This document shows positions 1 through 64,000 of a stretch of 64,000 nt of DNA, in pieces (position 1 is the stretch's first letter; every line of letters starts with the position of its first letter). The position numbers and the translations under genes are program-made. Source of the DNA: an uncultured Actinomycetota bacterium (GTDB lineage Bacteria > Actinomycetota > Acidimicrobiia > Acidimicrobiales > Palsa-688); the NCBI GenBank assembly GCA_963737075.1, contig CAVTRI010000004.1, positions 65,695-129,694 of the forward strand, written 5' to 3'. The notes beneath the pieces were generated by a model, which saw nothing but the letters and a program-made list of their open reading frames with translations, made no database searches and was not told the DNA's origin.

Positions 1-497
1 TGTAACGGGATCTTGGCATCCGAGGGATGAAGCGCCTGCTTCCCGCGGCCGATCATGACCGGGTGAACGTAGAGGCGGTACTCGTCGATCAGGTCGTGGC
101 GGGCGAACTCCGCACCCAGGTCGGAGCCGCCGAGGACGATGTGCCCCCCGGGCTGTGCCTTGAGAGCGAGCACCTCGGCCGGCACGACGTCGTGGGCGAT
201 CGTCGCATTCCACCTGGCATGTTCCAGGGTGCGTGAGTAGACGACCTTGGGCATGTCCCGCCATATCCGAGCGAACTCGACGATCGTCGGTGTCGCGGCC
301 GGGTCCTGATCCGCTGTCGGCCAGAACTCGGCCATCAGCTCGTAGGTGACTCGCCCTTCGAGGAAGGTGCCAGCGGCGCCGATCCAGCCGTTCATGTGGC
401 GAGGAGCTCGTCATCGACCATGCCAGTCGATCTTCCGGTTTGGCCCTTCCATGTAGCCGTCGACCGACACTGACATCGTCCAGATGATCTTGCGCAT
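1..497 (-). pseudogene. RibD C-terminal domain (dihydrofolate-reductase-like) family protein, copy a; 3' end lies beyond the window; internal stop
   Basis: Minus strand from ATG 497-495 reads MRKIIWTMSVSVDGYMEGPNRKIDWHGR, then TGA at 413-411. The same frame resumes MNGWIGAAGTFLEGRVTYELMAEFWPTADQDP...IVLGGSDLGAEFARHDLIDEYRLYVHPVMIGRGK. The family-typical VDDELLAT is readable only in another frame between about 415 and 388, implying two nearby compensating indels. Confidence 0.75.
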
Positions 498-499
498 GG

Positions 500-994
500 T
501 CAGTCCCGGACGTCGGCGGTCATTTCAGCAACCTGTTCGGCGAGGTGTGCGAGGGAGTTGCCCAGATGCTCTGGAGGGAACGGCGGGAACCCGATGTGTT
601 CTCGGATCGGGTCTGCGACTGCCGACCAGTCGTAGGTGAGTGTCACAGTGGTTTTCGACGGTCCGGCCGGCGTGAGGTCGTATCGCCAGACCCAGCCGGG
701 AAAGCTCACGCTAGCGTCGAAGGCCTCATTCCCCGGCTCCCAGGAAATGGTCGTTGGGGGGTCGAACACGTGAACACGATTGGCCATCTGGTAGGTGCCG
801 TCGGGGTGGCCCGGATGGTACATGGACATCCGGAAGATCTGCCGAGCGGCGGGCAATGGCTTGCGGTCGACGGCTTCGCGGACCCAGCCGGTGCCATCGA
901 TGGCAGCGTGCTTCGCCGGATCGGCAAGCACGGCGAAGATCGCCTCCGCCGGAGCCTGAATCACCGTGGTCGCGCTGACTCGCTCGTCGGCCAC
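500..994 (-). CDS. SRPBCC (polyketide cyclase/dehydrase-like) family protein
   Basis: Intact 164-aa ORF. The N-terminal pattern SATTVIQAPAEAIFAVLADPAKHAAIDGTGWV is typical of SRPBCC ligand-binding proteins. Its stop lies 2 nt from the start of RibD_C copy a. Confidence 0.65.
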   Translation of the reverse strand: MADERVSATTVIQAPAEAIFAVLADPAKHAAIDGTGWVREAVDRKPLPAARQIFRMSMYHPGHPDGTYQMANRVHVFDPPTTISWEPGNEAFDASVSFPGWVWRYDLTPAGPSKTTVTLTYDWSAVADPIREHIGFPPFPPEHLGNSLAHLAEQVAEMTADVRD

Positions 995-1020
995 TTCGCT
1001 ACCTCCTCAATCGTGTTGGA

Positions 1021-1681
1021 CTAGTCACGCTTCGGCGCTGGCGGCCCTGGCGGCCCGGACAGAACCGTTGGGACGTACTCAAGCAGTTGGATGCGTCCGT
1101 CGAAGGTGCGGCTGTTGATCATGTCGAGCGCCACGTCCGGATAGCCGTCGTAGATCCGCTCCCGGCCGGTGCTCCCGGTGATCACGGGGAAGACGACCAC
1201 GCGGAAGCGGTCCACCAGACCCGCATTCAGCAGTGAGCGGCATAGGGTCAGGCTGCCGATCGTGCGCATCGACCTCGACTCGCCTGCCTTCATCTCTCGC
1301 ACCACCTCAACCGCGTCCCGGGCGACGAGCTGCGTGTTCGCCCACGCTAGTCATCCGTCGGTGAAACAACTTCGGCGGTTGGATACACGGCAGCCACCGA
1401 AGTCAAATCCGCGACGCCGGACTAGGGGCTCGTGCAACGTCGTCGAGAAGACGACCTTGGACATGCCGGCCAGGGGTTCGGTGCCTGGCTCGCCCGCAGC
1501 GGCGAATGCCGACATGACGCGATAGGTGGTTGCGCCCATCAACACGGTGTAATCGGCTTCGGGGGCCTCTGCGAGCCAGGCCAGGTACTCGGGCCCCTTC
1601 CAGGCCCCACCAGCCCGGCCATCCCTCAGCGGCCGCGTAGCCGTCCAGCGACGTGATGAAGTCGATGAGCAGTTCCGGCAT
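1021..1681 (-). pseudogene. RibD C-terminal domain family protein, copy b; multiple frameshifts plus an inserted palindromic segment
   Basis: Three frames are needed. They read MPELLIDFITSLDGYAAAEGWPGWWGLEG, then PEYLAWLAEAPEADYTVLMGATTYRVMSAFAAAG...VVFSTTLHEPL, then AWANTQLVARDAVEVVREMKAGESRSMRTIGSLTLCRSLLNAGLVDRFRVVVFPVITGSTG. About 70 nt of extra sequence, with a 10-bp-stem hairpin at 1369-1403, separates the last two parts. Confidence 0.75.
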
Positions 1682-1693
1682 CGTCGTGTGCCG

Positions 1694-2320
1694 CTACGTC
1701 CGGTGGCCATGGTCATCTATCAGGTTCTCCTTCGCCTGCTCGTATCCGCCCGTAGGCGGGTCTGGGTCAGGGCCGTAGACCAGGTACATCACGCCCGTGG
1801 CGAACGGCTGTGAGGAGACCAGGCGGAGCGGGATCTGTGAACTGTCATCCGCGAAGAGACGCAATCCCGTACCGGCTAGCACCGGATGGACGAAAAGATG
1901 CAGCTCGTCAAGTAGTCCCGCTCCTAGCAGTTGGCGCACGACCGAGACCGACCCGCTCAGCGCGATTCGCCCGATCGTGGGGGTGGCCTTGAGGCGAGTC
2001 ACCTCCTCGATGAGGCCGCCCTGAAGCTGCTCGGAGTTGCGCCAAACGAGCTGGAGCGGTCGCCGCGAGGCGACGATCTTGCGCATGTCGCCGAGGTGCT
2101 TGGCCATGGCTGCGTCCGCCTCGCCGGCAGCCTCGCGGGCCGGCCACGCGCCGGCGAAGCTGTCGTAGGTGACCCGGCCGAACAGCATCAAATCGGCGTT
2201 GTGGGTTCCTTCGACCGCTTTGCCCATCTCGTCGTTGAAGTACGGAAAGTGCCAGGAACCGATCATCGGGTCGACGACCCCGTCGAGGGCCATGAACATG
2301 CTGGACGTGATGGTCGCCAT
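1694..2320 (-). CDS. RibD C-terminal domain family protein, copy c
   Basis: ATG at 2320-2318 preceded by GGGGAGA. Reads MATITSSMFMALDGVVDP...FGRVTYDSFAGAWP...ALSGSVSVVRQLLGAGLLDELHLFVHPVLAGTG. The 359-aa ORF in the track is an upstream over-extension. Confidence 0.8.
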   Translation of the reverse strand: MATITSSMFMALDGVVDPMIGSWHFPYFNDEMGKAVEGTHNADLMLFGRVTYDSFAGAWPAREAAGEADAAMAKHLGDMRKIVASRRPLQLVWRNSEQLQGGLIEEVTRLKATPTIGRIALSGSVSVVRQLLGAGLLDELHLFVHPVLAGTGLRLFADDSSQIPLRLVSSQPFATGVMYLVYGPDPDPPTGGYEQAKENLIDDHGHRT

Positions 2321-2672
2321 CGAAGTCTCCCCGATTGAAGAACGCTGATCTCTTTCGCTATCAGACGGTGCACGCAGTCGGAAGTCATCGCACTGGTGAC
2401 CTCGTCCCGCCGGCCCACGTGTGAAGGGAGGCGGGCGACGTCGCGATCCCGCGCCGCCGACTACCGGCACCCGTGCAAGACACTGGTTCGTATGCGACAG
2501 CGGGTCGCACGATCCATATCGAGGAGCGGACTTGATGCCCGCCTCCTCCCAGTCGGGTAGCGGGTCTGCGGAGTCCTCGAGGCCGAAGACGCGATACGTG
2601 AGGGCGTCCGGCGCGTGCCTACAGTTCCGTGTCCAGGAATGACCGCGGCGTGCTGGGGTGAGGTCGTCCTCG

Positions 2673-3314
2673 TCATCGGGTGAATGTGAGGTGGGTGACG
2701 CCGCTGGGCGTCGAGACTGCCTCCACGTCGTACTGCTGCTCCAACGCCTCGAGGCCGTCCCACAGCCGAACACCGCGGCCGAGCAGGATCGGCACCTGCA
2801 CGACGTGTAGGTGGTCGACTAGGCCGGCGGCGATGAACGCGCGCATCATGGTCGGACCCCCGCCGATGCGGACGTCCTGACCGGCGGCTGCATCCCGCGC
2901 CACCTCGAGTGCATCCGCTGGTGCGGCGTCGAGGAAGTGGAATGTCGTACCACCCTCCATCTCCAGCGACGGGCGCGGACTGTGTGTCAGGACGTAGGTC
3001 GGCGTGTGGAACGGCGGGTTGTCACCCCACCACCCCCGCCACTCCGGGTCGTCCTGCCAGCTCGGAGGGCCGAACTTGCCCGCGCCCATGATCTCCGCAC
3101 CGATCCCGGGTCCGTGCCGCTCGGCCATCGCGGCGTCGACGCCCTCGGTGCCGCCCGACTCGCCGAGGACTTGGCGGCGGCCGAACCGAGTGGCGAACAT
3201 CCACTCGTGGAGCCGATGCCCGGCGTGGCCGAACGGCGTGTCGAGGGCCTGCCCCTCGCCGGTCGCGAACCCGTCGAGCGAGATCGAGAAGTTGTGGATC
3301 CGGACGCGCGACAT
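2673..3314 (-). CDS. RibD C-terminal domain family protein, copy d
   Basis: 213-aa ORF with GAAGGGAG upstream. Reads MSRVRIHNFSISLDGFATGEGQ...VRIGGGPTMMRAFIAAGLVDHLHVVQVPILLGRG. Confidence 0.8.
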   Translation of the reverse strand: MSRVRIHNFSISLDGFATGEGQALDTPFGHAGHRLHEWMFATRFGRRQVLGESGGTEGVDAAMAERHGPGIGAEIMGAGKFGPPSWQDDPEWRGWWGDNPPFHTPTYVLTHSPRPSLEMEGGTTFHFLDAAPADALEVARDAAAGQDVRIGGGPTMMRAFIAAGLVDHLHVVQVPILLGRGVRLWDGLEALEQQYDVEAVSTPSGVTHLTFTR

Positions 3315-3769
3315 GGCGGCTCCCTTCGGCTGGTGGTGGTCGGTCAGACTGGTTGGCGGCCGGAGTGGCAGATCCCGTCACCGTGCTATGACGCACGAGA
3401 TACTGCTGCGGCGCCCGGCGGGCTCTGTGATGGTCGCGGCCGGTGTTCGCGCACCCCGGCGAGGCCGTCGTCTGGAACGTCCGCGGTGAACCGGCCGCGC
3501 CAACGCCGCCCTACCCCTGCCAGTCCCGACCGTCGGACAGACCAGTCGACGGTCATGCCCGCTCGCACGTACGCGGTCGCCAGTTGGCAGGCTGCCGCTC
3601 GGGCGGAGCCCGCCCGCAACTTCCATTGTTCCCTCCTGGCCTGTGGCACCGGTCCGCTGATCCCGCCGGTGGCAGGCAACGCACCGATGGTCACCAGGTA
3701 TTCGGCCATGCTGCCCAGTCTCGCCGGGTCGGTCCGAGCGGTCCAGGCGTCCCCCGTCTCTTCTCATGG

Positions 3770-4645
3770 GTGGTCGTCTTCGTGGTGGGCGGGGTCGTCG
3801 GTCTGCGATGAGCGGGCGCCGAGGTCACGTAACCATGAGATGACGTTCTGGCCTACCTGGCCGGCTACCTGATCGAGAAGAGCCTGTCGGTCGACTATGT
3901 GTTCGTGTTCGGCCTCATCTTCACGTTGTTCGGCATCCCCGGCGCATTTCAACACCGGGTCTTGATGTTCGGGGTGGTGGGCGCCGTGGTGATGCGGGCC
4001 GGCTTCATCGCCGGCGGCGCCGCCCTGCTGGACGCGTTCGCGCCCACCATCTACCTGTTCGGGGCGTTGCTGGTCTTCACCGCATACCACGTGCTCCGCC
4101 ACGGCGGCGAGACTATGAACCCACAGGGGAACGGGGTGCTCCGGTTGACAGGTCGGGTCCTGTCCTCCACAGACACCCTGGACGGACCACGGTTCTTCAC
4201 CCGCGTCGACGGGCGACGGGTGGCTACCCCCCTCTTGGCCGTGCTCGTGGTGATAGAGACGACCGACGTGATTTTCGCTGTCGATTCCATCCCGGCCATC
4301 TTCGCCGTGACACGCGACACCTTCGTCGTGTTCACATCGAACGTGTTCGCGCTGCTCGGCATGCGGGCTCTCTAGTTCCTCCTCGCAGGGGCTGCCCGCC
4401 GCGTCCGCTACCTCCAACCCGCCCTGGCCGTCATCCTGGCCGGCGTCGGCGTCAAGCTCCTGATCAGCGACATGTATCACGTCCCCCTGTGGGGCTCGCT
4501 CATATTCATCCTCGTGGTCCTGGCCGTCGCCGTCATGCTGTCGGTCACCGCGACCAGCCGCCGAGCCCCTACCGTCGGAGCCATAACGCCGACCGACGTC
4601 CCGGCGAGCCGCAGCGTGCCCGACCCGTATCCCGGTCCTGGGTGA
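3770..4645 (+). pseudogene. TerC/Alx family integral membrane protein; N-terminal deletion plus an in-frame TAG
   Basis: Reads LAGYLIEKSLSVDYVFVFGLIF...DSIPAIFAVTRDTFVVFTSNVFALLGMRAL, then TAG (4373-4375), then FLLAGAARRVRYLQPALAVILAGVGVKLLISD to TGA 4643-4645. The family has LRALYFLL at this point, so TAG replaces a Tyr codon. An upstream in-frame stop sits at 3836, and only about 15 codons separate the first TM-like WVVVFVVGGVVGL from LAGYL. Confidence 0.8.
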
Positions 4646-4708
4646 CGGTGGTCGACCTCCCCCAAGGGGCGGTCCTCACCACAGCCACCCCGTGTCGGTG
4701 ATGGCGCG

Positions 4709-5359
4709 ATGGTGCCGGCCACGATCCCGTTCGCGGTGGCCGCCGCGTTCTTTCCGCCCGCGCTCGCCGTCATGGTCTGGCTTCTGGCCACCCCGCCCGG
4801 CAGTCGCCGAGCCTTGATCTACTTGGGCGGCGCTGCGACGTCCACCGTGGTCAGCGGGGCGCTGATCATGGTCGTCCTGCGCGGCGTCGACATCGACGCC
4901 AGCCTCCGGACCCAGATCGAGGCGGCGGTGCAGGTGACCCTGGGCAGCGTTTTCGTGAGTGTCGCCCTCGGGCTGGTGATCCGTCAACCCCGACTGAGAC
5001 CTCGCGACGCGACCGTCGACGCCCCCAGGTTGCGCGCCGGTGGCTATGCCGGGATCTACTTGTTGGGCGTCGTCATGTGGATGCCGTCATTCGCCTACAT
5101 CGCCGCGATCGACCTCATCGTGGATTCCGATCTGGCCCTCCCCCGCCAGATCCTGAACCTTCTGCTCGTCGATCTCATCGTCCTCGCCACCGTCGAGATC
5201 CCCCTCCTGCTTCAGCTGCTGGTACCGACGGCCAGCACCCGCGTCGTCGCCCGACTGGACGATCTCGCCCGCCGCTACGCCTGGCAGCTGGGCACCCTCA
5301 CCGCGGGAGGCGGCGGCATCTACCTCATCATCCGAGGCTCACTCGAGCTCGCCGCGTGA
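4709..5359 (+). CDS. multi-pass membrane protein (GAP-family-like)
   Basis: 216-aa ORF with about 6 hydrophobic segments and good GC3 bias. Family assignment is from memory only. Confidence 0.5.
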   Translation: MVPATIPFAVAAAFFPPALAVMVWLLATPPGSRRALIYLGGAATSTVVSGALIMVVLRGVDIDASLRTQIEAAVQVTLGSVFVSVALGLVIRQPRLRPRDATVDAPRLRAGGYAGIYLLGVVMWMPSFAYIAAIDLIVDSDLALPRQILNLLLVDLIVLATVEIPLLLQLLVPTASTRVVARLDDLARRYAWQLGTLTAGGGGIYLIIRGSLELAA

Positions 5360-5640
5360 CCGGCGACCACCCTGCGCCGGTCCGCTCGGGATGTGACCGG
5401 GATCCCGCGGGCGGCGACCGCAGGTCGGCCAATCAAGGAACTGGTCGTGGCCCACGGCGAGTCTGTAGCGCGGCGCCAGCCCAGCCGACGGGTGGCGCAC
5501 CATTTCTGGTGCGCGTCCCGCTTGCGACTGAGGGCTAAAGCGGCCGGGGGGCGAAGCAATTCTCCACAACGTCTCCGTCCCGTAGACATCTCTCCCGCAC
5601 GCCGACGCGGTCCCCTGGTGGCCGTGACCGCACTGCTGCA

Positions 5641-6247
5641 CATCCGCCGACGTGGTCGACACCACCCTGGCACAGTGGCCGCCGTTATCGACTTCGGCCC
5701 ATTCGCGCGCCGGCGGCCACCTCCGCCGTGCCCAGCCGCGACCAGCTGACATGGGAGACGATCGTCGGTGCCGTGGAGCGCCGGTTCGGGCGGGCGTCGG
5801 TCCCACGGGGCGTCGAGGGTCTGCTCGCCCATGCCACCTTGGGCTGCCGGCAGGACAATGGATTCGAGCTCGACCGCTGGATCGAACTAGTTCGCACCAT
5901 AGTGATGCGCTACGGCGCCGACCTCAGCTCCCTGCAGATCACCAACGAGCCGAACTTGTCGTTTATGGACGGCGCCAATCCCTATGTTCTCGAGGTCTTA
6001 GTCCATGGGGTGATTGCGGCCAAGGAGCAGGCGCGCCGTCAAGGCGTCCAACTCGATGTCGGGTTCGGTTCGGTCCCCCGCAGGGCCGTCGCTGCCCAAC
6101 TTCTGGAGCGACATCGCCGCTCGCGCCAAAGAGAAGCTTATCGAGGCGGTCGATTTCGTCGGACACAACTTCTACGTCGACGTATTCGAAGAGCCCGTCC
6201 AACCGGAAGATATCCCTGCACACGTCGAGAGCCTGCTAGTGACCTGA
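5641..6247 (+). pseudogene. clan GH-A glycoside hydrolase fragment, frameshifted
   Basis: Reads ...RWIELVRTIVMRYGADLSSLQITNEPNLSF...VLVHGVIAAKEQARRQGVQLDVGFGSV in one frame. It continues ...PNFWSDIAARAKEKLIEAVDFVGHNFYVDVFEEP in another (ORF 6014-6247). The NEP acid/base motif is present. No credible N-terminus. Confidence 0.55.
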
Positions 6248-6327
6248 GTCCGAAAGATGTAGTCGGTAGGGAATCGTGGTGAGAGTGGCCGCGTTCAGTC
6301 GCCGTGTAAGCGACGATTGGAGGTGCT

Positions 6328-6414
6328 GTGCCCGACCCGATAGCCGTCCCGATAGTGCTCAGCGACGAGGAACGCACAACCGTGGAGCGCTGGGCGAGTG
6401 CTGGTGCCGCTTAG
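6328..6414 (+). pseudogene. remnant of an IS630-family transposase N-terminal HTH region
   Basis: 28 codons VPDPIAVPIVLSDEERTTVERWASAGAA resemble the start of a second IS630 subgroup (..LSDEER..LERW..). No downstream continuation. Overlaps the amidohydrolase stop. Confidence 0.35.
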
Positions 6415-7643
6415 ACCTGGGCATTTTCGTCCCCGGGTCGACGATGCACGGCTCCGGAGCGCATGACGAAGTCCACCTGGGCGGTGGCGGTGATGTCGTC
6501 GGCCGGGTTCCCGGGCATGGCGATGATGTCCGCGCACGCGCCGGGCTTAAGCACCCCGAGGTCGTCGCGGGCCAGAAGTTCAGCGGCAACCGAGGTGGCC
6601 GCCCGCAGCGCCCGAATCGGGTTCACGCCGGCGTGGACCATCGCCTGGAACTCGCGAATGCCGTGGCTGAAGGGGAACATGCCGCAGTCGGTACCGAAGG
6701 CGATCTTGGCGTCGCTGGAGGCCACCAGCCGCTGGGCGTCGACGATCCGCCGGTTGTCGCGGCTGAACTTCCAGACGGCTTGGCAGGGTAACGTGCCCGC
6801 GCGCAGTTCGCTGAGGTCCTCTTGGGTCATCTGCATGGTCGGCACGATGTACGCGCCACGCTGGGTGGCCATGGCGATGGCCTCCTCGTCAATCAGATAG
6901 GCGTGTTCGAGGGTCCGGGCACCATAGCGGACGGCCTGCTTGCACACGTCGGGGGCGCCGGTGTGCACGGCGACGGGCATCCCAAGCGTGCGGGCGGCGG
7001 AGCAGACGGCCTCCATCTCGTCATCAAACCATGTCTGGCGAGCCGGATCGTCGCCGGCGCTGAAGTACCCACCAGCGTTCGCCGTTTTGATCCAATCGGC
7101 GCCGTAGGTGTGCTCGCGGCGCACCAGCCGCCGGATGTCTTCGGTGCTGTCAGCAATCGTGGATAGCGGGAGATGCCAGCGTGAGGCGTAGAAGCCGCGC
7201 ACGTCGCCGTGGCCTCCTGAGGCGCTGATCACGTGCCCGGCGACGATCAGGCGCGGGCCTTGCACGAGTCCGGCGTCGAGGGCGTTGCGTAGGTCGACGG
7301 TCGGGAACTCGGGATCCATGCTCCCGAGGTCACGCAGCGTCGTGAAGCCGTAGCGCAGGTACTCGCGGGCGAGGTTAAGACCCTTCAGCGCCTTGGCAGC
7401 CGAGGATTCGAGCGTCTGCTGAGCCAGGTTGGAGGCGTCCATGGTCAGGTGCACGTGGGTGTCGATGAATCCCGGGCTGACCGTGCGGTCGGACAGGTCG
7501 ATCATCTCAGCGCCGTCGGGGCGGTTTACAGAACGTCCGATTTCGGAGATCAGGCCGTCGCGCACGAGAATTTCTGACTGCCCCGCCAGTGTCTCGGAGG
7601 CGCCGTCGAACACCGCTCCGCACACCAGGACCGACGCGCCCAC
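6411..7643 (-). CDS. amidohydrolase family metal-dependent hydrolase
   Basis: 410 aa. Contains VSPGFIDTHVHL (the HxH metal motif), GFTTLRDLGS and AFGTDCG near the C-terminus. Confidence 0.8.
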   Translation of the reverse strand: MGASVLVCGAVFDGASETLAGQSEILVRDGLISEIGRSVNRPDGAEMIDLSDRTVSPGFIDTHVHLTMDASNLAQQTLESSAAKALKGLNLAREYLRYGFTTLRDLGSMDPEFPTVDLRNALDAGLVQGPRLIVAGHVISASGGHGDVRGFYASRWHLPLSTIADSTEDIRRLVRREHTYGADWIKTANAGGYFSAGDDPARQTWFDDEMEAVCSAARTLGMPVAVHTGAPDVCKQAVRYGARTLEHAYLIDEEAIAMATQRGAYIVPTMQMTQEDLSELRAGTLPCQAVWKFSRDNRRIVDAQRLVASSDAKIAFGTDCGMFPFSHGIREFQAMVHAGVNPIRALRAATSVAAELLARDDLGVLKPGACADIIAMPGNPADDITATAQVDFVMRSGAVHRRPGDENAQV

Positions 7644-7808
7644 CCAAGAAAGGTACCCCGGTCTGGTGCCGTCTACCAGGGACGCCCCGGGCCGCGGCCC
7701 CTAAACGACGTCGCCCCGAAGCTCTGAAGGGGGTCTGCCTCTGTCGTCCTCTGGTGCTTGACCGATCATCGGAGGGTTGACGCACGGGGCGATTCGAGTG
7801 GCGCCTGC

Positions 7809-8468
7809 TCAGCGAGAGTGACGGTCGTCGTGGCCTCGTGCGTTGGGTAGGTTCAGATCGAAGTGCAGGCCGGCGAGCCGGATGAGGAAGCAGACGGCGG
7901 CGCCGATGATCGGGAAGGCCAGGTTGTGGGTGCCGCTCTTGGTGGCGCCGACGACGATCGCGGCACCGACGAGGGCCGGAACTGCGTACAGGCCGGTACG
8001 GAGGACGACGGGGATCTGTCCCACGAGGATGTCGCGGACCACGCCGCCACCTACGCCGGTGATCGCTCCCAGCACGACCGCTTCGACGGCGCCGACGTGA
8101 AAATCGAGCGCGGTGCTCGCACCCGTGACGCAGAACAGACCGAGTCCCGCCGCGTCGAGGACGAGGATCGGACGTTCGAGTCGTTTAAGTGCGGGCGCCG
8201 CCATGAACGTGACGAGCCCCGCACCGCCCGCGGCCGCCAGGTAGCGCCAGTCGCGAAAGGTCTGCGGTGGGATGCCGATGAGCACGTCGCGGGTGATGCC
8301 GCCCGCGAGTCCGACGACCACGGCGAGCACGACGACGCCAAAGACGTCGAGGCGCTTCTGTACGCCGGCGAGCCCGCCGCTGAGTCCGAACACGAACGTC
8401 CCGACCAGGTTGAGAACGAGCAGGAGTGTCGGGTCGAATCCATGGAGAACCGCGGTCGCTGCCAGCAT
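7809..8468 (-). CDS. trimeric intracellular cation channel (UPF0126/YadS) family membrane protein
   Basis: 219 aa with two internal repeats carrying GGITRDVL and GGGVVRDIL motifs. Confidence 0.75.
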   Translation of the reverse strand: MLAATAVLHGFDPTLLLVLNLVGTFVFGLSGGLAGVQKRLDVFGVVVLAVVVGLAGGITRDVLIGIPPQTFRDWRYLAAAGGAGLVTFMAAPALKRLERPILVLDAAGLGLFCVTGASTALDFHVGAVEAVVLGAITGVGGGVVRDILVGQIPVVLRTGLYAVPALVGAAIVVGATKSGTHNLAFPIIGAAVCFLIRLAGLHFDLNLPNARGHDDRHSR

Positions 8469-8510
8469 GTCGGGATGTCGCGCAGCCTGGGGGGCGAGCG
8501 GGTCAGCGTC

Positions 8511-9747
8511 TCACGAGGTGCCGAGCCAAGCGTACGCTGCCGCTAGCAGCGTCTCCACCCCGGTTTCCAAGGTCGGGTGTAGCACCGGCGCGAAGCGCGG
8601 GTTGTGGTTGGTCGGCAATTCGGCAAGCCGGCCTGCTTCTTTTGCCTGGTGGTACTTCTCCGGATCGGTACCGCCGATGGTCCAGAAGACCGCAGGGGCG
8701 TGCCACTCGCTGCCGAAAGAGCCGAAGTCTTCGCTGGCCGATATGGGCGGGATGTCAACCACGTGCTGGTCGCCGAAGTGGGTCTGGAATGCGGTTCGCA
8801 CCCGGGTGGCGGCGTCGGGGTCGTTGCGGACGAGCTGGTATCGGTCCAGCGGCGTGATCTCCGGCGCCTTGGGCGCGCCGGACGCCTGCGCTTCGGCGTC
8901 GACGATCCGCTTGATCGCGTCGAGCACGTGTTTGCGGATGCCCTCGTCAAAGGTGCGTACGTTCAGTTTGATGATCGCCTCGTCGGGGATCACGTTCTCT
9001 TTGGTGCCGGCCTGCAGCGCACCCACGGTGAGAACCGCTGACTGCGCGGCCGCGACCTCTCGAGAGACGATCGTCTGCAGGCGCATGACCGTGGCCGCGG
9101 CCATGACCACGGGGTCGATGCTCGCCTCCGGCATCGAGCCGTGCGCGCCGCGGCCGAACATGCGGATCTCGAAGCTGTCGGCTGCTGAGGTGATCACGCC
9201 CGAGCGACTCCCGATCATGCCCGCCGGCTGGGGCATCACATGCTGGCCGAGGATGACGTCGGGCTTGGGGAACCGGTCGAAGAGGCCGTCGTCGATCATG
9301 GCCTGGGCGCCCGCCGCGGTCTCCTCGGCGGGCTGGAAGACCGCCATCAGCGTCCCACCCCAGGCGTCGCGCAGCTGCGGACAGCTGGGCTGTCGCGCCC
9401 GCCAACCAAGCGACGTGCATGTCGTGGCCGCACGCATGCATGACACCCTCGACTGTGCTGGCGTAGTCGAGACCGGTCTGCTCCTGCACTGGGAGCGCGT
9501 CCATATCGGCGCGCAGCATCACCGTCGGTCCGTCGCCATTGTGGAGCACGCCGACGACGCCGGTATTCCCCACCCCCGTGGTCACCTCGAAACCAGCTGT
9601 CTGCAGCCGCTTCGCTGCGAGCGCAGCGGTCCGCTGCTCCTTCATGGATAGCTCGGGATGCCGGTGAACTTCCTTGTACAGCCCCTCCAGGTCGTCGAGC
9701 ATCGTGCCGACGCCGGCGAAGAGCGACTCGCTGCGTTCATCACTCAT
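8511..9747 (-). pseudogene. M20 family amidohydrolase (hippurate hydrolase / N-acyl-amino-acid amidohydrolase type), one frameshift
   Basis: The N-terminal ORF (9747-8947) reads ...LHNGDGPTVMLRADMDALPVQEQTGLDYAS..MHACGHDMHVAWLAGATAQL. The C-terminal ORF (9446-8511) reads ...RDAWGGTLMAVFQPAEETAAGAQAMIDDG...MFGRGAHGSMPE... The frame switch is at about 9370-9392. Confidence 0.8.
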
Positions 9748-9794
9748 GGTTCCTCCTTGGTGACACGCAAGCGTCTGAAGCTGGCTACCCGCCA

Positions 9795-9808
9795 GTGAGC
9801 ACGCTCAC
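9795..9808. promoter_or_regulatory. perfect 14-bp palindrome GTGAGC-AC-GCTCAC upstream of the M20 gene (candidate operator)
   Basis: Seen directly in the sequence, about 50 bp upstream of the M20 start codon at 9747. Confidence 0.3.
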
Positions 9809-10909
9809 ACGCCTGATCCTGTGATGCTGAGAGCCGGTCTGCGAAGCACCGAAGTCCGCTACGATCCCCGGCGGATGGCAAATCCCCCCTTACACGGATT
9901 AACGTTGGATCGTTCCCCGGGGCTATCGGAACAGAATCGATATCGAGGCCATGCGCCCTGGCCGTCCGATACCGGTCGGAACCAACAGAGGCGGCCCACG
10001 GGTGCTCCGGCGGGCGTTCGGCTTCTGGATGGGCACCGCCCTACCCATCGGCATGCAATTCCAGGCCGGTGAGGCTTGCCCATAGCTCTGCCTCCTGTTG
10101 AACGTGATATCCGAATTCGAAGGCTACCCCGGGACCGCGGCGGCGGCCGTGGTCCGGGCGTCGCGGGCCGGCAAGGCTACAATATGTTCTCTTGGGCAGA
10201 GCCGCCCGACCCGGGCGTCGATGTAAAAGTGGCGAGACGGCGGCCCGGCAAGGCTGCCGAGTCCCGACCGGCGGTGTCTGCGTCCAAGCTTGGCTGGCTC
10301 TTCTCGGACGGTCCCAATTCGACGATTCCCGACGAGTCGCGGAGAGCTTGGGAGTCTATATTTCGGTGAGCTCACTGACCGTGCCTTCCGGCTGGCGAAG
10401 TGATGACGCCAGTAAGGACGATGCCGGTGCGGGGACCGAGACACGGCTCGTCGTCATCGTCTCACCTGAACTCATATCGGCCACCCAGGGGTGTCTAGCC
10501 TGCGGGCGGTCACCTCGAAGCGGTGTCGTCCGGGCGCTGTTCGAGCATGCCGGCTCTGACCAGGTCCAACAACGTGGCCGTCGTGTGCCCGGTGAAGCGA
10601 GCGACCTCCGCAAGGGCACGGTAGGCACTGGGGTCCGGCGCTTCTTCTTGTCTCGTCCGCGGATTTGCTCGACGATCAACAGCACGATCGCGCAACCGGT
10701 TGCGACTCTTTACATGGCTCGGACGACATCGGGCCCGGGAGGCTTGGGGGGCGCGCTGACTGACGACATTGCGCTGCTGTGCGGTTCGGGCGCCGAACCG
10801 CGGCCAGCGGGCAGGCTCGACCGTGTTAACCGCCTCCACGAATGCGTAGAGTCGAGGTTGATACCGCCGTTCTTGCAAGCAGGCATTTCGGCATCGCGAA
10901 GGAGCATCG

Positions 10910-11860
10910 ATGGCCGACAGGAGAGTCAAGCGGATGGCGCAGCTGATCGAGCCCCTCCGTGTCACCCCCGGCTCGAAGGTGACCCTTCCCCAGGACTACG
11001 ATCCGACGAGCAAGGCAGGGTGGCTCAAGAAGAAGGAGGGCGAGGAGCATCTGCGGCTCAGCGTGCAGCTGCTCGCCGAGTACCAGGACCGGCTCGCCGC
11101 GCAGGACACCTACGGCGTCCTGGTGGTGCTCCAGGCGCTCGACGCCGCTGGCAAAGATGGGACCATTCGTCACGTGATGAGCGGTCTAAACCCTCAGGGC
11201 GTCGCTGTTCACAGCTTCAAAGCGCCCTCGGCCGAGGAGCCCGGCCACGACTTCCTGTGGCGCTGCGCGGTGCGGCTGCCGGCGCGAGGAAAGATCGGCA
11301 TCTTCAACCGGTCCCACTACGAGGAGGTTCTCGTGGTCCGGGTCCATCCAGACATGCTGGAGGCCCAGAGACTTCCCCCGCGGGCGAAGGGCGGGCACCT
11401 CTGGGAGCGCCGCTATCGCGAGATCAACGACTGGGAGCGGTATCTCGTCGACAATGGCTTTCGGATCGTCAAGCTGTTCCTCAACCTCTCTCGGGAGGAG
11501 CAGCGGAGGCGATTTCTGAAGCGCATCGACCTCCCCGAGAAGAACTGGAAGTTCTCAGCCAGCGATGTCAATGAGCGCACACATTGGGATGACTACCAAC
11601 GCGCATACTCGGAGATACTCACGCACACCAGTACGGACTGGGCCCCATGGCACGTGATCCCCGCCGATCACAAGTGGTTCGCGCGCCTAGCGGCGGGGGC
11701 TGTAATCGCGTACACAATGATCGACATCGACCCCAAATACCCACTCGTGGATCCCAAAGCGAAGCGGGCGCTCCGGCAGGCCAGAGCTCAACTTGAGGCC
11801 GAAGCGCCGGTCGGTGCCGCTCCCGACCCCTTCAAACAGGAACACAGCCGAACGAGGTAG
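10910..11860 (+). CDS. ppk2: polyphosphate kinase 2 (PPK2) family protein
   Basis: 316 aa with GAAGGAG upstream. Reads ...YGVLVVLQALDAAGKDGTIRHVMSGLNPQGVAVHSFKAPSAEE..HDFLWR....LPARGKIGIFNRSHYEEVLVVRVH. Confidence 0.85.
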   Translation: MADRRVKRMAQLIEPLRVTPGSKVTLPQDYDPTSKAGWLKKKEGEEHLRLSVQLLAEYQDRLAAQDTYGVLVVLQALDAAGKDGTIRHVMSGLNPQGVAVHSFKAPSAEEPGHDFLWRCAVRLPARGKIGIFNRSHYEEVLVVRVHPDMLEAQRLPPRAKGGHLWERRYREINDWERYLVDNGFRIVKLFLNLSREEQRRRFLKRIDLPEKNWKFSASDVNERTHWDDYQRAYSEILTHTSTDWAPWHVIPADHKWFARLAAGAVIAYTMIDIDPKYPLVDPKAKRALRQARAQLEAEAPVGAAPDPFKQEHSRTR

Positions 11861-11958
11861 GAGGCGTACCGGTTCTCGCTCAGTTGCGGCGCGACTTCTT
11901 GGCGAGCTCCCGCGACGAACCTTGACCACCGGGATCGCGTGCGGGCCATACTGGGGGG

Positions 11959-12771
11959 GTGTCCGCCCTCACGGCAGGCGATCTTGCCGCGGTGCTGCTT
12001 CCCCTGACCCAGAATCCGGCGCGAGGGGCAGTGCTGTGCGACATCGACGGGACGCTTGCTCCGATCGTCGAGCGGCCCGAGGACGCCACCGTGCCTAAGC
12101 ATGTGACGGAGATTTTGGGCGCTCTGGCCCGACGCTACGCCTGCGTCGCCTGTGTAACCGGCCGGCCCGCGGAGGAGGCGCAGCGTCTGGTCGGTCAGCT
12201 GGGCATCTACTACGCGGGATTGCACGGCGCCGAGTTGCTTGCGCCGGACCAAAGACGTCCGCACCTGGTCGCGGCGTTCAAGGACTGGGAGACGCGCGGC
12301 CAGCGGTTCAGCGTTGCGCATGCTACGAAGGAGTTGCGGTCGCTCGGAGTACGGTTCGAAGACAAGGGACCGATTGCTGCCTTCCACTGGCGTGGCGCGC
12401 CCGACGAGGACGCGGCGCTGGCTGCTCTCCACGGCGTCGCCTGCGAGGCGGAAAGCGCCGGGTTCGCTGCGTTTTGGGGGCGCAAGGTGCTCGAAGTACG
12501 GCCGCCAGTGCCGATCAACAAGGGGCAGGCGGTGCGCGAGCTGGTCGGGAAGGCCGACGCGAAGCTGGCGCTGTATGGCGGGGATGACACGACCGACCTG
12601 GACGCCTTCGACGCGCTCGACGCGCTCATGGCGGAGCGCCAGCTCGATACGGCGGTGCGCGTCGGCGTCCTCTCCCACGAAGGGCCGCCGGAGCTTGTCC
12701 AGCGCGCGGATGTGGTGGTCGACGACGTGGCGGGCTTCGCCCGGGTGCTCGGCAGCCTCCTACCGGGGTGA
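11959..12771 (+). CDS. otsB: trehalose-phosphatase (HAD-IIB)
   Basis: 270 aa. Contains AVLCDIDGTLAPIV (the DxDGT motif), VTGRPAEEA and LYGGDDTTDLDAF. Confidence 0.8.
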   Translation: MSALTAGDLAAVLLPLTQNPARGAVLCDIDGTLAPIVERPEDATVPKHVTEILGALARRYACVACVTGRPAEEAQRLVGQLGIYYAGLHGAELLAPDQRRPHLVAAFKDWETRGQRFSVAHATKELRSLGVRFEDKGPIAAFHWRGAPDEDAALAALHGVACEAESAGFAAFWGRKVLEVRPPVPINKGQAVRELVGKADAKLALYGGDDTTDLDAFDALDALMAERQLDTAVRVGVLSHEGPPELVQRADVVVDDVAGFARVLGSLLPG

Positions 12772-12862
12772 GGTTTCGCATCGGTTGACATCGCCGCGAC
12801 CCGCTGCGATGCTTGGCAGGGTTCGTCGATCGGCAACGCGGCTCGACGCAGAGAGGGATGCG

Positions 12863-15295
12863 ATGGACGCATTCGCGCTCACCTACGAAGGCTTTGACCC
12901 TGCTCAGGAGGGGCTTCGTGAGGCACTCACGTCGACCGGCAACGGATACCTGTGCACCCGCGGCGCCGCGGAGTGGGAGGACGCTGACGGCACCCACTAT
13001 CCGGGCACCTACGCGCACGGGGTCTACAACCGCGAGACGACGATCTTCGGCGGGTTGCCGGTACTCAACGAGGATCTCGTCAATCTTCCCAACTGGCTAG
13101 TGCTCAAGCTGCGCATTGAGGGCGAGGATGCGATCAGGCTTGCCGACGTGGAGCTGCTCGCCTATAGCCATCGGTTTGATATCCGTAATGCGACGGTCAT
13201 CAGGGAGCTACGTTTCCGCGATCGAAATTCGCGCGAGACGACGCTGCAAAGCCGGCGGTTCGTCAGTATGGCCGATGTCCATTACGCCGGGCTTGAGTGG
13301 ACGCTGACGGCGGACAATTGGTCCGGGCGCGTGGAGGTCGTCTCCGCGATCGACGGACGGGTGACCAATGCCGGCGTGGCTCGCTACCAGCAGCTGGAGG
13401 GCCGACATCTCGATCCGGTCTCGCCGAGGACGTTCGGTCCGGAGGTGATCGCGCTGAAGGTGCAGACTCGACAGTCGAATCTGTATATCAGCCATGCGGC
13501 GCGCAGCCAGGTGTTTCAGGGAACCCAGCCGATGGCTGTCGAGCGCAGTCTGTACCAGACCGAGGACTATATCCAGCAGGTGCTGGCGTTCGAGGTCCAG
13601 CAGGGAGCGCCGGTCCGGGTCGAGAAGATGATCGCCTTTTTCACCTCGCGTGACCCGGCCACAAGCGACACGCTGACCAAGGCGGGCGCATCGGCTAGAC
13701 GCGGTACGAACTTCGCTGACGCATTGGGACGCCATCGGTCGGCCTGGGAAGAGCTGTGGCGTGTGTCTGACGTGTACTCCACCGGAAGCGAAGAGGTGCA
13801 GCACCTGCTGCGGCTGCATACCTGCCACCTGTTGCAGGTATGCTCGCGTCACACCGCCGACATAGACGCGGGTGTCCCCGCCCGCGGGCTGAACGGCGAG
13901 GCCTACCGGGGGCACGTCTTTTGGGACGAGCTGTACGTGTATCCGTTCATCAACTACCGCATGCCGGAGGTCACGAGGGGACTGCTGATGTACCGCTACC
14001 GCCGGCTGGACGAGGCGCGTGCCGCGGCCCGGGAGGCAGGCTTCCACGGCGCCATGTTCCCCTGGCAGAGCGGCAGCGAAGGCACCGAGGAGACCCAAAC
14101 AGTCCACCTCAACCCACTGTCGGGCCACTGGGAACCTGACCTCAGCCGCAATCAGCGGCACGTCAACGCCGCGATCTTCTACAACGTGTGGCATTACTTC
14201 CAGGCGACCCAGGACCTGGCGTTCCTGCGCGACCAGGGCGCCGAGATCATGCTTGAGATCGCGCGCTTCTGGTCGTCGATCGCCCACTTCAATCCCGAGC
14301 GCCGGCGCTACGAGATCCACGGGGTGATGGGCCCCGACGAGTTCCACGAGAGGTACCCGGACGCCAAGGCGGGCGGCCTTCGCAACAACGCCTACACCAA
14401 CGTGATGGTGGCGTGGCTTTGCGAACTCGCCCGGAACGTCCTCTCGCTGCTGCCCGAAGGCCGCGCGGAGGCGCTGCGGGACAGTCTCCGCTTGGGCGAC
14501 GAGGAGTTGCGCACCTGGGAGGACATGAGTCGTCGGATGTTCGTGCCCTTCCACGACGCCGGCATCATCAGCCAGTTCGAGGGCTACGAGGCGCTCAAGG
14601 ACCTCGACTGGGACGCCTACCGCGCCAAGTACCGCAACATCCAGCGGCTCGACCGGATCCTGCGGGCCGAGGGCGATGATCCCAACCGCTACAAGATCGC
14701 CAAGCAGGCGGACACGGTGATGCTGTTCTACCTGTTCTCGCCGGAGGAGCTGCGGCGACTGTTCGCCCAGCTCGGCTATGACTACGGCCCCCACACCGCA
14801 CGCGACAGCGTCATCTACTACGACCGGCGCACCTCGCACGGCTCGACGCTCAGCTTCGTCACCTACGCCGGGGTACTGGCTGCGCTGGACCCCGAGAGCT
14901 CCTGGGAGCGGTTCCTGGTCGCCCTCAAAAGCGACGTCGGCGACATCCAGGGCGGGACAACCAAGGAGGGTATCCACATGGGCGTGATGGCAGGCACGCT
15001 CGACCTCGTGCAGCGCTGCTACATGGGCACGCACGTCCGCGACGACATCCTGCATTTCGATCCTCGGCTGCCGGCCCAGATCGAAAGCCTGTCCTTCTCG
15101 ATGCAGTTCCAACGGACCCCGCTCCTCGTGACCCTCGCCGACCACAACCGCCTGACGCTGATCGCCCACCCGGAGGGAGTCAACAGGCCGATCAGGGTCG
15201 GGGTGGGCGACCAGGTTCGCGAACTCTGCCCGGGGGAGCAGGTCACCTTCGAGCTGCAGCCGTCCCCCGGCGCGAAGCAGCAGGTCCACGGCTGA
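12863..15295 (+). CDS. glycoside hydrolase family 65 alpha-glucoside phosphorylase (trehalose / trehalose-6-P / maltose / kojibiose phosphorylase type)
   Basis: Reads MDAFALTYEGFDPAQEGLREALTSTGNGYLCTRGAAEW..., ARGLNGEAYRGHVFWDELYVYPF and MFPWQSGSEGTEETQ. The start was chosen at ATG 12863 (AGAGAGGGA upstream), with ATG 12809 as an alternative. The track ORF starting at 12239 overlaps otsB and is an over-extension. Confidence 0.85.
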   Translation: MDAFALTYEGFDPAQEGLREALTSTGNGYLCTRGAAEWEDADGTHYPGTYAHGVYNRETTIFGGLPVLNEDLVNLPNWLVLKLRIEGEDAIRLADVELLAYSHRFDIRNATVIRELRFRDRNSRETTLQSRRFVSMADVHYAGLEWTLTADNWSGRVEVVSAIDGRVTNAGVARYQQLEGRHLDPVSPRTFGPEVIALKVQTRQSNLYISHAARSQVFQGTQPMAVERSLYQTEDYIQQVLAFEVQQGAPVRVEKMIAFFTSRDPATSDTLTKAGASARRGTNFADALGRHRSAWEELWRVSDVYSTGSEEVQHLLRLHTCHLLQVCSRHTADIDAGVPARGLNGEAYRGHVFWDELYVYPFINYRMPEVTRGLLMYRYRRLDEARAAAREAGFHGAMFPWQSGSEGTEETQTVHLNPLSGHWEPDLSRNQRHVNAAIFYNVWHYFQATQDLAFLRDQGAEIMLEIARFWSSIAHFNPERRRYEIHGVMGPDEFHERYPDAKAGGLRNNAYTNVMVAWLCELARNVLSLLPEGRAEALRDSLRLGDEELRTWEDMSRRMFVPFHDAGIISQFEGYEALKDLDWDAYRAKYRNIQRLDRILRAEGDDPNRYKIAKQADTVMLFYLFSPEELRRLFAQLGYDYGPHTARDSVIYYDRRTSHGSTLSFVTYAGVLAALDPESSWERFLVALKSDVGDIQGGTTKEGIHMGVMAGTLDLVQRCYMGTHVRDDILHFDPRLPAQIESLSFSMQFQRTPLLVTLADHNRLTLIAHPEGVNRPIRVGVGDQVRELCPGEQVTFELQPSPGAKQQVHG

Positions 15296-15306
15296 GAGGA
15301 AGAGGC

Positions 15307-16101
15307 ATGCCGGCCAGGTTTCAAGGAGCTATCTTCGACGTCGACGGCGTGCTCGTCGACTCACCCCACCAGAAGGCATGGCGCGAGTCGCTCCGTCAGC
15401 TGATGGAGACCGACTGGAGCGACATTCGCGACCACACCACCTGGACGCCGAAGGCGTTCACGCCCCGGGTCTACGAGGAACAGATGTCCGGCAAGCCCCG
15501 CATGGACGGCGCCCGCTCGGCGCTGGAGTACTTCCATGTGCCTGATGACGACGACCATCGGCTGGCCCAGTACGCGGAGCGCAAGCAGGCCATGCTGGTC
15601 AAGCTGATCGAGGCCGGCGACTTCACCGCCTACCCCGATGCCCTGCGGTTCATCATCGCCGTCAAGGACGCCGGGATCCGTGTCGCTGCCGCCTCCTCCT
15701 CCAAGAACGCGAAGCTGTTCCTGCAGAAGATCAGGCTCGACAGCTTCGCCCAGGAACAAGGGATCCGCTCGGAGACGGTGCACCCGGGGCTGACGCTGCT
15801 CGACTTCTTCGACGCCGATTTGTCCGGCCGCGACTTCGCGCATGGAAAGCCCCACCCGGACATGTTCCTCGCCGCGGCGCGCGAGCTCCGAGTCGCACCC
15901 CAGCACTCGATAGTGCTGGAGGACGCCGAGGCCGGCGTGCAGGCCGCCAAGGCCGGCGACATGGCAGCGATCGGCATCGCCCGCGTCGACGACGCCGAGC
16001 TCCTGGCCGCGGCCCACGCCGACATCGTGGTCACGAACCTCGACGACGTCGACCTCGACGCACTAGCAGAAGGGCGTCTGGCCACGAAGGCCGCAACGTG
16101 A
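15307..16101 (+). CDS. pgmB: beta-phosphoglucomutase-like HAD hydrolase
   Basis: 264 aa. Contains AIFDVDGVLVDSPHQKAW, VAAASSSKNA, GKPHPDMFLAAA and VLEDAEAGVQAAKAGDM. It follows the GH65 gene by 11 nt, as in known GH65/beta-PGM pairs. Confidence 0.8.
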   Translation: MPARFQGAIFDVDGVLVDSPHQKAWRESLRQLMETDWSDIRDHTTWTPKAFTPRVYEEQMSGKPRMDGARSALEYFHVPDDDDHRLAQYAERKQAMLVKLIEAGDFTAYPDALRFIIAVKDAGIRVAAASSSKNAKLFLQKIRLDSFAQEQGIRSETVHPGLTLLDFFDADLSGRDFAHGKPHPDMFLAAARELRVAPQHSIVLEDAEAGVQAAKAGDMAAIGIARVDDAELLAAAHADIVVTNLDDVDLDALAEGRLATKAAT

Positions 16102-16347
16102 CGCGGTACCGATGTGACGTCCCGGTCCGTGGACGACATTTGTACCAGGAACTCAAGGCTTCGAATGCTCGGGTGGCTGAGCGCCGTCAGGGGAGGGCTA
16201 TTCGAGCGCGCGCTCGGCGGTCGGCCCACGCCTGAGCCCCGACCGTCTTGGGGGGCCCAGGGCGTCGGCGGCCTGCGCGATGTCGTCGTGCTCGGACGCC
16301 CGGGCCGCTCCAGGTCGCCGCGCACCTGGTGTTCAGCGGCGTGATCA

Positions 16348-17298
16348 TTAGCCGGCGCGGAGGACTTCGGCGACGGCCTTCACGGCCTGCCGCTGCTCCT
16401 CCGTGATGTGATCGGGAACGGTCAGGCGGATCCCGACGAGGAGGTCGCCCGTTTCGTTGTCGGTACGTACCCCGCGGCCGCGGACCCTGAGGGTGCGCCC
16501 GTGCGGGGTACCGGCCGGCACCCGCACCCGGACGGGCGACCCGCCGAGGGTCGGTACGTCGATCTCCGTGCCGAGGACGGCCTCGGGCCAGCTGATCGGC
16601 GCCTCGACCGTCAGGTCGAGGCCGCTGCGTCCGAAGATGTGGTGGGCGGCCACCCGCACGACGGCGTACAGATCCCCGGGCAGCCCGCCGTTGACTCCTG
16701 GGCCACCCTTGCCCGGTAGGCGGATCCTTTGGCCGTCGTGCACGCCGGGGGGCACGCGCACCTTGAAGGTGTGTGAACCGTCCGGTCCGTTGAGGGTCAC
16801 CTCGGTCGTCAGTCCGCGGACAGCGTCCTTGAAGCCCAGGTCGAGGACCGCCTCGAGATCATGGCCCCGCGACGGCGTCACAGGCCGGCGGGCCGCCCGG
16901 CCCATGACGTTGCTCAGGAGGTCGTCGAGGCTGCCGGGGTCGAAGGTCGTCCACGTAGAGCCGTCGAAGGTCGTCCACGCCTGCCCGTCATCGCCGGCGA
17001 CATCACCGCGCTCGAACCAGGTCCACGTCCTCCCGTCACGATCCGACAGGTCGGCTCCGGCTACGGCGCGCCGAAACTCGTCGTACTCGGCGCGCTTGGT
17101 TGCGTCGCCGAGGACGTCATAGGCGGCCGTCACGTCCTTGAAGCGCTCCACGGCATCGGGATCGTCCGGGTGGGTGTCAGGATGCAGTTCCCGGGCCAGC
17201 TTGCGGTAGGCGCGGCTAATTGTCCTGCTGTCTGCGTCCTCCGCGACGCCCAGCACTGCATAGAGATCCCTCTCCAGCCAATCGGCCTGTATGGCCAC
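16348..17298 (-). CDS. J-domain co-chaperone, CbpA/DnaJ class II-like (no zinc-finger domain)
   Basis: GTG 17298-17296 preceded by GGAGGAGG. J domain RDLYAVLGVAEDADSRTISRAYRKLARELHPDT. DnaJ C-terminal beta domains (GHDLEAVLDLGFKDAVRG..., LRVRGRGV). No CxxCxGxG repeats. Confidence 0.8.
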   Translation of the reverse strand: MAIQADWLERDLYAVLGVAEDADSRTISRAYRKLARELHPDTHPDDPDAVERFKDVTAAYDVLGDATKRAEYDEFRRAVAGADLSDRDGRTWTWFERGDVAGDDGQAWTTFDGSTWTTFDPGSLDDLLSNVMGRAARRPVTPSRGHDLEAVLDLGFKDAVRGLTTEVTLNGPDGSHTFKVRVPPGVHDGQRIRLPGKGGPGVNGGLPGDLYAVVRVAAHHIFGRSGLDLTVEAPISWPEAVLGTEIDVPTLGGSPVRVRVPAGTPHGRTLRVRGRGVRTDNETGDLLVGIRLTVPDHITEEQRQAVKAVAEVLRAG

Positions 17299-17315
17299 GC
17301 GTGCAACCTCCTCCA

Positions 17316-17344
17316 ATTTCAAAACCTGAGTCTGTTGTTGTCAA
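17316..17344 (-). promoter_or_regulatory. candidate promoter of the J-domain gene (-35 TTGACA, 17 nt, -10 TGAAAT)
   Basis: Read on the minus strand in a locally AT-rich stretch. The predicted start site would fall within the RBS, so this is uncertain. Confidence 0.25.
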
Positions 17345-17472
17345 CTTCTGAGAGGCGCCTAGAATTCCCGATTAGGTGGTCAGGTGAAGGGCAGTGCGTG
17401 CACCTCCGGCACCTCGTCGCGCGGGCTGTGATCGCGGGCGAGCACCGGTTGGCTGGTCACACCCGAGCCTCG

Positions 17473-17826
17473 CTACCAGACCTCCAGCCCGGAGTGGACC
17501 AGCGCCCGGATTACTAGCGCCGCGCTTCCAGCCCGGAGGCTTCGTTCGTCATCGAGGATAACGATGAGCTTCGCCTGCTCTGTCCCAGGACCCATCTCCT
17601 CAAGCCTGCCGGCCGGGGTCGTTAGCATTGTGGAGTTTTGGCGCCGCGATCCGTTCGTACTCGTGGATGAGGCCGCCGAGCACGTCGTGACGAACGATGT
17701 GACCGGTGCTCCTGCCAGGCGACGAGTGATCGACCCGGCCGGAAACACCGAGCCGAAGTCCGCGGTGGGGCCTGTGCTGGTTGTAGTGCCGCACGTGCTG
17801 AGCGAGGATCCGCTCGAGCAGGACAA
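17473..17826 (-). pseudogene. C-terminal remnant of an rve (integrase-core) transposase
   Basis: ORF 17600-17794 reads HVRHYNQHRPHRGLRLGV...RHDVLGGLIHEYERIA, the typical tail of DDE integrase-type transposases. There is no catalytic core upstream, and adjacent frames are broken. Confidence 0.6.
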
Positions 17827-18714
17827 TCAGCGTTCAGCGCGGCTCGGAAGCTTCAGCTCATACACGGCGGCGAGATCGTCATCGGCGTGGCTGTTCTCGA
17901 CGTCGCCGATCCGCTCGAGGACGGCGTCGAGCAGGGGCAGCTCGACGCCCGAGTTGCTCGCAACCTCCCTGACGAGCTTGAGATCTTTGAGCGCGAGCCG
18001 CACGGGAAAGCCAGCCGGGTACTGGTGGCGTTGCATCTCGCCGAGCTTCTCGACACCGTAGGAGGAGCCCAGCGGTCCGCCATCGAGCAGGGTGACAAAC
18101 TGTTGCTCCTCAAGCCCCATCAATTTGCACAGGTGCATCGTCTCGGCGAGTGCAGCCACCATCGCGATCATCCAATGGTTGGCCGCCAACTTCAGGCGCG
18201 AGCCCATACCAGCCTCCCCCACCCACTGGACCCTCGAGCCGAGTGCAGCGAACACCGGCTCGATCTGCCCGCGAGCCGAGTGTGGCCCCGAGGCGAGGAT
18301 CGTCAGTTGGCCTTCCTCCGCTGGATGGGTGCTTCCCGAGACCGGCGCATCGAAAACGGTCACACCATGAGCGGTGGCGACTTTCACGAGTCGATCTGCC
18401 TCGGCCGCCCCGACGCTGCTCATCTGCAGCCAAATCGTCTCCTCAGGCCACTCATCGAGCAACGGCTCGACGACTGCGAGGACCACCTCGGCCGTCGGCA
18501 GCATCGTGATCACCGCCTGGGCGCCCCCCACCACCTCACCCGCCGTGCCGGCAACCGCGGCGCCGCGTTCGGCGAGGGGCTGCACGTGATCGCGTTCACG
18601 GTCCCAAGCGATCACCGCCACACCCTCGTTCAAAAGGCGATGAGCCATCGCCGTTCCCATCAGGCCGGTCCCAAGCAATCCGACCCGACTATCGGTTGCA
18701 CCGCTCATCTCCAT
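17827..18714 (-). CDS. NAD(P)-dependent beta-hydroxyacid dehydrogenase (HIBADH / 6-phosphogluconate-dehydrogenase NAD-binding family)
   Basis: 295 aa. Contains VGLLGTGLMGTAMAHRL (Rossmann motif), DAPVSGSTHPAEEGQLTILASG and LKLAANHWMIAMVAALAE. Confidence 0.75.
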   Translation of the reverse strand: MEMSGATDSRVGLLGTGLMGTAMAHRLLNEGVAVIAWDRERDHVQPLAERGAAVAGTAGEVVGGAQAVITMLPTAEVVLAVVEPLLDEWPEETIWLQMSSVGAAEADRLVKVATAHGVTVFDAPVSGSTHPAEEGQLTILASGPHSARGQIEPVFAALGSRVQWVGEAGMGSRLKLAANHWMIAMVAALAETMHLCKLMGLEEQQFVTLLDGGPLGSSYGVEKLGEMQRHQYPAGFPVRLALKDLKLVREVASNSGVELPLLDAVLERIGDVENSHADDDLAAVYELKLPSRAER

Positions 18715-19026
18715 CTCCTCGTTCTCCGGCCACCGGCGCCGGATGGGGTCGCGTCATCATGCACAGCATGCAACTGGCCGACCAGGCGCGCTCAATCACT
18801 GCGCCCGTTGACCGCCGAGCTGCTGGCCATCGTCGCATAACGAGGGTTGCCGCGGCGCCAAGTCCGGCCTGTCACCGATCGCGCACGCCCACAGCCGTCG
18901 AAACGACAGGATTGGTGGTGCCGCGTGGCCGACACAGGTGTCGACCGAACGTGCGTGAGCCCTGGCGGCACCTCGAGCCGGGGACACGCACGGGCCCATA
19001 CCGAATGGTCCGCAATGCGCAGTTGT

Positions 19027-20298
19027 TTAGCGGAGTCGGTAGAGGTCCTCGCCGGCGTCCGGCACCACCAGCGTGTCCGGGTCGGCGGCCCAGACCGTGG
19101 GGTCGATGGTGGCCGGGTCGAGGTAGTCGAGGTTGATGGAGCGGGTCACGCCCTCGGCGATGCCGGTGGCCAGCGTCACCGTGACCCGATCGCGCTCGCC
19201 GTGGACCTCGTCGAAGGTGCCGGCGCCGCGCAGGTGGGTGCAGTGGGCGAGGTCTCCCCAGTGGTAGTCCTTGAACCGGTCCCATTGCTTGACGAAGTAG
19301 TCGCGGCAGTGGTAGCCGATCTTGGCGATGTCTGGATGGGTGCTTGAGACCTCGTGGATGTGGGGGGCGTAGAGCACCACCTGGCCGCCATCGGCGACGA
19401 TCGGCTCCACCTTGTAAAAGCCCTTGGCCCCGGTCCACATGTCGTCGTACTTGGCCGGGACGAGCGACAGCACCCGGCGCACCGGGGCATTGAGGTAGCG
19501 AATGTGCGACTCGGCCGAGACGGCCGCCGCGGCATCCCACGCCGCTGCCGGGTCGCCGAAGGCCATCGAGTGCAGGTCCTCGGTTCGAGACTTCGTGACC
19601 ACGCAGAACGCGACCCGCTGTCCGGGGACCATCGACGCCGCCTCGTTGATCATGGCGCGCACCGGGGTGATCCCCTGGGTGCCGATGATCTTGGCGCTGG
19701 TGATCAGCGCGCCTAGCCAGTGCGACAGGTCGATGAGCTCTCGGCCGGAGACGCCGGGGAAGAGGTACTTGTTGCCGCCTGAGAAGCCGACGACCTCGTG
19801 GGGGAAGACGGGACTGACGATCAGTGTGACGTCGTGCTCGACGACGGCGCGGTTGACCCGCACGGGGGCGGTGTGATCGAGCATCCCGTTGGACAGCTCG
19901 GCGATCCGTTCGGCGGTGATGGTGCCCACGTCCGCGAACACCGACGGATCCCACCAGGCGTGGTTGAGCACCGTCATCGAGGGATAGGTCTTGGCCGATC
20001 CGCCGGCCTTATAGCCAAGGTGGGCGGCGAGCTCGGTCTCGGTCATCGCGGCGTGCGTCCCCAAGGCGACCAGCGCCGTCAGCCGGCTGACCCGCCCGTC
20101 CAAAGCGCCGTAAACGGCGGACAGCAGCAGCGGCAGGGGAAGGCTACGCGTGCCGTCCGGTACGAGCACGCATACGCTGCTCCCGTCGAGGTCCGTGGCA
20201 TCCAGTTGGTCGCGTACGAACCCCCGAATCTGGTCCTCGGTCAGCACCTGGTGGGGGCCGCCGATGCGGGGCACCGTGGTCGCGGCGGTTTGGGTCAT
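19027..20298 (-). CDS. LarA-like nickel-pincer-nucleotide-dependent 2-hydroxyacid racemase/epimerase (DUF2088)
   Basis: 424 aa from ATG 20298 (alternative ATG 20325). Contains VPDGTRSLPLP, LGTHAAM and SPVFPHEVVGFSGGNKYLFPGVSGRELIDLSHWLG. The H-x9-K-x15-H spacing equals, as far as I recall, His174/Lys184/His200 of L. plantarum LarA. Confidence 0.75.
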   Translation of the reverse strand: MTQTAATTVPRIGGPHQVLTEDQIRGFVRDQLDATDLDGSSVCVLVPDGTRSLPLPLLLSAVYGALDGRVSRLTALVALGTHAAMTETELAAHLGYKAGGSAKTYPSMTVLNHAWWDPSVFADVGTITAERIAELSNGMLDHTAPVRVNRAVVEHDVTLIVSPVFPHEVVGFSGGNKYLFPGVSGRELIDLSHWLGALITSAKIIGTQGITPVRAMINEAASMVPGQRVAFCVVTKSRTEDLHSMAFGDPAAAWDAAAAVSAESHIRYLNAPVRRVLSLVPAKYDDMWTGAKGFYKVEPIVADGGQVVLYAPHIHEVSSTHPDIAKIGYHCRDYFVKQWDRFKDYHWGDLAHCTHLRGAGTFDEVHGERDRVTVTLATGIAEGVTRSINLDYLDPATIDPTVWAADPDTLVVPDAGEDLYRLR

Positions 20299-20373
20299 AT
20301 CAACAAACCAGTGCCTTCGGAACACCTGGACGCAAGGGTTGCTTCATCGTCCGCAGACGTCCACTATAGGTGG

Positions 20374-21795
20374 ATGGCCGTCGGCCAACCAGCGCTGAGC
20401 CTCGATCCGGACCGGCTGCTGCCCGCCGAGCCCGGAGAGCGGAAAGTGGCGCAGCGTCTGTACGAGGCCGTGCGTGAGCTGCCGGTGATCTCCCCGCATG
20501 GACATGTGGATCCTCGGCTGCTGCTCGAAGACAAACCGTTCCCGGATCCGGCGACGCTGTTCGTAACGCCCGATCATTACGTGACCCGCCTTCTGCACGC
20601 CGACGGCGTGGCGCTGGATGCCCTCGGCGTCGGGCAGGGAGCGTTGTCCGAGGAGGCATCCCGGCGGGTGTGGCGACTGCTGTGCGAGCGCTGGCATCTC
20701 TTTCGCGGCACACCGGTCCGCTTCTGGCTGGAGATCGAGCTTGCCGACATCTTCGGCGTCGCCGTTCGCCCATCGGCGCACACCGCAGACGCGATCTACG
20801 ACCACGTGGCCGAACGCCTCGCCCAGGCCCCGTACCGGCCGCGGGCGCTCTATGAGCGGTTCCGCATCAGCGTCCTCGCCACCACCGATGACCCCTGCTC
20901 GGACCTGGCGACGCACGCCGCGCTCACCGCGGATCCCACGTGGTCGGGAAAGGTCATTCCCGCGTTCCGGCCCGACCGCTATCTCGAGCCCGCCCGGCCA
21001 GACTGGTCCGAGGCCGTCGCTCGGTTGGGCGCCGCGGCAGACATCGACACCGGCGACTACGGCGGATACATCCGCGCGCTCGAGCAACGGCGAGCACATT
21101 TCATAGCGCACGGCGCAAAATCGGCCGATCACAGCCATGACGACGTGCGGACCGATCCACTGGAGCCCTCAGAGGCGGCGCGGATCTACCGTACGGCGCT
21201 AGCCGGGGACGCAACCGGCCCGGAGGCAGTCGCCTTCCGGCGCCACATGCTGCTGGAAATGGCGCGGATGTCCTGCGAGGACGGGCTGGTGATGACGCTG
21301 CATCCCGGCGTCCGCCGCAACCACCACCGACCGACGTTCGAGCGGTTCGGGCCCGACACCGGCGGCGACATTCCGATCCGGATCGAATTCACCGACGCGC
21401 TGCGGCCTCTGCTCGAGCGGTTCGGGACGCACCCGGGTTTTCACCTGGTCGTGTTCACCGTGGACGAGACGGTGTTCTCGCGCGAGCTCGCGCCCCTGGC
21501 GGGGTTCTACCCCTCGGTATACGTCGGCGTGCCGTGGTGGTTCCTCGACGCCCCCGACGCCATCCGCCGCTTCCGCGCTGCGGTGACTGAGACGGCCGGC
21601 TTCTCGCGTACCTCCGGTTTCGTCGACGACACACGCGCGTTCTGCTCTATCCCCGCCCGTCACGACACGTCCCGCCGCGTCGACGCCGGCTTCCTGGCTC
21701 GACTGGTGGCCGAGCACCGTCTGGACGAAGACGAGGCGCTGGAGACGGCCATCGACCTCGTCACCGGCCGCCCGGCGGTGGTGTTCAAGCTATGA
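20374..21795 (+). CDS. uxaC: glucuronate isomerase
   Basis: Reads MAVGQPALSLDPDRLLPAEPGERKVAQRLYEAVRELPVISPHGHVDPRLL... for about 473 aa. The track ORF from 19798 is an over-extension antisense to larA-like. Confidence 0.85.
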   Translation: MAVGQPALSLDPDRLLPAEPGERKVAQRLYEAVRELPVISPHGHVDPRLLLEDKPFPDPATLFVTPDHYVTRLLHADGVALDALGVGQGALSEEASRRVWRLLCERWHLFRGTPVRFWLEIELADIFGVAVRPSAHTADAIYDHVAERLAQAPYRPRALYERFRISVLATTDDPCSDLATHAALTADPTWSGKVIPAFRPDRYLEPARPDWSEAVARLGAAADIDTGDYGGYIRALEQRRAHFIAHGAKSADHSHDDVRTDPLEPSEAARIYRTALAGDATGPEAVAFRRHMLLEMARMSCEDGLVMTLHPGVRRNHHRPTFERFGPDTGGDIPIRIEFTDALRPLLERFGTHPGFHLVVFTVDETVFSRELAPLAGFYPSVYVGVPWWFLDAPDAIRRFRAAVTETAGFSRTSGFVDDTRAFCSIPARHDTSRRVDAGFLARLVAEHRLDEDEALETAIDLVTGRPAVVFKL

Positions 21796-23174
21796 GCGCC
21801 GGGGAACTCTCCCGCTCCGCGGGACAGGGTCGCGCGGCCGCCCCGGTGCGGCTCGTGCACCTGGGGCTGGGCAATTTTTTCCGCGCCCATCAGTGCTGGT
21901 ACACCGAGCACGCCCCCGATGCCGCCGAGTGGGGGATCGCGGGATTCCTCGGGCGCGGCGACAGCCCCCTCGTGGAGCAGCTGAACACCCAAGAGGGCCT
22001 CTACACGCTGGTGTCGCGAGGCGGCGACAGAGACCGTTTCGAAGTAATCGGCAGCCTCTCGCGGGCGCACGTGGCGGCCGATCACGGCGCCTGGCTTGAC
22101 TATTTCAAGAAGCCCGAGTTGTGCGCGGTGACGGTCACCGTGACTGAGGCCGGATATCTGCGGGGCGCCGACGGGGGGCTCGACGTAAGTCGCTCTGAGG
22201 TCCAGGCCGATCTCAAGGCGCTGCGTGGGGATCTCACGGCGCTCGTGCGTACCGCCCCCGCTCGCCTATTAGCCGGGATCGCGGCACGAAGGCAGGCCAG
22301 CGGGGGGCCACTCGCACTCGTGCCTTGTGACAACACACCGGGCAACGGCGCGCTGGCGGAGCGGGTCGTCCAGGACCTGGCCGAGCTCCTCGACCCCGAT
22401 CTGGCTACCTGGCTGAAGGGCTCAGTGGCCGTCGTCACCACGATGGTGGACCGGATCACCCCCCGGACCACGCCGGAGGACATTCGCACGGTGGCCGATT
22501 CGACGGGGCTCGACGACCGGTGCCCGGTGGTCAGTGAACCGTTCCACGAATGGGTGCTCAGCGGCAGATTCCCCGCCGGGCGTCCCCAGTGGGAGAAGGC
22601 AGGCGCCACGTTCACCGACGACATCACCCCGTACGAGCATCGCAAGCTGTGGCTGCTCAACGGCGCCCACTCTCTGCTTGCCTACGCCGGATCGATTAGG
22701 GGGCACACGAAGGTGGACGAGGCGATAGCCGACGACACCTGTCGGGGCTGGGTGCTGGATTGGTGGGCGGTGGCCGCTCCCCACCTCGACCAGCCCGCCG
22801 GCGAGCTCAACAGGTACCAGGCCGCACTGCTGGAGCGCTTCGCTAACAGTCGCATGCACGATCGGCTGGACCGAATCGCCGCCGACGGCTCCCAGAAGTT
22901 GCAGATCCGGATTCTTCCCGTCCTGCGCGCCGAGCGAGCGGCAGGAAGAGCGCCGCCGGCTGCGACGCGCGTGTTGGCCGCCTGGGTGTGTCATTTGCGC
23001 GGGCTCGGGCCGCCGGTCAGCGACGCCCGTGCCGACGAGTTCGTCCCCCTCGCCGCGGGTCCGCTTTCCGAGGCGGTGCCACGGGTGCTCGACAAGCTGG
23101 ATCCGGAACTCGGGGCCGACGCCGACGTGGTGGCGCTCGTCGTCGAGCAGACCAGCCAGCTGGCCAAACGATGA
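21792..23174 (+). CDS. mannitol dehydrogenase family oxidoreductase (fructuronate/tagaturonate reductase type)
   Basis: 460 aa. The ATGA overlap with the uxaC stop indicates an operon. Contains LVHLGLGNFFRAHQCWYT, VTVTEAGY, VPCDNTPGNG, TMVDRITP and LWLLNGAHSLLAY. Confidence 0.8.
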   Translation: MSAGELSRSAGQGRAAAPVRLVHLGLGNFFRAHQCWYTEHAPDAAEWGIAGFLGRGDSPLVEQLNTQEGLYTLVSRGGDRDRFEVIGSLSRAHVAADHGAWLDYFKKPELCAVTVTVTEAGYLRGADGGLDVSRSEVQADLKALRGDLTALVRTAPARLLAGIAARRQASGGPLALVPCDNTPGNGALAERVVQDLAELLDPDLATWLKGSVAVVTTMVDRITPRTTPEDIRTVADSTGLDDRCPVVSEPFHEWVLSGRFPAGRPQWEKAGATFTDDITPYEHRKLWLLNGAHSLLAYAGSIRGHTKVDEAIADDTCRGWVLDWWAVAAPHLDQPAGELNRYQAALLERFANSRMHDRLDRIAADGSQKLQIRILPVLRAERAAGRAPPAATRVLAAWVCHLRGLGPPVSDARADEFVPLAAGPLSEAVPRVLDKLDPELGADADVVALVVEQTSQLAKR

Positions 23175-24784
23175 CCCCAAGCCTGTCCGCGCCGGTGATC
23201 ATCGGGCTGGACGTGGGCACCACCGCGGTCAAAGCGGTGGCCTTCGAGCCTGGCTCGTCGTGGCGCCGGGACGCGTCCCGCGAGTATCCGCTCCTGCAGC
23301 CAGCGCTCGGTCAGGTGGTGCAGGATCCCGCCAAGATCCTTGCGGCGGCGCAGGGCGCGCTCGCCGAATGCGTCGCCGCCACCAACAACGCTGAGGTCCT
23401 GGCGGTGTCGGTCAGCGCGGCGATGCACGGGCTGATCGCCCTAGACGCCGGCCTGCACCCGCTGACCTCGCTGCTCACCTGGGCTGACGATCGCGCCAGC
23501 GAGGAGGCGCGGTCGCTGCACCGCTCCGGGCAGGCCCCACAACTGCACGCCCTCACCGGCGTGCCGGTCCATCCCATGACCCCGATGACCAAGCTCATGT
23601 GGTTCGCCCGGCACGACCGAAAGACCTGGTTGTCGGCTCGCTGGTGGGTGGGCCTCAAGGACTACATCCTGCTGTGGTTGACCGGCAAGCTCGTCACCGA
23701 ACTGTCGTCGGCGTCCGGCACCGGCCTGATCGACATGTCCACCCGCGCCTGGAGCGACACGGCACTCGGGGTGTGCGGCGTGTCCGCCGACCGCCTCCCT
23801 CAGATCCTGGCCACCACCGCCAAGCTGGCGATCGCAGAGGCGACGGCCGGCCAGGTCGGCCTACCGGCCGACACGACAGTCGTGGTCGGGGCCGCCGACG
23901 GGCCGCTCGGTAATCTCGGCACAGGAGCGATCACGAAGGGCGTCGCCGGACTGTCGCTCGGCACGAGCGGCGCGGTTCGCATCGCGGTGGAGCAGCCACG
24001 TGTCGACGCCGACGGCTCACTGTTCTGCTATGCGCTGACCGACACGGTGTGGGTCATGGGCGGGGCGCTCAGCAACGGCGGCGGCGTCATGCGCTGGGCC
24101 GGTCACTCGCTGACCCCCGACATCGAGGCCGGCGTCGGCGATACCGGACTCTACCCGGCGCTGCTCGATCTGGCGGCCAGCGTCCCCCCGGGCAGCGAAG
24201 GGCTCCTGATGCTCCCCTACCTGCTGGTCGAGCGCGCCCCGCTGTGGGACCCCGACCTTCGAGGAGCGTATCTCGGCCTGCGCCGCCAGCACACGCGAGC
24301 GCACCTCGTTCGCGCGGCGCTCGAAGGGGTCTGCATGCAGATGCGGATCATCCTCGACCGCCTCGACGCGATCGATGAGGTCAGCTCGGTGCGGGTGACC
24401 GGCGGCGTCTTCCGCTCGGCCTTGTGGCGACAGGTGATGGCGGCCACCCTCGACCGACCGCTATACGTTGTCGGCGAGGCGGACGGAACCGCGCTGGGCG
24501 CCGCCGCCTTGGCGCTGTTGGCCCTGGGCCGAGCTTCGACCCTGACCGACGCCCTGGCAGGGCTGGCCGACAGCGGCCAGGCCGAGCCGATCGACGCCGA
24601 CCCCGAGCTAGTAGCCACTTACGAACGGCTGCGGGCCTCGCTCCCCGAGCTGATCCACGGCCTCGAGGATCTCGCCGGTCTACTCTCAGCCCATTCCCAC
24701 CCTGACTCGAGCGCGGCCGAAAAGACCCGACCTCACAGTGCACCGGCCACGGCTGATTTAGCTTGCGAGGGTCGATGCTCGTAG
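23171..24784 (+). CDS. FGGY-family carbohydrate kinase, gluconokinase-like
   Basis: ATG 23171 overlaps the previous stop (ATGA). Contains IIGLDVGTTAVKAVAF, VSAAMHGLIALD, GAADGPLGNLGTG, GGALSNGG and VTGGVFRSALWRQVMA. Confidence 0.75.
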   Translation: MTPSLSAPVIIGLDVGTTAVKAVAFEPGSSWRRDASREYPLLQPALGQVVQDPAKILAAAQGALAECVAATNNAEVLAVSVSAAMHGLIALDAGLHPLTSLLTWADDRASEEARSLHRSGQAPQLHALTGVPVHPMTPMTKLMWFARHDRKTWLSARWWVGLKDYILLWLTGKLVTELSSASGTGLIDMSTRAWSDTALGVCGVSADRLPQILATTAKLAIAEATAGQVGLPADTTVVVGAADGPLGNLGTGAITKGVAGLSLGTSGAVRIAVEQPRVDADGSLFCYALTDTVWVMGGALSNGGGVMRWAGHSLTPDIEAGVGDTGLYPALLDLAASVPPGSEGLLMLPYLLVERAPLWDPDLRGAYLGLRRQHTRAHLVRAALEGVCMQMRIILDRLDAIDEVSSVRVTGGVFRSALWRQVMAATLDRPLYVVGEADGTALGAAALALLALGRASTLTDALAGLADSGQAEPIDADPELVATYERLRASLPELIHGLEDLAGLLSAHSHPDSSAAEKTRPHSAPATADLACEGRCS

Positions 24785-24797
24785 CGTCCATCGGCTG

Positions 24798-25490
24798 ATG
24801 GCCGCGACCGGTCAGCCGAGCGGGCCGGCCGAGGCTTCCCATCGGCCGTTAGTGACAATTGCCGCCCTGTACGGGGCGGCCGGCACCGTCATCGGTCCCC
24901 GCGTCGCCGAGCGGCTGGGGGTGCCGTATCTCGATCGTGCGATTCCGGATGCTGTCGCCAAGCGGACGGGCCTGTCGCCCGATGCCGTCGCCGACGTCGA
25001 CGAGCAGCCGCGCTCCGGCGCCGAGCGGCTCGTCGCCATCCTGGGGCGGGCGTCGACGATCGGCGGCGGCGCCGGCGGCTCGATGGAGCGGCTCGATCTC
25101 CTGGAGCGGGAGCTGCGGGGTTACATCGAGGAGTTCCTGGCCCGGTCGCGAGTCTCCGGGGGCGTGGCCCTCGGACGCGGCGGTGCGGTCGTTTTGCGCT
25201 CGGTGCCATGGGCGCTGCACGTCCACCTGGGCGGCGCCCGCGAGGCCCGGATACAGCAGCGTATGGCGCTCGAGGGAATCGACCGCAAGACCGCCGAGCA
25301 CCGCCAGGAGGTAACGGACCGGGCGCGGATGGGGTACGTTCGCCGCGCCTACGGCGTCGATGGCGAGGACCCGAGCCTGTATCACCTGATGCTCGACTCG
25401 ACGGCGATGGACATCGATGCGTGCGTGAAGCTGATCGTCACGGCGAGCGAGGCCCGACTGCGTCGCCCGCGACCAACCGCCCCGGCGTGA
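24798..25490 (+). CDS. cytidylate-kinase-like (Cytidylate_kin2) family protein
   Basis: 230 aa. Contains VTIAALYGAAGTVIGPRVAERLGVPYLDRAI (a degenerate P-loop typical of this family), VVLRSVP..LHVHL.. and RRAYGVDGEDPSLYHLMLDS. Confidence 0.6.
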   Translation: MAATGQPSGPAEASHRPLVTIAALYGAAGTVIGPRVAERLGVPYLDRAIPDAVAKRTGLSPDAVADVDEQPRSGAERLVAILGRASTIGGGAGGSMERLDLLERELRGYIEEFLARSRVSGGVALGRGGAVVLRSVPWALHVHLGGAREARIQQRMALEGIDRKTAEHRQEVTDRARMGYVRRAYGVDGEDPSLYHLMLDSTAMDIDACVKLIVTASEARLRRPRPTAPA

Positions 25491-25500
25491 GGAGGACACC

Positions 25501-27283
25501 ATGCTCGCACCCCGCGATACCCAGACTCGCCAGCGAAAGTCGCTCGACGGCCTGTGGCGGTTCTTGCTCGACGCGGAGGGCGTCGGCCGCGACCAGAGCT
25601 GGTGGGAGGGGCTACCGGAGGGAGCGCGGGAGATACCGGTGCCGTCGAGCTACAACGACATCTTCCCCGAGGCGGCCGTGCACGACCATGTCGGCGACGC
25701 CTGGTATGAGACCGTCGTTCGCGTCCCCCCGGGGTGGGCGCACGAGCGGGTCGTGTTGCGGTTTGGCTCCGCGACCCACCGGGCGGTGGTGTGGGTCAAT
25801 GGCATCCAGGTGGTCGACCACGAGGGCGGGTACACCCCGTTTGAGGCCGACGTCACCGATGTCGTCGACGTGGATGCAGACAATCGGGTCACGGTCGCGG
25901 TCAACAACGTCCTCACCTGGCAGTCGATTCCGCCCGGCTACCTCGAGGACACTCCAGACGGTCCCCGTCAGCGGTATTTCCACGACTTCTTCAACTATGC
26001 GGGGCTGCACCGTTCGGTCTGGCTGTACACCACGCCGCGCGCACGTGACCGACGTAACGGTCGTCACCGGCCTGGCCGGCTCCGCGGGGACTGTCGGCTA
26101 CGAGGTCGACACGGTCGCCGCCGATGGCCTGCAGGTGCTGGTCACGCTGCGCGACGCCCGGGGCGCCCAGGTCGCCAGCTCATTGGGCAGCGTTGGCGAG
26201 CTCACCGTCGAGAACGTTCATCCTTGGCGGCCGGGTGAGGGATACCTCTACCAGTTGGCGGTGGAGCTGCGGGGCGAGCGGGACGTGCCGGTCGACGCCT
26301 ACTCGCTGGCCATCGGCGTCCGAACGGTGGCGGTGTCAGGGCCGCGCTTTTTGGTCAACGGGGAGCCGTTCTATTTCAGGGGGTTCGGAAAGCACGAGGA
26401 CAGCGCGGTCCGGGGCAAAGGCCACGACAACGTGTTCATGGTCCACGACTTCGCGCTGATGGACTGGATCGGCGCCAACTCGTTCCGCTCCTCGCACTAC
26501 CCGTACGCCGAGGAGGTGCTCGAGTACGCCGACCGGCACGGGCTCGTGGTGATCGACGAGACGCCCGCGGTCGGTCTCAACATGGGGTTGGGCGGAGGCA
26601 TCTTCGGCAGGCAGGGCTTCAAGACGTTCTCCGAGGAGACCGTCAACGACGCGACCCGGGAGGTCCACCGGCAAGTGATCCGCGAGCTGATCGCCCGCGA
26701 CAAGAACCACCCGTGCGTGGTCTTGTGGAGCATCGCCAACGAACCGGAGTCAGACACGCCGGAGTCGCGGGCGTATTTCGAGCCCCTCGCGGACGAGGCG
26801 CGCCGGCTCGACCCCTCGCGTCCGGTCGGCTTTGTCAACGTGATGCTCGCTCCGCCTGATAAGGACGTGATCAGCGACCTCTTCGACGTCCTGATGCTCA
26901 ACCGCTACTACGGCTGGTATGTCGATACCGGCGACCTGGCGGCCGCCGAGCGCGGGCTCGAGGCCGAGCTGCGCGCCTGGACGCAGAAGCATGACAAGCC
27001 GATCATCATCACCGAGTACGGAGCCGACACCCTCCCGGGGTTGCAGACGATCCCTCCGGCACCGTGGAGCGAGGAGTACCAGGCGGAGTTGCTGGCCATG
27101 TCGCACCGCGTGTTTGACCGCATCGATGCCGTTAGCGGAGAGCAGATCTGGAACTTCGCGGACTTCGCTACCGGGCCGGGGATCATGCGGGTGGACGGCA
27201 ACAAGAAGGGCGTCTTCACCCGGGACCGGCGCCCGAAGGCCGCCACCCACCACTTGCGCCGCCGCTGGCGCGGGCTGAGTTGA
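25501..27283 (+). pseudogene. uidA: beta-glucuronidase (GH2), copy 1, single frameshift
   Basis: GAGGAGG RBS. Frame 1 reads MLAPRDTQTRQRKSLDGLWRF...FHDFFNYAGLHRSVWLYTTPR. It then switches at about 26036-26045 (a CGCGCGC run) to the frame reading AHVTDVTVVTGL...FYFRGFGKHED...SHYPYAEE...WSIANEPES...IIITEYGADT...[14 protein letters not shown]. Confidence 0.85.
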
Positions 27284-27299
27284 GCCGCCGGGAGAGCGC

Positions 27300-28703
27300 G
27301 TGATGAAGCTCCACTTGCGCCAATACCTCGGATACGCCTCAGGAGACTTCGCGAACAACCTGACGTTCATGATGGTGTCCGCGTTCCTGCTGATCTACTA
27401 CACCGACGTCGCCAAGATTTCCGCGGCGACGGCGGGTTCGCTGTTCCTGGTGGTTCGCATCTGGGGCGGCTTTACCGACCTGCTGGCCGGCCGCCTTGTC
27501 GACGAGACTTCTACGAGGTGGGGCAGGTTCCGGCCCTACCTGCTGTTCGGCCCCCTGCCGCTGCTGGCGCTCCTGGTGGCGGTGTTCTCGATCCCGGGCG
27601 CACTGGGCAAGGACGGCAAGCTGGTGTGGGCGCTCTTGTCCTACGGCCTGTTCCAACTCGCCTATTCATTCGTCAACATCCCCTACGGCTCGCTGGCCGC
27701 CGCGATGACCCAGGACTCTGGCGAGCGGGCCAAGCTCTCGACGGGCCGCATGGTCGGGGCCAGCCTCGCGATCCTGCTGATCGCTGTCGTCATCTCGCCC
27801 CAGATCTCCGGCGGCGGCAATCTGCAGCGCTCGCTGACGATCACCACGATCGTGTTCGGGGCGGGGGGGTTCGCGCTGTACATGTGGTGCTTCGCCACCT
27901 CGAAGGAAAATGTGCAGCGCGATGTGGAGAAGGTCAGCCTGCGCGAGACGGTGAAAATGATGCGCCACAACCGACCGCTGATCTTGTTGTGCGCCTCGAG
28001 CCTGTTGTTCCTCGCCGGCATGTTCTCGCTGCAGACCGTCGCCGTCTACTACGCCCGCAACGTGCTCGGCGACGCCAACCTGTACATCGTGCTGACGGTC
28101 GTCCAGACGGTGGGCACGATTATCGCCGCCGTGCTCATCCCGAATGCCGTCGAGACGATCGGCAAGAAACGCGCCTACCTCGTGTCCGGTGTCATCGGGG
28201 CCGCGGGCGGCGTCGGCGTCGCCGTGGCCCCGGGATCGATCCCCGAGATCGGGATCGTGTGCTACGCCGTGCTCGGCTTCGGGATGGGAGCGATCAACAC
28301 CCTCATCTTCTCCTTACAGGCCGACACCGTCGACTACGGCGAGTGGAATAGCGGCGTACGCGCCGAAGGCTCGAGCTACTCCGTGCTCTCCTTCACCCGC
28401 AAGGCGGGCCAGGGGGTCGGGGGGGCGGTGGCGGCTTACACGATCGGGATCGGGGGCTACATCTCCGGGGCGAGCACCCAGACCCACTCGGCTCTGACGT
28501 CGATCAAGGTCGCCGCCGGGGCTCTGCCCGCCGGGCTGTTCCTCGCCGCGGCCGCGGTGATGCTCGCCTACCCGCTGACAGAGAACGCTTTCCGTCGCAT
28601 GGTGGCCGAGATCGCCGAGCGCCACGCCGCCGAGTTCGCGGGCGAAGACGCAGCGCTGCTCGCTGAGGCCGAGCAGGAGCCGACCGGCGAGCAGAGACTA
28701 TGA
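27300..28703 (+). CDS. GPH-family (glycoside-pentoside-hexuronide):cation symporter, glucuronide-transporter-like
   Basis: 467 aa with about 12 TM segments. Contains YASGDFANNLTFMMVSAFLLIYYTDV, GRLVDETSTRWGRFRPYLLFG and the IPYGSLAAAMT motifs. Confidence 0.8.
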   Translation: MMKLHLRQYLGYASGDFANNLTFMMVSAFLLIYYTDVAKISAATAGSLFLVVRIWGGFTDLLAGRLVDETSTRWGRFRPYLLFGPLPLLALLVAVFSIPGALGKDGKLVWALLSYGLFQLAYSFVNIPYGSLAAAMTQDSGERAKLSTGRMVGASLAILLIAVVISPQISGGGNLQRSLTITTIVFGAGGFALYMWCFATSKENVQRDVEKVSLRETVKMMRHNRPLILLCASSLLFLAGMFSLQTVAVYYARNVLGDANLYIVLTVVQTVGTIIAAVLIPNAVETIGKKRAYLVSGVIGAAGGVGVAVAPGSIPEIGIVCYAVLGFGMGAINTLIFSLQADTVDYGEWNSGVRAEGSSYSVLSFTRKAGQGVGGAVAAYTIGIGGYISGASTQTHSALTSIKVAAGALPAGLFLAAAAVMLAYPLTENAFRRMVAEIAERHAAEFAGEDAALLAEAEQEPTGEQRL

Positions 28704-29185
28704 AGCGTTCTGCTACGCCCGCGAATGCGGTGCCGTCGCTAACCGGCGCCCTGGCGTGACGCTGCGGTCGGGCACCGAGCCGCTCGAAGTGGCGTTCTCT
28801 AGCGGGATGGACTGCTCGACGCTGCTGGCGTGGGCGGCCCCGGCGCTGGGTCACGCTCAGGTTCTCGCCGCGCCAGGCGTCTCGCCAGTCTCGCGGCCCT
28901 CCGAGCGTGTCGCGACCCGTCGGGACGCCGCGTTCGCCGGAGTCCGTCTCGTCGAGGTGGCGAGGTTCGACGGCAGTCGGCTTCACCGAGCTGCGGGTTC
29001 ACCACCCTGGCGAGGAGGTGGCGAGCATCGAGCTGCCGGTGGCCGAGCTTGGCCGGCCCGCCAGCCGGGTGCGCGAAGCCGTCCAGCGTGCGAAAAGTTG
29101 CGCCGGGTTCCTATTCGTGGCGCCCGACCCGGCGGCGTGTAATCGGGCGCCTTTACGTTGCCGCTGATCCACTACGAGGAGCACC

Positions 29186-31621
29186 ATGACTGACGTCACC
29201 ACGCCGCCCACCCCGACCGAGAACGCTCCGCTGCCCGCCGACGAGCTCGCCCTCGTCGACGCCTATTGGCGGGCGGCGAACTACCTTTCGGTCGGACAGA
29301 TCTACCTGCTCGACAACCCGCTGCTGCGCGAGCCGCTGCGTCTCGAGCACATCAAGCCGCGGTTGCTCGGCCACTGGGGCACGACTCCCGGGCTGAACTT
29401 CATTTACGCGCACATGAACCGGGTGATCCGGCGCGAGGACCTCGACGCCATCTACGTGACCGGCCCCGGTCACGGCGGCCCCGCGCTCGTGGCCAACGTG
29501 TATCTCGAGGGCACCTACAGCGAGATCTACCCCCACATCGGCCACCACGAGGAGGGGCTGGGACGCCTCTTCCGGCAGTTCTCGTTCCCCGGCGGGATCC
29601 CCAGCCACGTCGCCCCGGAGACACCAGGGTCGATCAACGAGGGCGGCGAGCTCGGCTACTCGCTCGCGCACGCCTACGGGGCGGCGTTCGACAACCCCGA
29701 CCTGCTGGTCTGCTGCGTCGTCGGCGACGGAGAGGCCGAGACCGGCCCGCTGGCGGGAAGCTGGCACTCGAACAAATTCCTCAACCCGATCACCGACGGC
29801 GCGGTGCTGCCGATCCTGCACCTGAACGGCTACAAGATCGCCAATCCGACCGTGCTCGCCCGCATCCCCGAGGACGAGTTACGTGCGCTGCTCGAAGGCT
29901 ACGGCTACGCGCCACGGTTCGTAAGCGGCTCGGAGCCACACGAGATGCATCAGCAGATGGCGGCGACGCTCGATGAGGTCATGAGCGAGATCTGTCGGCT
30001 TCAAGGCAACGCCCGCGAGCACAACGACCCGGCACGACCGCGCTGGCCGATGATCGTGCTGCGCACCCTCAAAGGGTGGACAGGCCCGAAGGAGGTCGAC
30101 GGCGTGCCCGTCGAGGGCACCTTCCGCGCCCACCAGGTCCCGCTCGCCGAGGTGCGTTCGAATCCGGATCACCTGCGACAGCTTGAGCGATGGATGCGCT
30201 CCTACCGACCCGAGGAGCTGTTCGACGACGCCGGGGCGCTGCGTCGGGACCTGGCAGGGTTGGTGCCCACCGGCGAGCGACGCATGGGGGCAAACCCGCA
30301 CGCAAACGGCGGGCTGCTGACACGCCCGCTCGAGCTGCCTGACTTTCGCGACTACGCGGTCGACGTGCCCGCCCCCGGGGCCGCGACGGCCGAGGCCACG
30401 CGCGTTCTGGGTGGGTTTCTGCGCGACGTGATCGCGCAGAATCCCAACAACTTTCGGCTGGTGGGGCCCGACGAGACGGTCTCCAACCGGCTGACCGCGG
30501 TGTTCGAGAAGACCAACCGCGCCTGGGACGCGGAGTGGGTGCCCGGCGATGACCATCTCGCCCCCGACGGGCGGGTGATGGAGATCCTCAGCGAGCACCT
30601 CTGCGAGGGCTGGCTCGAGGGCTACCTCCTGACCGGCCGCCACGGCCTGTTCAACTCCTACGAGGCGTTCACCCACATCGTGGACTCGATGTTCAACCAG
30701 CACGCCAAATGGCTGGAGACGACCAACAGGATCGCCTGGCGGCGACCGATCCCGTCGCTCAACTACCTGCTCTCCTCGCACGTCTGGCGCCAGGACCACA
30801 ACGGCTTCACCCATCAAGACCCCGGGTTCATCGACCACGTGCTCAACAAGAAGCCCAGCATCATCCGGGTCTACCTCCCGCCCGACGCCAATTGCCTGCT
30901 GTCGACCGCCGACCACTGCCTGCGCAGCGTCCAATACGTCAACGTGATCGACATCGGCAAGCAACCCGCCCTGCAGTACCTGACGATGGACGAGGCGATC
31001 ATGCACTGCACGCGTGGCATCGGCATCTGGGAATGGGCCAGTAACGCCGACGGTAAACCCGATGTGGTGCTCGCCTGCGCGGGCGACGTGCCGACGCTCG
31101 AGACGGTCGCGGCGGCGGCGCTCCTACGCGAGCACCTGCCCGATCTGCGCGTGCGGGTGATCAACGTCGTCGACCTGATGCGCCTCGCGCCCGAGTCAGA
31201 CCATCCGCACGGACTGCCCGATGCCGAATTCGATGCACTATTCACCCGTGACCGCCCAATCATCTTCGCCTACCACGGCTATCCGTGGCTGATCCATCGC
31301 CTCACGTATCGGCGCACCAACCACGATGGGATGCACGTGCGCGGCTACAAAGAAGAGGGCACCATAACCACCCCCTTCGACATGGTCATGATGAACGACC
31401 TCGACCGCTTCCACCTCGTGATGGATGTCATCGACCGCGTGCCCGGTCTGCCCGAGCGGGCCGCCGCCCTCCGTCAGCACATGGGCGACGAGCGCCTGCG
31501 CCACCGGGCCTACACCCGGCAGGTGGGCGACGACCCCCCCGACGTCCATGACTGGGTATGGCCGGGATCGCACTTCCCGCCTGGCGCGCCGACGGCCAGC
31601 CCGGACAGCCGGCCGGTGTAA
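29186..31621 (+). CDS. xfp: xylulose-5-phosphate/fructose-6-phosphate phosphoketolase
   Basis: 811 aa with GAGGAG RBS. Contains [59 protein letters not shown] and [11 protein letters not shown]. Confidence 0.9.
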
Positions 31622-31628
31622 GTCCGCC

Positions 31629-32726
31629 GTGCGCATCCTCGTCGTCAACGCGGGATCGAGCAGCCTCAAGCTGCGACTGCTCGGACCCAACGACGAGAGC
31701 CTCGCCGAGCACGACCTCGACGCGCTGGAAACCGACGGCCAGGTTCGGAAGCTCGAAACGTTGATCGCAGGCTTGTCAGATGTTGACGCCGTGGGCCATC
31801 GCATCGTGCACGGCGGCGAACGGTTCGTGGGCCCGGTACTCATCGAGGCCGGAGTGGAGCAGGCGTTACGAGAGCTCACCGACCTCGCTCCGCTACACCA
31901 GGCCAAATCGCTCGCGGCGCTCGACGCCGTGAACGGGGCGCTTCCCGACACTCCCGCGGTGGCGTGCTTCGACACCGCGTTTCATGCCACCCTTCCGGCC
32001 GCAGCCTTCACCTACCCGGTGCCCGGGGATTGGCGCAGGCGCTGGGGCGTACGACGATACGGTTTCCACGGCCTCTCACACGCCTACGCTTCTCGGCGCT
32101 CCGCCGAGCTGCTCGGTCGCGACAGCGCACGGATTGTCACCTGCCACCTCGGCGCCGGCGCCTCGCTCGCCGCCGTGCGCGACGGACAGTCGGTCGAGAC
32201 AACCATGGGCTTCACGCCGCTCGACGGGCTGGTGATGGCCACCCGTTCGGGCAGCCTCGATCCCGGCCTCCTTCTATGGCTGCTCGAGCACGCACACGTC
32301 GACGAGGCCGACCTGGCCGGCACTCTCGAGCACAACTGCGGCCTGCGGGCGCTGGCGGGCACACCGGACATGCGGGAGGTTTTACGCCGACGAGAGGCGG
32401 GCGATGCCGAGGCCCACCTGGCGATCGAGGTCTATGTGCATCGCCTACGAGCCGAGATCGCCGCCATGACCGCCGCGCTGAGCGGTCTGGACGCGCTCGT
32501 CTTCACCGGTGGCGTCGGCGAACACTCGCCGCTGGTGCGCGAGCTTGCGTGTGCCGGGCTTGAGTTTCTGGGGGTGCGCATCGATCCAACCGCCAACGCC
32601 CGGGCCGACGGTGACCAAGATGTGTCCGCGGCGAAGTCCGCGGCCTCGGTGCTGGTGATCGCGGCCCGCGAGGATCTCGAGATCGCCCGAGGCGTGCGCG
32701 AGGTACTCGGCAAAGCTGCTCGATGA
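31629..32726 (+). CDS. ackA: acetate kinase
   Basis: GTG 31629. Reads VRILVVNAGSSSLKLRLL... Contains GHRIVHGG, CFDTAFHATLP, YGFHGLSHAY and TCHLGAGASL. The track ORF from 31425 overlaps the end of xfp and is an over-extension. Confidence 0.85.
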   Translation: MRILVVNAGSSSLKLRLLGPNDESLAEHDLDALETDGQVRKLETLIAGLSDVDAVGHRIVHGGERFVGPVLIEAGVEQALRELTDLAPLHQAKSLAALDAVNGALPDTPAVACFDTAFHATLPAAAFTYPVPGDWRRRWGVRRYGFHGLSHAYASRRSAELLGRDSARIVTCHLGAGASLAAVRDGQSVETTMGFTPLDGLVMATRSGSLDPGLLLWLLEHAHVDEADLAGTLEHNCGLRALAGTPDMREVLRRREAGDAEAHLAIEVYVHRLRAEIAAMTAALSGLDALVFTGGVGEHSPLVRELACAGLEFLGVRIDPTANARADGDQDVSAAKSAASVLVIAAREDLEIARGVREVLGKAAR

Positions 32727-32748
32727 CTTCAAGCCGGTGGCGCATTGC

Positions 32749-33597
32749 TCATCGGACGAACCCGCGTGTCCGAAGGCCGGCCACACTGACGCCGGCCCGG
32801 AACAGCGACCCTGCCATCGGGTCGACCCCCGACGCGAGACCCTCTCGGGAGGTCGTGATGAACAGCTGGTCCAGGTGCCGGCCTCCGAACGTGCAGGCGG
32901 TGACCTTCTTGACGGGTAGCTCGACCACTTCGTCCAGGACGCCCGCGGGGGTGTAGCGCCGCACCGCTCCTCCCCCGTTGAGCGCCACCCAGACGCCCCC
33001 CGCCGTGTCGACCGTCAAGCCGTCGGGATGACCGCTTTCCGCCGGGATCTCGGCGAGCATTCTCGGCTCGGTCAATCCCTGTTCGCGGTCGTATTTGAAT
33101 ACCGCCACCTGCTGGGTCGGCGTGTCGATGTAGTAGCAGCGCCGGCCATCGGGACTCCAGTCGAGGCCGTTCGATTCGGTGACGCCCTGCAGCGCCACGG
33201 TAACTCCGCCACCGGGGTCAAGCCGGTACAGGGCTCCGGCTCCGGGCCGTTTGTCGTAGGCCATCGAGCCGCAATAGAAGCGCCCGTCGGGATCGCAGCC
33301 GCCCTCGTTCATGCGCACGGTCTCGTCGGTCCAGATCGGATCCAGCGGCTCGAGCGTCCCGTCGGCCGCCTCGAGCGCGAAGCCGCGCTCGACGCCGATC
33401 ACGGCACCGCCGCCTTGGCGAGGCCGCAGCGCGGCGGCGATCGCGCCCACATGACGCCGGTCGATGTTGCCGTCGTGTTGAAGCGAAAGGACGTCACCCG
33501 CCAGCATGTCGACCCACCGCAGGCCACCCCACCGCTCTGACCAGACGGGCCCCTCACCGTGGTAGGCGACCGGGTCGGTGATTTGCTCAGTCCGCAC
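32749..33597 (-). CDS. SMP-30/gluconolactonase/LRE family lactonase, copy 1
   Basis: 282 aa. Contains EGPVWSERWGGLRWVDMLAGDV, MNEGGCDPDGRFYCGSM, SNGLDWSPDG and PDGLTVDTAGGVWVA. Confidence 0.8.
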   Translation of the reverse strand: MRTEQITDPVAYHGEGPVWSERWGGLRWVDMLAGDVLSLQHDGNIDRRHVGAIAAALRPRQGGGAVIGVERGFALEAADGTLEPLDPIWTDETVRMNEGGCDPDGRFYCGSMAYDKRPGAGALYRLDPGGGVTVALQGVTESNGLDWSPDGRRCYYIDTPTQQVAVFKYDREQGLTEPRMLAEIPAESGHPDGLTVDTAGGVWVALNGGGAVRRYTPAGVLDEVVELPVKKVTACTFGGRHLDQLFITTSREGLASGVDPMAGSLFRAGVSVAGLRTRGFVR

Positions 33598-33621
33598 GGG
33601 CCCGCCCGAGAGAAGAGATCG

Positions 33622-35073
33622 TCATCGGTAGCGCAGGTGCCAGCGGTACGGGGCGACAAGCTGTTCACTCGCCGCGGGGCCCCACGAGCCGCGGGCATAA
33701 GGCAGCGGGCTGGGAGGCTGCTTCAGGAGCGGGTCCGACACCTGCCACAGCCGCTCGATCCCCGTCGCACTGGTGAACAGCGTTTGGTCTCCGAGCATCG
33801 CGTCGTGGAGCAGGCGCTCGTAGCCTTCGAGCTCATGGGCGATGTCGAACGATTCTCTGTAGCGAAAGGTCAGCGACGCGGGAGCAAGGTCCATCGTCGC
33901 TCCCGGCTCCTTGGCCAGAAAGTCGATCCCGATCACGCCGGGCTCTGACAGTTCGAAGGAGATCCTATTTGATCCGGCAGCGACTGCGCCGCCGGGGACC
34001 GCGAACAGGCGGTCAGGAGCCTGATGGAACCCCAGCGTGACAGTCTGTCGGCTCTGCGCAAGCGCCTTGCCGGTGCGCACGTGGAAGGGGACCCCGTGCC
34101 AGCGCTCGTTGTCGATCAGCACCTCGAGCGCGGCGAACGTCTCCACCGTCGAGTCGGCCGCCACCCCGGGCTCCGAGCGGTAGCCGTCGTACTGGCCGTA
34201 CACCACGCGCCCCGGGCTGAGCGGCTTGAGCGCGTCGAACACCTTCCCAGCCGCCTGGCGAAGAGACGTCGCGTCCAGGCGGCTCGGCGGCTCCATGGCG
34301 ATGAAGCCGAGCAGGTGAAAGAGGTGCGTCACGACCATGTCGCGGAAGGTTCCAGTCTGCTCGAAGAAGCCGGCTCGGCCTTCGATCGTCAGTTGCTCGG
34401 GGACGTCGATCTGCACATAGGCGATGTGCCGGCGGTTCCAGACCGGTTCGAACAGTCCGTTTGAGAAGCGAAACGCGAGGATATTCTGTACGGGCTCCTT
34501 GCCGAGGAAGTGGTCGATACGGAAGATCCGCGACTCCCCGAGCACGGAGTGCAAGATTTTGTCGAGGGCCCGCGCCGAGGGCAGGTCGTGCCCAAACGGC
34601 TTCTCGACGATCAGTCGTGCCCGCTGGCCCAGACCCGATGCCCCCAGCATCGACACCATCGGCACGAAGGCGTCGGGCGGCACCGCGAGGTGAAACAGTC
34701 GGCGTGCATCGCCGCCGAGGTCCGCCTCGGCAGCGGCCAGAGCGTGCACGAGCGGATCGGGTTCGTCCGCAGAGGCCGTCGCGAACAGCAGGTTCTCGGC
34801 AAAGGGCACCCAGTTGTTGTCGGTGACCTCGCGGCGACCGAACTGGCGCACAGCCTCGCGCACATGAGCACGGAAACCGCGGGTGTCCCGATCCCGCCCA
34901 GGCCGGCCGCAGCCGATGATCCGATAGCGCTCGGGCATCAAACCGGCGACGGCGAGATGAAACAGGCCCGGCAGCAACTTGCGGGTGGCCAGGTTGCCGG
35001 TCGCGCCGAACAGAACAAGCACCTGGTCGGCGGGCCGCGCGGGCGCCGGTCGGGGTGAGCCGGGCGTGCTCAC
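33622..35073 (-). CDS. zwf: glucose-6-phosphate dehydrogenase
   Basis: 483 aa. Contains LFGATGNLATRKLLPGL, EKPFGHDLPSA and the canonical signature RIDHFLGKEPVQN. Confidence 0.85.
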   Translation of the reverse strand: MSTPGSPRPAPARPADQVLVLFGATGNLATRKLLPGLFHLAVAGLMPERYRIIGCGRPGRDRDTRGFRAHVREAVRQFGRREVTDNNWVPFAENLLFATASADEPDPLVHALAAAEADLGGDARRLFHLAVPPDAFVPMVSMLGASGLGQRARLIVEKPFGHDLPSARALDKILHSVLGESRIFRIDHFLGKEPVQNILAFRFSNGLFEPVWNRRHIAYVQIDVPEQLTIEGRAGFFEQTGTFRDMVVTHLFHLLGFIAMEPPSRLDATSLRQAAGKVFDALKPLSPGRVVYGQYDGYRSEPGVAADSTVETFAALEVLIDNERWHGVPFHVRTGKALAQSRQTVTLGFHQAPDRLFAVPGGAVAAGSNRISFELSEPGVIGIDFLAKEPGATMDLAPASLTFRYRESFDIAHELEGYERLLHDAMLGDQTLFTSATGIERLWQVSDPLLKQPPSPLPYARGSWGPAASEQLVAPYRWHLRYR

Positions 35074-35756
35074 GTCGAACCGGGGCTCACAGGCAGCCCG
35101 TCCTCAAGCGAGACGATCGCGTAGTCGGCGCCGGCGTCGCTCAGCTGCTGGACGTTGAAGTGGTGGCTGCCGACGCCGACGCACTGAATTCCCGCGGCGT
35201 GCGCGCCCTCGACATCGTGAGGCGTGTCGCCGACCACAAGCGCCTGCTCGGGCGTGAGGGTCTCGCCGTACACCACTTGGCCCCGCTTCAGCGCGGTCCT
35301 GGTCAGCTCGCCGCGATCGTTGGAGTCAGAGCCGTAGCCGCCGAAGGAGAAGAAGCGGTTCAGCCGCCCGCGATGCAGCTTGATGTGGGCGGCTGCCTCG
35401 AGGTTGCCGGTGACCAGTCCGAGCAGGTGGCCGTCCTCGATCAACTTGGGCAGCAGCTCTCGGACCCCGGGGAGCACCCGGTAGTCCTGTGACTCCTCCA
35501 CGGTCTGGTGAAGGTAGAAAAGGCGTCGCTCGAGCAGTCGGGTGAACTCCTTGCGCTCGGGTGGGCGATGAAGCACGGACTCGAAGGTCTTGCGGCCCAC
35601 GTCAGGGTCGGTCATGCCAGTGTCGGTGAACTGTCCGATGTCGGCTGGGATACCGTACAGCTCGTCGAACGCCATCCGCCACGAGGCAGCCCCGGCGCCA
35701 CCGGTGATGATCAGGGTGCCGTCGATGTCGAACAGGACCGCGATTCGGTCGGACAT
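35070..35756 (-). CDS. HAD-superfamily hydrolase (phosphatase)
   Basis: 228 aa. Contains VLFDIDGTLI, LVTGNL and VVGDTPHDVEGAHAAG. GTGA overlap with the zwf start. Confidence 0.7.
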   Translation of the reverse strand: MSDRIAVLFDIDGTLIITGGAGAASWRMAFDELYGIPADIGQFTDTGMTDPDVGRKTFESVLHRPPERKEFTRLLERRLFYLHQTVEESQDYRVLPGVRELLPKLIEDGHLLGLVTGNLEAAAHIKLHRGRLNRFFSFGGYGSDSNDRGELTRTALKRGQVVYGETLTPEQALVVGDTPHDVEGAHAAGIQCVGVGSHHFNVQQLSDAGADYAIVSLEDGLPVSPGST

Positions 35757-35777
35757 GTCAGCTCTCCAGCTTGCTCG

Positions 35778-36270
35778 TCATGGGGCAGGTTTCGCCGGGA
35801 TGCGTTCCTCGGTGCCCGGAACCTTGATCATCAGGTTGGGCCGGTCGACGCCGGCCCACAAGCGCCGCGCCGCGGCCACCGTGCCGGCCGTGTCGTGCGC
35901 CAACTCGGGCGAGACCTCCATGCTCACGTAGCCGTCGGCGGCGTTGGTCCCCTCGTAGACGTCGCGGAGCAGGTCTGCGGCCGCCTGCAGGTCCACGATG
36001 GCGAAGCCCTTCGTACACCGCCTTGACGTCCGGGGACGATGACGTATGGGCACTCGGCGAGAGCCTGGTCGTAGTCGGTGGAACCGACGATCGCCTTCTC
36101 GAAGATCGACGGGTTCGAAGTAAGGCCGTGAGCCCATCCTCACCTACCATTCGCTCGAACTCCCCAGACCTGAGCCGCGCACAGAGGATGTTGCCAAACC
36201 AGACGCCTTGACCGAGCGCGTGGATCTCGTTAATCCGACCCGTAGGGGGCAACTTGGACGTGGCCATCAA
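35778..36270 (-). pseudogene. tal: transaldolase, N-terminal half only, with three or more frameshifts
   Basis: Reads MATSKLPPTGRINEIHALGQGVWFGNI...GEDGLTAL / [21 protein letters not shown] / ...[42 protein letters not shown]...[11 protein letters not shown] across three frames. Homology stops after IKVPGTEE, directly against the HAD start codon, so the C-terminal roughly 200 codons are missing. Confidence 0.8.
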
Positions 36271-36364
36271 ACTCCCTTCAGCGCCCAGACCGCAGCGCTC
36301 GGCGGGTTACAAAGCGAGGCAAGCTCGGACACACCACCGTCAGTCGACACGCGAGGCACCCGCA

Positions 36365-37405
36365 TCAGTAGAAACGCTCCGGATCGACGCGGCCGACCAG
36401 CGGCTGACCGCTGACATAGAGGCGCAGGTTCTCGCAGAACAACTCGATGATGCGCTGGTTTTCGTGTACGGACAAGGCAGCGGTGTGCAGGCTGACGAGC
36501 ACGTTCGGTAGATCCCACAACGGACTGTCAAAGGGGAGCGGCTCTGTGGCAAAGACGTCGAGGGCAGCGCCGCTCAGTCGTTTCTGGCGCAGCGCCTGCA
36601 CCAACGCCGGCTCGTCGATTACCTGGCCACGGCCGACGTTGACCAGGATGGCGCCCGGTTTGATCTGCTCGAACGCGGCGGCGTCGAGCAGTCCGCGCGT
36701 CTCCTCGGTCAGCGGCAGCGTGACTACGAGCGCGTCGATCCGTCCCAGCACGCCATGTAGGCCGTCGGTCGCATACACCTCGTCGATGTGCGGAGAGTCA
36801 CTCTCGCCGCGCCGGTTGATGCCGATCGTCTGCATCCCAAGCGCCTTGACGCGACGGGCGACCTCCGTTCCGATCGCACCCAAACCCAGCACCAGGACGG
36901 TGCCACCGCGCAACTCCCCCACGGGATAGTGGTCCCAGTGGTGCGCTCGCTGATCGGCCTGAAGGCGTGGTACGCCTCTGGCAAAATAAAGCAGCCCCAA
37001 CAGACAGAACTCCGCCAACGGCCCCCCATGCACACCGATGGCCCTCGTGATCACGACCCGCCTAAGGTCGGCGTCGCTTAGCCCGGCCGCCTTGACTTGC
37101 TCGCCCGTGCCATCCGCGGTCCCCTGCACCCACCGTAGGCCCGGGTTACGTCGCACCACTGCCGCCAAGCCCTCCGGCGAGTCGCCTGGAAGGCCGAAGA
37201 GCACCTCGGCCCTGTCGAGCAGCTCCTCCCACCGGCGCTGCGCATCGAGGTCGCGATGAAAGCCATCGACTCCGCGATGATCCCCGGGGTATCGCACCGG
37301 AGGCAGCAGATCCGGCTCGTACAACACCTCGATTCCCTCGCCGACGGCACGCACCAGTTTGACCAGCGCCGCGTCCATTGGCGTTGCAATAGTCACAGTG
37401 ACCAC
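36365..37405 (-). CDS. D-isomer-specific 2-hydroxyacid dehydrogenase family protein
   Basis: 346 aa. Contains VLVLGLGAIGTEVARRVKALGM, LVNVGRGQVIDEPALVQAL, AALDVFATEPLP and VLVSLHTAA. Confidence 0.8.
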   Translation of the reverse strand: MVTVTIATPMDAALVKLVRAVGEGIEVLYEPDLLPPVRYPGDHRGVDGFHRDLDAQRRWEELLDRAEVLFGLPGDSPEGLAAVVRRNPGLRWVQGTADGTGEQVKAAGLSDADLRRVVITRAIGVHGGPLAEFCLLGLLYFARGVPRLQADQRAHHWDHYPVGELRGGTVLVLGLGAIGTEVARRVKALGMQTIGINRRGESDSPHIDEVYATDGLHGVLGRIDALVVTLPLTEETRGLLDAAAFEQIKPGAILVNVGRGQVIDEPALVQALRQKRLSGAALDVFATEPLPFDSPLWDLPNVLVSLHTAALSVHENQRIIELFCENLRLYVSGQPLVGRVDPERFY

Positions 37406-37786
37406 GCTCAGCGCTACAACCCCCCTGCGTTCGAGCCAGGGAACGAATCACCACATCGCTGCCGCCTGGGAGCACAGCGTAGGCGCACTATACTGTCCCT
37501 CCCCCCGTCCAACCAGCAGTCTGGCGGAACGTCAAGTGGTCGAAGCGCCCGAGCGAGCGCCACCACCTTGCCCGTGCGGTAGCCATCGTCGATGCGCCTC
37601 AGCGATGCACCGACCCCGCGATCCCGAGGCGAACGCGGACGGAAGGTGCCCGAGCTCACGAGAGACTCGCGAGCTCGATGAGCCCACATTTAGTCTGCGC
37701 AGAGCGCCCACGTTCGAACAGCCGCCGGCGCCTGTTCGTCAGCTTCAGGCTTGAGGGGCGGGCCAACACCCTGCGACAGTCCAGGC

Positions 37787-37939
37787 ATGACCGCAGCACG
37801 CCTCAACAACCATCATCGGAACACGCTGGAGAAGATCTTCAGCCGCTCGTCGAGCGGCAATATCGAATGGCGAGAAGTGCTGCTCTCACTGGCGGCGATC
37901 GGCACCACTGCCGAGGAGGATCGGCGCTCGTGGTGCTGA
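37787..37939 (+). CDS. small conserved hypothetical protein, probably C-terminally truncated
   Basis: Reads MTAARLNNHHRNTLEKIFSRSSSGNIEWREVL... This resembles a widespread actinobacterial family (NSHHRDT.EKIF.HP.SGNIEWREV) whose members are about twice as long. Confidence 0.35.
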   Translation: MTAARLNNHHRNTLEKIFSRSSSGNIEWREVLLSLAAIGTTAEEDRRSWC

Positions 37940-38154
37940 CCGATGTGCCTCGCGATCACCCAGGCGACGCGGCCGCCTGCGCCGTTAGCCATACGTCGCC
38001 GGCCCCAATCTGCGACCGCCGTAAGATCGCAGCGTACAGCCGCCTGACGATGACGGCACGCACGGTCGAGACGATTTGTAGCCCTCCATTTTGGGCGCTC
38101 GCTGTGGTGGAAGGTATTGTGTTTATCGTCTGGTTTTGTGCCAAGGAGGGTGTC

Positions 38155-38626
38155 GTGCGCACGAGCCGAGTGGTGACTCTGGCTGCCCTCTACGGCGCGG
38201 GAGGCACCGTCGCGGCCCGCGGGTCGCCGAACGGCTCGGCGTCCCGTTCCTCGATCGTGCGATCCCGAGTTCGGGCGCGAAACGCGCGTGTCTTCTCGAG
38301 GCGGCGGTCACAGAGGCGGACGACGAGCCCCGGAGCCACTGGAACCGGACTCGAACCCCTCACCCGAACCTCGCCCCCGAGCGGAGCCTCGGGGGCGAAG
38401 GTTCGAACGACTCGACCTAGAGAGCCGTACGCTCCACGGCGAGATCGAGCGATTGACCGCGCGCGGCGGGACGACGTGAGGAGCGTCTACGGGGTCGACG
38501 GTGAACAACCCCGCGCTCTTCCACCTGATGACCGTCGCGATCTCACTCGGCGTCGACGTCTGGGCCAATGTGATCGTGGCCGGGAGGGAGTCGCTCACCG
38601 GAGATCCCACGCCGGCCCCGGCGTGA
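38155..38626 (+). pseudogene. cytidylate-kinase-like family protein, copy 2, heavily frameshifted
   Basis: AAGGAGG then GTG 38155. Fragments VVTLAALYGAGGTV / GPRVAERLGVPFLDRAIP / ..YGVDGEQP..LFHLM.. are spread over three frames and are colinear with the intact copy at 24798-25490. Confidence 0.7.
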
Positions 38627-38636
38627 GACCGTAACT

Positions 38637-40421
38637 GTGCTCACACCTCGCGACACGGAGACGCGGGAGCGCAAGTCCCTGGACGGGCTCTGGCGCTTCG
38701 CGCTCGACGCCGATGGACGCGGCCGGCAGGAGGGATGGTGGAAGCAGCCGCTGGTGGGCGCGCAGGAGATACCCGTCCCGGCCAGCTTCAACGACATCTT
38801 CGCCGCCGCCGAAATGCACAACTACGTCGGTGACGTCTGGTATCAGGTCGCCGGGCGGGTCCCCAAGCGGTGGCGAGAAGAGAGGATCGTTCTCCGCTTC
38901 GATGCCGCCACGCACAGCGCCGTCGTCTGGGTCGGCGACACGCAAGCGATGGAACACGAGGGCGGCTACACGCCGTTCGAGAAGGACATCACCGATCTCG
39001 TCGAGCCGGGTGAGGAGATCCAGATCACCGCCGTGGTCAGCAACGTCCTCACCTGGCACACGATCCCACCCGGACTCGTCGATGAGGCGGGCGGCGGCCG
39101 GCGGCAGCAGCTCTTCCACGACTTCTTCAACTACGCCGGCCTGCACCGGACTGTTTGGCTCTACACGACGCCCCGCTCGTACATCGAGGACGTGACTGTC
39201 GTCACCGCCCTGAACGGCCGTAGCGGAACCGTGCGCTACGAAATCGAGACGAGTGGCGAGGGCGACGTCGTCGTCGGCGTCAGGCTTCGCGACGCCGCCG
39301 GAGCCGAGGTCGCAAGAGCGACCGGTTCCTCCGGCGAACTGAATGTCGACGGCGTCCGGCCGTGGCAGCCTTGCGAGGGCTACCTCTACGAACTCAGGGT
39401 GGAGCTTCGCGGTGCGGACGGTAGCCTCGTCGACACATACTCGGTGCCGGTCGGCATCCGGAGTGTTCGGATCGACGGGTCCCGCTTCCTGATCAACGAA
39501 GAGCCCTTCTACTTTCGAGGCTTCGGCAAGCACGAGGACGCCGCGGTGCGCGGGAAAGCCCACGACAACGCCTTCATGGTCCACGACTTCGCGCTGCTGG
39601 AGTGGCTCGGCGCCAACTCGTTCCGCACGTCCCATTACCCCTACGCCGAGGAGGTGCTCGAGTACGCCGACCGGCACGGCGTCGTCGTCATCGATGAGAC
39701 GCCCGCAGTGGGGATCAACAGCGGCCTCGCCGCCGGTGCCTTCGGTGCCGCGCCTCACACCACGTTCTCCGACGACACGATCAATGCGGTGACGCAGGAC
39801 GCGCACCGGCGGGCGATCCGCGAGCTAATCGGGCGCGACAAGAACCATCCGTGCGTCGTCCTCTGGAGCATCGCCAACGAGCCGGAGTCGGTGACGCCCG
39901 AGTCGCGCCGCGTACTTCGAGCCGCTCGCAGCCGAGGCGCGCCGGCTCGATCCGACGCGCCCGATCGGCTTCGCCAACGTCATGGGGTCGACTCCCGATC
40001 GCGACGTGATCACCGACCTCTTCGACGTCGTGATGCTCAACCGCTACTACGGCTGGTACGTGAGCCCGGGTGATCTCGTGTCGGCCGAGCGCGCCCTGGA
40101 AGCGGAACTGGCCGCCTGGGCCGGCACGTACGACAAGCCGATCGTGTTCACGAATACGGCGCGGACACCTTTCCGGGCGTGCACGACGTTGTGCCGGTCC
40201 CGTGGACGGAGGAGTACCAGGCCGAGCTGCTCGCGATGTTCCACCGCGTCTTCGACCGCTTCGACGCCGTCGTCGGCGAGCACGTGTGGAACTTCGCCGA
40301 CTTCGCCACTGCTCCCGGCGTGATGCGCGTCGACGGCAACAAGAAGGGAGTCTTCACCCGCGAGCGACGACCGAAGGCGGCCGTACACCTGCTGCGCCGG
40401 CGCTGGCGCGCCGGCTCGTGA
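38637..40421 (+). pseudogene. uidA: beta-glucuronidase (GH2), copy 2, two or more indels
   Basis: Reads MLTPRDTETRERKSLDGLWRF...WSIANEPESVTPESR. A +1 insertion at about 39905 gives the next frame YFEPLAAEARRLDPTRPIGFANV...YDKPIVFT. A -1 at about 40152 lies inside the nucleophile motif (TEYG reads TNTA). The frame then returns: ...[19 protein letters not shown]...[14 protein letters not shown]. Confidence 0.85.
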
Positions 40422-40531
40422 CCGAGATCGCCTATCCGCTGACCGAGAAGGCGTTCCTCCCGATGGTGGCCGAACTGGCGGAGGGGCGCGCGGTACGAGC
40501 GGCCTTCGGGCCGGAGGTCGCTCCCCTGTGA
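40418..40531 (+). pseudogene. last ~37 codons of a GPH symporter (remnant)
   Basis: [26 protein letters not shown]... matches the C-terminus of the intact symporter (..MLAYPLTENAFRRMVAEIAERHAA..). The rest of the gene is absent between uidA copy 2 and lactonase copy 2. Confidence 0.6.
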
Positions 40532-41376
40532 GAGCCGAGCAGGTGACGGATCCGGTCGCGTACCACGGCGAGGGACCCGTGTGGTCGGAGCGGTGGGGCG
40601 GCCTGCGCTGGGTCGACATGCTCGCCGGCGACCTCCTCTTCCTGCGGTCCGACGGCGCGGTCGAGCGGCGGCACGTTGGCACTATCGCTGCCTCGCTGCG
40701 GCCGCGCCGGGGCGGCGGGGCGGTGATCGGTGTCGAACGCGGCTTCGCGCTGGAGGAGCCGGACGGCACGGTGGTGACGCTAAGCGAGCTCTGGACGGAC
40801 CCGGGCGTACGCATGAACGAGGGCGGCTGCGACCCTGACGGGCGCTTCTACTGCGGCACGATGGCATACGACAAGACCCCGGGCGCGGCCGCGCTCTTCC
40901 GGCTCGACCCCGACCGCTCGACACACGTCGTCCTCGACCACCTGACAATCTCGAACGGTATCGAGTGGAGCCCGGACGGCTCCCGCGCCTACTTCAACGA
41001 CACCGACACCTACCGCGTCGACGTCTTCGATTATGACCGGGATGCGGGTCTCGTGAACCGCCGGGCCTTCTACAGCGTGCCGCGCGAAGACGGTCGCCCG
41101 GACGGCCTGACGGTCGACGCCGAGGGCGGCGTCTGGGTCGCGCTCAACCACAGCGGCACCGTCCGCCGCTTCACCCCCGACGGCCTCCCCGACACGGTCG
41201 TCGAGGTCGAGCCGCGTCAGGTGACGGCCTGCACGTTCGGCGGCGACAGACTCGATGAGTTGTTCATCACGACCTCGCGCGAAAACCTGCCGGCGAGCGA
41301 CGATCCACGGGCCGGGTCGCTCTTCCGTGCCGACGTCGGCGTCCCTGGGCTCCCCGCGCGCGAGTTCGCCGGATGA
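40528..41376 (+). CDS. SMP-30/gluconolactonase/LRE family lactonase, copy 2
   Basis: 282 aa, colinear with copy 1 (the first 35 residues are nearly identical: M R A/T E Q V/I TDPVAYHGEGPVWSERWGGLRWVDMLAGD). Confidence 0.8.
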   Translation: MRAEQVTDPVAYHGEGPVWSERWGGLRWVDMLAGDLLFLRSDGAVERRHVGTIAASLRPRRGGGAVIGVERGFALEEPDGTVVTLSELWTDPGVRMNEGGCDPDGRFYCGTMAYDKTPGAAALFRLDPDRSTHVVLDHLTISNGIEWSPDGSRAYFNDTDTYRVDVFDYDRDAGLVNRRAFYSVPREDGRPDGLTVDAEGGVWVALNHSGTVRRFTPDGLPDTVVEVEPRQVTACTFGGDRLDELFITTSRENLPASDDPRAGSLFRADVGVPGLPAREFAG

Positions 41377-42611
41377 TCTGCACGCTGCTCCTCCTCGGCG
41401 CGACCGGCGACCTCGCACAGCGCTTTTTGCTCCCGGCGCTCGGCGCGCTCGAACAGGCAGGCCGACTGCCCGGCACCTTCCGGGTTGTCGGCGGCGGGCG
41501 CACCGCGCTCGACGACGAGGGTTTCCGGCGACTCGCGAGCGACGCCCTCCCGGTGGACATGCTCGCCTACCGGCGCGTCGACCTCGCTGACTCCTCGAGC
41601 CTCGCGGCCGCGCTCGATGGCACGCCGGAGCCGGTCGCGGCTTACCTCGCGCTGCCGCCAGCGGTCTTCCCGACCACGATCGAATCGCTCGCCGCATCGG
41701 GCCTGCCGACCGGAAGCCGCGTCGTTGTCGAGAACCCTTTCGGCGAGAACCTCGTGAGCGCCCGCGCGCTGAACGCGTTGCTGGCGCAAGCGTGCGTGGA
41801 CGCGTACCGCGTCGACCACGTGCTCGGAATGGAGACGACGCGGAACCTCGTCGCCATGCGGCGCCGAAACCCGGTCTTTGAGCGACTTTGGAACGGCGAG
41901 AGCGTCGAGCAGGTCGAGATCCTCTGGGAGGAGACGCTCGCGCTCGAGGACCGCGCGGGCTACTACGACCATGCCGGCGCCCTTAAGGATGTGCTGCAGA
42001 GCCACATGCTCCAGCTGCTCGCGTGCGTCGCGATGGACGCACCCGCGGACGACGACGACCTCCACGCGCGAAAGCTCGGCGTGCTCAGGTCGGCCCGCGT
42101 CGCCACAAGCAGCCGCCGCGCCCGTTACACCGCGGGCATACTCGCGGACGGACGCGAGGTTGGCGCCTACGCTGACGAAGCAGGCGTCGATCCCGCCCGC
42201 GGCACCGAGACGTTCGCCGAGGTCACGCTCGAGGTCGAGACGCCGAGGTGGAGCGGCACCCGGTTTGTGCTGCGGGCAGGAAAAGCGCTCGCACGCCGGC
42301 GCAAGCTCGTCCAACTGCGCTTCCGGTCCGGAGGCGAGCTCGATGTCGGCATCGACGGCCCGCGGGACGTCGTCCTGCGCATCCGCGGTGCCGCAAGTGA
42401 CCCGCTTGAGCTGCGCGCGCCCGCGCCCGACGACAGGTTGCCTCCGTACGCGCATGTCCTCCTCGACATCCTCGCCGGCAAGAATGCCCTCTCCGTCTCT
42501 GGCGACGAGGCCGACCAAGCCTGGCGCGTCGTCGCTCCCGTCCTCGCCGCCTGGGAGGCCGGGGCTGTCCCGCTCGAAGAGTATCCGGCCGGGTCTGCCG
42601 GGCCGCGTTGA
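41373..42611 (+). CDS. glucose-6-phosphate-dehydrogenase-family protein, divergent paralogue
   Basis: 412 aa. Contains LLLGATGDLAQRFLLPAL, ENPFGENL, RVDHVLGMETTRN (Lys of the RIDHYLGKE signature replaced by Met) and DVLQSHMLQLLACVAMDAP. Confidence 0.7.
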   Translation: MICTLLLLGATGDLAQRFLLPALGALEQAGRLPGTFRVVGGGRTALDDEGFRRLASDALPVDMLAYRRVDLADSSSLAAALDGTPEPVAAYLALPPAVFPTTIESLAASGLPTGSRVVVENPFGENLVSARALNALLAQACVDAYRVDHVLGMETTRNLVAMRRRNPVFERLWNGESVEQVEILWEETLALEDRAGYYDHAGALKDVLQSHMLQLLACVAMDAPADDDDLHARKLGVLRSARVATSSRRARYTAGILADGREVGAYADEAGVDPARGTETFAEVTLEVETPRWSGTRFVLRAGKALARRRKLVQLRFRSGGELDVGIDGPRDVVLRIRGAASDPLELRAPAPDDRLPPYAHVLLDILAGKNALSVSGDEADQAWRVVAPVLAAWEAGAVPLEEYPAGSAGPR

Positions 42612-43059
42612 TGTCCTTGCGTCCTATGCCGGAGCAGACGCAACAAAGACATCCGGAGCCGCCGGGATCCTCACCGTCGCGTTCCAATTGCCCAGTGGTG
42701 GATCGTTGTGCCGAAAGCGGACTCACTCCCGCTCGTGCTCGGGGATTTTTACCGTCGCGGGGCCGCTCGTACCGACAAAGCGTCGCAGGTACTACTCCCG
42801 TGCCCCGGGGAGTGGATACAACGATCGGGTGATCGTCCATCGCTCCGGTCACAGCGACCCATGTTGTATCACCATTCGCGGGCTGCGGCTCAGGGTCGGA
42901 CTCCCAACTCAGTTGACTCTGCGATTTACTCGTTGGATAGCGGGAACACGCGTCTCTGACGATGTAGCAGGAGCGTATCCCGCCGAACAATTGCTGGGTG
43001 CGTGGACCTGACCTGGATAATCCGTTTCGGGATTCCAAACCTTTGATTGTAAGGTCGCG

Positions 43060-43807
43060 TCAAGAATGGGCACCGGACTCCTCGTCGGCCGCCTGGCGGT
43101 GTCGGGCCTGGTAGCCGCCGGCTAGGCGGTTGAGAGCGTCCGCGCCGTCTCCGCTGAATGACGAGCCGTGCATCAGTGCAAGAGTGGTCGGTTGCAACTC
43201 GGCCAGCCGCCGGATCGTGGGCGCGGTGGCTGGAGTCAAGCATGTAGAGCCGAACAAGTCCTCGGCGCGTTCGGCGACCTCGACGATGTCGCCGGCCGTC
43301 ACTGGCGGGCCGTCGCCCAGATGGGCGAAAAGATCACCGCACAGGAGGGTGCCTGTGGTCTCCTCGTAGAGCACCCGCGCATCCCATCCGTGGGGGACGT
43401 GAGGGGTATCGAGGTGCCGGACGCGCTTCCCGCCCAAATCGATGACTTCGTTGTTGGCCAGCGCTCGCGGGGGCCGGTCGGCCATCTCGTTGAGCGTTAC
43501 GAAACACCCGACGGCCCCGTGAGCGACCAGAGCATGGGGAGCGGCGGATAACAGGAGGTTCATGGACCCGCACTCGTCCGATTCGACGTGCCCAAATGTG
43601 ATCCAACGCAAAACGTTCCACCGGCAGCACCGTAGCGATAGCGTCCTTGACGTCACCGAAGACCGAACGCTGCCCGGTGTGGAACAGGAGCGGCTGTTCC
43701 GCTCGGATGAGGAACTGGTTGACGCTGAAGCCGTCTGGGCCAATGTTGGGCAAGACGGTAGAGATCCTGAAGATACCGTCAGCGACCTCGTCCACCTTGG
43801 CGGCCAT
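43060..43807 (-). pseudogene. MBL-fold metallo-hydrolase-like protein, one frameshift
   Basis: Reads MAAKVDEVADGIFRISTVLPNIGPDGFSVNQFLIRAEQPLLFHTGQRSVF...VLPVER, then switches at about 43605-43625 to RWITFGHVESDECGSMN...RHLDTPHVPHGWDA... Confidence 0.65.
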
Positions 43808-44128
43808 GTTCAACACTCCTTCCTCGAAGCTGTCGGGCCATGCCCGTGATATGTGGACAGTCAACCAACCCCCGTGAAGCCTCGCTGCAGGAGGTGTGAA
43901 GATACCGTGGAGACCCGTCGCCTAACAGCGGACCGCCGTGTTTCGCCGAGGGCATGATCAAGCTGGACGACATCGCCTGAGCAAAATTCCTCTGCGAACG
44001 GCGCACGGTGGGGCGGTCAACCACCCACGTGTGCCGCGTCCCGGTTTGAAGACCCGTTCGAGGCTATCTCGGGTTCGCGCCCGCTTCGGTTCGTCGCGCT
44101 CCGCGAGACGGGACCGGGCGTCGGCGGG

Positions 44129-45987
44129 TCATGCTCGGAGAAGGCGGTGGGCAGCGTCGACAATGTGACGTGACGAGATGCCAGCAGCATCGAGCAGCTC
44201 CGCCGGCGTCCCCGACGTCGGTAGCCCCTGCACGGCCAAGTGCGCGACTCGGAGCGCGGGCACCGAGGCGTCCGCCAAGGCCTCCAACACGGCGGCCCCG
44301 ATCCCGCCCTCGGGGTAGTGGTCTTCGGCTACGACCAGGCGACCGCCGGTCACCTGGCAGGCCTCCACCAGGGCGTCGCGGTCAATGGGCTTGACCGAGT
44401 ACACGTCGAGGACCCGCGCCGACACGCCTGAACCGGCAAGCCCCTCGGCGGCGGCCAGACACTCGTGCAGGGTGACCCCCGCCCCAACCAGGGCCACCTG
44501 GTCGCCAGGTCCGCCCCCGTGGAGCTTCGACCCGCCGACCGGAAACGTCTCGTCCGGTGGATAGATCACTGGGTAGGCGCCCCGTGTGGTGCGCAGGTAC
44601 ACGATGCCGGCGGTGTCGGCCATGACGGCGACGAGCTGAGCGGCTGCTTGGGCATCGGCGGGGTACAACACGATCGAGCCGTGCACCGCCCGCAGGGCCG
44701 CCAACTCCTCTAAGGCCATTTGTGACGGGCCGTCCTGGCCGATCTCGACCCCGGCGTGGGAGCCCACCAGGCGGATGTTCACCTCGGAGATGCCGGCCAT
44801 CCGGATGAAGTCGAAGGCGCGGGTAAAGAACACCGCGAAGGTGGCTGCGAAAGGCACATACCCTCGAACCGCGAGCCCGACGGCGGTGGCCACCAACTGC
44901 TGTTCGGCGATGAATACCTCGAAGTAACGCTCTCGGCAGACCTTCTGGAACTCCTCGGCGCCGGTGGAGTTCCCGACTTCCCCGTCGATGACGACCACCT
45001 CCGGGCGTGCGGCCAGGGCGGCCACGGCCGCACCGAAGGCCACACGGGTGGCTACCTTGTCACCCAGCGCATATTCTGGGAGGGAGACGGCGGCGGTGGG
45101 CTCCGCAGTGATAGCCGGGAGCCTGGGCTCGGGAGGTTCCGTGCTGATGCGCAGATCGCTCGTGCCGCCCAGGGCAGCGATGGCACGCTCGGCCATATCG
45201 GCGGGAAGAGCCTTGCCGTGCCAGCCGTTCTTGTCCTCCAACTCGGGCACGCCCTTGGCCTTGATGGTCCGGGCCAGTACCACCGTCGGACGGTCGGCGC
45301 TCGAGCGAGCTGCGGCCAACGCCTGGTCGATCGCCTGCGGGGATGCCCGTCGATGACCAACGGCTGACATCCGAAAGCCGCCACCCGGGCCGAGTAACGG
45401 TCCAGGTCCCATTCCAGCTCGGTCGGTCCCCGTTGTCCTAGGCGGTTGACATCCACAATGGCGGTGAGGTTGCCCAGCGCGTAGTAGCTGGCCTTGTCGA
45501 GAGCCTCCCAGATCGAACCTTCCGCGGTCTCGCTGTCGCCGCACAGCACCCAGACGTGATACGGCAGCTTGTCCAAATACCTTGCGGCCAAACAGACGCC
45601 GACCGCGTCGGGCAGCCCCTGGCCGAGCGATCCGGTGGCCACGTCTACCCAGGGCAGCACCGGGGTGGGGTGGCCTTCTAGCCGGGCTCCAAACTGTCGA
45701 TAGGTCTTGATGAGCTCGTCCTCGCTCACCACCCCCACGGCCCGGAACATGGCGTACAAAAGCGGCGAGGCGTGACCCTTAGAGAAGATCAGATGGTCGT
45801 TGTTGGCCAGGTGGGGCTGGTTCCAGTCGTAATGAAAATGGCCGACCAGCAGAACAGCCATAAGATCGGCAGCCGACAGCGACGAAGTGGGATGCCCCGA
45901 ACCGGCCTGGGTGCTGCATCGGATGGAGTCCACCCGCAGCTGGGTGGCCAACCGGCGGGCCAGGTTTAACTGTTCCTCGGTCATCAT
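44129..45987 (-). pseudogene. tkt: transketolase (about 620-aa single-chain type), one frameshift
   Basis: The N-terminal ORF reads ...SGHPTSSLSAADLMAVLL...SKGHASPLLYA...GSLGQGL..VLCGDSETAEGSIWEA...AFGCQPLVIDGH. The C-terminal ORF reads ..PQAIDQALAAA..RPTVVLARTIKAKG...FIAEQQLV...EDHYPEGGIG. The switch lies at the G4 run 45339-45342. Confidence 0.85.
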
Positions 45988-46423
45988 CGGTGCTCCTGCC
46001 GAGGGTTAATTGAATATCTTTCAAAGGGCACCTCGGACCCTTGCCAATTTAGCCGCGGCGGCCGGGGCGGCGGAGGAGACGCCGGGACCGCCTGGCCTAA
46101 GGGCGGTCGAGGCTGAAAGTAGGCGTGGACGATGTGATTGTTCGGTGGAGTCGACCGTGCCCAAGGCGTTCCTGCCCGTCGTGCCGCCGGCGGACGCAGG
46201 GCCAGGACCGCGTCGAGGTGCATCCGCGGGATGCTCATTGCTTCGGCCGGCCAGCCCAACCGGTTGTGTCCAAGCGGCGATGGTGCCGGGGACCCGGCTT
46301 TGTGCGGAAGACCTGGACGGAACGGATCGCCGGAATCGCCCAAACTCCTCTGCGCTCCATTCCCAACGTCCCTACACGGTCATTCCTTGATCGTGATTCC
46401 CGGTCTCGCTCGGGTCCCCAGGG

Positions 46424-47044
46424 CTACCAGTGCAGCTTGAGCGCGCTGGCGAATCCAGCGCCGATCTGCTCCTGGATGGCGATGTGGAACAGACCCACCT
46501 GTTCCAACATCCGGGCTCTCTTTAGCGGGCCCACATCGACCGGCCTCATGCCACCTGCTTCCACCAGTGACGCCACCTTCGCCTTGGCTTCGTCATCGTC
46601 ACCGGCGATCAACACCTCCAAAGTCTCTCCTCCACCCTCGCCGGCCACCAACGTCTTGGCGAAGGTCGTGTTGAAGGCCTTCACGACGCGCGTGTGATCC
46701 GGCACGAGCCGGGCGGTCTCTTCGGCAGAAGAGCTACCCTCGGGCGTGACCACCCGGTCCATGCGCTCCCAGTCCAGCGGGTTGGCGATGTCCACGACCA
46801 CCCTCCCGGCCAGGCTCTCCCCGTACGCTTCGACCGCCGCGGACACCTGTTCGTACGGCAGAGCCAGCACCACGATCTCGCCGCTCACCCTTTGGGCGGC
46901 TGTCGCGCCCTGTCCGAATTGGTCAGCTAGGTCCCGGGCGTCCTCGGGATTGCGGTCCACCAGCTCGACTTCGTTGCCGCCGGCCAACATCCGAGTGCCG
47001 ATGCCGCGACCCATGTTGCCAGCTCCGATAATGGTTACCTTCAC
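46424..47044 (-). CDS. NADP oxidoreductase, coenzyme F420-dependent family (NpdG-like)
   Basis: GTG 47044 preceded by GGAGGAGG. Contains VKVTIIGAGNMGRGIGTRMLAGGNEVELVDRN, VVLALPY and VKAFNT. Confidence 0.7.
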   Translation of the reverse strand: MKVTIIGAGNMGRGIGTRMLAGGNEVELVDRNPEDARDLADQFGQGATAAQRVSGEIVVLALPYEQVSAAVEAYGESLAGRVVVDIANPLDWERMDRVVTPEGSSSAEETARLVPDHTRVVKAFNTTFAKTLVAGEGGGETLEVLIAGDDDEAKAKVASLVEAGGMRPVDVGPLKRARMLEQVGLFHIAIQEQIGAGFASALKLHW

Positions 47045-47140
47045 CTTCCACCTCCTCCACTCGAACAATCACCTCCGAACCGAGCACCGTCACGGGCACA
47101 GCCGCCGGTTCGACCAAAACCTATTCCACCTTTGATACTG

Positions 47141-48394
47141 CTAGTGCCGCGTCCGGGAACGTTTGCCTGGTAGATCCACCATCGGCGAGGTAGGGCCGGT
47201 CACGCTGATCGGACATGTTGGTGTCCGATCGGAGGTGATGGTGGCTCGGGAAGGTTTGCGGGTCCGGGAGGTCTCGAATGAAGAGGGCAACCGGCTGCTT
47301 CGTATCGTCCGGCGGTCGTCGGGTTCGGTGGTTACTTGGCGGCGGGCGCAGATGGTGCTGTTGTCGGTGCCGGGAATGGACGTGTCTGGTATTGCCAAGG
47401 TGACTTTCACCAGTGCCGACCGGGTGCGCGAAGTGATCAACAACTTCAACGCTGATGGCTTCGATTCGCTCTATCCGAAGTACGCCGGTGGCCGTCCGCC
47501 GACATTTACGCTGCCGCAACGCCAGGCGATCAAGAAGATCGCCTTGTCCCGTCCCGGCGACCACGGTCTGCCGTTCTCGACCTGGAGCCTGGCCAAGCTG
47601 GCTGAGTTCTTGGTGGCCGAGGGGGTGGTCGACGACATCTCCCACGAGGGGCTCCGGCTGGTCCTGCGTGACGAGGAGGTGTCCTTTCAAGCGGTGAAGA
47701 CCTGGAAGCAGTCCACCGACTCCGACTTCGAGGCGAAGAAGAACCGTGTCCTCGAGCTGTACGACATCGCCGAGGGCAAGGCGACCCCTGGGCCAGGCGA
47801 CCCACCGGTGGTGTTCTCGATGGACGAGTTCGGCCCGCTCAATCTGCTGCCCCGGCCCGGAAAGCAGTGGGCGCCGGTGGTGCGGCGAGGATCGAAGGGC
47901 TCAACCTCGGCCCCGCGGCGGCGTCGGAACCGGGCCACCTACAAGCGCACCAAGGGTGTGCGGCATTTGCTCGCCGCGCTGGACATGAACCGGGACCACC
48001 TTTACGGTCACATCAAGACCACGAAGAACCGGACCAAGTTCTTGGAGTTCTGCCGTTACCTGCGCAGCCTCTACCCGCCCGAGGTGCGCATCGCGATCGT
48101 GATGGACAACTTCACTCCGCATCTTTCGACCAAGAAAGACAGTCGGGTCGGTGACTGGGCGGCCGCGAACAACGCCGAGCTGGCCTATGTGCCGACCAAC
48201 GCCAGCTTCCTCAATCGCATCGAATGTCACTTCACCGCGCTGCGCTACTTCGCTCTCAACGGCACCGACCATCAAAGCCATGAGGAGCAGAACTCGATGA
48301 TCCGCCGCTACATCGCCTGGCGCAACCGCCACAAGGACCATGAAGCACTTCGTGCTGTTTCAAAGCGCGCAAAGGTTGCTTGATGCGGCACTAG
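47141..48394 (+). mobile_element. IS630-family insertion sequence, copy 1 (1254 bp including CTAG at both ends)
   Basis: Terminal inverted repeats CTAGTGCCGCGTC... / ...GATGCGGCACTAG. The TA inside CTAG at both junctions is consistent with TA duplication. Identical in length to copy 2. Confidence 0.9.
47163..48383 (+). CDS. IS630-family DDE transposase
   Basis: 406-aa track ORF; the true start is probably about 25 codons downstream at VMVAREGL. Contains FSMDEFGPLNL, AIVMDNFTPH and YVPTNASFLNRIECHF. Confidence 0.9.
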   Translation: MPGRSTIGEVGPVTLIGHVGVRSEVMVAREGLRVREVSNEEGNRLLRIVRRSSGSVVTWRRAQMVLLSVPGMDVSGIAKVTFTSADRVREVINNFNADGFDSLYPKYAGGRPPTFTLPQRQAIKKIALSRPGDHGLPFSTWSLAKLAEFLVAEGVVDDISHEGLRLVLRDEEVSFQAVKTWKQSTDSDFEAKKNRVLELYDIAEGKATPGPGDPPVVFSMDEFGPLNLLPRPGKQWAPVVRRGSKGSTSAPRRRRNRATYKRTKGVRHLLAALDMNRDHLYGHIKTTKNRTKFLEFCRYLRSLYPPEVRIAIVMDNFTPHLSTKKDSRVGDWAAANNAELAYVPTNASFLNRIECHFTALRYFALNGTDHQSHEEQNSMIRRYIAWRNRHKDHEALRAVSKRAKVA

Positions 48395-48814
48395 CATGAC
48401 TCGAGTCTCGGCGGCTTCATCAAGCGATTGCCCTCTCGTGCGGTTCGGCTCCGGTCGGCCTGTTGCAGGCTGAGACTGAGACATATCAATGCCCTTCACA
48501 CCTGGACGCCGCCGCCGTTCTCCCGCGCTCCTAAGGGTCGCAGCGGGACCGCCGGTTCTGGGCAAATAATGGGCGATGGGCACTCTTTGCCTGACTCGAT
48601 TGGCGACCGGCAACCGGTGCCATAACGTAGCCCGGGGCTCGTCGATTGCCGACAAGGCACGTGCCGGGCTAGACGGTCAGCCGTAGCGAGCACGGCGGTA
48701 GTCGCTGTCCCTGGTGGCGAGGTAGTCGTCCATGCGCGGTCGCTAGCCCGGCTTTTCGGGAGCCGACTCCGAGGCGAGCAGGCTGACGGCCGGCTGGCGG
48801 CTACCGTCGACTCT

Positions 48815-49429
48815 GTGACCGTGGATGCATCCTCCCTGCTCGCGTCCTCGCCGCTACGGCCGGCTGAGGGCATCATGCGCCTGGAGCGGGAGGGTCGCCC
48901 GTACAACCTGGACGAGGTAGATGCCGCTGGCGACGAAGGTTCGCAGTGGTGGGAAGCCGATGGAGGTGTGCTCATCGTGAACGCCCCACCGACTGTCGCA
49001 CACCAGCGGTGGGTCATGGGGCTGGCCTTTACCTGGCGGGCGGCGATCGACCGGGCTCGCTGGCAGGTCCTGACCGGCCTCCAGCGAGTTGTGCTTGATG
49101 AGACCACTTGGGCGGAGCCGGATGTGGCCATCTGGCCCGCCGGCGAAATCGACGTGGCCGCGGGCCGGTCAACTCCGGAGCTAGTAGCCGAGGTTCTCTC
49201 CCCCTCTTCGGCCCGTCGGGATCGGCGGGACAAGCCCGGCCTGTATGGTCGCGCAGGTGTGAACTGGCTTGTCCTTGCCGATCCCGCTGTTGACGCCCCC
49301 GCGATCGAGATTTATCAACTTGGCCGCGATGGCCAGAGCCGCCGGACAGCGTCCGCCGTGCGGGACGAGCCGCTCTGGTGTCCCGTGACCGGCGCCGATT
49401 TGACCCCCGCGGTCGTCGCCCAGGGCTGA
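48815..49429 (+). CDS. Uma2-family (DUF820) putative endonuclease
   Basis: 204 aa. Contains AEPDVAIWPAG, PELVAEVLSPSSARRDRRDKPGLYGRAGVNWLVLADP. Confidence 0.65.
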   Translation: MTVDASSLLASSPLRPAEGIMRLEREGRPYNLDEVDAAGDEGSQWWEADGGVLIVNAPPTVAHQRWVMGLAFTWRAAIDRARWQVLTGLQRVVLDETTWAEPDVAIWPAGEIDVAAGRSTPELVAEVLSPSSARRDRRDKPGLYGRAGVNWLVLADPAVDAPAIEIYQLGRDGQSRRTASAVRDEPLWCPVTGADLTPAVVAQG

Positions 49430-49851
49430 TCAGCGCCTGATTGGTGCCCCGCCAGATCTCTAACCTGATGTCGGCTGATGCCGCTCACCCGCGCACCGCT
49501 GCCCGCCAGGTATGGCGTCCATAGCACGCGGCCGCCGCCGGGCGACTTCTTGCTTGGCAAAGTACGCAAGGTACCAACGCTCAGGCACCTGAGTGGCCCC
49601 ACTATCCCGGCGATCGGGGTCACCAGGCTGCCGGAAATAGGGGTCGTCAGGCGCTCACGCTCTGGGGCGTATGGCCCGCCGCCCCGAGCCGCCTGACAAG
49701 CGCATCGCCGTCCTTAGGGCCTCGTCAGGACTCTGGCGCCTCGAAATTTTGCGCGCCTGGTCAGGAGGGTTGGGTTCCGCATGAGGAGGCCGGATGTAGA
49801 GGGACTCCTGCTACGTCTGGCGTAGCTACGCAGAACGTAGAGCTTGGGACC

Positions 49852-50228
49852 ATGGGACGAACTGCTGGATCACGAGGACTGCAGCGCTCGAACGATCCCC
49901 CGCTGCTCATTTTGACCAGCCTGGCGGAAGGGCCCAAACACGGGCATGCGCTCACGAAGGGCCCAAACACGGGCATGCGCTCGCGAAGGACATCGAGGCA
50001 TTCGCCGGTGTCGTTCTGGGCCCCGGCGCCCTCTACGGTGCGATCACTCGCCTGGAAGAGCGGGAACTGATCGAGCCGTTGCCCAGCGTCGACCGTCGCC
50101 GCCCGTATCGAATCACCCCGGCGAGTGCTTCTGCGCTGGCTGACGCCGTGGCTCACATGCGTCGGATAGCCGAGGTGGGGGCTGTCTGTTTAGGGCAGGT
50201 CTCCGCTCTTCGCCCAGGGATGCTGTGA
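49852..50228 (+). pseudogene. PadR-family transcriptional regulator disrupted by a 29-bp tandem duplication
   Basis: Reads PPLLILTSLAEGPKHGHAL, then the duplicated unit, then (after deleting one unit) AKDIEAFAGVVLGPGALYGAITRLEERELIEPL... Confidence 0.75.
49927..49984. repeat. direct tandem duplication, 2 x 29 bp (GAAGGGCCCAAACACGGGCATGCGCTC[A/G]C)
   Basis: Copies at 49927-49955 and 49956-49984 differ at one base. 29 is not a multiple of 3. Confidence 0.9.
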
Positions 50229-51157
50229 TGGCCACCACAGACCTGGCACGGCTACTGCGCTGGTATCCGCCGGCATGGCGGGACCCTATGGCCCGGAGTT
50301 CGTCCTCTACATGCAGGACAGCTTCGGAACCAAAGAACCACCGCTGAAAGCCCGCTCGTCGATAGTGGTTGGCGGGATGCGCGAACGCGCCAGGTGCTCG
50401 GGCCTTACCGGGGACAGCGTCCCCCCGACTGATCGAATCCGGGCCGGTGTCCTGATGGTGGTCGTCTCCTGAACGGCGATGGTCATCGCCGGAGCCAGTT
50501 TCGCCGAGATAACTGAGCACTTCGACTCAGCACCGGGAAACGGCGCGGGAGCCCATCACCGTCCCGACGTCGCCTATAGTTCATTCAGACGGTCGCAGGG
50601 AAGTGGCCGGGCTCGTCGTGATCGTCGGAGCCGGGCTAGCACTGCCGGCGGTCCTTCGATACCTGCGCACGGGCGGATGGTCGTCGATGCGCGCTCAGGT
50701 TCTCCGCGCGGCAGGCTTACGCTCCGCCGTAGGGGTAACCGCTCCGCTATTCGTATGGGCCCATCACCTGACCTCGCATCAACGCAATAGCGGCTCAACC
50801 ACCTGCACGGCCTCGTTCCTCGTATGGGCAGCGCTGATCGTGATCACTTTGGTCCTGTGGACCGTGCTCGGCGTCGCCGCGGCCCGTAGGGTCACCTTCT
50901 CCCGATCTGTGCTCGCGGTCGAAGCAGCTGGCACGGCAGTAGCGGTAGCCCTCGCCATCATCGGCATTCTCGCCGTCACCTGCTTGTGGTGGGCCGTCAT
51001 AGCCGAGCGGGCTCCGACCTTTCTCAGCGGCGACCCCGGCTCACCACTCAACGCTCGGCTTGTCGCCACCGTCGCTCTAATGGCACTGGCCGCAGCGGCC
51101 GCGACAGCGGGAGCCCTCGGCATCGCCCAGTCCCTGCCTGAATGGCGCCACAACTGA
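50228..51157 (+). pseudogene. PadR-associated membrane protein, several frameshifts and one in-frame stop
   Basis: Reads MATTDLARLLRWYPPAWR / YGPEFVLYMQDSFG... (the L..YP..WR.RYG.EF motif common downstream of padR genes). TGA at 50470-50472. A hydrophobic C-terminal part in a third frame (ORF 50603-51157). Confidence 0.6.
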
Positions 51158-51484
51158 ACGATCCCCGCTCCCACCCGAGAGTTCGCAGATTCGACCGCAT
51201 CGAGTGACGCCTCGCCCGCGCGTGTCTGGCCTTCTCGGTTCGAGCCGCGCATAACTCCGCCAGCCGAGACGTTCCCGGTTCGGGCCTACTCGATCGGCTC
51301 GCCCCGGACTCGCTCCGACACAAGGTCGGCGCCACACATAATGAGGATCCCCCAGTCCCGGCGTAACGGGGCAGGTTGGGGTTCACGTTAGCCAGCGCCG
51401 CCAGGCCGGCCTGCGGTGCGCAAGCCCGGCCACAACCTCGGCCCGGTGTGGGTCAGATTGACTGGCATGCTCGGACAGTGGTCA

Positions 51485-51757
51485 TCACCGAGGTGCGGTT
51501 CCGAGCCAGGTGTGCACGGGTCGATCCCAGCGCTGACCCGGCCTCTCTAGCAGGGCTTTTCTGCGTGTAGTTTTTCGACTGAATGTCCACATCACCGCGC
51601 CGACGACCAGCGCGACGACAGCGGCGATGAGCGCCCAGCCGTCGATGCCATCAGCGAGCTGCGATATCGCTGACGAGCCCGGGAGCTGGGTGGGGTCAGG
51701 GTTGAGGGTGACGGGGGACGTCGGGTCGCTGACGAGCCACCAAGCGCTGAGCAGCAC
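51485..51757 (-). CDS. small secreted/membrane protein, hypothetical
   Basis: AGGAGG then GTG. 90 aa with one strong TM segment (GWALIAAVVALVVGAVMW). Divergent from padR. Confidence 0.35.
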   Translation of the reverse strand: MLLSAWWLVSDPTSPVTLNPDPTQLPGSSAISQLADGIDGWALIAAVVALVVGAVMWTFSRKTTRRKALLERPGQRWDRPVHTWLGTAPR

Positions 51758-51882
51758 GGGTCACCTCCTGTTGGCGGGGCACCTCCCCGACCCAGGAGAG
51801 ACTATCTCATAGTTTTTCGTGTGTCGATAGTATTTTTCAAGCACGGGATCGGCCGGATGGGGCCTTCCCTGGGGTTCGCCAG

Positions 51883-51932
51883 TTGCCATCCCGACCGCGA
51901 CGCGGTAGTATATCGAGTATGCAATCGAGCAT
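51883..51932 (+). promoter_or_regulatory. candidate padR promoter (-35 TTGCCA 51883-51888, 17 nt, -10 TAGTAT 51906-51911) followed by ATCGAG-N6-ATCGAG / TATGC-N6-GCATA repeats
   Basis: Read directly in the AT-richer divergent intergenic region 51758-51968. Confidence 0.35.
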
Positions 51933-51968
51933 AACACCAGTGCTGTTGGTCGCTCCGGCGAGGCCAGC

Positions 51969-52592
51969 GTGAGTGTCCGGCACGCGCTCTTGGCGCTATT
52001 GAGCGAGGGACCGAAATACGGCCTGCAATTGCGGCAGGAGTTCGAGGCCCGCACCGGGGAGGTGTGGCCGCTCAACGTCGGGCAGGTGTACACGACGCTC
52101 CAGCGGTTGGAGCGGGACGGGCTGGTCGAGTCGGACGGGTCGGATGACGAGGGCCCGCAGAAGGCGTTCCGGATCACGCTGGCGGGCCGGAACGAGCTAG
52201 CGATCTGGTTGCGCACTCCGCCGGATTTTTCGTCGCCGCCGCGGGACGAGCTGGTGATGAAGATATTGATTGCCTTGGGCGCGCCGGGGGTGGATGTGCA
52301 CGAGGTGATCCAGGCCCACCGTCGTTACCTGATCGAGCTGATGCAGGAGTGGACCCGGCTGAAGGAGTATGAGGCCGACCGGGACCTCAGCTTCGCCTTG
52401 GTGGTGGACGCCGAGCTGTTCCGGCTCGATTCGTTGGTTCGCTGGCTCGACGCAGCCGACGGACGCATCAAGCGGGCGGCGGCCGACCGCCAGGCGGTCG
52501 GTGTCCCAGCGCGTGCCGCCGCCGGGCACAGTTCTGTCGAGCCCCCCAATCGACTGCCGAGGTGGCCAAGAAAGGTGGGTGCCAGGCGATGA
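51969..52592 (+). CDS. PadR-family transcriptional regulator
   Basis: 207 aa. Reads VRHALLALLSEGPKYGLQLRQEFEARTGEVWPLNVGQVYTTLQRLERDGLVE. ATGA overlap with the ABC ATPase start. Confidence 0.85.
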   Translation: MSVRHALLALLSEGPKYGLQLRQEFEARTGEVWPLNVGQVYTTLQRLERDGLVESDGSDDEGPQKAFRITLAGRNELAIWLRTPPDFSSPPRDELVMKILIALGAPGVDVHEVIQAHRRYLIELMQEWTRLKEYEADRDLSFALVVDAELFRLDSLVRWLDAADGRIKRAAADRQAVGVPARAAAGHSSVEPPNRLPRWPRKVGARR

Positions 52593-52798
52593 CCACGCTG
52601 GAGCTAAACCAGGTATCGAAGGTCTATGGCGAGGGACCGACCGAGGTGCACGCCTTGCGCGACGTGTTCCTCGAGGTCGAATCGGCCGAGCTGGTGGCGG
52701 TCATGGGCCCGAGCGGTTCGGGCAAGAGCACGCTGCTCACCATCGCCGGCAGCCTGGAAGAACCAACTAGCGGCGAAGTGCTCGTCCAGGGATCTTCT

Positions 52799-54280
52799 CT
52801 ATGAAGAGGGGCCGGTTGTCAAGGGGCAGGCCTGTCTGCGCCAGCCCTGTCTTGTGTGGGAGCCGGGGTCAAGGCCGCAGGCCGAGCGGAGTGAGCGCAG
52901 CGAGCGGAGGCCTTGACGCCGGCGGGGCGAAGGTTGTCGCCAGCAATCATGGACTTCGTGCCGCAGCCCGGCTGCGGCACCTGGTTGCCTTTTGCCTCCC
53001 GGTCATGGGTGGAGCGGTGCTCATCTCTCTATCGCCAGCTCGTGGGCATGGACTATGCCGATGGGAGGCTCGCTCCGGTAGCGCATCTCCTTCGAGGGCT
53101 GTCAAGCAGCCACGACCCCTGGTGGCGCCTGCCGAAGCGATGACTCGATCATCATGCGGCCTTCGATGCGGGAAAGCCGGCGGGGGCGAAGACCTCGCCG
53201 TTGGCGAGCATGTGCCAGATGGCTTCGGCCAGTCTGCGGGCGAGGTCGACCCGGGCGACCTTCTTGCCCCGCTGCCGACCGAGACGTTTGGCGGTGCGCT
53301 GGTAGCGCTCGGCGTACACCGGATGTTGGGAGGCTTTGGTGGTCGCCTCGATTAGCGCCCAGCGCAGGTACTTGGGCCCGTTCTTGGCCAGGCTGCCCCT
53401 GTGGTCGGACTGGCCGGACTGATAGACGCGCGGGCACAGTCCGGTGTAGCCGCACAGCTTGACAGGAGTGGGGAAACGGGCGATGTCGCCGATCTCGGCG
53501 GCGATGGTGTAGGCCAGCACCCACGAGATTCCGGGCACCGTAAGCAGCAGCCGCACGTACGGGTGATCGACGCCCTCGGCCTTGAGCTCGTCCTCGAGGG
53601 TGGCGATCTCGAAACTGAGGGTGTCGATCAGCCGGATCGCCGCTTCAACATCCCCGCGCCACGGCTCAGGGAAGGCCAGGCGGTCCAACAGGTCACGGCC
53701 CTCGACACCGAATAAATCAGCGACTGGGCAGGGGTGACCGAACGCCACCAACGCGGCATGCACCCGGTTCTTCAATGCCGTGCGGTGTCGAACCAGATGC
53801 AGCCTCCAGCGGGCCAACTCCCGGGCACCACGGGTGGCCGGGTCCGGCAACCAAATGGAAGGGACCAGATCCCGGCGGGACAGTTCGGCCAGCACCCAGG
53901 CGTCGATACGGTCCGTCTTACAAGCCAGAGGGGCCAACCCCTTCACCTTGGCGGCGTCCGCGATCTCCACCCGCCAGCCCGCCAACTCCAGGGTGTCATG
54001 CACGAAGCGGGCGCCGTTCATCGACTCGATCACCGCCATCACATGCCGCCCTCCCGGCTGGCGGGCCACCTTGCGCACCAACCCCCGCAGTCCTAACAGA
54101 TCCGGGGGCACGCTCATCGCGGCCACCGTCGAGCCACCCTCGGCCAACAAGTGCACCTCCAGCGACTTGCGTGACAAATCCAACCCAGCGTGCAACATTG
54201 GTCATGGCCTCCCTTGGTGATGGGGTAATTCGGTGACAACACGCTGTCACCGGGGGAGGCCCCTCTTCATGGCATTCCTT
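52799..54280 (-). mobile_element. IS110-family element of IS1111 type (sub-terminal inverted repeats, long 3' non-coding arm)
   Basis: Perfect 13-bp inverted repeat ATGAAGAGGGGCC (52801-52813) / GGCCCCTCTTCAT (54258-54270). The exact ends are ambiguous by a few nt (52799-52801 and 54277-54280). Confidence 0.8.
53152..54198 (-). CDS. IS110-family transposase (DEDD N-domain plus Transposase_20 C-domain)
   Basis: 348 aa. Contains MLHAGLDLSRKSLEV, VIESMNGARF, KTDRIDAWVLA, LLTVPGISWVLAYTIAAEIGDIARF and LCGYTGLCPRVYQSG. Confidence 0.9.
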   Translation of the reverse strand: MLHAGLDLSRKSLEVHLLAEGGSTVAAMSVPPDLLGLRGLVRKVARQPGGRHVMAVIESMNGARFVHDTLELAGWRVEIADAAKVKGLAPLACKTDRIDAWVLAELSRRDLVPSIWLPDPATRGARELARWRLHLVRHRTALKNRVHAALVAFGHPCPVADLFGVEGRDLLDRLAFPEPWRGDVEAAIRLIDTLSFEIATLEDELKAEGVDHPYVRLLLTVPGISWVLAYTIAAEIGDIARFPTPVKLCGYTGLCPRVYQSGQSDHRGSLAKNGPKYLRWALIEATTKASQHPVYAERYQRTAKRLGRQRGKKVARVDLARRLAEAIWHMLANGEVFAPAGFPASKAA

Positions 54281-54787
54281 GGCCAACATGTCGCGCCACC
54301 AACGGGCCCGCCTGCGGCGCCGCTCCATCGGCTACGTCTTCCAGGACTTCAACCTCCTGGCGGGCCTGACCGCGGTGGAAAACGTCTCCCTGCCATTGGA
54401 GCTAGACGGCATCTCAGCCAAACCAGCCCGCGCCGCCGGCATGGCCGCCCTCGAGGAGCTGGGCTTGAGCGACCGGGCGGCCCGCTTCCCCGACGAGCTA
54501 TCCGGCGGCGAACGCCAGCGGGTGGCCATCGCCCGAGCCGCGGTGGGTGAGCGGAGCCTGCTGTTGGCTGACGAGCCATCAGGGGCGCTGGACTCAGCCA
54601 ACGGGGAAGCCGTGATGCGCCTCATCCGCTCCGCCTGCCAGCGGGGCGTGGCCGGAATAGTGGTGACGCACGACGCCCAGCTGGCGTCGTGGGCCGACCG
54701 GGTGGTGTTCTTGCGCGACGGTCGAGTCGTCGACCAGACCGCACCGCCGGCCGGCCCCGAGTCGCTCCTGACCCCGATCCCCAACCG

Positions 54788-57310
54788 ATGACCGTCGCCA
54801 TCGGCGGCCGGCCCGTGACCAGGGCAGCCGGCGGCACCGGCCGCGCCAACACCGACGGGGGAGCCCCCGCCCGCCGCGCGGTCGTCCGCTGGGCGTGGCG
54901 GCTGTTCAAACGGGAATGGCGCCGACAAGCCCTCATCCTCATCCTGCTCATGGTGGCCATCGCAGCCACCGACATCGGTTTGGGTGTGGCTTCCAACGCC
55001 ACCAACTTGAAAGCCGACCCGTCCTTCGGCACCGCCAACACCATCATCAACTTAGACGGGTCCGAACCCACCCTGGCCGCCGACATCTCGGCCATCCAGA
55101 GCCGCTTCCGCCCGGTCGACGTCGTCGCCCACCAGAGCCGGCCGATCCCAGGGTCGGTGTCCAGCGTGGACATCAGGTCCGAGAACCCGTACGGCCGCTT
55201 CGACCATGTGACCGTGCGCCTCGACCGCGGCCGCTATCCGGCCGGCGCCGGCGAGGTGGCGGTGACCAGCGACGTGGCCCAGACCCTTGATCTGCATGTG
55301 GGCAGCCAGTGGAGCGCAGGGGGCCGCTCCTTCAGGGTGGTTGGGATCGTCGAGAACCCACTCAACCTCGACGACCAGTTCGCCCTGGTGGCTCCGGGGG
55401 AGGCCAACCCGCCGGCGAGCGTCGACCTTCTCCTCAACGCCACCCAGGGCAGCGTGCAGGGCTTCAACCTGCCAGGCGGCAGCGGGCCCAATATCGAGCA
55501 GCGCGGCGCCGGCGGCAAGGTCCAGGGCGAGACCGTCATCCTGGTTTTGGGCACCGTGGGGCTGATGTTCGTGGGGCTGATGGCGGTGGCCGGATTCACC
55601 GTCATGGCCCACCGGCGCATGCGGGCCCTGGGCATGCTGGGCGCCATCGGAGCCAGCGACCGCCACATCCGGCTGGTCATGCTGGCCAACGGCGCCGCCG
55701 TCGGCGCCACCGCCGCCACCTTGGGCACCAGTGCCGGGCTGGTCGGCTGGTTGGCGTTTGTGCCCACACTGCAGTCTCTCGCCGGGCATCGAGTCGACCG
55801 CTTCGCCCTGCCCTGGTGGGCGATCGCCGCGGCCATGGTGCTCACCGTCGCCACGGCTGTCCTATCCGCCTGGTGGCCCGCGCGAGCCATCGCGCGCCTA
55901 CCGGTCGTGGCCGCTCTATCGGGGCGCCCGCCCCGGCCCCAGCCGGCCCACCGTTTCGCCGCCCTGGGCGGGGCGCTGTTGGCCGGCGGTCTGGTCTTGC
56001 TCTCCTTCGCCGATCAACGCCGGGTGGCGTTCATCATCGGTGGCACGGTCGCCACCGTGGTCGGTCTCCTGTTCCTGGCCCCGTTGGCCATCCGGGCTCT
56101 GGCCACCCTCGCGTCTCGGACGACCATGGCGGTCCGCCTGGCCCTCCGAGACCTCGCCCGCTACCAGGCCCGGTCGGGAGCCGCCCTGGGTGCGGTCACC
56201 CTCGCTGTCGGCATCGCGGCCACCATCGCGTTGAGCGCGGCGGCGGCCCAGACCCCCACCAGCGCCGGCAACCTGGCCGCCAACCAACTCCTCTTACATA
56301 CGACTCGGGTGGGTAACGACGGCGGCACCGGCCCAACACCTCCGCTCACCAGCGACCAGCTGCAGAGCGCCACTGCCCAGGTCGACAAATTGGCCGCCGG
56401 CATCCACGCCAACTCGGTGCTGACCCTCTATGAGGCCTACGACCCGCAATCCCCCATGGTGCCGGCCCAGCCCGGGTCGCCGGCCGGCTACCAAACGGCC
56501 TCGCTCGCCCAAATCACCGCTAACGGTCCGGGCGAGGAGATCAATGCCGTCAGAACCCTCTACGTCGCCACCCCAGCAGTGCTGGCCCACTACGGCATCC
56601 CGGCGGGCAAGGTGGACCGGGACGCTGACGTCGTCGCCTACGACCGCCACCTGAACGGCCTGCAGATATTCACGCCGCGGAACTCGCCACGCACGGCAAG
56701 AGCAGCCCACCGCCCGAGCATCCAGGTCCTCAGCCAACTACCCCGTTACTCGTCCGACCCGGGCGCCCTCATCACCGCCCACGCCATGCAGGAACTCAGC
56801 CTTCAGTCGATCCCGGCCAGCTGGCTCATCCAGACCGCGCACCCCCTCACCGCGGCCCAGATCAGCACGGCCCGCACCGCCGCGGCCGCCACCGGCCTCT
56901 ATATCGAGACCCGCCATGCCCAGAAAACCCTGGCTCCGCTGCGCAACTGGTCGACGGCGGCGGGCATCCTGCTGGCTCTCGGCGTGCTATCGATGACAGT
57001 CGGTCTGATACGAAGCGAGACCGCCAATGACCTGCGCACCCTCACCGCCACCGGCGCCGGCGCCCGCACCCGCCGCGGCCTTACCGGCGCCACCGCCGGC
57101 GCCCTCGCTCTGCTCGGCGCCGTTCTCGGCACCGCTGGCGCCTACGCCGCACTGCTGGTATGGCACCGCAGCGACCTCAGCCCGCTCGGGCGGGTGCCGG
57201 TGGCCAACCTGCTCGTCATCCTTATCGGCCTGCCGAGCCTGGCCCTGGTCGGCGGCTGGCTGCTGGCCGGCCGAGAACCACCGGCAATCGCCCGCCGGCC
57301 CCTCGAGTGA
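54788..57310 (+). CDS. ABC transporter permease with two FtsX-like domains
   Basis: ATG 54788 overlaps the ATPase stop (ATGA). About 840 aa. Shows the RRAVVRWAWRLFKREWRRQALILILL N-terminal pattern, two 4-TM blocks and a large extracytoplasmic domain. Confidence 0.8.
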   Translation: MTVAIGGRPVTRAAGGTGRANTDGGAPARRAVVRWAWRLFKREWRRQALILILLMVAIAATDIGLGVASNATNLKADPSFGTANTIINLDGSEPTLAADISAIQSRFRPVDVVAHQSRPIPGSVSSVDIRSENPYGRFDHVTVRLDRGRYPAGAGEVAVTSDVAQTLDLHVGSQWSAGGRSFRVVGIVENPLNLDDQFALVAPGEANPPASVDLLLNATQGSVQGFNLPGGSGPNIEQRGAGGKVQGETVILVLGTVGLMFVGLMAVAGFTVMAHRRMRALGMLGAIGASDRHIRLVMLANGAAVGATAATLGTSAGLVGWLAFVPTLQSLAGHRVDRFALPWWAIAAAMVLTVATAVLSAWWPARAIARLPVVAALSGRPPRPQPAHRFAALGGALLAGGLVLLSFADQRRVAFIIGGTVATVVGLLFLAPLAIRALATLASRTTMAVRLALRDLARYQARSGAALGAVTLAVGIAATIALSAAAAQTPTSAGNLAANQLLLHTTRVGNDGGTGPTPPLTSDQLQSATAQVDKLAAGIHANSVLTLYEAYDPQSPMVPAQPGSPAGYQTASLAQITANGPGEEINAVRTLYVATPAVLAHYGIPAGKVDRDADVVAYDRHLNGLQIFTPRNSPRTARAAHRPSIQVLSQLPRYSSDPGALITAHAMQELSLQSIPASWLIQTAHPLTAAQISTARTAAAATGLYIETRHAQKTLAPLRNWSTAAGILLALGVLSMTVGLIRSETANDLRTLTATGAGARTRRGLTGATAGALALLGAVLGTAGAYAALLVWHRSDLSPLGRVPVANLLVILIGLPSLALVGGWLLAGREPPAIARRPLE

Positions 57311-57681
57311 CCACGCGCTGGTGACTGACCGGTTCCACGGTTCGTGACGGCTGCCCGTTGGCAGAGGGCGTGACCCTTCATTCTTGGGTGTCACCTCTTC
57401 ATCTGAGGCCGCGTTAGAAGGTGCGAGCAGGGTGCTCCCGGCCTGGCACTGGGGTGAGAACGCCCACTTCCACACCACCGCCGTCTCGGATGATCGGGCA
57501 GGTCTTGGCGAGTTCGCCGACAGCGTCAAGGTCGTCGGCCATGACCAGGGTGTAGGTGACGGTTGGGTAGGGAGCTGGCGAGGTGGTAAGCGGTAGGCGG
57601 CACCGGGCTCAGGTCTCTCGGTTTCCCGAGAGCCGCCGTGTTCGGCGGCCATGGTTCACTCCTTCTCCAGCTCCCCCCCGT

Positions 57682-57714
57682 CGAACCGTGCATGCGGTTC
57701 TCCCGCACACGGCT
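57682..57714 (-). ncRNA. group II intron domain V
   Basis: The minus strand reads GAGCCGUGUGCGGGAGAACCGCAUGCACGGUUC. This matches the domain V consensus (GAGCCGUAUGCGGUGAAAGCCGCACGUACGGUUC-like), including the AGC triad position and a GNRA-type loop. Confidence 0.85.
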
Positions 57715-57726
57715 CACCGACGTCCT

Positions 57727-59037
57727 TCACCGGCGGCGTTCGGCGACGAGAGCCCGCCAGGCGTAGTTGGGCCTGGGCGCGACGACGGTTCCGCTGAGGG
57801 AGACAAGGCCAAGCCGGTTGGTCTGGCGGATAACGAACCATCCGTAGCGGACGCTGCGGCGGTGCAGCTTGGCGACGAAGATCGCCACCCGCGAGACGGC
57901 GTACTTGCTGATCTTGTCGAAGTGCCGAGCCGAGTTCCCGATACGGAAATAGGCGGCCCAGCCTCGCAGGAAGCGGTTGACGCTGCCCACGATCTCCTCA
58001 ATGGGCACCAGCAGCCGGGCCCGGGCCGTGAGCTCACGGATCCGGTCCCTGGCATGCTGGAGCGCCCGGCGTGAGGGCCAGCGGGCAAGGAAGGCGAAGC
58101 GCCGTGCCCCGGTGCGTCCCCGGGCGCGCACCAGTCGGTGGTGGAAGCCGAGGAAGTCGAAGCCCTCGCCTCCTTCCTCCAGGTGCACGATGCGGGTCTT
58201 GGCCTCCTTGGCCTCCAAGCCAAGGCTGACCAGGATCAACCTGAGCTTGGCCAGAGCCTGGGTGGCCTCGGACTGGGATCGACACATCACCACCAGGTCA
58301 TCGGCGTAGCGGACCAGCACCCCGCTCCCCTCGGTCTCCCAGGCCCGGTCGAGCTGGTTCAGGTAGACGTTGCAGAGCAAAGGCGAGACAACCCCGCCCT
58401 GAGGGGTGCCGCTGGCTTCGTGCCTGACCGCGCCGTCCTCCATCACCCCCGAGCGCAGCATCGCCCGCAGGAGCTTGAGGACCTTGCGGTCACAGACCCT
58501 CTCCTCGACCGCAGACATCAACCGGTCGTGCGGGATCGCCGCAAAGCAGTTGGCGATGTCCGTCTCCACCACCCAACGCCTGCCCCTGAAGGACTCATCG
58601 AGCAAGACCTGCAGGGCATCGTGGGCCGCCTTCTTCGGGCGGAACCCGAAGCTGGCGGGCCGGAAGTCGGCTTCGAAAACCGGCTCGATGACGATCTTCA
58701 ACGCCGCCTGCACGATGCGGTCCCGCACCGCGGGGATCGACAGCGGACGCTTCTCGGCCTGGCCGGGTTTGGGTATCCACACCCGCCGGGCTGGAAGCGG
58801 CCGATACGTCTGCCCCCTGAGATCCGAGGCCAGCTCGTCGAGCAAACGGCTCTCGCCGTAGCGCTCGACAGCTTGGATGGTGATCCGGTCGACGCCGGCC
58901 GCGCCGCGATTGGCGCGTACCTGCGCCCACGCCCTCCACAACACGTCCCTGCGGTGAACCTTGTCGTAGAGCGCATGGAACCGTCGCCGGGGATCGGCCT
59001 TGGCCGCCCGGTAAAGCTTGCGCTGCAAAGCACGCAC
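57727..59037 (-). CDS. group II intron-encoded reverse transcriptase/maturase, lacking its first ~18 codons
   Basis: Contains RGAAGVDRITI, PKPGQAEKRPLSIPAVRDRIVQ, TPQGGVVSPLL, RYADDLVVMC (the YADD motif) and the maturase X-domain RFLRGWAAYF. The original AAGGAG-N6-GTG start (60338) lies on the far side of IS630 copy 2. Confidence 0.9.
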   Translation of the reverse strand: MRALQRKLYRAAKADPRRRFHALYDKVHRRDVLWRAWAQVRANRGAAGVDRITIQAVERYGESRLLDELASDLRGQTYRPLPARRVWIPKPGQAEKRPLSIPAVRDRIVQAALKIVIEPVFEADFRPASFGFRPKKAAHDALQVLLDESFRGRRWVVETDIANCFAAIPHDRLMSAVEERVCDRKVLKLLRAMLRSGVMEDGAVRHEASGTPQGGVVSPLLCNVYLNQLDRAWETEGSGVLVRYADDLVVMCRSQSEATQALAKLRLILVSLGLEAKEAKTRIVHLEEGGEGFDFLGFHHRLVRARGRTGARRFAFLARWPSRRALQHARDRIRELTARARLLVPIEEIVGSVNRFLRGWAAYFRIGNSARHFDKISKYAVSRVAIFVAKLHRRSVRYGWFVIRQTNRLGLVSLSGTVVAPRPNYAWRALVAERRR

Positions 59038-59068
59038 CGCGTCGATTTCCTCGACGCCAAGGGCGGGA

Positions 59069-60322
59069 CTAGTGCCGCATCAAGCAACCTTTGCGCGCTT
59101 TGAAACAGCACGAAGTGCTTCATGGTCCTTGTGGCGGTTGCGCCAGGCGATGTAGCGGCGGATCATCGAGTTCTGCTCCTCATGGCTTTGATGGTCGGTG
59201 CCGTTGAGAGCGAAGTAGCGCAGCGCGGTGAAGTGACATTCGATGCGATTGAGGAAGCTGGCGTTGGTCGGCACATAGGCCAGCTCGGCGTTGTTCGCGG
59301 CCGCCCAGTCACCGACCCGACTGTCTTTCTTGGTCGAAAGATGCGGAGTGAAGTTGTCCATCACGATCGCGATGCGCACCTCGGGCGGGTAGAGGCTGCG
59401 CAGGTAACGGCAGAACTCCAAGAACTTGGTCCGGTTCTTCGTGGTCTTGATGTGACCGTAAAGGTGGTCCCGGTTCATGTCCAGCGCGGCGAGCAAATGC
59501 CGCACACCCTTGGTGCGCTTGTAGGTGGCCCGGTTCCGACGCCGCCGCGGGGCCGAGGTTGAGCCCTTCGATCCTCGCCGCACCACCGGCGCCCACTGCT
59601 TTCCGGGCCGGGGCAGCAGATTGAGCGGGCCGAACTCGTCCATCGAGAACACCACCGGTGGGTCGCCTGGCCCAGGGGTCGCCTTGCCCTCGGCGATGTC
59701 GTACAGCTCGAGGACACGGTTCTTCTTCGCCTCGAAGTCGGAGTCGGTGGACTGCTTCCAGGTCTTCACCGCTTGAAAGGACACCTCCTCGTCACGCAGG
59801 ACCAGCCGGAGCCCCTCGTGGGAGATGTCGTCGACCACCCCCTCGGCCACCAAGAACTCAGCCAGCTTGGCCAGGCTCCAGGTCGAGAACGGCAGACCGT
59901 GGTCGCCGGGACGGGACAAGGCGATCTTCTTGATCGCCTGGCGTTGCGGCAGCGTAAATGTCGGCGGACGGCCACCGGCGTACTTCGGATAGAGCGAATC
60001 GAAGCCATCAGCGTTGAAGTTGTTGATCACTTCGCGCACCCGGTCGGCACTGGTGAAAGTCACCTTGGCAATACCAGACACGTCCATTCCCTGCACCGAC
60101 AACAGCACCATCTGCGCCCGCCGCCAAGTAACCACCGAACCCGACGACCGCCGGACGATACGAAGCAGCCGGTTGCCCTCTTCATTCGAGACCTCCCGGA
60201 CCCGCAAACCTTCCCGAGCCACCATCACCTCCGATCGGACACCAACATGTCCGATCAGCGTGACCGGCCCTACCTCGCCGATGGTGGATCTACCAGGCAA
60301 ACGTTCCCGGACGCGGCACTAG
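59069..60322 (-). mobile_element. IS630-family insertion sequence, copy 2, nested in the group II intron
   Basis: 1254 bp with the same termini as copy 1 and CTAG at both ends. Confidence 0.9.
59080..60300 (-). CDS. IS630-family DDE transposase
   Basis: 406 aa, identical to copy 1 except for one residue (Gln versus Pro in LLSV[Q/P]GMD). Confidence 0.9.
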   Translation of the reverse strand: MPGRSTIGEVGPVTLIGHVGVRSEVMVAREGLRVREVSNEEGNRLLRIVRRSSGSVVTWRRAQMVLLSVQGMDVSGIAKVTFTSADRVREVINNFNADGFDSLYPKYAGGRPPTFTLPQRQAIKKIALSRPGDHGLPFSTWSLAKLAEFLVAEGVVDDISHEGLRLVLRDEEVSFQAVKTWKQSTDSDFEAKKNRVLELYDIAEGKATPGPGDPPVVFSMDEFGPLNLLPRPGKQWAPVVRRGSKGSTSAPRRRRNRATYKRTKGVRHLLAALDMNRDHLYGHIKTTKNRTKFLEFCRYLRSLYPPEVRIAIVMDNFTPHLSTKKDSRVGDWAAANNAELAYVPTNASFLNRIECHFTALRYFALNGTDHQSHEEQNSMIRRYIAWRNRHKDHEALRAVSKRAKVA

Positions 60323-60917
60323 CCACACGGGCACTCACCGGCAACTCCTTGTGACGCAAGCACAGACGAAGCAGCGGCCCTTCCCATCACCGGCGGTTAT
60401 GTTGTCCGACCGGCTCGAGCGGTACTACGGCCGCCTCCGACTCCCTCCCGGCGCACCGCCCACTTCCCGGCTCATCACCAGTTATAGAGCGTTACCGTTC
60501 CCACGTGCTCCGCAGCCGTCGGGCCGGGGAGGGCCTCCACAGTTCCCGCCGCCACCTTCCGAACGTTCCGCGCCCTCTACACCGGGGAGTCCTTCGCGGC
60601 TGCACCTCCAGGCTCTTCACCGCTTCCATGGCCTTCACCGTGAAAGACGCGGCTCGGCTCTCCCTCCGCCCCGCCCGAAGGCGGGCACACTAACGATGCG
60701 GCAGGCTTCGCTTGACGCTACGGACCGCTCGGTCGCTCCCCCCAAGGGGCTTTCGACGTTGGGCTTCGACCCGGCCCGTTTCCAGACTGAGCCGCCAACC
60801 TGCTACCGGGCTCCCTGGCGATCACCCGGACCGGACTCACACCGGCTGGCGACGACGAGCTTCCAGTCAGGTCATGTCAACTCGATAGGCACCTCCTGAC
60901 TGCTGTGCGCACTCCTA

Positions 60918-62315
60918 GGGTCCCTGTAAATCGGACTGGCCTGAGCTTCCATGTTGAGGTCCGCTCAAGGACCAAACAGGGAGGCTCAGGCCGATGAGGA
61001 GAGTACCGCCGTCCATGCTCGTGCGCGAGGAACTCGATCAGCTGCTGCATGGCAGCGTCGACGAGGGCACGAATATCGTGTCGAGTTTGGTGGAGACGAT
61101 CACCCGCATGGTGGTCCAGGAGCTGTTGGAGGCCGAGCAGGCTGACTTCTTGGGTGGTCGGGGCCGCTATCAGCGGCGAGCTGGAGACCAGCGGGGCTCT
61201 CGCAACGGCTATGAGGACGGCGGGATCCGCACCGCCGAGGGGGCCATCGGCGTCCGTTTACCCCAGGTGCGCGGGGCCGGCGAGCCGTTCCGGTCGGGCC
61301 TCATGACTTTCTTGGAGGGCAACTCCGAGGTCCTGGATCGTTTGGTCACCGAGATGTACGCCCGGGGCCTGTCCACCCGCGACGTGGAGGACGCATTCCG
61401 CGACGCCACCGGGGAGCTGCTCATCTCCAAGTCGGCGGTGAGCCAGATCACCGATCAGCTGTGGGAGGACTACTCGGCCTTCATCGCCCGCGATCTCTCC
61501 GACGTCGAAGTCCACTACTTGTTCTGTGACGCCGTGTTCGAGTCCCTGCGCCGCCAGGGGGCCAAGGAGGCGCTGCTGGTGGCCTGGTGCATCGACTCCG
61601 AAGGCCGCAAGCACCTGCTGCACCTGGCCGTGGGCAACCGGGAGTCCGAGGTGGCCTGGACGGAGTTCTTCCGGAACATGTTGGGACGTGGACTGCGCCT
61701 GCCGACCACGGTGACCTCCGACGGCGCCCCGGGCGTTCTCCGGGCAATCGGGGCGGTATTCCCCAACAGTGTGCGCATTCGTTGCTGGTTCCATCGCCTT
61801 GCCAACATCCGCTCCAAGCTGCCCGACGAGTCGGCCGCTGAGGTCATGGCGCATTTGTATGCCATCCGTGACGCGCCGACCATCGACGCCGCCCGGGCGG
61901 CCGCCGACCGCTTCGAGAACACCTACGGCCGCCAGTTTCCCTCGGCCGTGGCCTGCTTCGCCGACGATCGCGACGCCCTGCTGGCGATCCACCGCGTCCC
62001 GGTGCGTCACCGCATCCGGGTTCGTACCACCAACCTGGCCGAGCGGTCCTTCGAGGAGGAGCGTCGGCGGACCAAGGTCATTCCCCGGCTAATGAGCGAG
62101 AGGGCCACCATGAAGCTGGCCTTCGCGGCCATGATCCGCGCCGCCGATCGCTGGTGCCGGGTCTCGATCAACGATCTCGAGCGCCACCAGCTCAGGCTCC
62201 TACGAGCCGAGCTCGGCCTCGATCCGCCACCCGTCCAGGACCAACCCAACCGTCGAAGGAGACCGTCCGAGCGAACCGCGGCATAGGCCCACGCCACGAG
62301 CATTTACAGACCTTT
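60918..62315 (+). mobile_element. IS256-family insertion sequence (ends approximate)
   Basis: Left GGGTCCCTGTAAATCGG (60918-) versus right CATTTACAGACC (62301-62312, reverse complement GGTCTGTAAATG). A second CTGTAAA-containing candidate right end lies at 62391-62410. Confidence 0.6.
60994..62286 (+). CDS. IS256-family (Mutator-like) transposase
   Basis: 430 aa. Contains EAEQADFLGG, RNGYEDGGIRTAEGAIGVRLPQVRG, YARGLSTRDVED, YLFCDAVF, VTSDGAPGVLRAI, IRCWFHRLANI and TTNLAERSFEEERRRTKV. Confidence 0.9.
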   Translation: MRRVPPSMLVREELDQLLHGSVDEGTNIVSSLVETITRMVVQELLEAEQADFLGGRGRYQRRAGDQRGSRNGYEDGGIRTAEGAIGVRLPQVRGAGEPFRSGLMTFLEGNSEVLDRLVTEMYARGLSTRDVEDAFRDATGELLISKSAVSQITDQLWEDYSAFIARDLSDVEVHYLFCDAVFESLRRQGAKEALLVAWCIDSEGRKHLLHLAVGNRESEVAWTEFFRNMLGRGLRLPTTVTSDGAPGVLRAIGAVFPNSVRIRCWFHRLANIRSKLPDESAAEVMAHLYAIRDAPTIDAARAAADRFENTYGRQFPSAVACFADDRDALLAIHRVPVRHRIRVRTTNLAERSFEEERRRTKVIPRLMSERATMKLAFAAMIRAADRWCRVSINDLERHQLRLLRAELGLDPPPVQDQPNRRRRPSERTAA

Positions 62316-62524
62316 CATGGCGGTGGCCGCCACGAATGGATGAGAATCGTGGCGGGTCCGGCTGAGCTCGCTCTTCCTTGGTGCAGTTGAGCCCGTTTTA
62401 CAGACTGACGCCCGGGGTCTTCCCGGCACCACGAACTGTTGTCCTCGAGCACGCCTCATAGCGTCGTTGATCGGTTGACCCTGCCGGCCCGCCCAGTCCC
62501 GCCGAGTAGGAGGAGGCCAAAATT

Positions 62525-63759
62525 ATGGAACTGGTGGTGCAGCGTTGCGCTGGGGTCGACATCGGCAAGGACGAGGTCGTCGCCTGCGTCCGAACGCCGG
62601 GCGATCACGGCGGGCGTCACAAGGAGACCCTCACGTTCGCGACCTTCACTTCCCAGCTGGACGCCCTCGCGGACTGGTTCGTCGCTGACGGGGTCACCGA
62701 GGTGGTGATGGAGGCTACTGGCTCGTATTGGAAGCCGGTGTGGTATGTGCTGGAGGAGCGAGGGTTCGACCTGAGGCTGGTCAACGCTCGCCACGTCAAG
62801 CTCGTCCCCGGTCGCAAGAGCGACGTGGCCGACGCCGAATGGCTGGCTGAGCTGCTCGAACACGGCTTGCTGCGTTCCAGTTTCGTTCCCCGTTGGCGAT
62901 CCGTCTACTGCGGGACCTCACCCGGTATCGCAAGCGGTTGATCCAGGCTCATACCTCCGAGTGCCAACGGATCCAAAAGACCCTCGAAGATGCCGGCATC
63001 AAGCTGGGCTCGGTGGCCTCTGAGGTGCTCGGCGTCTCCGGACGTGCGATGCTGCGAGCGCTGATCGCTGGAGAGCGCAACCCCGAAGTCTTGGCTGAGC
63101 TGTCCCAGCGCAAGCTTCGTCGCAAGATCCCGGCGCTGCGAGAAGCGCTGCGTGGCCGCTTCGGGGACCACCACGCCTTGCTCGTGGGCATGTCGCTCGA
63201 TCATGTCGAGTATCTCGAGGCTCAGATCACCAGGCTGGACGTTGCAGTCGATCGAGTGATCGCCCCTTTTGCTGAGGCTCGCGACCGTCTCGACACCATC
63301 ACCGGCGTCGGCAAACGATCCGCGGAGTGCATCATCGCCGAGATCGGCACCGACATGAGTCGATTCCCCACCGCCGGGCACCTCGCATCGTGGGCGGGGA
63401 TGTGTCCGGGCAACAACATCACCGGCGGCAAACGGCGGTCTGGGAAGACCCGCAAGGGCAGCCCCTGGCTGGCCGAGATCCTCGTCGAGTGCGCCTGGGC
63501 CACCGCCCACGCTCGCAACGCCTATCTGTCCGCCCAGTTCTGGCGTCTGGCGCGGCGCACCGGCAAGAAGAGAGCCGCCGTCGCCGTCGGCCACTCCATC
63601 CTCATCGTCTGCTGGCATCTGCTCAGCCAAAACTGTGACTACGCCGACCTCGGTGACGACTGGTTCACCCGCCGCACCGACCCTGAACGCAGACGCGACC
63701 ACCTCATCCGCCGACTCCAAGACCTCGGCTACGGCGTCAGCCTCACCAAAGTCGCATAA
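62525..63759 (+). pseudogene. IS110-family transposase, second type, one frameshift
   Basis: Reads MELVVQRCAGVDIGKDEVVAC...MEATGSYWKPVWYVL...KSDVADAEWLAELLEHGLLRSSFVP, then switches at the C4 run 62888-62891 to LAIRLLRDLTRYRKRL...ITGVGKRSAECIIAEIG.DMSRFPTAGHLASWAGMCPGNN. Confidence 0.85.
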
Positions 63760-63762
63760 CGC

Positions 63763-64000
63763 CTAGTGCCGCGTCCGGGAACGTTTGCCTGGTAGATCCA
63801 CCATCGGCGAGGTAGGGCCGGTCACGCTGATCGGACATGTTGGTGTCCGATCGGAGGTGATGGTGGCTCGGGAAGGTTTGCGGGTCCGGGAGGTCTCGAA
63901 TGAAGAGGGCAACCGGCTGCTTCGTATCGTCCGGCGGTCGTCGGGTTCGGTGGTTACTTGGCGGCGGGCGCAGATGGTGCTGTTGTCGGTGCAGGGAATG
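63763..64000 (+). mobile_element. IS630-family insertion sequence, copy 3 (first 238 bp; continues beyond the window)
   Basis: Identical to the left end of copy 1 except for the same single C/A difference that distinguishes copy 2. It is inserted at a CTAG 3 nt after the IS110-type transposase stop. Confidence 0.9.

Follow-up and report, generated by a model that had tools for sequence, protein, structure and literature searches.

The 64-kb window (the whole stretch of DNA that was analysed, 64,000 nt) contains about 20 disrupted genes or elements, and the reading that we moderately favor is that of a decaying accessory island in which a minority of the single-base frameshifts are possibly artefacts, and not of lineage-wide genome reduction. 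The lesions were recovered with a codon-usage Viterbi frame map, Pfam scans and alignments to paralogues or orthologues; base counts at the lesions were read from the assembled consensus alone. The original prediction of about 19 disrupted genes together with near-identical IS copies held up well, with nearly all of them recovered at or near the expected places. In at least 12 of the genes or elements there are nonsense codons (at least four in the window), truncated coding regions, a tandem duplication of 29 bp, more than one indel or an inserted IS, in keeping with the earlier claim that part of the damage lies beyond base-calling error. Given the nonsense codons, gene fragments, multi-indel genes and IS insertions, genes have really decayed here and IS elements have been active recently.

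Positions 1-51580 of the window belong to an integrative island of 109,158 bp (contig C4:8117-117274). The co-assembled contig C3 represents a haplotype that is free of the island and has an intact attB; in the contig comparison it joins C4:117275 straight to C4:8116 with 99.5-99.8% identity. The attB site is located inside a 105-aa ORF that is unbroken across the junction on C3, and the island splits a small membrane-protein gene at window position 51580/51581, a disrupted gene that the original prediction did not list. The right end of the island forms the attR arm (51548-51580, no strand assigned), which repeats the left-end arm (C4:8117 onwards) imperfectly and in inverted orientation; beyond it, the membrane-protein gene of the host continues from 51581. 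The att arms (GGATTAGGTCGGGAAACTACCACGCAGAAAAG and the reverse complement of CTTTTCTGCGTGTAGTTTTTCGACTGAATGTCC) are ~32 bp long, imperfectly inverted, and flank a CC common to both junctions and attB, at which the crossover would have taken place. A large serine recombinase gene (C4:8389-10041; Pfam PF00239, PF07508 and PF13408, with Resolvase, Recombinase and Zn_ribbon_recom domains) begins 273 nt inside the left junction. Judged by these sequence features, the 109-kb island is an integrative and putatively mobile element of a large serine recombinase.

The flank of the island codes for a T4SS coupling protein, a TraG/VirB4-like P-loop protein and TrbL. Inside, the island is made up of a mosaic of accessory genes, and the cargo includes two glucuronidase modules, two lactonase/G6PD pairs, tkt, XFP and four RibD_C genes. 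Paralogues of tkt, XFP, G6PD, SGL, uidA and terC occur on the chromosome or within the window, those of tkt and XFP being chromosomal. No phage, resistance or island-own conjugation module was found in the scanned parts of the island. Contig C4 was initially read as a circular plasmid, a reading that was dropped: the contig has no terminal overlap, it overlaps contig C6, and C6 overlaps the start of C1. C4 is now interpreted as a region that is mobile, varies between strains and connects to C1.

The course of events that we envisage begins with a large serine recombinase, which would have inserted the island into the small membrane-protein gene beside the type IV secretion genes, in a region that is IS-rich and strain-variable. 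The cargo of paralogous sugar and pentose-phosphate modules would be redundant and, missing as it is from the co-occurring strain, presumably dispensable. Because dispensable cargo that is absent from a co-occurring strain would be under relaxed selection, genes could then have been lost through nonsense codons, small indels, truncating deletions, tandem duplication and active IS transposition. The lesions in the assembled sequence, the borders of the island, its empty site and the contrast with the rest of the genome are shown directly, whereas we infer that relaxed selection caused the losses and how many of the lesions are artefacts.

Several lesions in the first part of the window are nonsense codons or fragments. 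In RibD_C paralogue a (1-501, minus strand; frame map), the Pfam RibD_C match runs across an in-frame stop, and RibD_C paralogue b (993-1700, minus strand; Pfam) combines in-frame stops with a +1 shift (G3 to G4) near 1589. The terC copy (3850-4650, plus strand; Pfam TerC match) has a Tyr codon changed to a stop, and aligns with an intact paralogue at C2:1992780-1994412 with 97-98% identity and no indel in 1.63 kb. Its homology to the C2 paralogue ends 5' of 3850, and positions 5355-5710 extend the homology to the C2 terC locus, as found by tblastx of 'non-coding' stretches against the genome, a search that returned mostly compositional matches at high G+C. A short GH-like fragment (5711-6242, plus strand; frame map, no Pfam match) contains a +1-type frameshift near 6089, which is compatible with C4-to-C5 before G at a position that is not pinned. 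The M20 peptidase/amidohydrolase (8515-9727, minus strand) matches Pfam Peptidase_M20 in two stretches and two frames, with a +1-type shift near 9376 that is probably TCG to TCCG. A probable larE-like remnant, frameshifted at 28973 and new relative to the original prediction, was recognized by eye at 28694-29185 (plus strand) from a GFTELRVHH motif, with no Pfam match. The predicted 'rve remnant' was not recovered, there being no Pfam match at E <= 0.01 in 9728-10922; Pfam scans of the six-frame translations of 9728-10922, 37413-38640 and 49425-51600 likewise gave no matches.

Further along the window there are both fragments and small indels. Of the transaldolase gene tal (35781-36009, minus strand), only positions 55-123 of the 285 in Pfam TAL_FSA remain. 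The second copy of a CMP-kinase-like (cytidylate-kinase-like) gene is reduced to residues 18-31 and 36-77 in two frames (38170-38348, plus strand; tblastn with copy 1), and an MFS_2 glucuronide-type symporter to a 44-aa C-terminal tail (40393-40526, plus strand; frame map) that resembles the end of the intact symporter at 27300-28703. The two beta-glucuronidase genes were aligned to one another and carry Pfam matches, in copy 1 to GH2 domains. uidA1 (25501-27283, plus strand) is 2 nt short (CCCCG to CCG) or has a +1 at ~26035, and uidA2 (38637-40410, plus strand) has a +1 at 39908 (GCG to GCCG) and a -1 at 40151 (ACCG to ACG). In the MBL-fold/ODP gene (43076-43832, minus strand; weak Pfam ODP match), a +1 (T3 to T4) lies near 43600, and the reading ...VER/LRWITFGHVESDECG spans both frames.

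The one-piece transketolase gene tkt (44129-45987, minus strand) is broken where the G4 run 45339-45342 has lost 1 nt, as DNA alignment shows. A comparison with orthologues, as the original prediction had proposed, confirmed that the window copy is 1 nt short: in relatives tkt is a single ORF, and all close homologues are 618-620 aa long. The closest DNA match has 80% identity; these family-level relatives reveal the breakage and not whether it is an error. In the protein search the only 100% match is the broken tkt of the window itself, the next being at most 85% identical. An exact-protein look-up of XFP and pattern scans of metagenome contigs across the tkt and uidA1 lesions found no independent copies.

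Towards and beyond the right border of the island, structural lesions and IS elements accumulate. The second padR-like gene (49900-50450, plus strand) contains a 29-bp tandem duplication at 49927-49984, and its membrane partner (50450-51200, plus strand) differs by several indels (-1, -1, +2 and others) from a 70% identical paralogue at C4:55775-57104. An ABC ATPase gene (52555-54785, plus strand; Pfam) is split by an IS110-type element at 52798-54274 with its transposase on the minus strand; the uninterrupted allele is present on C3, where C3:1-4488 matches both flanks without the IS110. A group II intron (57562-60912, minus strand), with Rfam matches RF00029 and RF02003 at 57562-57717 and 60713-60848, has its RT/maturase ORF severed from the 5' part by an IS630-like copy at 59069-60323 (minus strand). 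Another copy of the IS630-like element occupies 47140-48394 (plus strand) and a third, cut by the window end, 63763-64000; in the genome there are 7 full copies and one interrupted by another IS, at 99.7-100% identity. IS110A is present in 9-10 and IS110B in ~5 copies genome-wide. Element B of the window (62400-63762, plus strand), a putative member of the IS110 type to judge by a tblastn identity of 26% with element A, which was typed with Pfam, sits 3.7 kb from the contig end, and alignment with three other full copies reveals a C5-to-C4 deletion at 62888-62891 that splits its transposase. An element at 60918-62350 (plus strand), which is single-copy in a repeat search of the genome, has an intact 430-aa ORF (60994-62286) and is putatively IS256-like.

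The genome resembles a bin from a long-read metagenome; its closest relatives are environmental metagenome bins, several of them with contig names in the style of long-read assemblers. The lesions could be mostly consensus errors of noisy long reads, denser here because read depth would be lower or mixed in the island and the IS-rich region; apart from the IS insertions and a small number of fragments, none would then be real. We consider this unlikely for the window as a whole, and the systematic indel error that the original prediction offered as an alternative stands only for part of the lesions. Error of this kind does occur in the assembly. Between C1:1-16131 and C6 there are 37 gaps, all but two of them of 1 nt, and the gaps are clustered at the contig ends; in an IS copy on C2 (C2:594268-595737), a stretch of 1.5 kb shows 28 deletions, of which 19 remove just one C and roughly half lie at CCG; and a partial IS copy inside the island (C4:22009-22953) has 24 gaps. 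Five of the seven small indels pinned in the window alter the C count directly before a G, and the lesions of tkt, uidA1, uidA2 and IS110B match this commonest error context of the C2 patch, which the M20 lesion probably shares. The frameshifts in tkt, uidA1, one or both sites of uidA2 and IS110B may thus be consensus artefacts, and perhaps that in M20 as well. If the island is carried by part of the population only, its read depth would be lower and its consensus worse than those of the chromosome. The single-copy chromosomal genes smc and serA are also frameshifted, which shows that error, or else decay, extends beyond the island; a chromosomal G6PD is likewise frameshifted, and the chromosomal XFP paralogue apparently so.

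However, no indel error can produce the nonsense codons of terC and RibD_C, the 29-bp duplication, the tal, symporter and CMP-kinase-like remnants, or the insertions of the IS elements and into the intron. The MBL (T3 to T4) and RibD_C b (G3 to G4) lesions are outside the error context. Where C4 could be compared with independent contigs, over 12.6 kb of overlap, there is a single indel difference, and it is shared by C3; the indel-free 1.63-kb alignment of the terC copy likewise speaks for a limited error rate in C4. Moreover, 7 of the 10 frame switches accepted for the window are of the +1 type, while nearly every demonstrable error is a deletion of 1 nt. The direction of the shift is, however, confounded as a discriminator, since it influences how far away the next off-frame stop lies. 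Motifs at the chromosomal frame-switch sites (GATC, GCGC, (CG)3 and homopolymers were tested) are weakly enriched, with homopolymers of at least 5 at 16% versus 10% and (CG)3 at 6% versus 3.6%, in a test for which the switch points are imprecise and half of the candidates false.

The rest of the genome differs from the window, and this contrast bears on the interpretation in the original prediction, an early stage of genome reduction. That lineage-wide reductive evolution has begun after a change of lifestyle, the window being a dense sample of pseudogenes and IS elements, is in our judgment very unlikely. A census of the chromosome, which is heuristic and not homology-based, gave ~284 frame-switch candidates; in a sample of 20, 8-10 (~45%) were verified, and smc and serA belong to the candidates; about 120 repeat intervals (at least 500 bp and at least 90% identity) occur genome-wide, and several IS families have copies at 99.5-100% identity. 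Nonetheless, the genome amounts to 5.65 Mb and its chromosomal coding fraction (Viterbi) is ordinary at 0.89-0.92, with 0.924 on C1 and 0.890 on C2, the chromosome-size contigs, versus 0.802 on C4; ordinary coding density elsewhere had been named by the original prediction itself as one of two findings that would together refute it, the other being the correction of most single-base frameshifts by reads. Repeats occupy 3-4% of the chromosome versus 24.6% of C4. The genome-wide check of pseudogene density and IS copy number likewise went against the claim: frame-switch candidates number 18.8 per 100 kb in the window versus 5.2 on the two chromosome-size contigs, and no IS family approaches ~100 copies, the largest, a 1.5-kb rve-type IS, having 15 full copies at 97-99.8% identity (14 of them at 99.5-99.8%) and 2 partial ones. 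Among 20 randomly sampled chromosomal pairs separated by a same-frame stop, none was a nonsense-split gene, a scarcity that speaks against lineage-wide decay and is also what consensus error would give. Lesions that indel errors cannot make are in excess only within a mobile island that is missing from another strain; decay is concentrated in this strain-variable island and the surrounding mobile DNA, and the chromosomal frameshifts are at least equally well explained by assembly error. The least probable of the readings considered, that of a free-living, soil-type, high-G+C actinobacterium at the onset of erosion, with real genome-wide frameshifts (smc, serA), IS expansion and loss of the island in part of the population, would be an unusual case of incipient erosion in an environmental actinobacterium, and the evidence leans against it.

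The decaying accessory island therefore remains our preferred reading, and it carries a caution, since pseudogenes that crowd together in a single window do not necessarily characterize a lineage. The interest of the locus lies in the duplicated glucuronide, pentose-phosphate and phosphoketolase modules on a very large island, and in the occurrence of the occupied and the empty site in one sample, which provides a natural before-and-after pair for the decay of cargo.

Islands and elements that are integrated by large serine recombinases include SCCmec with ccr, elements of the Tn5397/Tn4451 type, and prophages of the phiC31 or Bxb1 type. The 109-kb island shares with them a recombinase gene just inside one end, imperfect dyad att arms around a central dinucleotide, intragenic integration and an empty attB in a sister haplotype. 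Unlike most described examples it is very large, and its cargo consists of central-carbon and sugar-catabolism genes and many IS elements. The coexistence of near-identical IS copies and frameshifts, which also affect some housekeeping genes, recalls the reductive genomes of Shigella, Yersinia pestis, Bordetella pertussis, Mycobacterium ulcerans and Sodalis; in contrast to those, coding density and genome size are ordinary here, IS copies number tens per family at most and not hundreds, and the lesions beyond indel error lie in mobile DNA. The clustering of 1-nt deletions in repeats and towards the ends of contigs, the context-specific loss of C and the broken single-copy essential genes resemble the frameshift inflation of nanopore-type metagenome-assembled genomes, from which the window differs in also holding lesions that indel errors cannot make. 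The content is also like that of accessory regions rich in pseudogenes and IS elements within otherwise normal genomes, such as decaying islands, plasmids and prophage remnants, which also combine redundant paralogues bearing mixed lesions with nested IS elements, a lower coding density and presence in some strains. With ~20 lesions per 64 kb, part of them possibly assembly errors, the window stands at the high end of such elements and shows no essential difference from them.

Codon log-odds trained on the long ORFs of the genome were used for Viterbi segmentation of the window into coding frames, and the segments were scanned against Pfam. The frame map, Pfam, Rfam and alignments confirmed that the window contains many disrupted genes and insertion sequences (IS). 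Almost every item of the lesion list in the original prediction was matched by the frame map and Pfam, and the 29-bp tandem duplication is real; the 'rve remnant' was not borne out by the Pfam scan. The tkt lesion was placed by alignment to three relatives with a single ORF and to a 620-aa homologue at 85% identity, the uidA1 and uidA2 lesions by aligning the two glucuronidase copies to one another, and the lesion of the IS element IS110B (62400-63762) by alignment with three further genomic copies. The terC lesions were located against a paralogue on contig C2 (97-98% identical) and those of the second padR pair (padR2 and its partner) against a paralogue on C4, the contig holding the window (70% identical). 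For MBL, M20, RibD_C b, the GH fragment and a LarE-like remnant, three frames were read across each switch. The probable LarE-like remnant (28694-29185, ...GFTELRVHHPGEE...) and a gene split by the island described below add to the lesions predicted. The remnant was recognised by eye between the glucuronide symporter and phosphoketolase genes, ~8 kb from a LarA-like gene at 19037-20296, and Pfam gives no match to it. Identity between the two G6PD-family genes is only 30%, and Pfam recognises the C-terminal domain of the second one (41371-42588) as two separate stretches. In 5355-5710, taken as non-coding, homology to the C2 terC-SfLAP locus (C2:1992686-1992907) resumes after a 56-nt gap, thus the duplicated block reaches beyond both genes.

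The 5.65 Mb genome (G+C 67-70%, completeness 96.1%, contamination 3.97%) comprises six contigs: C1 (2.59 Mb), C2 (2.86 Mb), C3 (19 kb; 18,877 bp), C4 (132 kb), C5 (8 kb) and C6 (46 kb). The window corresponds to C4:65695-129694. Among the genomes compared there was no second member of the genus, and the relatives are bins at family level, many in a fragmented state. The top protein relatives of the phosphoketolase are Solirubrobacterales-type metagenome bins, several with contig names in long-read-assembler style, from which we infer that the assembly is probably a long-read metagenome-assembled genome.

C3 follows C4:123242-119969, then C4:118491-117275, and then runs straight into C4:8116-1. 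It therefore represents a haplotype that lacks C4:8117-117274, i.e. 109,158 bp, with ~0.3% substitutions between its flanks and those of C4. The bin thus merges at least two strains. The gap between C4:119969 and C4:118491 corresponds to the IS110-type insertion in the ABC ATPase gene (IS110A, 52798-54274), which is recent because it is polymorphic between C4 and C3. C6 also overlaps other contigs, as C6:37810-45924 equals C4:1-8114 at 99.8% identity and C6:1-16125 aligns with the beginning of C1 at 96.9%. Both C4 junctions carry ~32-bp imperfect inverted arms around a common CC, and a gene with Resolvase, Recombinase and Zn_ribbon_recom domains begins 273 nt inside the left junction. In C3, the ORF of a 105-aa membrane protein runs intact across the junction, which falls at codon 58, and the flank codes for a T4SS coupling protein, a TraG/VirB4-like P-loop protein and TrbL. 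Thus, window 1-51580 is the cargo of a large serine-recombinase island inserted beside conjugation genes. Inside the island, the portion that was scanned has a mosaic make-up, with tyrosine recombinases, GAF-ANTAR, ERCC4-Lsr2, MoaA, a beta-lactamase-fold protein, SelO, PMT_2 and MMPL. Window 51581-64000 is a flank laden with IS and an intron, a group II element with ends at 57562-57717 and 60713-60848 on the minus strand (Rfam) and an IS630-like copy between them.

The cargo is redundant. It contains four RibD_C genes, two lactonase/G6PD pairs and two glucuronidase modules that are 72% identical, of which the second lacks its transporter. terC has a near-identical chromosomal copy, and tkt, the phosphoketolase XFP and G6PD have chromosomal paralogues. 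Repeats (≥500 bp, ≥90% identity) occupy 24.6% of C4 versus 3.0% of C1 and 4.0% of C2. The IS630-like family has seven full copies and one IS-interrupted copy (99.7-100% identity), of which C4 holds two full copies and the interrupted one. The 1.5-kb rve-type IS has 15 full and 2 partial copies, IS110A 9-10 and IS110B ~5. At the contig end the insertions are nested, the IS630-like copy C4:129457-132234 being broken at position 941 by an rve-type IS (C4:130396-131916).

Systematic indel error, also offered in the original prediction, probably accounts for part of the single-base lesions in the window but not for the bulk of the damage. The assembly holds unpolished patches with a context-specific deletion bias, as seen from redundant contigs and gapped IS copies. 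Between C1:1-16131 and C6, 35 of the 37 gaps are of 1 nt and cluster within a few kb of contig ends, and seven 1-nt deletions plus a 2-nt one, eight in all, fall in the last 450 nt of C3. The rve-type copy C2:594268-595737 has 28 deletions in 1.5 kb relative to siblings 99.5-99.8% identical, 19 of them of a single C and about half of these CCG to CG; a partial copy within the island, C4:22009-22953, has 24 gaps. Both look like unpolished patches. Interior sequence looks better than contig ends and patches: over the 12.6 kb in which C4 is overlapped by C3 or C6 there is a single indel difference, which C3 shares, terC and its paralogue differ by no indel in 1.63 kb, and the seven IS630-like copies (8.8 kb) by at most one. 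In the window, five of seven pinned small indels alter the count of C directly before G (tkt; IS110B, C5G to C4G; uidA1, CCCCG to CCG; uidA2, GCG to GCCG and ACCG to ACG), and M20 (TCG to TCCG) is probably of the same class. Such contexts have an estimated background of roughly one third in this genome, which makes the excess suggestive rather than conclusive; the changes in MBL (T3 to T4) and in RibD_C b (G3 to G4) fall outside the context. The distance of IS110B from the contig end, 3.7 kb, is one over which end errors were observed. We estimate that 2-6 of the ~10 small frameshifts may be artefactual. At least 12 genes or elements carry lesions beyond the reach of indel errors: RibD_C a, RibD_C b, terC, the GH fragment, tal, CMP-kinase copy 2, the symporter, padR2 and its partner, the ABC ATPase, the intron maturase and the attB gene.

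Frame-switch candidates, defined as same-strand switches with the upstream frame open >100 nt beyond the switch, number 284 on C1 and C2 (5.2 per 100 kb) versus 12 in the window (18.8 per 100 kb). Of 20 chromosomal candidates drawn at random, 8-10 have a Pfam domain that crosses the junction and so were verified, whereas none of 20 random chromosomal in-frame-stop pairs was a nonsense-split gene, all being two different genes as judged by eye. Nonsense lesions are thus almost absent from the chromosome, which does have frameshifts; in the window, ~10 frameshifts are accompanied by at least four nonsense codons. The verified candidates include smc (C1:809717-813197) and serA (C1:453237-454851), single-copy housekeeping genes that are both frameshifted as assembled; loss of two C from a C5 run before G would be compatible with the serA lesion. 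The paralogues of XFP (C2:993502-995815) and one G6PD (C1:1165103-1166429) each align as two overlapping pieces, which suggests that they are frameshifted too. Systematic indel error probably underlies most chromosomal frameshifts.

Early genome reduction of the lineage, as first proposed, is unsupported, since coding density elsewhere is ordinary (by one method, 0.924 on C1 and 0.890 on C2, versus 0.802 on C4 and 0.82 in the window), a finding that the prediction had named as contrary to it. Beyond the observed island borders, empty site, lesion spectrum, cargo redundancy and contrast with the chromosome, a course of island decay may be proposed. The cargo would be under weak purifying selection because it is presumably dispensable and is missing from the co-occurring strain, and point mutations, slippage, deletions and insertions by currently active IS families would therefore accumulate. 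The feature is of an ordinary kind, a decaying, IS-ridden genomic island, of modest interest limited to its size and the co-assembled empty site.

Follow-up and report, generated by a model that had tools for sequence, protein, structure and literature searches.

A probable gene cluster for glucuronide and glucuronate use with a GntE1-type LarA homologue, a further case of an established design

Introduction

The Ashwell/gus set of E. coli comprises UidA, the symporter UidB, UxaC and the reductase UxuB, together with UxuA, KdgK and Eda. An epimerase-gluconokinase branch of hexuronate catabolism was proposed for T. maritima by Rodionova et al. 2012, as related by Valk et al. 2020 (PMC6978723) and Desguin et al. 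2020 (PMC7583248). In this branch, which belongs to pectin/galacturonate loci, mannonate formed by fructuronate reductase is converted by a LarA-type 2-epimerase (GntE2; TM0442, 4NAR) to gluconate, which enters the pentose phosphate pathway through gluconokinase (GntK) and a downstream Gnd step; the genes for epimerase, reductase and kinase lie together in one cluster. GntE2, of LarAH group 20, and GntE1 of C. glutamicum, of group 19, turn D-mannonate into D-gluconate in vitro at 197 and 59 per second, respectively (PMC7583248). The Km of GntE1 for D-mannonate is 120 mM, and on the strength of this high value and of differences between the group 19 and 20 sequence logos, Desguin et al. questioned whether GntE1 naturally acts on mannonate and suggested aldarates such as glucarate/mannarate for group 19 (PMC7583248). 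The published context of group 19 includes LarB/C/E, glucuronate isomerase, a COG0246 dehydrogenase and beta-glucuronidase (Table S1 of that study); in a sample of three genes on each side, larE/larB flank 33% and uxaC 24% (PMC7583248). A related solution is the hybrid isomerase-phosphoketolase pathway of L. suebicus, in which uronate-derived mannonate reaches 6-phosphogluconate and then phosphoketolase and acetate kinase by a route that is redox-neutral to ribulose-5-P (PMC6978723).

Here, we describe a computational analysis of a 64-kb stretch of DNA (the window) carrying a hexuronate gene cluster with a LarA-like gene. We present evidence that the cluster is a GntE1-type glucuronide/glucuronate locus, and we weigh other readings of its genes.

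Results

Organization of the locus

Profile searches bear out the gene order given in the first-pass annotation, in which a larA-like gene lies divergent from uxaC, a reductase and an FGGY kinase, followed by a Cytidylate_kin2 gene, a beta-glucuronidase and a GPH symporter (Table 1). The ATGA junctions that it placed at 21792 and 23171 are seen in the sequence, the first joining the uxaC stop to the reductase start and the second the reductase stop to the FGGY kinase start. Directly 5' of the uxaC ATG, within the intergenic region, lies CCACTATAGGTGG; a consensus promoter scan of this region gave no match, and the region may have a regulatory role.

Table 1. Features of the hexuronate locus and adjoining genes (window positions)
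Feature	Position	Strand	Evidence	Remark
LarA-like epimerase gene	19027..20298	-	Pfam Lar_N 74 bits	intact, 423 aa
Divergent intergenic region, epimerase gene/uxaC	20299..20373		sequence reading	75 bp
uxaC, glucuronate isomerase	20374..21795	+	NF002794 541 bits (cut-off 387); Pfam UxaC 242 bits	
Mannitol-dehydrogenase-family reductase, probably fructuronate reductase (UxuB-like)	21792..23174	+	Pfam Mannitol_dh + Mannitol_dh_C	
FGGY kinase, gluconokinase branch	23171..24784	+	TIGR01314, 3GBT match	
Cytidylate_kin2-family gene	24798..25490	+	Pfam PF13189 113 bits	function unknown
uidA, beta-glucuronidase (GH2)	25501..27283	+	NF007538 242 bits N-terminal frame, 633 bits C-terminal frame	frameshifted
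GPH-family glucuronide symporter (UidB/GusB-like)	27300..28703	+	TIGR00792, NF007353	
larE fragment (NPN cofactor sulfur transferase)	28762..29134	+	tblastn	degraded pseudogene
xfp, phosphoketolase	29186..31621	+	Pfam XFP_N 586, XFP 295, XFP_C 318 bits	
ackA, acetate kinase	31629..32726	+	Pfam Acetate_kinase 369 bits	

The LarA-like protein belongs to LarAH group 19

The LarA-like protein starts at an ATG at 20298, one residue shorter than the 424 aa first reported, and is identical to the database protein P0001. Its top match in a PDB search is 4NAR (E 6.7e-59, full length). It is 33% identical to GntE2, 49% to GntE1 and 61-68% to the remaining actinobacterial members of group 19 in the comparison, and a neighbour-joining tree that places it among characterised LarA homologues, a check put forward in the first-pass annotation, nests it inside group 19 as defined by Desguin et al. 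2020. The D-G-T-R, G-T-H and P-H-x9-K-x15-H motifs singled out earlier are retained (as PDGTRS, GTH and PH-x9-K-x15-H) and align to LarA D72/R75/H108/H174/K184/H200. The NPN-binding, catalytic and pocket signature that GntE1 shares is complete (D72, R75, H108, H174-E-V, K184, H200, W-T-x-A-K), with the single difference S358C: pocket position 358 is Ser in the GntE1 group and in 71 of 77 relatives, whereas the Cys of the window protein is unique among the 77 homologues. By these sequence criteria, the protein is a GntE1-type homologue of the nickel-pincer-nucleotide-dependent D-mannonate/D-gluconate 2-epimerases.

Reductase, kinase and symporter

Both the reductase and the FGGY kinase score below every NCBIfam cut-off. 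For the reductase, the UxuB (235 bits), DalD (258 bits) and mannitol 2-dehydrogenase models all outscore UxaB (142 bits), and its PDB matches are 1LJ8 and 4IM7; the product is probably a UxuB-like fructuronate reductase. The kinase scores 371 bits with TIGR01314 gntK_FGGY (cut-off 648) versus 292 with XylB, and in the PDB it matches 3GBT, annotated 'gluconate kinase', best, with 308 bits versus 176 for xylulokinase. It is thus closest in sequence to gluconokinases, with gluconate as the predicted substrate. The symporter exceeds the TIGR00792 cut-off (375 versus 231 bits) and falls slightly under that of the glucuronide transporter model NF007353 (497 versus 528).

Genes not found in the window and integrity of the locus

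As the first-pass annotation had stated for the 64 kb, members of the UxuA, PfkB-type KdgK and Eda families were not found among about 60 window ORFs scanned with Pfam or NCBIfam, and tblastn of the window with PfkB kinases was negative. Nor were larB, larC, gnd (6-phosphogluconate dehydrogenase) or rpe found in the window. The larE fragment, detected by tblastn with three LarE proteins (E 1e-8 to 2e-5), covers LarE residues ~23-103 plus 198-267 in a second frame, and its PP-loop motif SGGxDS reads SSGMDC. In one related locus (L040), the order uidA-GPH-larE-larB is intact.

The beta-glucuronidase gene noted earlier is present, although not as one open reading frame: between 26037 and 26039, in the CG-repeat run ccgcgcgcacg, the tblastn match passes from frame 1 to frame 2, probably through loss of 2 nt in the repeat. 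The first-pass annotation did not mention this frameshift, nor that larE is dead and that the window lacks gnd.

Neighbourhoods of related epimerase genes

We compared 80 related loci in Actinomycetota, 56 of them with full flanks. Among the latter, the epimerase gene neighbours uxaC in 33 and a mannitol-dehydrogenase-family reductase in 38; larB, larC and larE lie nearby in 23, 22 and 24, respectively. Across all 80 loci, larBCE genes are neighbours in about 40%. No lar gene occurs within 10 kb in 32/56, and unlinked larBCE is therefore common. Two unrelated types of gluconokinase are found beside the epimerase: an FGGY gluconokinase-like gene in 10 of the 80 loci, always as uxaC-mdh-FGGY, and a P-loop GntK/IdnK gluconokinase in 7 (TIGR01313 175 bits, cut-off 114). 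Gnd is nearby in 4/80 (NF006765 723 bits, cut-off 413), one of which (L008) has Gnd-Mdh-UxaC divergent from the epimerase. The window order is shared by Planosporangium sp. 12N6 (L007; GPH-UidA-CytK2-FGGY-Mdh-UxaC, then LarAH), with SGL, AckA and Xfp nearby; this is the only one of the 80 loci with Xfp near the epimerase. In seven Kribbella loci, the epimerase has an FAD oxidase on one side and on the other a flavin monooxygenase, and uronate genes are missing.

Discussion

We consider it fairly likely that the genes of this locus specify a glucuronide-fed, actinobacterial form of the GntE-type hexuronate branch. In the proposed pathway, the GPH symporter would import beta-glucuronides, UidA would release D-glucuronate, UxaC would convert it to D-fructuronate, and the mannitol-dehydrogenase-family reductase would form D-mannonate. 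The group-19 LarA homologue would then invert C2 to yield D-gluconate, with hydride passing to a lysine-tethered nickel-pincer nucleotide, two histidines serving as acid/base, and a 2-keto intermediate. The FGGY kinase would produce 6-phosphogluconate, which may enter the oxidative pentose phosphate route and, via xylulose-5-P, reach the adjacent phosphoketolase and acetate kinase; this last connection is inferred, as the window contains neither gnd nor rpe. The steps from glucuronide to 6-phosphogluconate, already outlined in the first-pass annotation, are well supported by family placement and by the presence of uxaC, reductase, both gluconokinase types, Gnd and larBCE beside the epimerase in related loci. 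With the glucuronidase frameshifted and larE a dead fragment, the cluster would work only if larBCE is supplied from elsewhere and if either uidA is in truth intact and its lesion due to a sequencing error, or the cell takes up glucuronate in free form as the substrate. These two defects count against the GntE-type reading, as do the absence of gnd, rpe, larB and larC from the 64 kb, the Km of GntE1, the sub-cut-off reductase and kinase, S358C, the solitary Xfp adjacency and the Kribbella loci.

That the cluster is here a relic in decay, or no more than a side branch, with hexuronates, if used, passing through a canonical UxuA-KdgK-Eda set elsewhere, is doubtful. Such decay would fit the loss of cofactor genes at the locus, the unique S358C, disruption of both uidA copies, the split or shortened state of further genes (M20 peptidase, transketolase, transaldolase, IS110 and the second G6PD copy), and the occurrence in the window of a group II intron and of several IS elements. 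However, the epimerase, uxaC, reductase, kinase and symporter genes are full length relative to their relatives and have a strong coding signal, relatives commonly have no lar gene nearby, and the many frameshifts in the window could be assembly indel errors.

The order of the last two steps might be reversed, the FGGY enzyme being a mannonate kinase and the LarA homologue a 6-phosphomannonate 2-epimerase that gives 6-phosphogluconate directly. This order was measured in L. suebicus, whose extracts show both activities, with the genes unassigned and gluconokinase homologues suspected (PMC6978723); a search of one literature library gave no later paper naming them. A phosphorylated native substrate would also fit the Km of GntE1, and the kinase is under the gluconokinase cut-off. 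We nevertheless regard a kinase-first order as unlikely. Orthologous group-19 epimerases of the same signature adjoin uxaC, mdh and the P-loop gluconokinase in the 7 loci above, the E. coli GntK/IdnK-type enzyme does not use mannonate according to Valk et al. 2020 (PMC6978723), and GntE1 and GntE2 turn over free mannonate. Gene context favours an epimerase acting before the kinase.

Least probable, in our judgment, is action of the epimerase on D-altronate or an aldarate (glucarate/mannarate), with the kinase serving another substrate. The doubts of Desguin et al. point this way, as do tagaturonate, a further UxaC product, and the Kribbella-type context. Against this, the commonest neighbours are uxaC and a reductase that is UxuB/M2DH-like rather than UxaB-like, gluconokinases and Gnd recur nearby, and the beta-glucuronidase and glucuronide transporter indicate glucuronate input. 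No entry into central metabolism is known for allonate, the C2 epimer of altronate.

The locus adds one more case to a known design and is not a new pathway, the route having been put forward in 2012 and the activity demonstrated in 2020; with the phosphoketolase link described by Valk et al. 2020 (PMC6978723), the suggestion in the first-pass annotation that this wiring was undescribed does not hold. Compared with the published group-19 context, the window has a full uronate operon and only a remnant of larE. It differs from T. maritima in having glucuronide input genes, no linked gnd and adjacent xfp/ackA, while sharing the same logic and the clustering of epimerase, reductase and kinase genes. 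With E. coli it shares UidA and UxaC as well as a symporter like UidB and a reductase like UxuB; UxuA, KdgK and Eda are not found in the window, where epimerase and gluconokinase-like genes stand in the operon instead.

The PDB matches of the Cytidylate_kin2 gene product are to uncharacterised proteins only; the gene occurs at or near glucuronide genes in three related loci (L007, L065 and L076).

Placement of the LarA-like protein in LarAH group 19

The LarA-like protein of the window comprises 423 amino acids, has an identical database counterpart of equal length, and belongs to the LarA superfamily, its Lar_N (PF09861) score of 74 bits lying well above the cut-off of 23.3. Its top PDB match, covering residues 43-423, is 4NAR (E 6.7e-59), a structure deposited under the title 'putative uronate isomerase' and identified by Desguin et al. 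2020 (PMC7583248) as T. maritima GntE2 (LarAH20). Both GntE2 and GntE1 of C. glutamicum (LarAH19) convert D-mannonate to D-gluconate in vitro with nickel-pincer nucleotide (NPN) as their cofactor (PMC7583248).

The first-pass annotation had called for phylogenetic placement among characterized LarA homologues, and a neighbor-joining tree built with the Dataset S2 sequences of Desguin et al. 2020 places the protein inside group 19, with members from Intrasporangium, Kribbella, Modestobacter, and Frankia. It is 61-68% identical to the group-19 proteins of these four genera, 44-68% identical to group 19 overall, 49% identical to GntE1, 33-34% identical to GntE2, and 34% identical to group 20. Membership of group 18 was rejected, since identity to that group is 24-25% and the protein reaches 157 bits on the 'putative hexonate epimerase' NCBIfam model, whose cut-off is 500. 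The family is very large; at least 8000 candidate members were scored, every one with E < 1e-10, and the best 120 of these are 73-100% identical.

The DGTR, GTH, and PH-x9-K-x15-H motifs read from the sequence in the first annotation were recovered. In an alignment with group 18-20 sequences they correspond to LarA D72, R75, H108, H174, K184, and H200 (L. plantarum numbering), all six of which are retained, and the spacing of the last motif is directly visible in the protein. Additionally, the pocket (H-E-V, W-T-x-A-K, and G-L-A-x-T-H) is identical to the group-19 signature (E175, V176, W294, T295, A297, K298, G353, L/I355, A356, S358, T359, H360) at 11 of 12 positions. The exception is a cysteine for serine at position 358 (the equivalent of LarA W358) in the motif LAHCTH, the only such case in a set of 77 homologues from related loci; 71 of these carry serine and two carry alanine. 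The protein is a predicted D-mannonate/D-gluconate 2-epimerase, an activity demonstrated in vitro in GntE1 and GntE2 alone (PMC7583248).

Organization of the gene cluster

We examined the layout of the window, whose G+C content is approximately 67%, by ORF listing and Pfam/NCBIfam scans of about 60 ORFs spanning the 64 kb, including the gaps between confident genes. The order and strands originally assigned to the cluster were borne out, as were the two ATGA overlaps that join uxaC, the reductase gene, and the kinase gene (see table). The five core genes, encoding the epimerase, UxaC, the reductase, the kinase, and the symporter, are full length relative to those of related genomes.

Coordinates of features in the window
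Feature	Position	Strand	Remarks
M20 peptidase	8511-9747		two overlapping ORFs
Unrelated sugar cluster	10910-16101
295-aa dehydrogenase	17827-18714
LarA-like	19027-20298	-	Lar_N
Palindrome	20355-20373		immediately 5' of uxaC ATG
uxaC	20374-21795	+	NF002794, 541 bits (cut-off 387); divergent from LarA-like gene, 75 bp between
Mannitol_dh-family reductase	21792-23174	+	Pfam Mannitol_dh and Mannitol_dh_C
FGGY kinase	23171-24784	+	gntK_FGGY, 371 bits (cut-off 648.55)
Cytidylate_kin2	24798-25490	+	PF13189, 113 bits
GH2 beta-glucuronidase (uidA)	25501-27283	+	NF007538, two frames (242 and 633 bits)
uidA frame change	26037-26039		within ccgcgcgcacg
GPH symporter	27300-28703	+	TIGR00792, 375 bits
larE remnant	28762-29134		between symporter gene and xfp
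xfp	29186-31621	+
ackA	31629-32726	+
Transaldolase fragment	35778-35996		72 aa
Second uidA copy	38637-40421		73% DNA identity; out of frame ~39905-40150; stop at 40071
Diverged repeat	38637-42611		matches 25479-27272 and 32749-35073
Transketolase	44129-45987		two overlapping ORFs
DDE_3 (IS630-like) copies	47140-48394, 59069-60323		inverted, 99.9% identical
DDE_3, partial third copy	63763-64000		at window end
IS110 transposase	53152-54198
Group II intron reverse transcriptase	57727-59028
Mutator-family transposase	61015-62286
IS110 transposase	62525-63759		two overlapping ORFs

Both the reductase and the kinase score under curated NCBIfam cut-offs. The UxuB (235 bits, cut-off 603), mannitol-2-dehydrogenase, and DalD (258 bits) models outscore UxaB (142 bits) on the reductase, and we assign it as a putative fructuronate reductase because of its context, a reductase gene lying near the epimerase gene in 38 of 56 related loci with full 10-kb flanks. 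The kinase most closely resembles the FGGY gluconokinases; gntK_FGGY is its best model, its top PDB match is the gluconate kinase 3GBT, and it is a predicted gluconokinase.

The reported absence of uxuA, kdgK, and eda holds within these 64 kb, where the scanned ORFs include no member of the UxuA, KdgK, or Eda Pfam or NCBIfam families and no PfkB kinase, Gnd, LarB, or LarC; PfkB kinases used as tblastn queries likewise had no match in the window. A 295-aa dehydrogenase encoded downstream of the epimerase gene was considered as a substitute for Gnd and rejected, as it resembles HIBADH and tartronate-semialdehyde reductase and is present in none of 80 related loci.

A promoter and terminator scan of positions 18600-29250 yielded nothing exceeding shuffled background. 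The palindrome CCACTATAGGTGG lies inside the divergent intergenic region and may serve as an operator or, if the transcript is leaderless, as its -10 region. The window cluster contains no regulator gene; a LacI-type gene is found near the epimerase gene in 29 of 80 relatives (23 of the 56 loci with full flanks).

Conserved neighborhoods in related genomes

The comparison of synteny proposed in the first annotation was carried out on species-representative genomes, the source genome of the window not being among them. The scan yielded 80 epimerase loci, all from Actinomycetota, in which genes were called and clustered and their presence confirmed by tblastn; neighbors were counted either in the 56 loci with full flanks or in all 80. 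The closest loci (78% identical) are from Solirubrobacteraceae MAGs. Within the 56, uxaC is a neighbor in 33 and occurs jointly with the reductase gene in 31, and LarB, LarC, and LarE are encoded in 23, 22, and 24, respectively, with 32 loci having no linked lar genes. Less frequent neighbors, counted across all 80 loci, are UidA (11), the FGGY kinase (10, invariably in the order uxaC-mdh-FGGY), the GPH symporter (7), a P-loop GntK/IdnK gluconokinase (7), and Gnd (4). Scores for the last two exceed NCBIfam cut-offs.

Individual loci illustrate these arrangements. Planosporangium sp. 12N6 (locus L007) shares the order of the window, GPH-UidA-CytK2-FGGY-Mdh-UxaC divergent from the epimerase gene, with SGL, AckA, and Xfp encoded close by. 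A Solirubrobacteraceae MAG (L003) has LarE-FGGY-Mdh-UxaC opposite LarAH-LarB-LarC, and in locus L008 Gnd-Mdh-UxaC is divergent from the epimerase gene. Linkage to xfp was rejected as a conserved feature, as it occurs in one of the 80 loci only, that of Planosporangium.

The Cytidylate_kin2 gene lies between the FGGY kinase gene and uidA in both the window and Planosporangium. In several genomes a gene of this family is located at, or not far from, genes for a glucuronidase or glucuronide transporter in the vicinity of the epimerase gene (L007, 4779-5345; L076, 11429-12049; L065, 5480-6073). In seven Kribbella loci (L027, L031, L037, L045, L046, L051, L052) the group-19 epimerase gene is located between genes for an FAD-linked oxidase and a flavin monooxygenase, followed by a CBS-domain cystathionine-beta-synthase-like gene. 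No uronate or lar genes occur within 10 kb of the epimerase gene in these loci, suggesting that the Kribbella enzyme has another role or an unlinked one.

The proposed route and the order of its steps

From the family identities, catalytic residues, and conserved neighborhoods, we infer a route in which a glucuronide would be imported and hydrolyzed, glucuronate isomerized to fructuronate, and fructuronate reduced to mannonate. The epimerase would then convert mannonate to gluconate by NPN-mediated hydride shuttling at C2, and gluconate would be phosphorylated to 6-phosphogluconate, which may pass through Gnd and Rpe, neither encoded in the window, to phosphoketolase and acetate kinase. The mannonate-to-gluconate biochemistry of the first-pass annotation thus appears to be right, judging from the group-19 placement and the conserved neighborhoods.

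Its claim that this wiring was undescribed is mistaken. Rodionova et al. 2012, as cited by Valk 2020 (PMC6978723) and Desguin et al. 2020 (PMC7583248), proposed that T. maritima gntE, located between fructuronate reductase and gluconokinase genes, links mannonate to the pentose phosphate pathway. Desguin et al. 2020 demonstrated the activity and list LarB/C/E, glucuronate isomerase, COG0246, and beta-glucuronidase among group-19 neighbors (Table S1). Valk 2020 described a physiological route in L. suebicus from uronate through mannonate and 6-phosphogluconate to phosphoketolase. The window resembles the T. maritima GntE-GntK branch in encoding UxaC and differs from it in that Gnd was not found in the 64 kb; it differs from the canonical Ashwell pathway in the absence of uxuA, kdgK, and eda from the same stretch. 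The cluster is a further example of an already known route, and its discovery value is limited.

The L. suebicus route places the kinase step first, without gene assignment, and our literature search found no later paper assigning genes for a mannonate kinase or a 6-phosphomannonate epimerase. In this order the FGGY enzyme would be a mannonate kinase and the LarA homologue a 6-phosphomannonate 2-epimerase, which would account for the very high Km of GntE1 with free mannonate (120 mM), on the ground of which its characterizers left the native role of group 19 open (PMC7583248). If that order is correct, many Actinomycetota would have it as their main redox-neutral route from glucuronate, in place of UxuA-KdgK-Eda. 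We consider this order improbable, since two non-homologous gluconokinases and Gnd recur beside orthologous epimerases, an argument for gluconate being produced first and phosphorylated afterwards; the P-loop gluconokinase and Gnd contexts favor the order in which epimerization comes first. The survey of 80 Actinomycetota species, in which most loci carry uxaC and the reductase gene and in which gluconokinases of two unrelated types and Gnd occur, provides physiological backing for the view that the role of LarAH group 19 is the epimerization of mannonate to gluconate. It also identifies cultured strains with the full cluster that are suited to in vivo work, such as Planosporangium sp. 12N6, Streptomyces sp. 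NBC_01618, and Blastococcus mobilis DSM 44272. From uronate to ribulose-5-phosphate the route is redox-neutral, a property relevant to engineering the fermentation of uronates.

Repeats and signs of gene decay in the window

No intact full-length UidA is encoded in the window. The frame change in the first uidA copy, consistent with a 2-nt slip, could reflect a genuine lesion or an error in the assembly. The larE remnant matches LarE residues ~23-103 and, in another frame, 198-267 (E ~1e-8), its PP-loop is degenerate, and larB and larC have no match in the 64 kb. Since a Kineococcus locus (L040) keeps the intact order uidA-GPH-larE-larB, deletion probably removed larE, larB, and larC from the window. 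With its linked cofactor gene dead and its glucuronidase interrupted, the cluster is of uncertain function in this genome. Including both uidA lesions, disruptions occur approximately once per 10 kb, owing either to an assembly prone to indels or to genuine erosion of genes in a region rich in IS elements.

Apart from the interrupted genes, the transaldolase fragment, and the mobile elements collected in the table, a diverged repeat lies 11-15 kb downstream and holds the second uidA, an SMP-30/gluconolactonase (SGL) gene (71% DNA identity), and a G6PD gene of reduced length, this SGL/G6PD pair being opposite in orientation to the first. An unrelated sugar cluster at 10910-16101 encodes PPK2, a trehalose-phosphatase-like protein, a GH65 glycoside phosphorylase of 810 aa, and a HAD hydrolase resembling beta-phosphoglucomutase.
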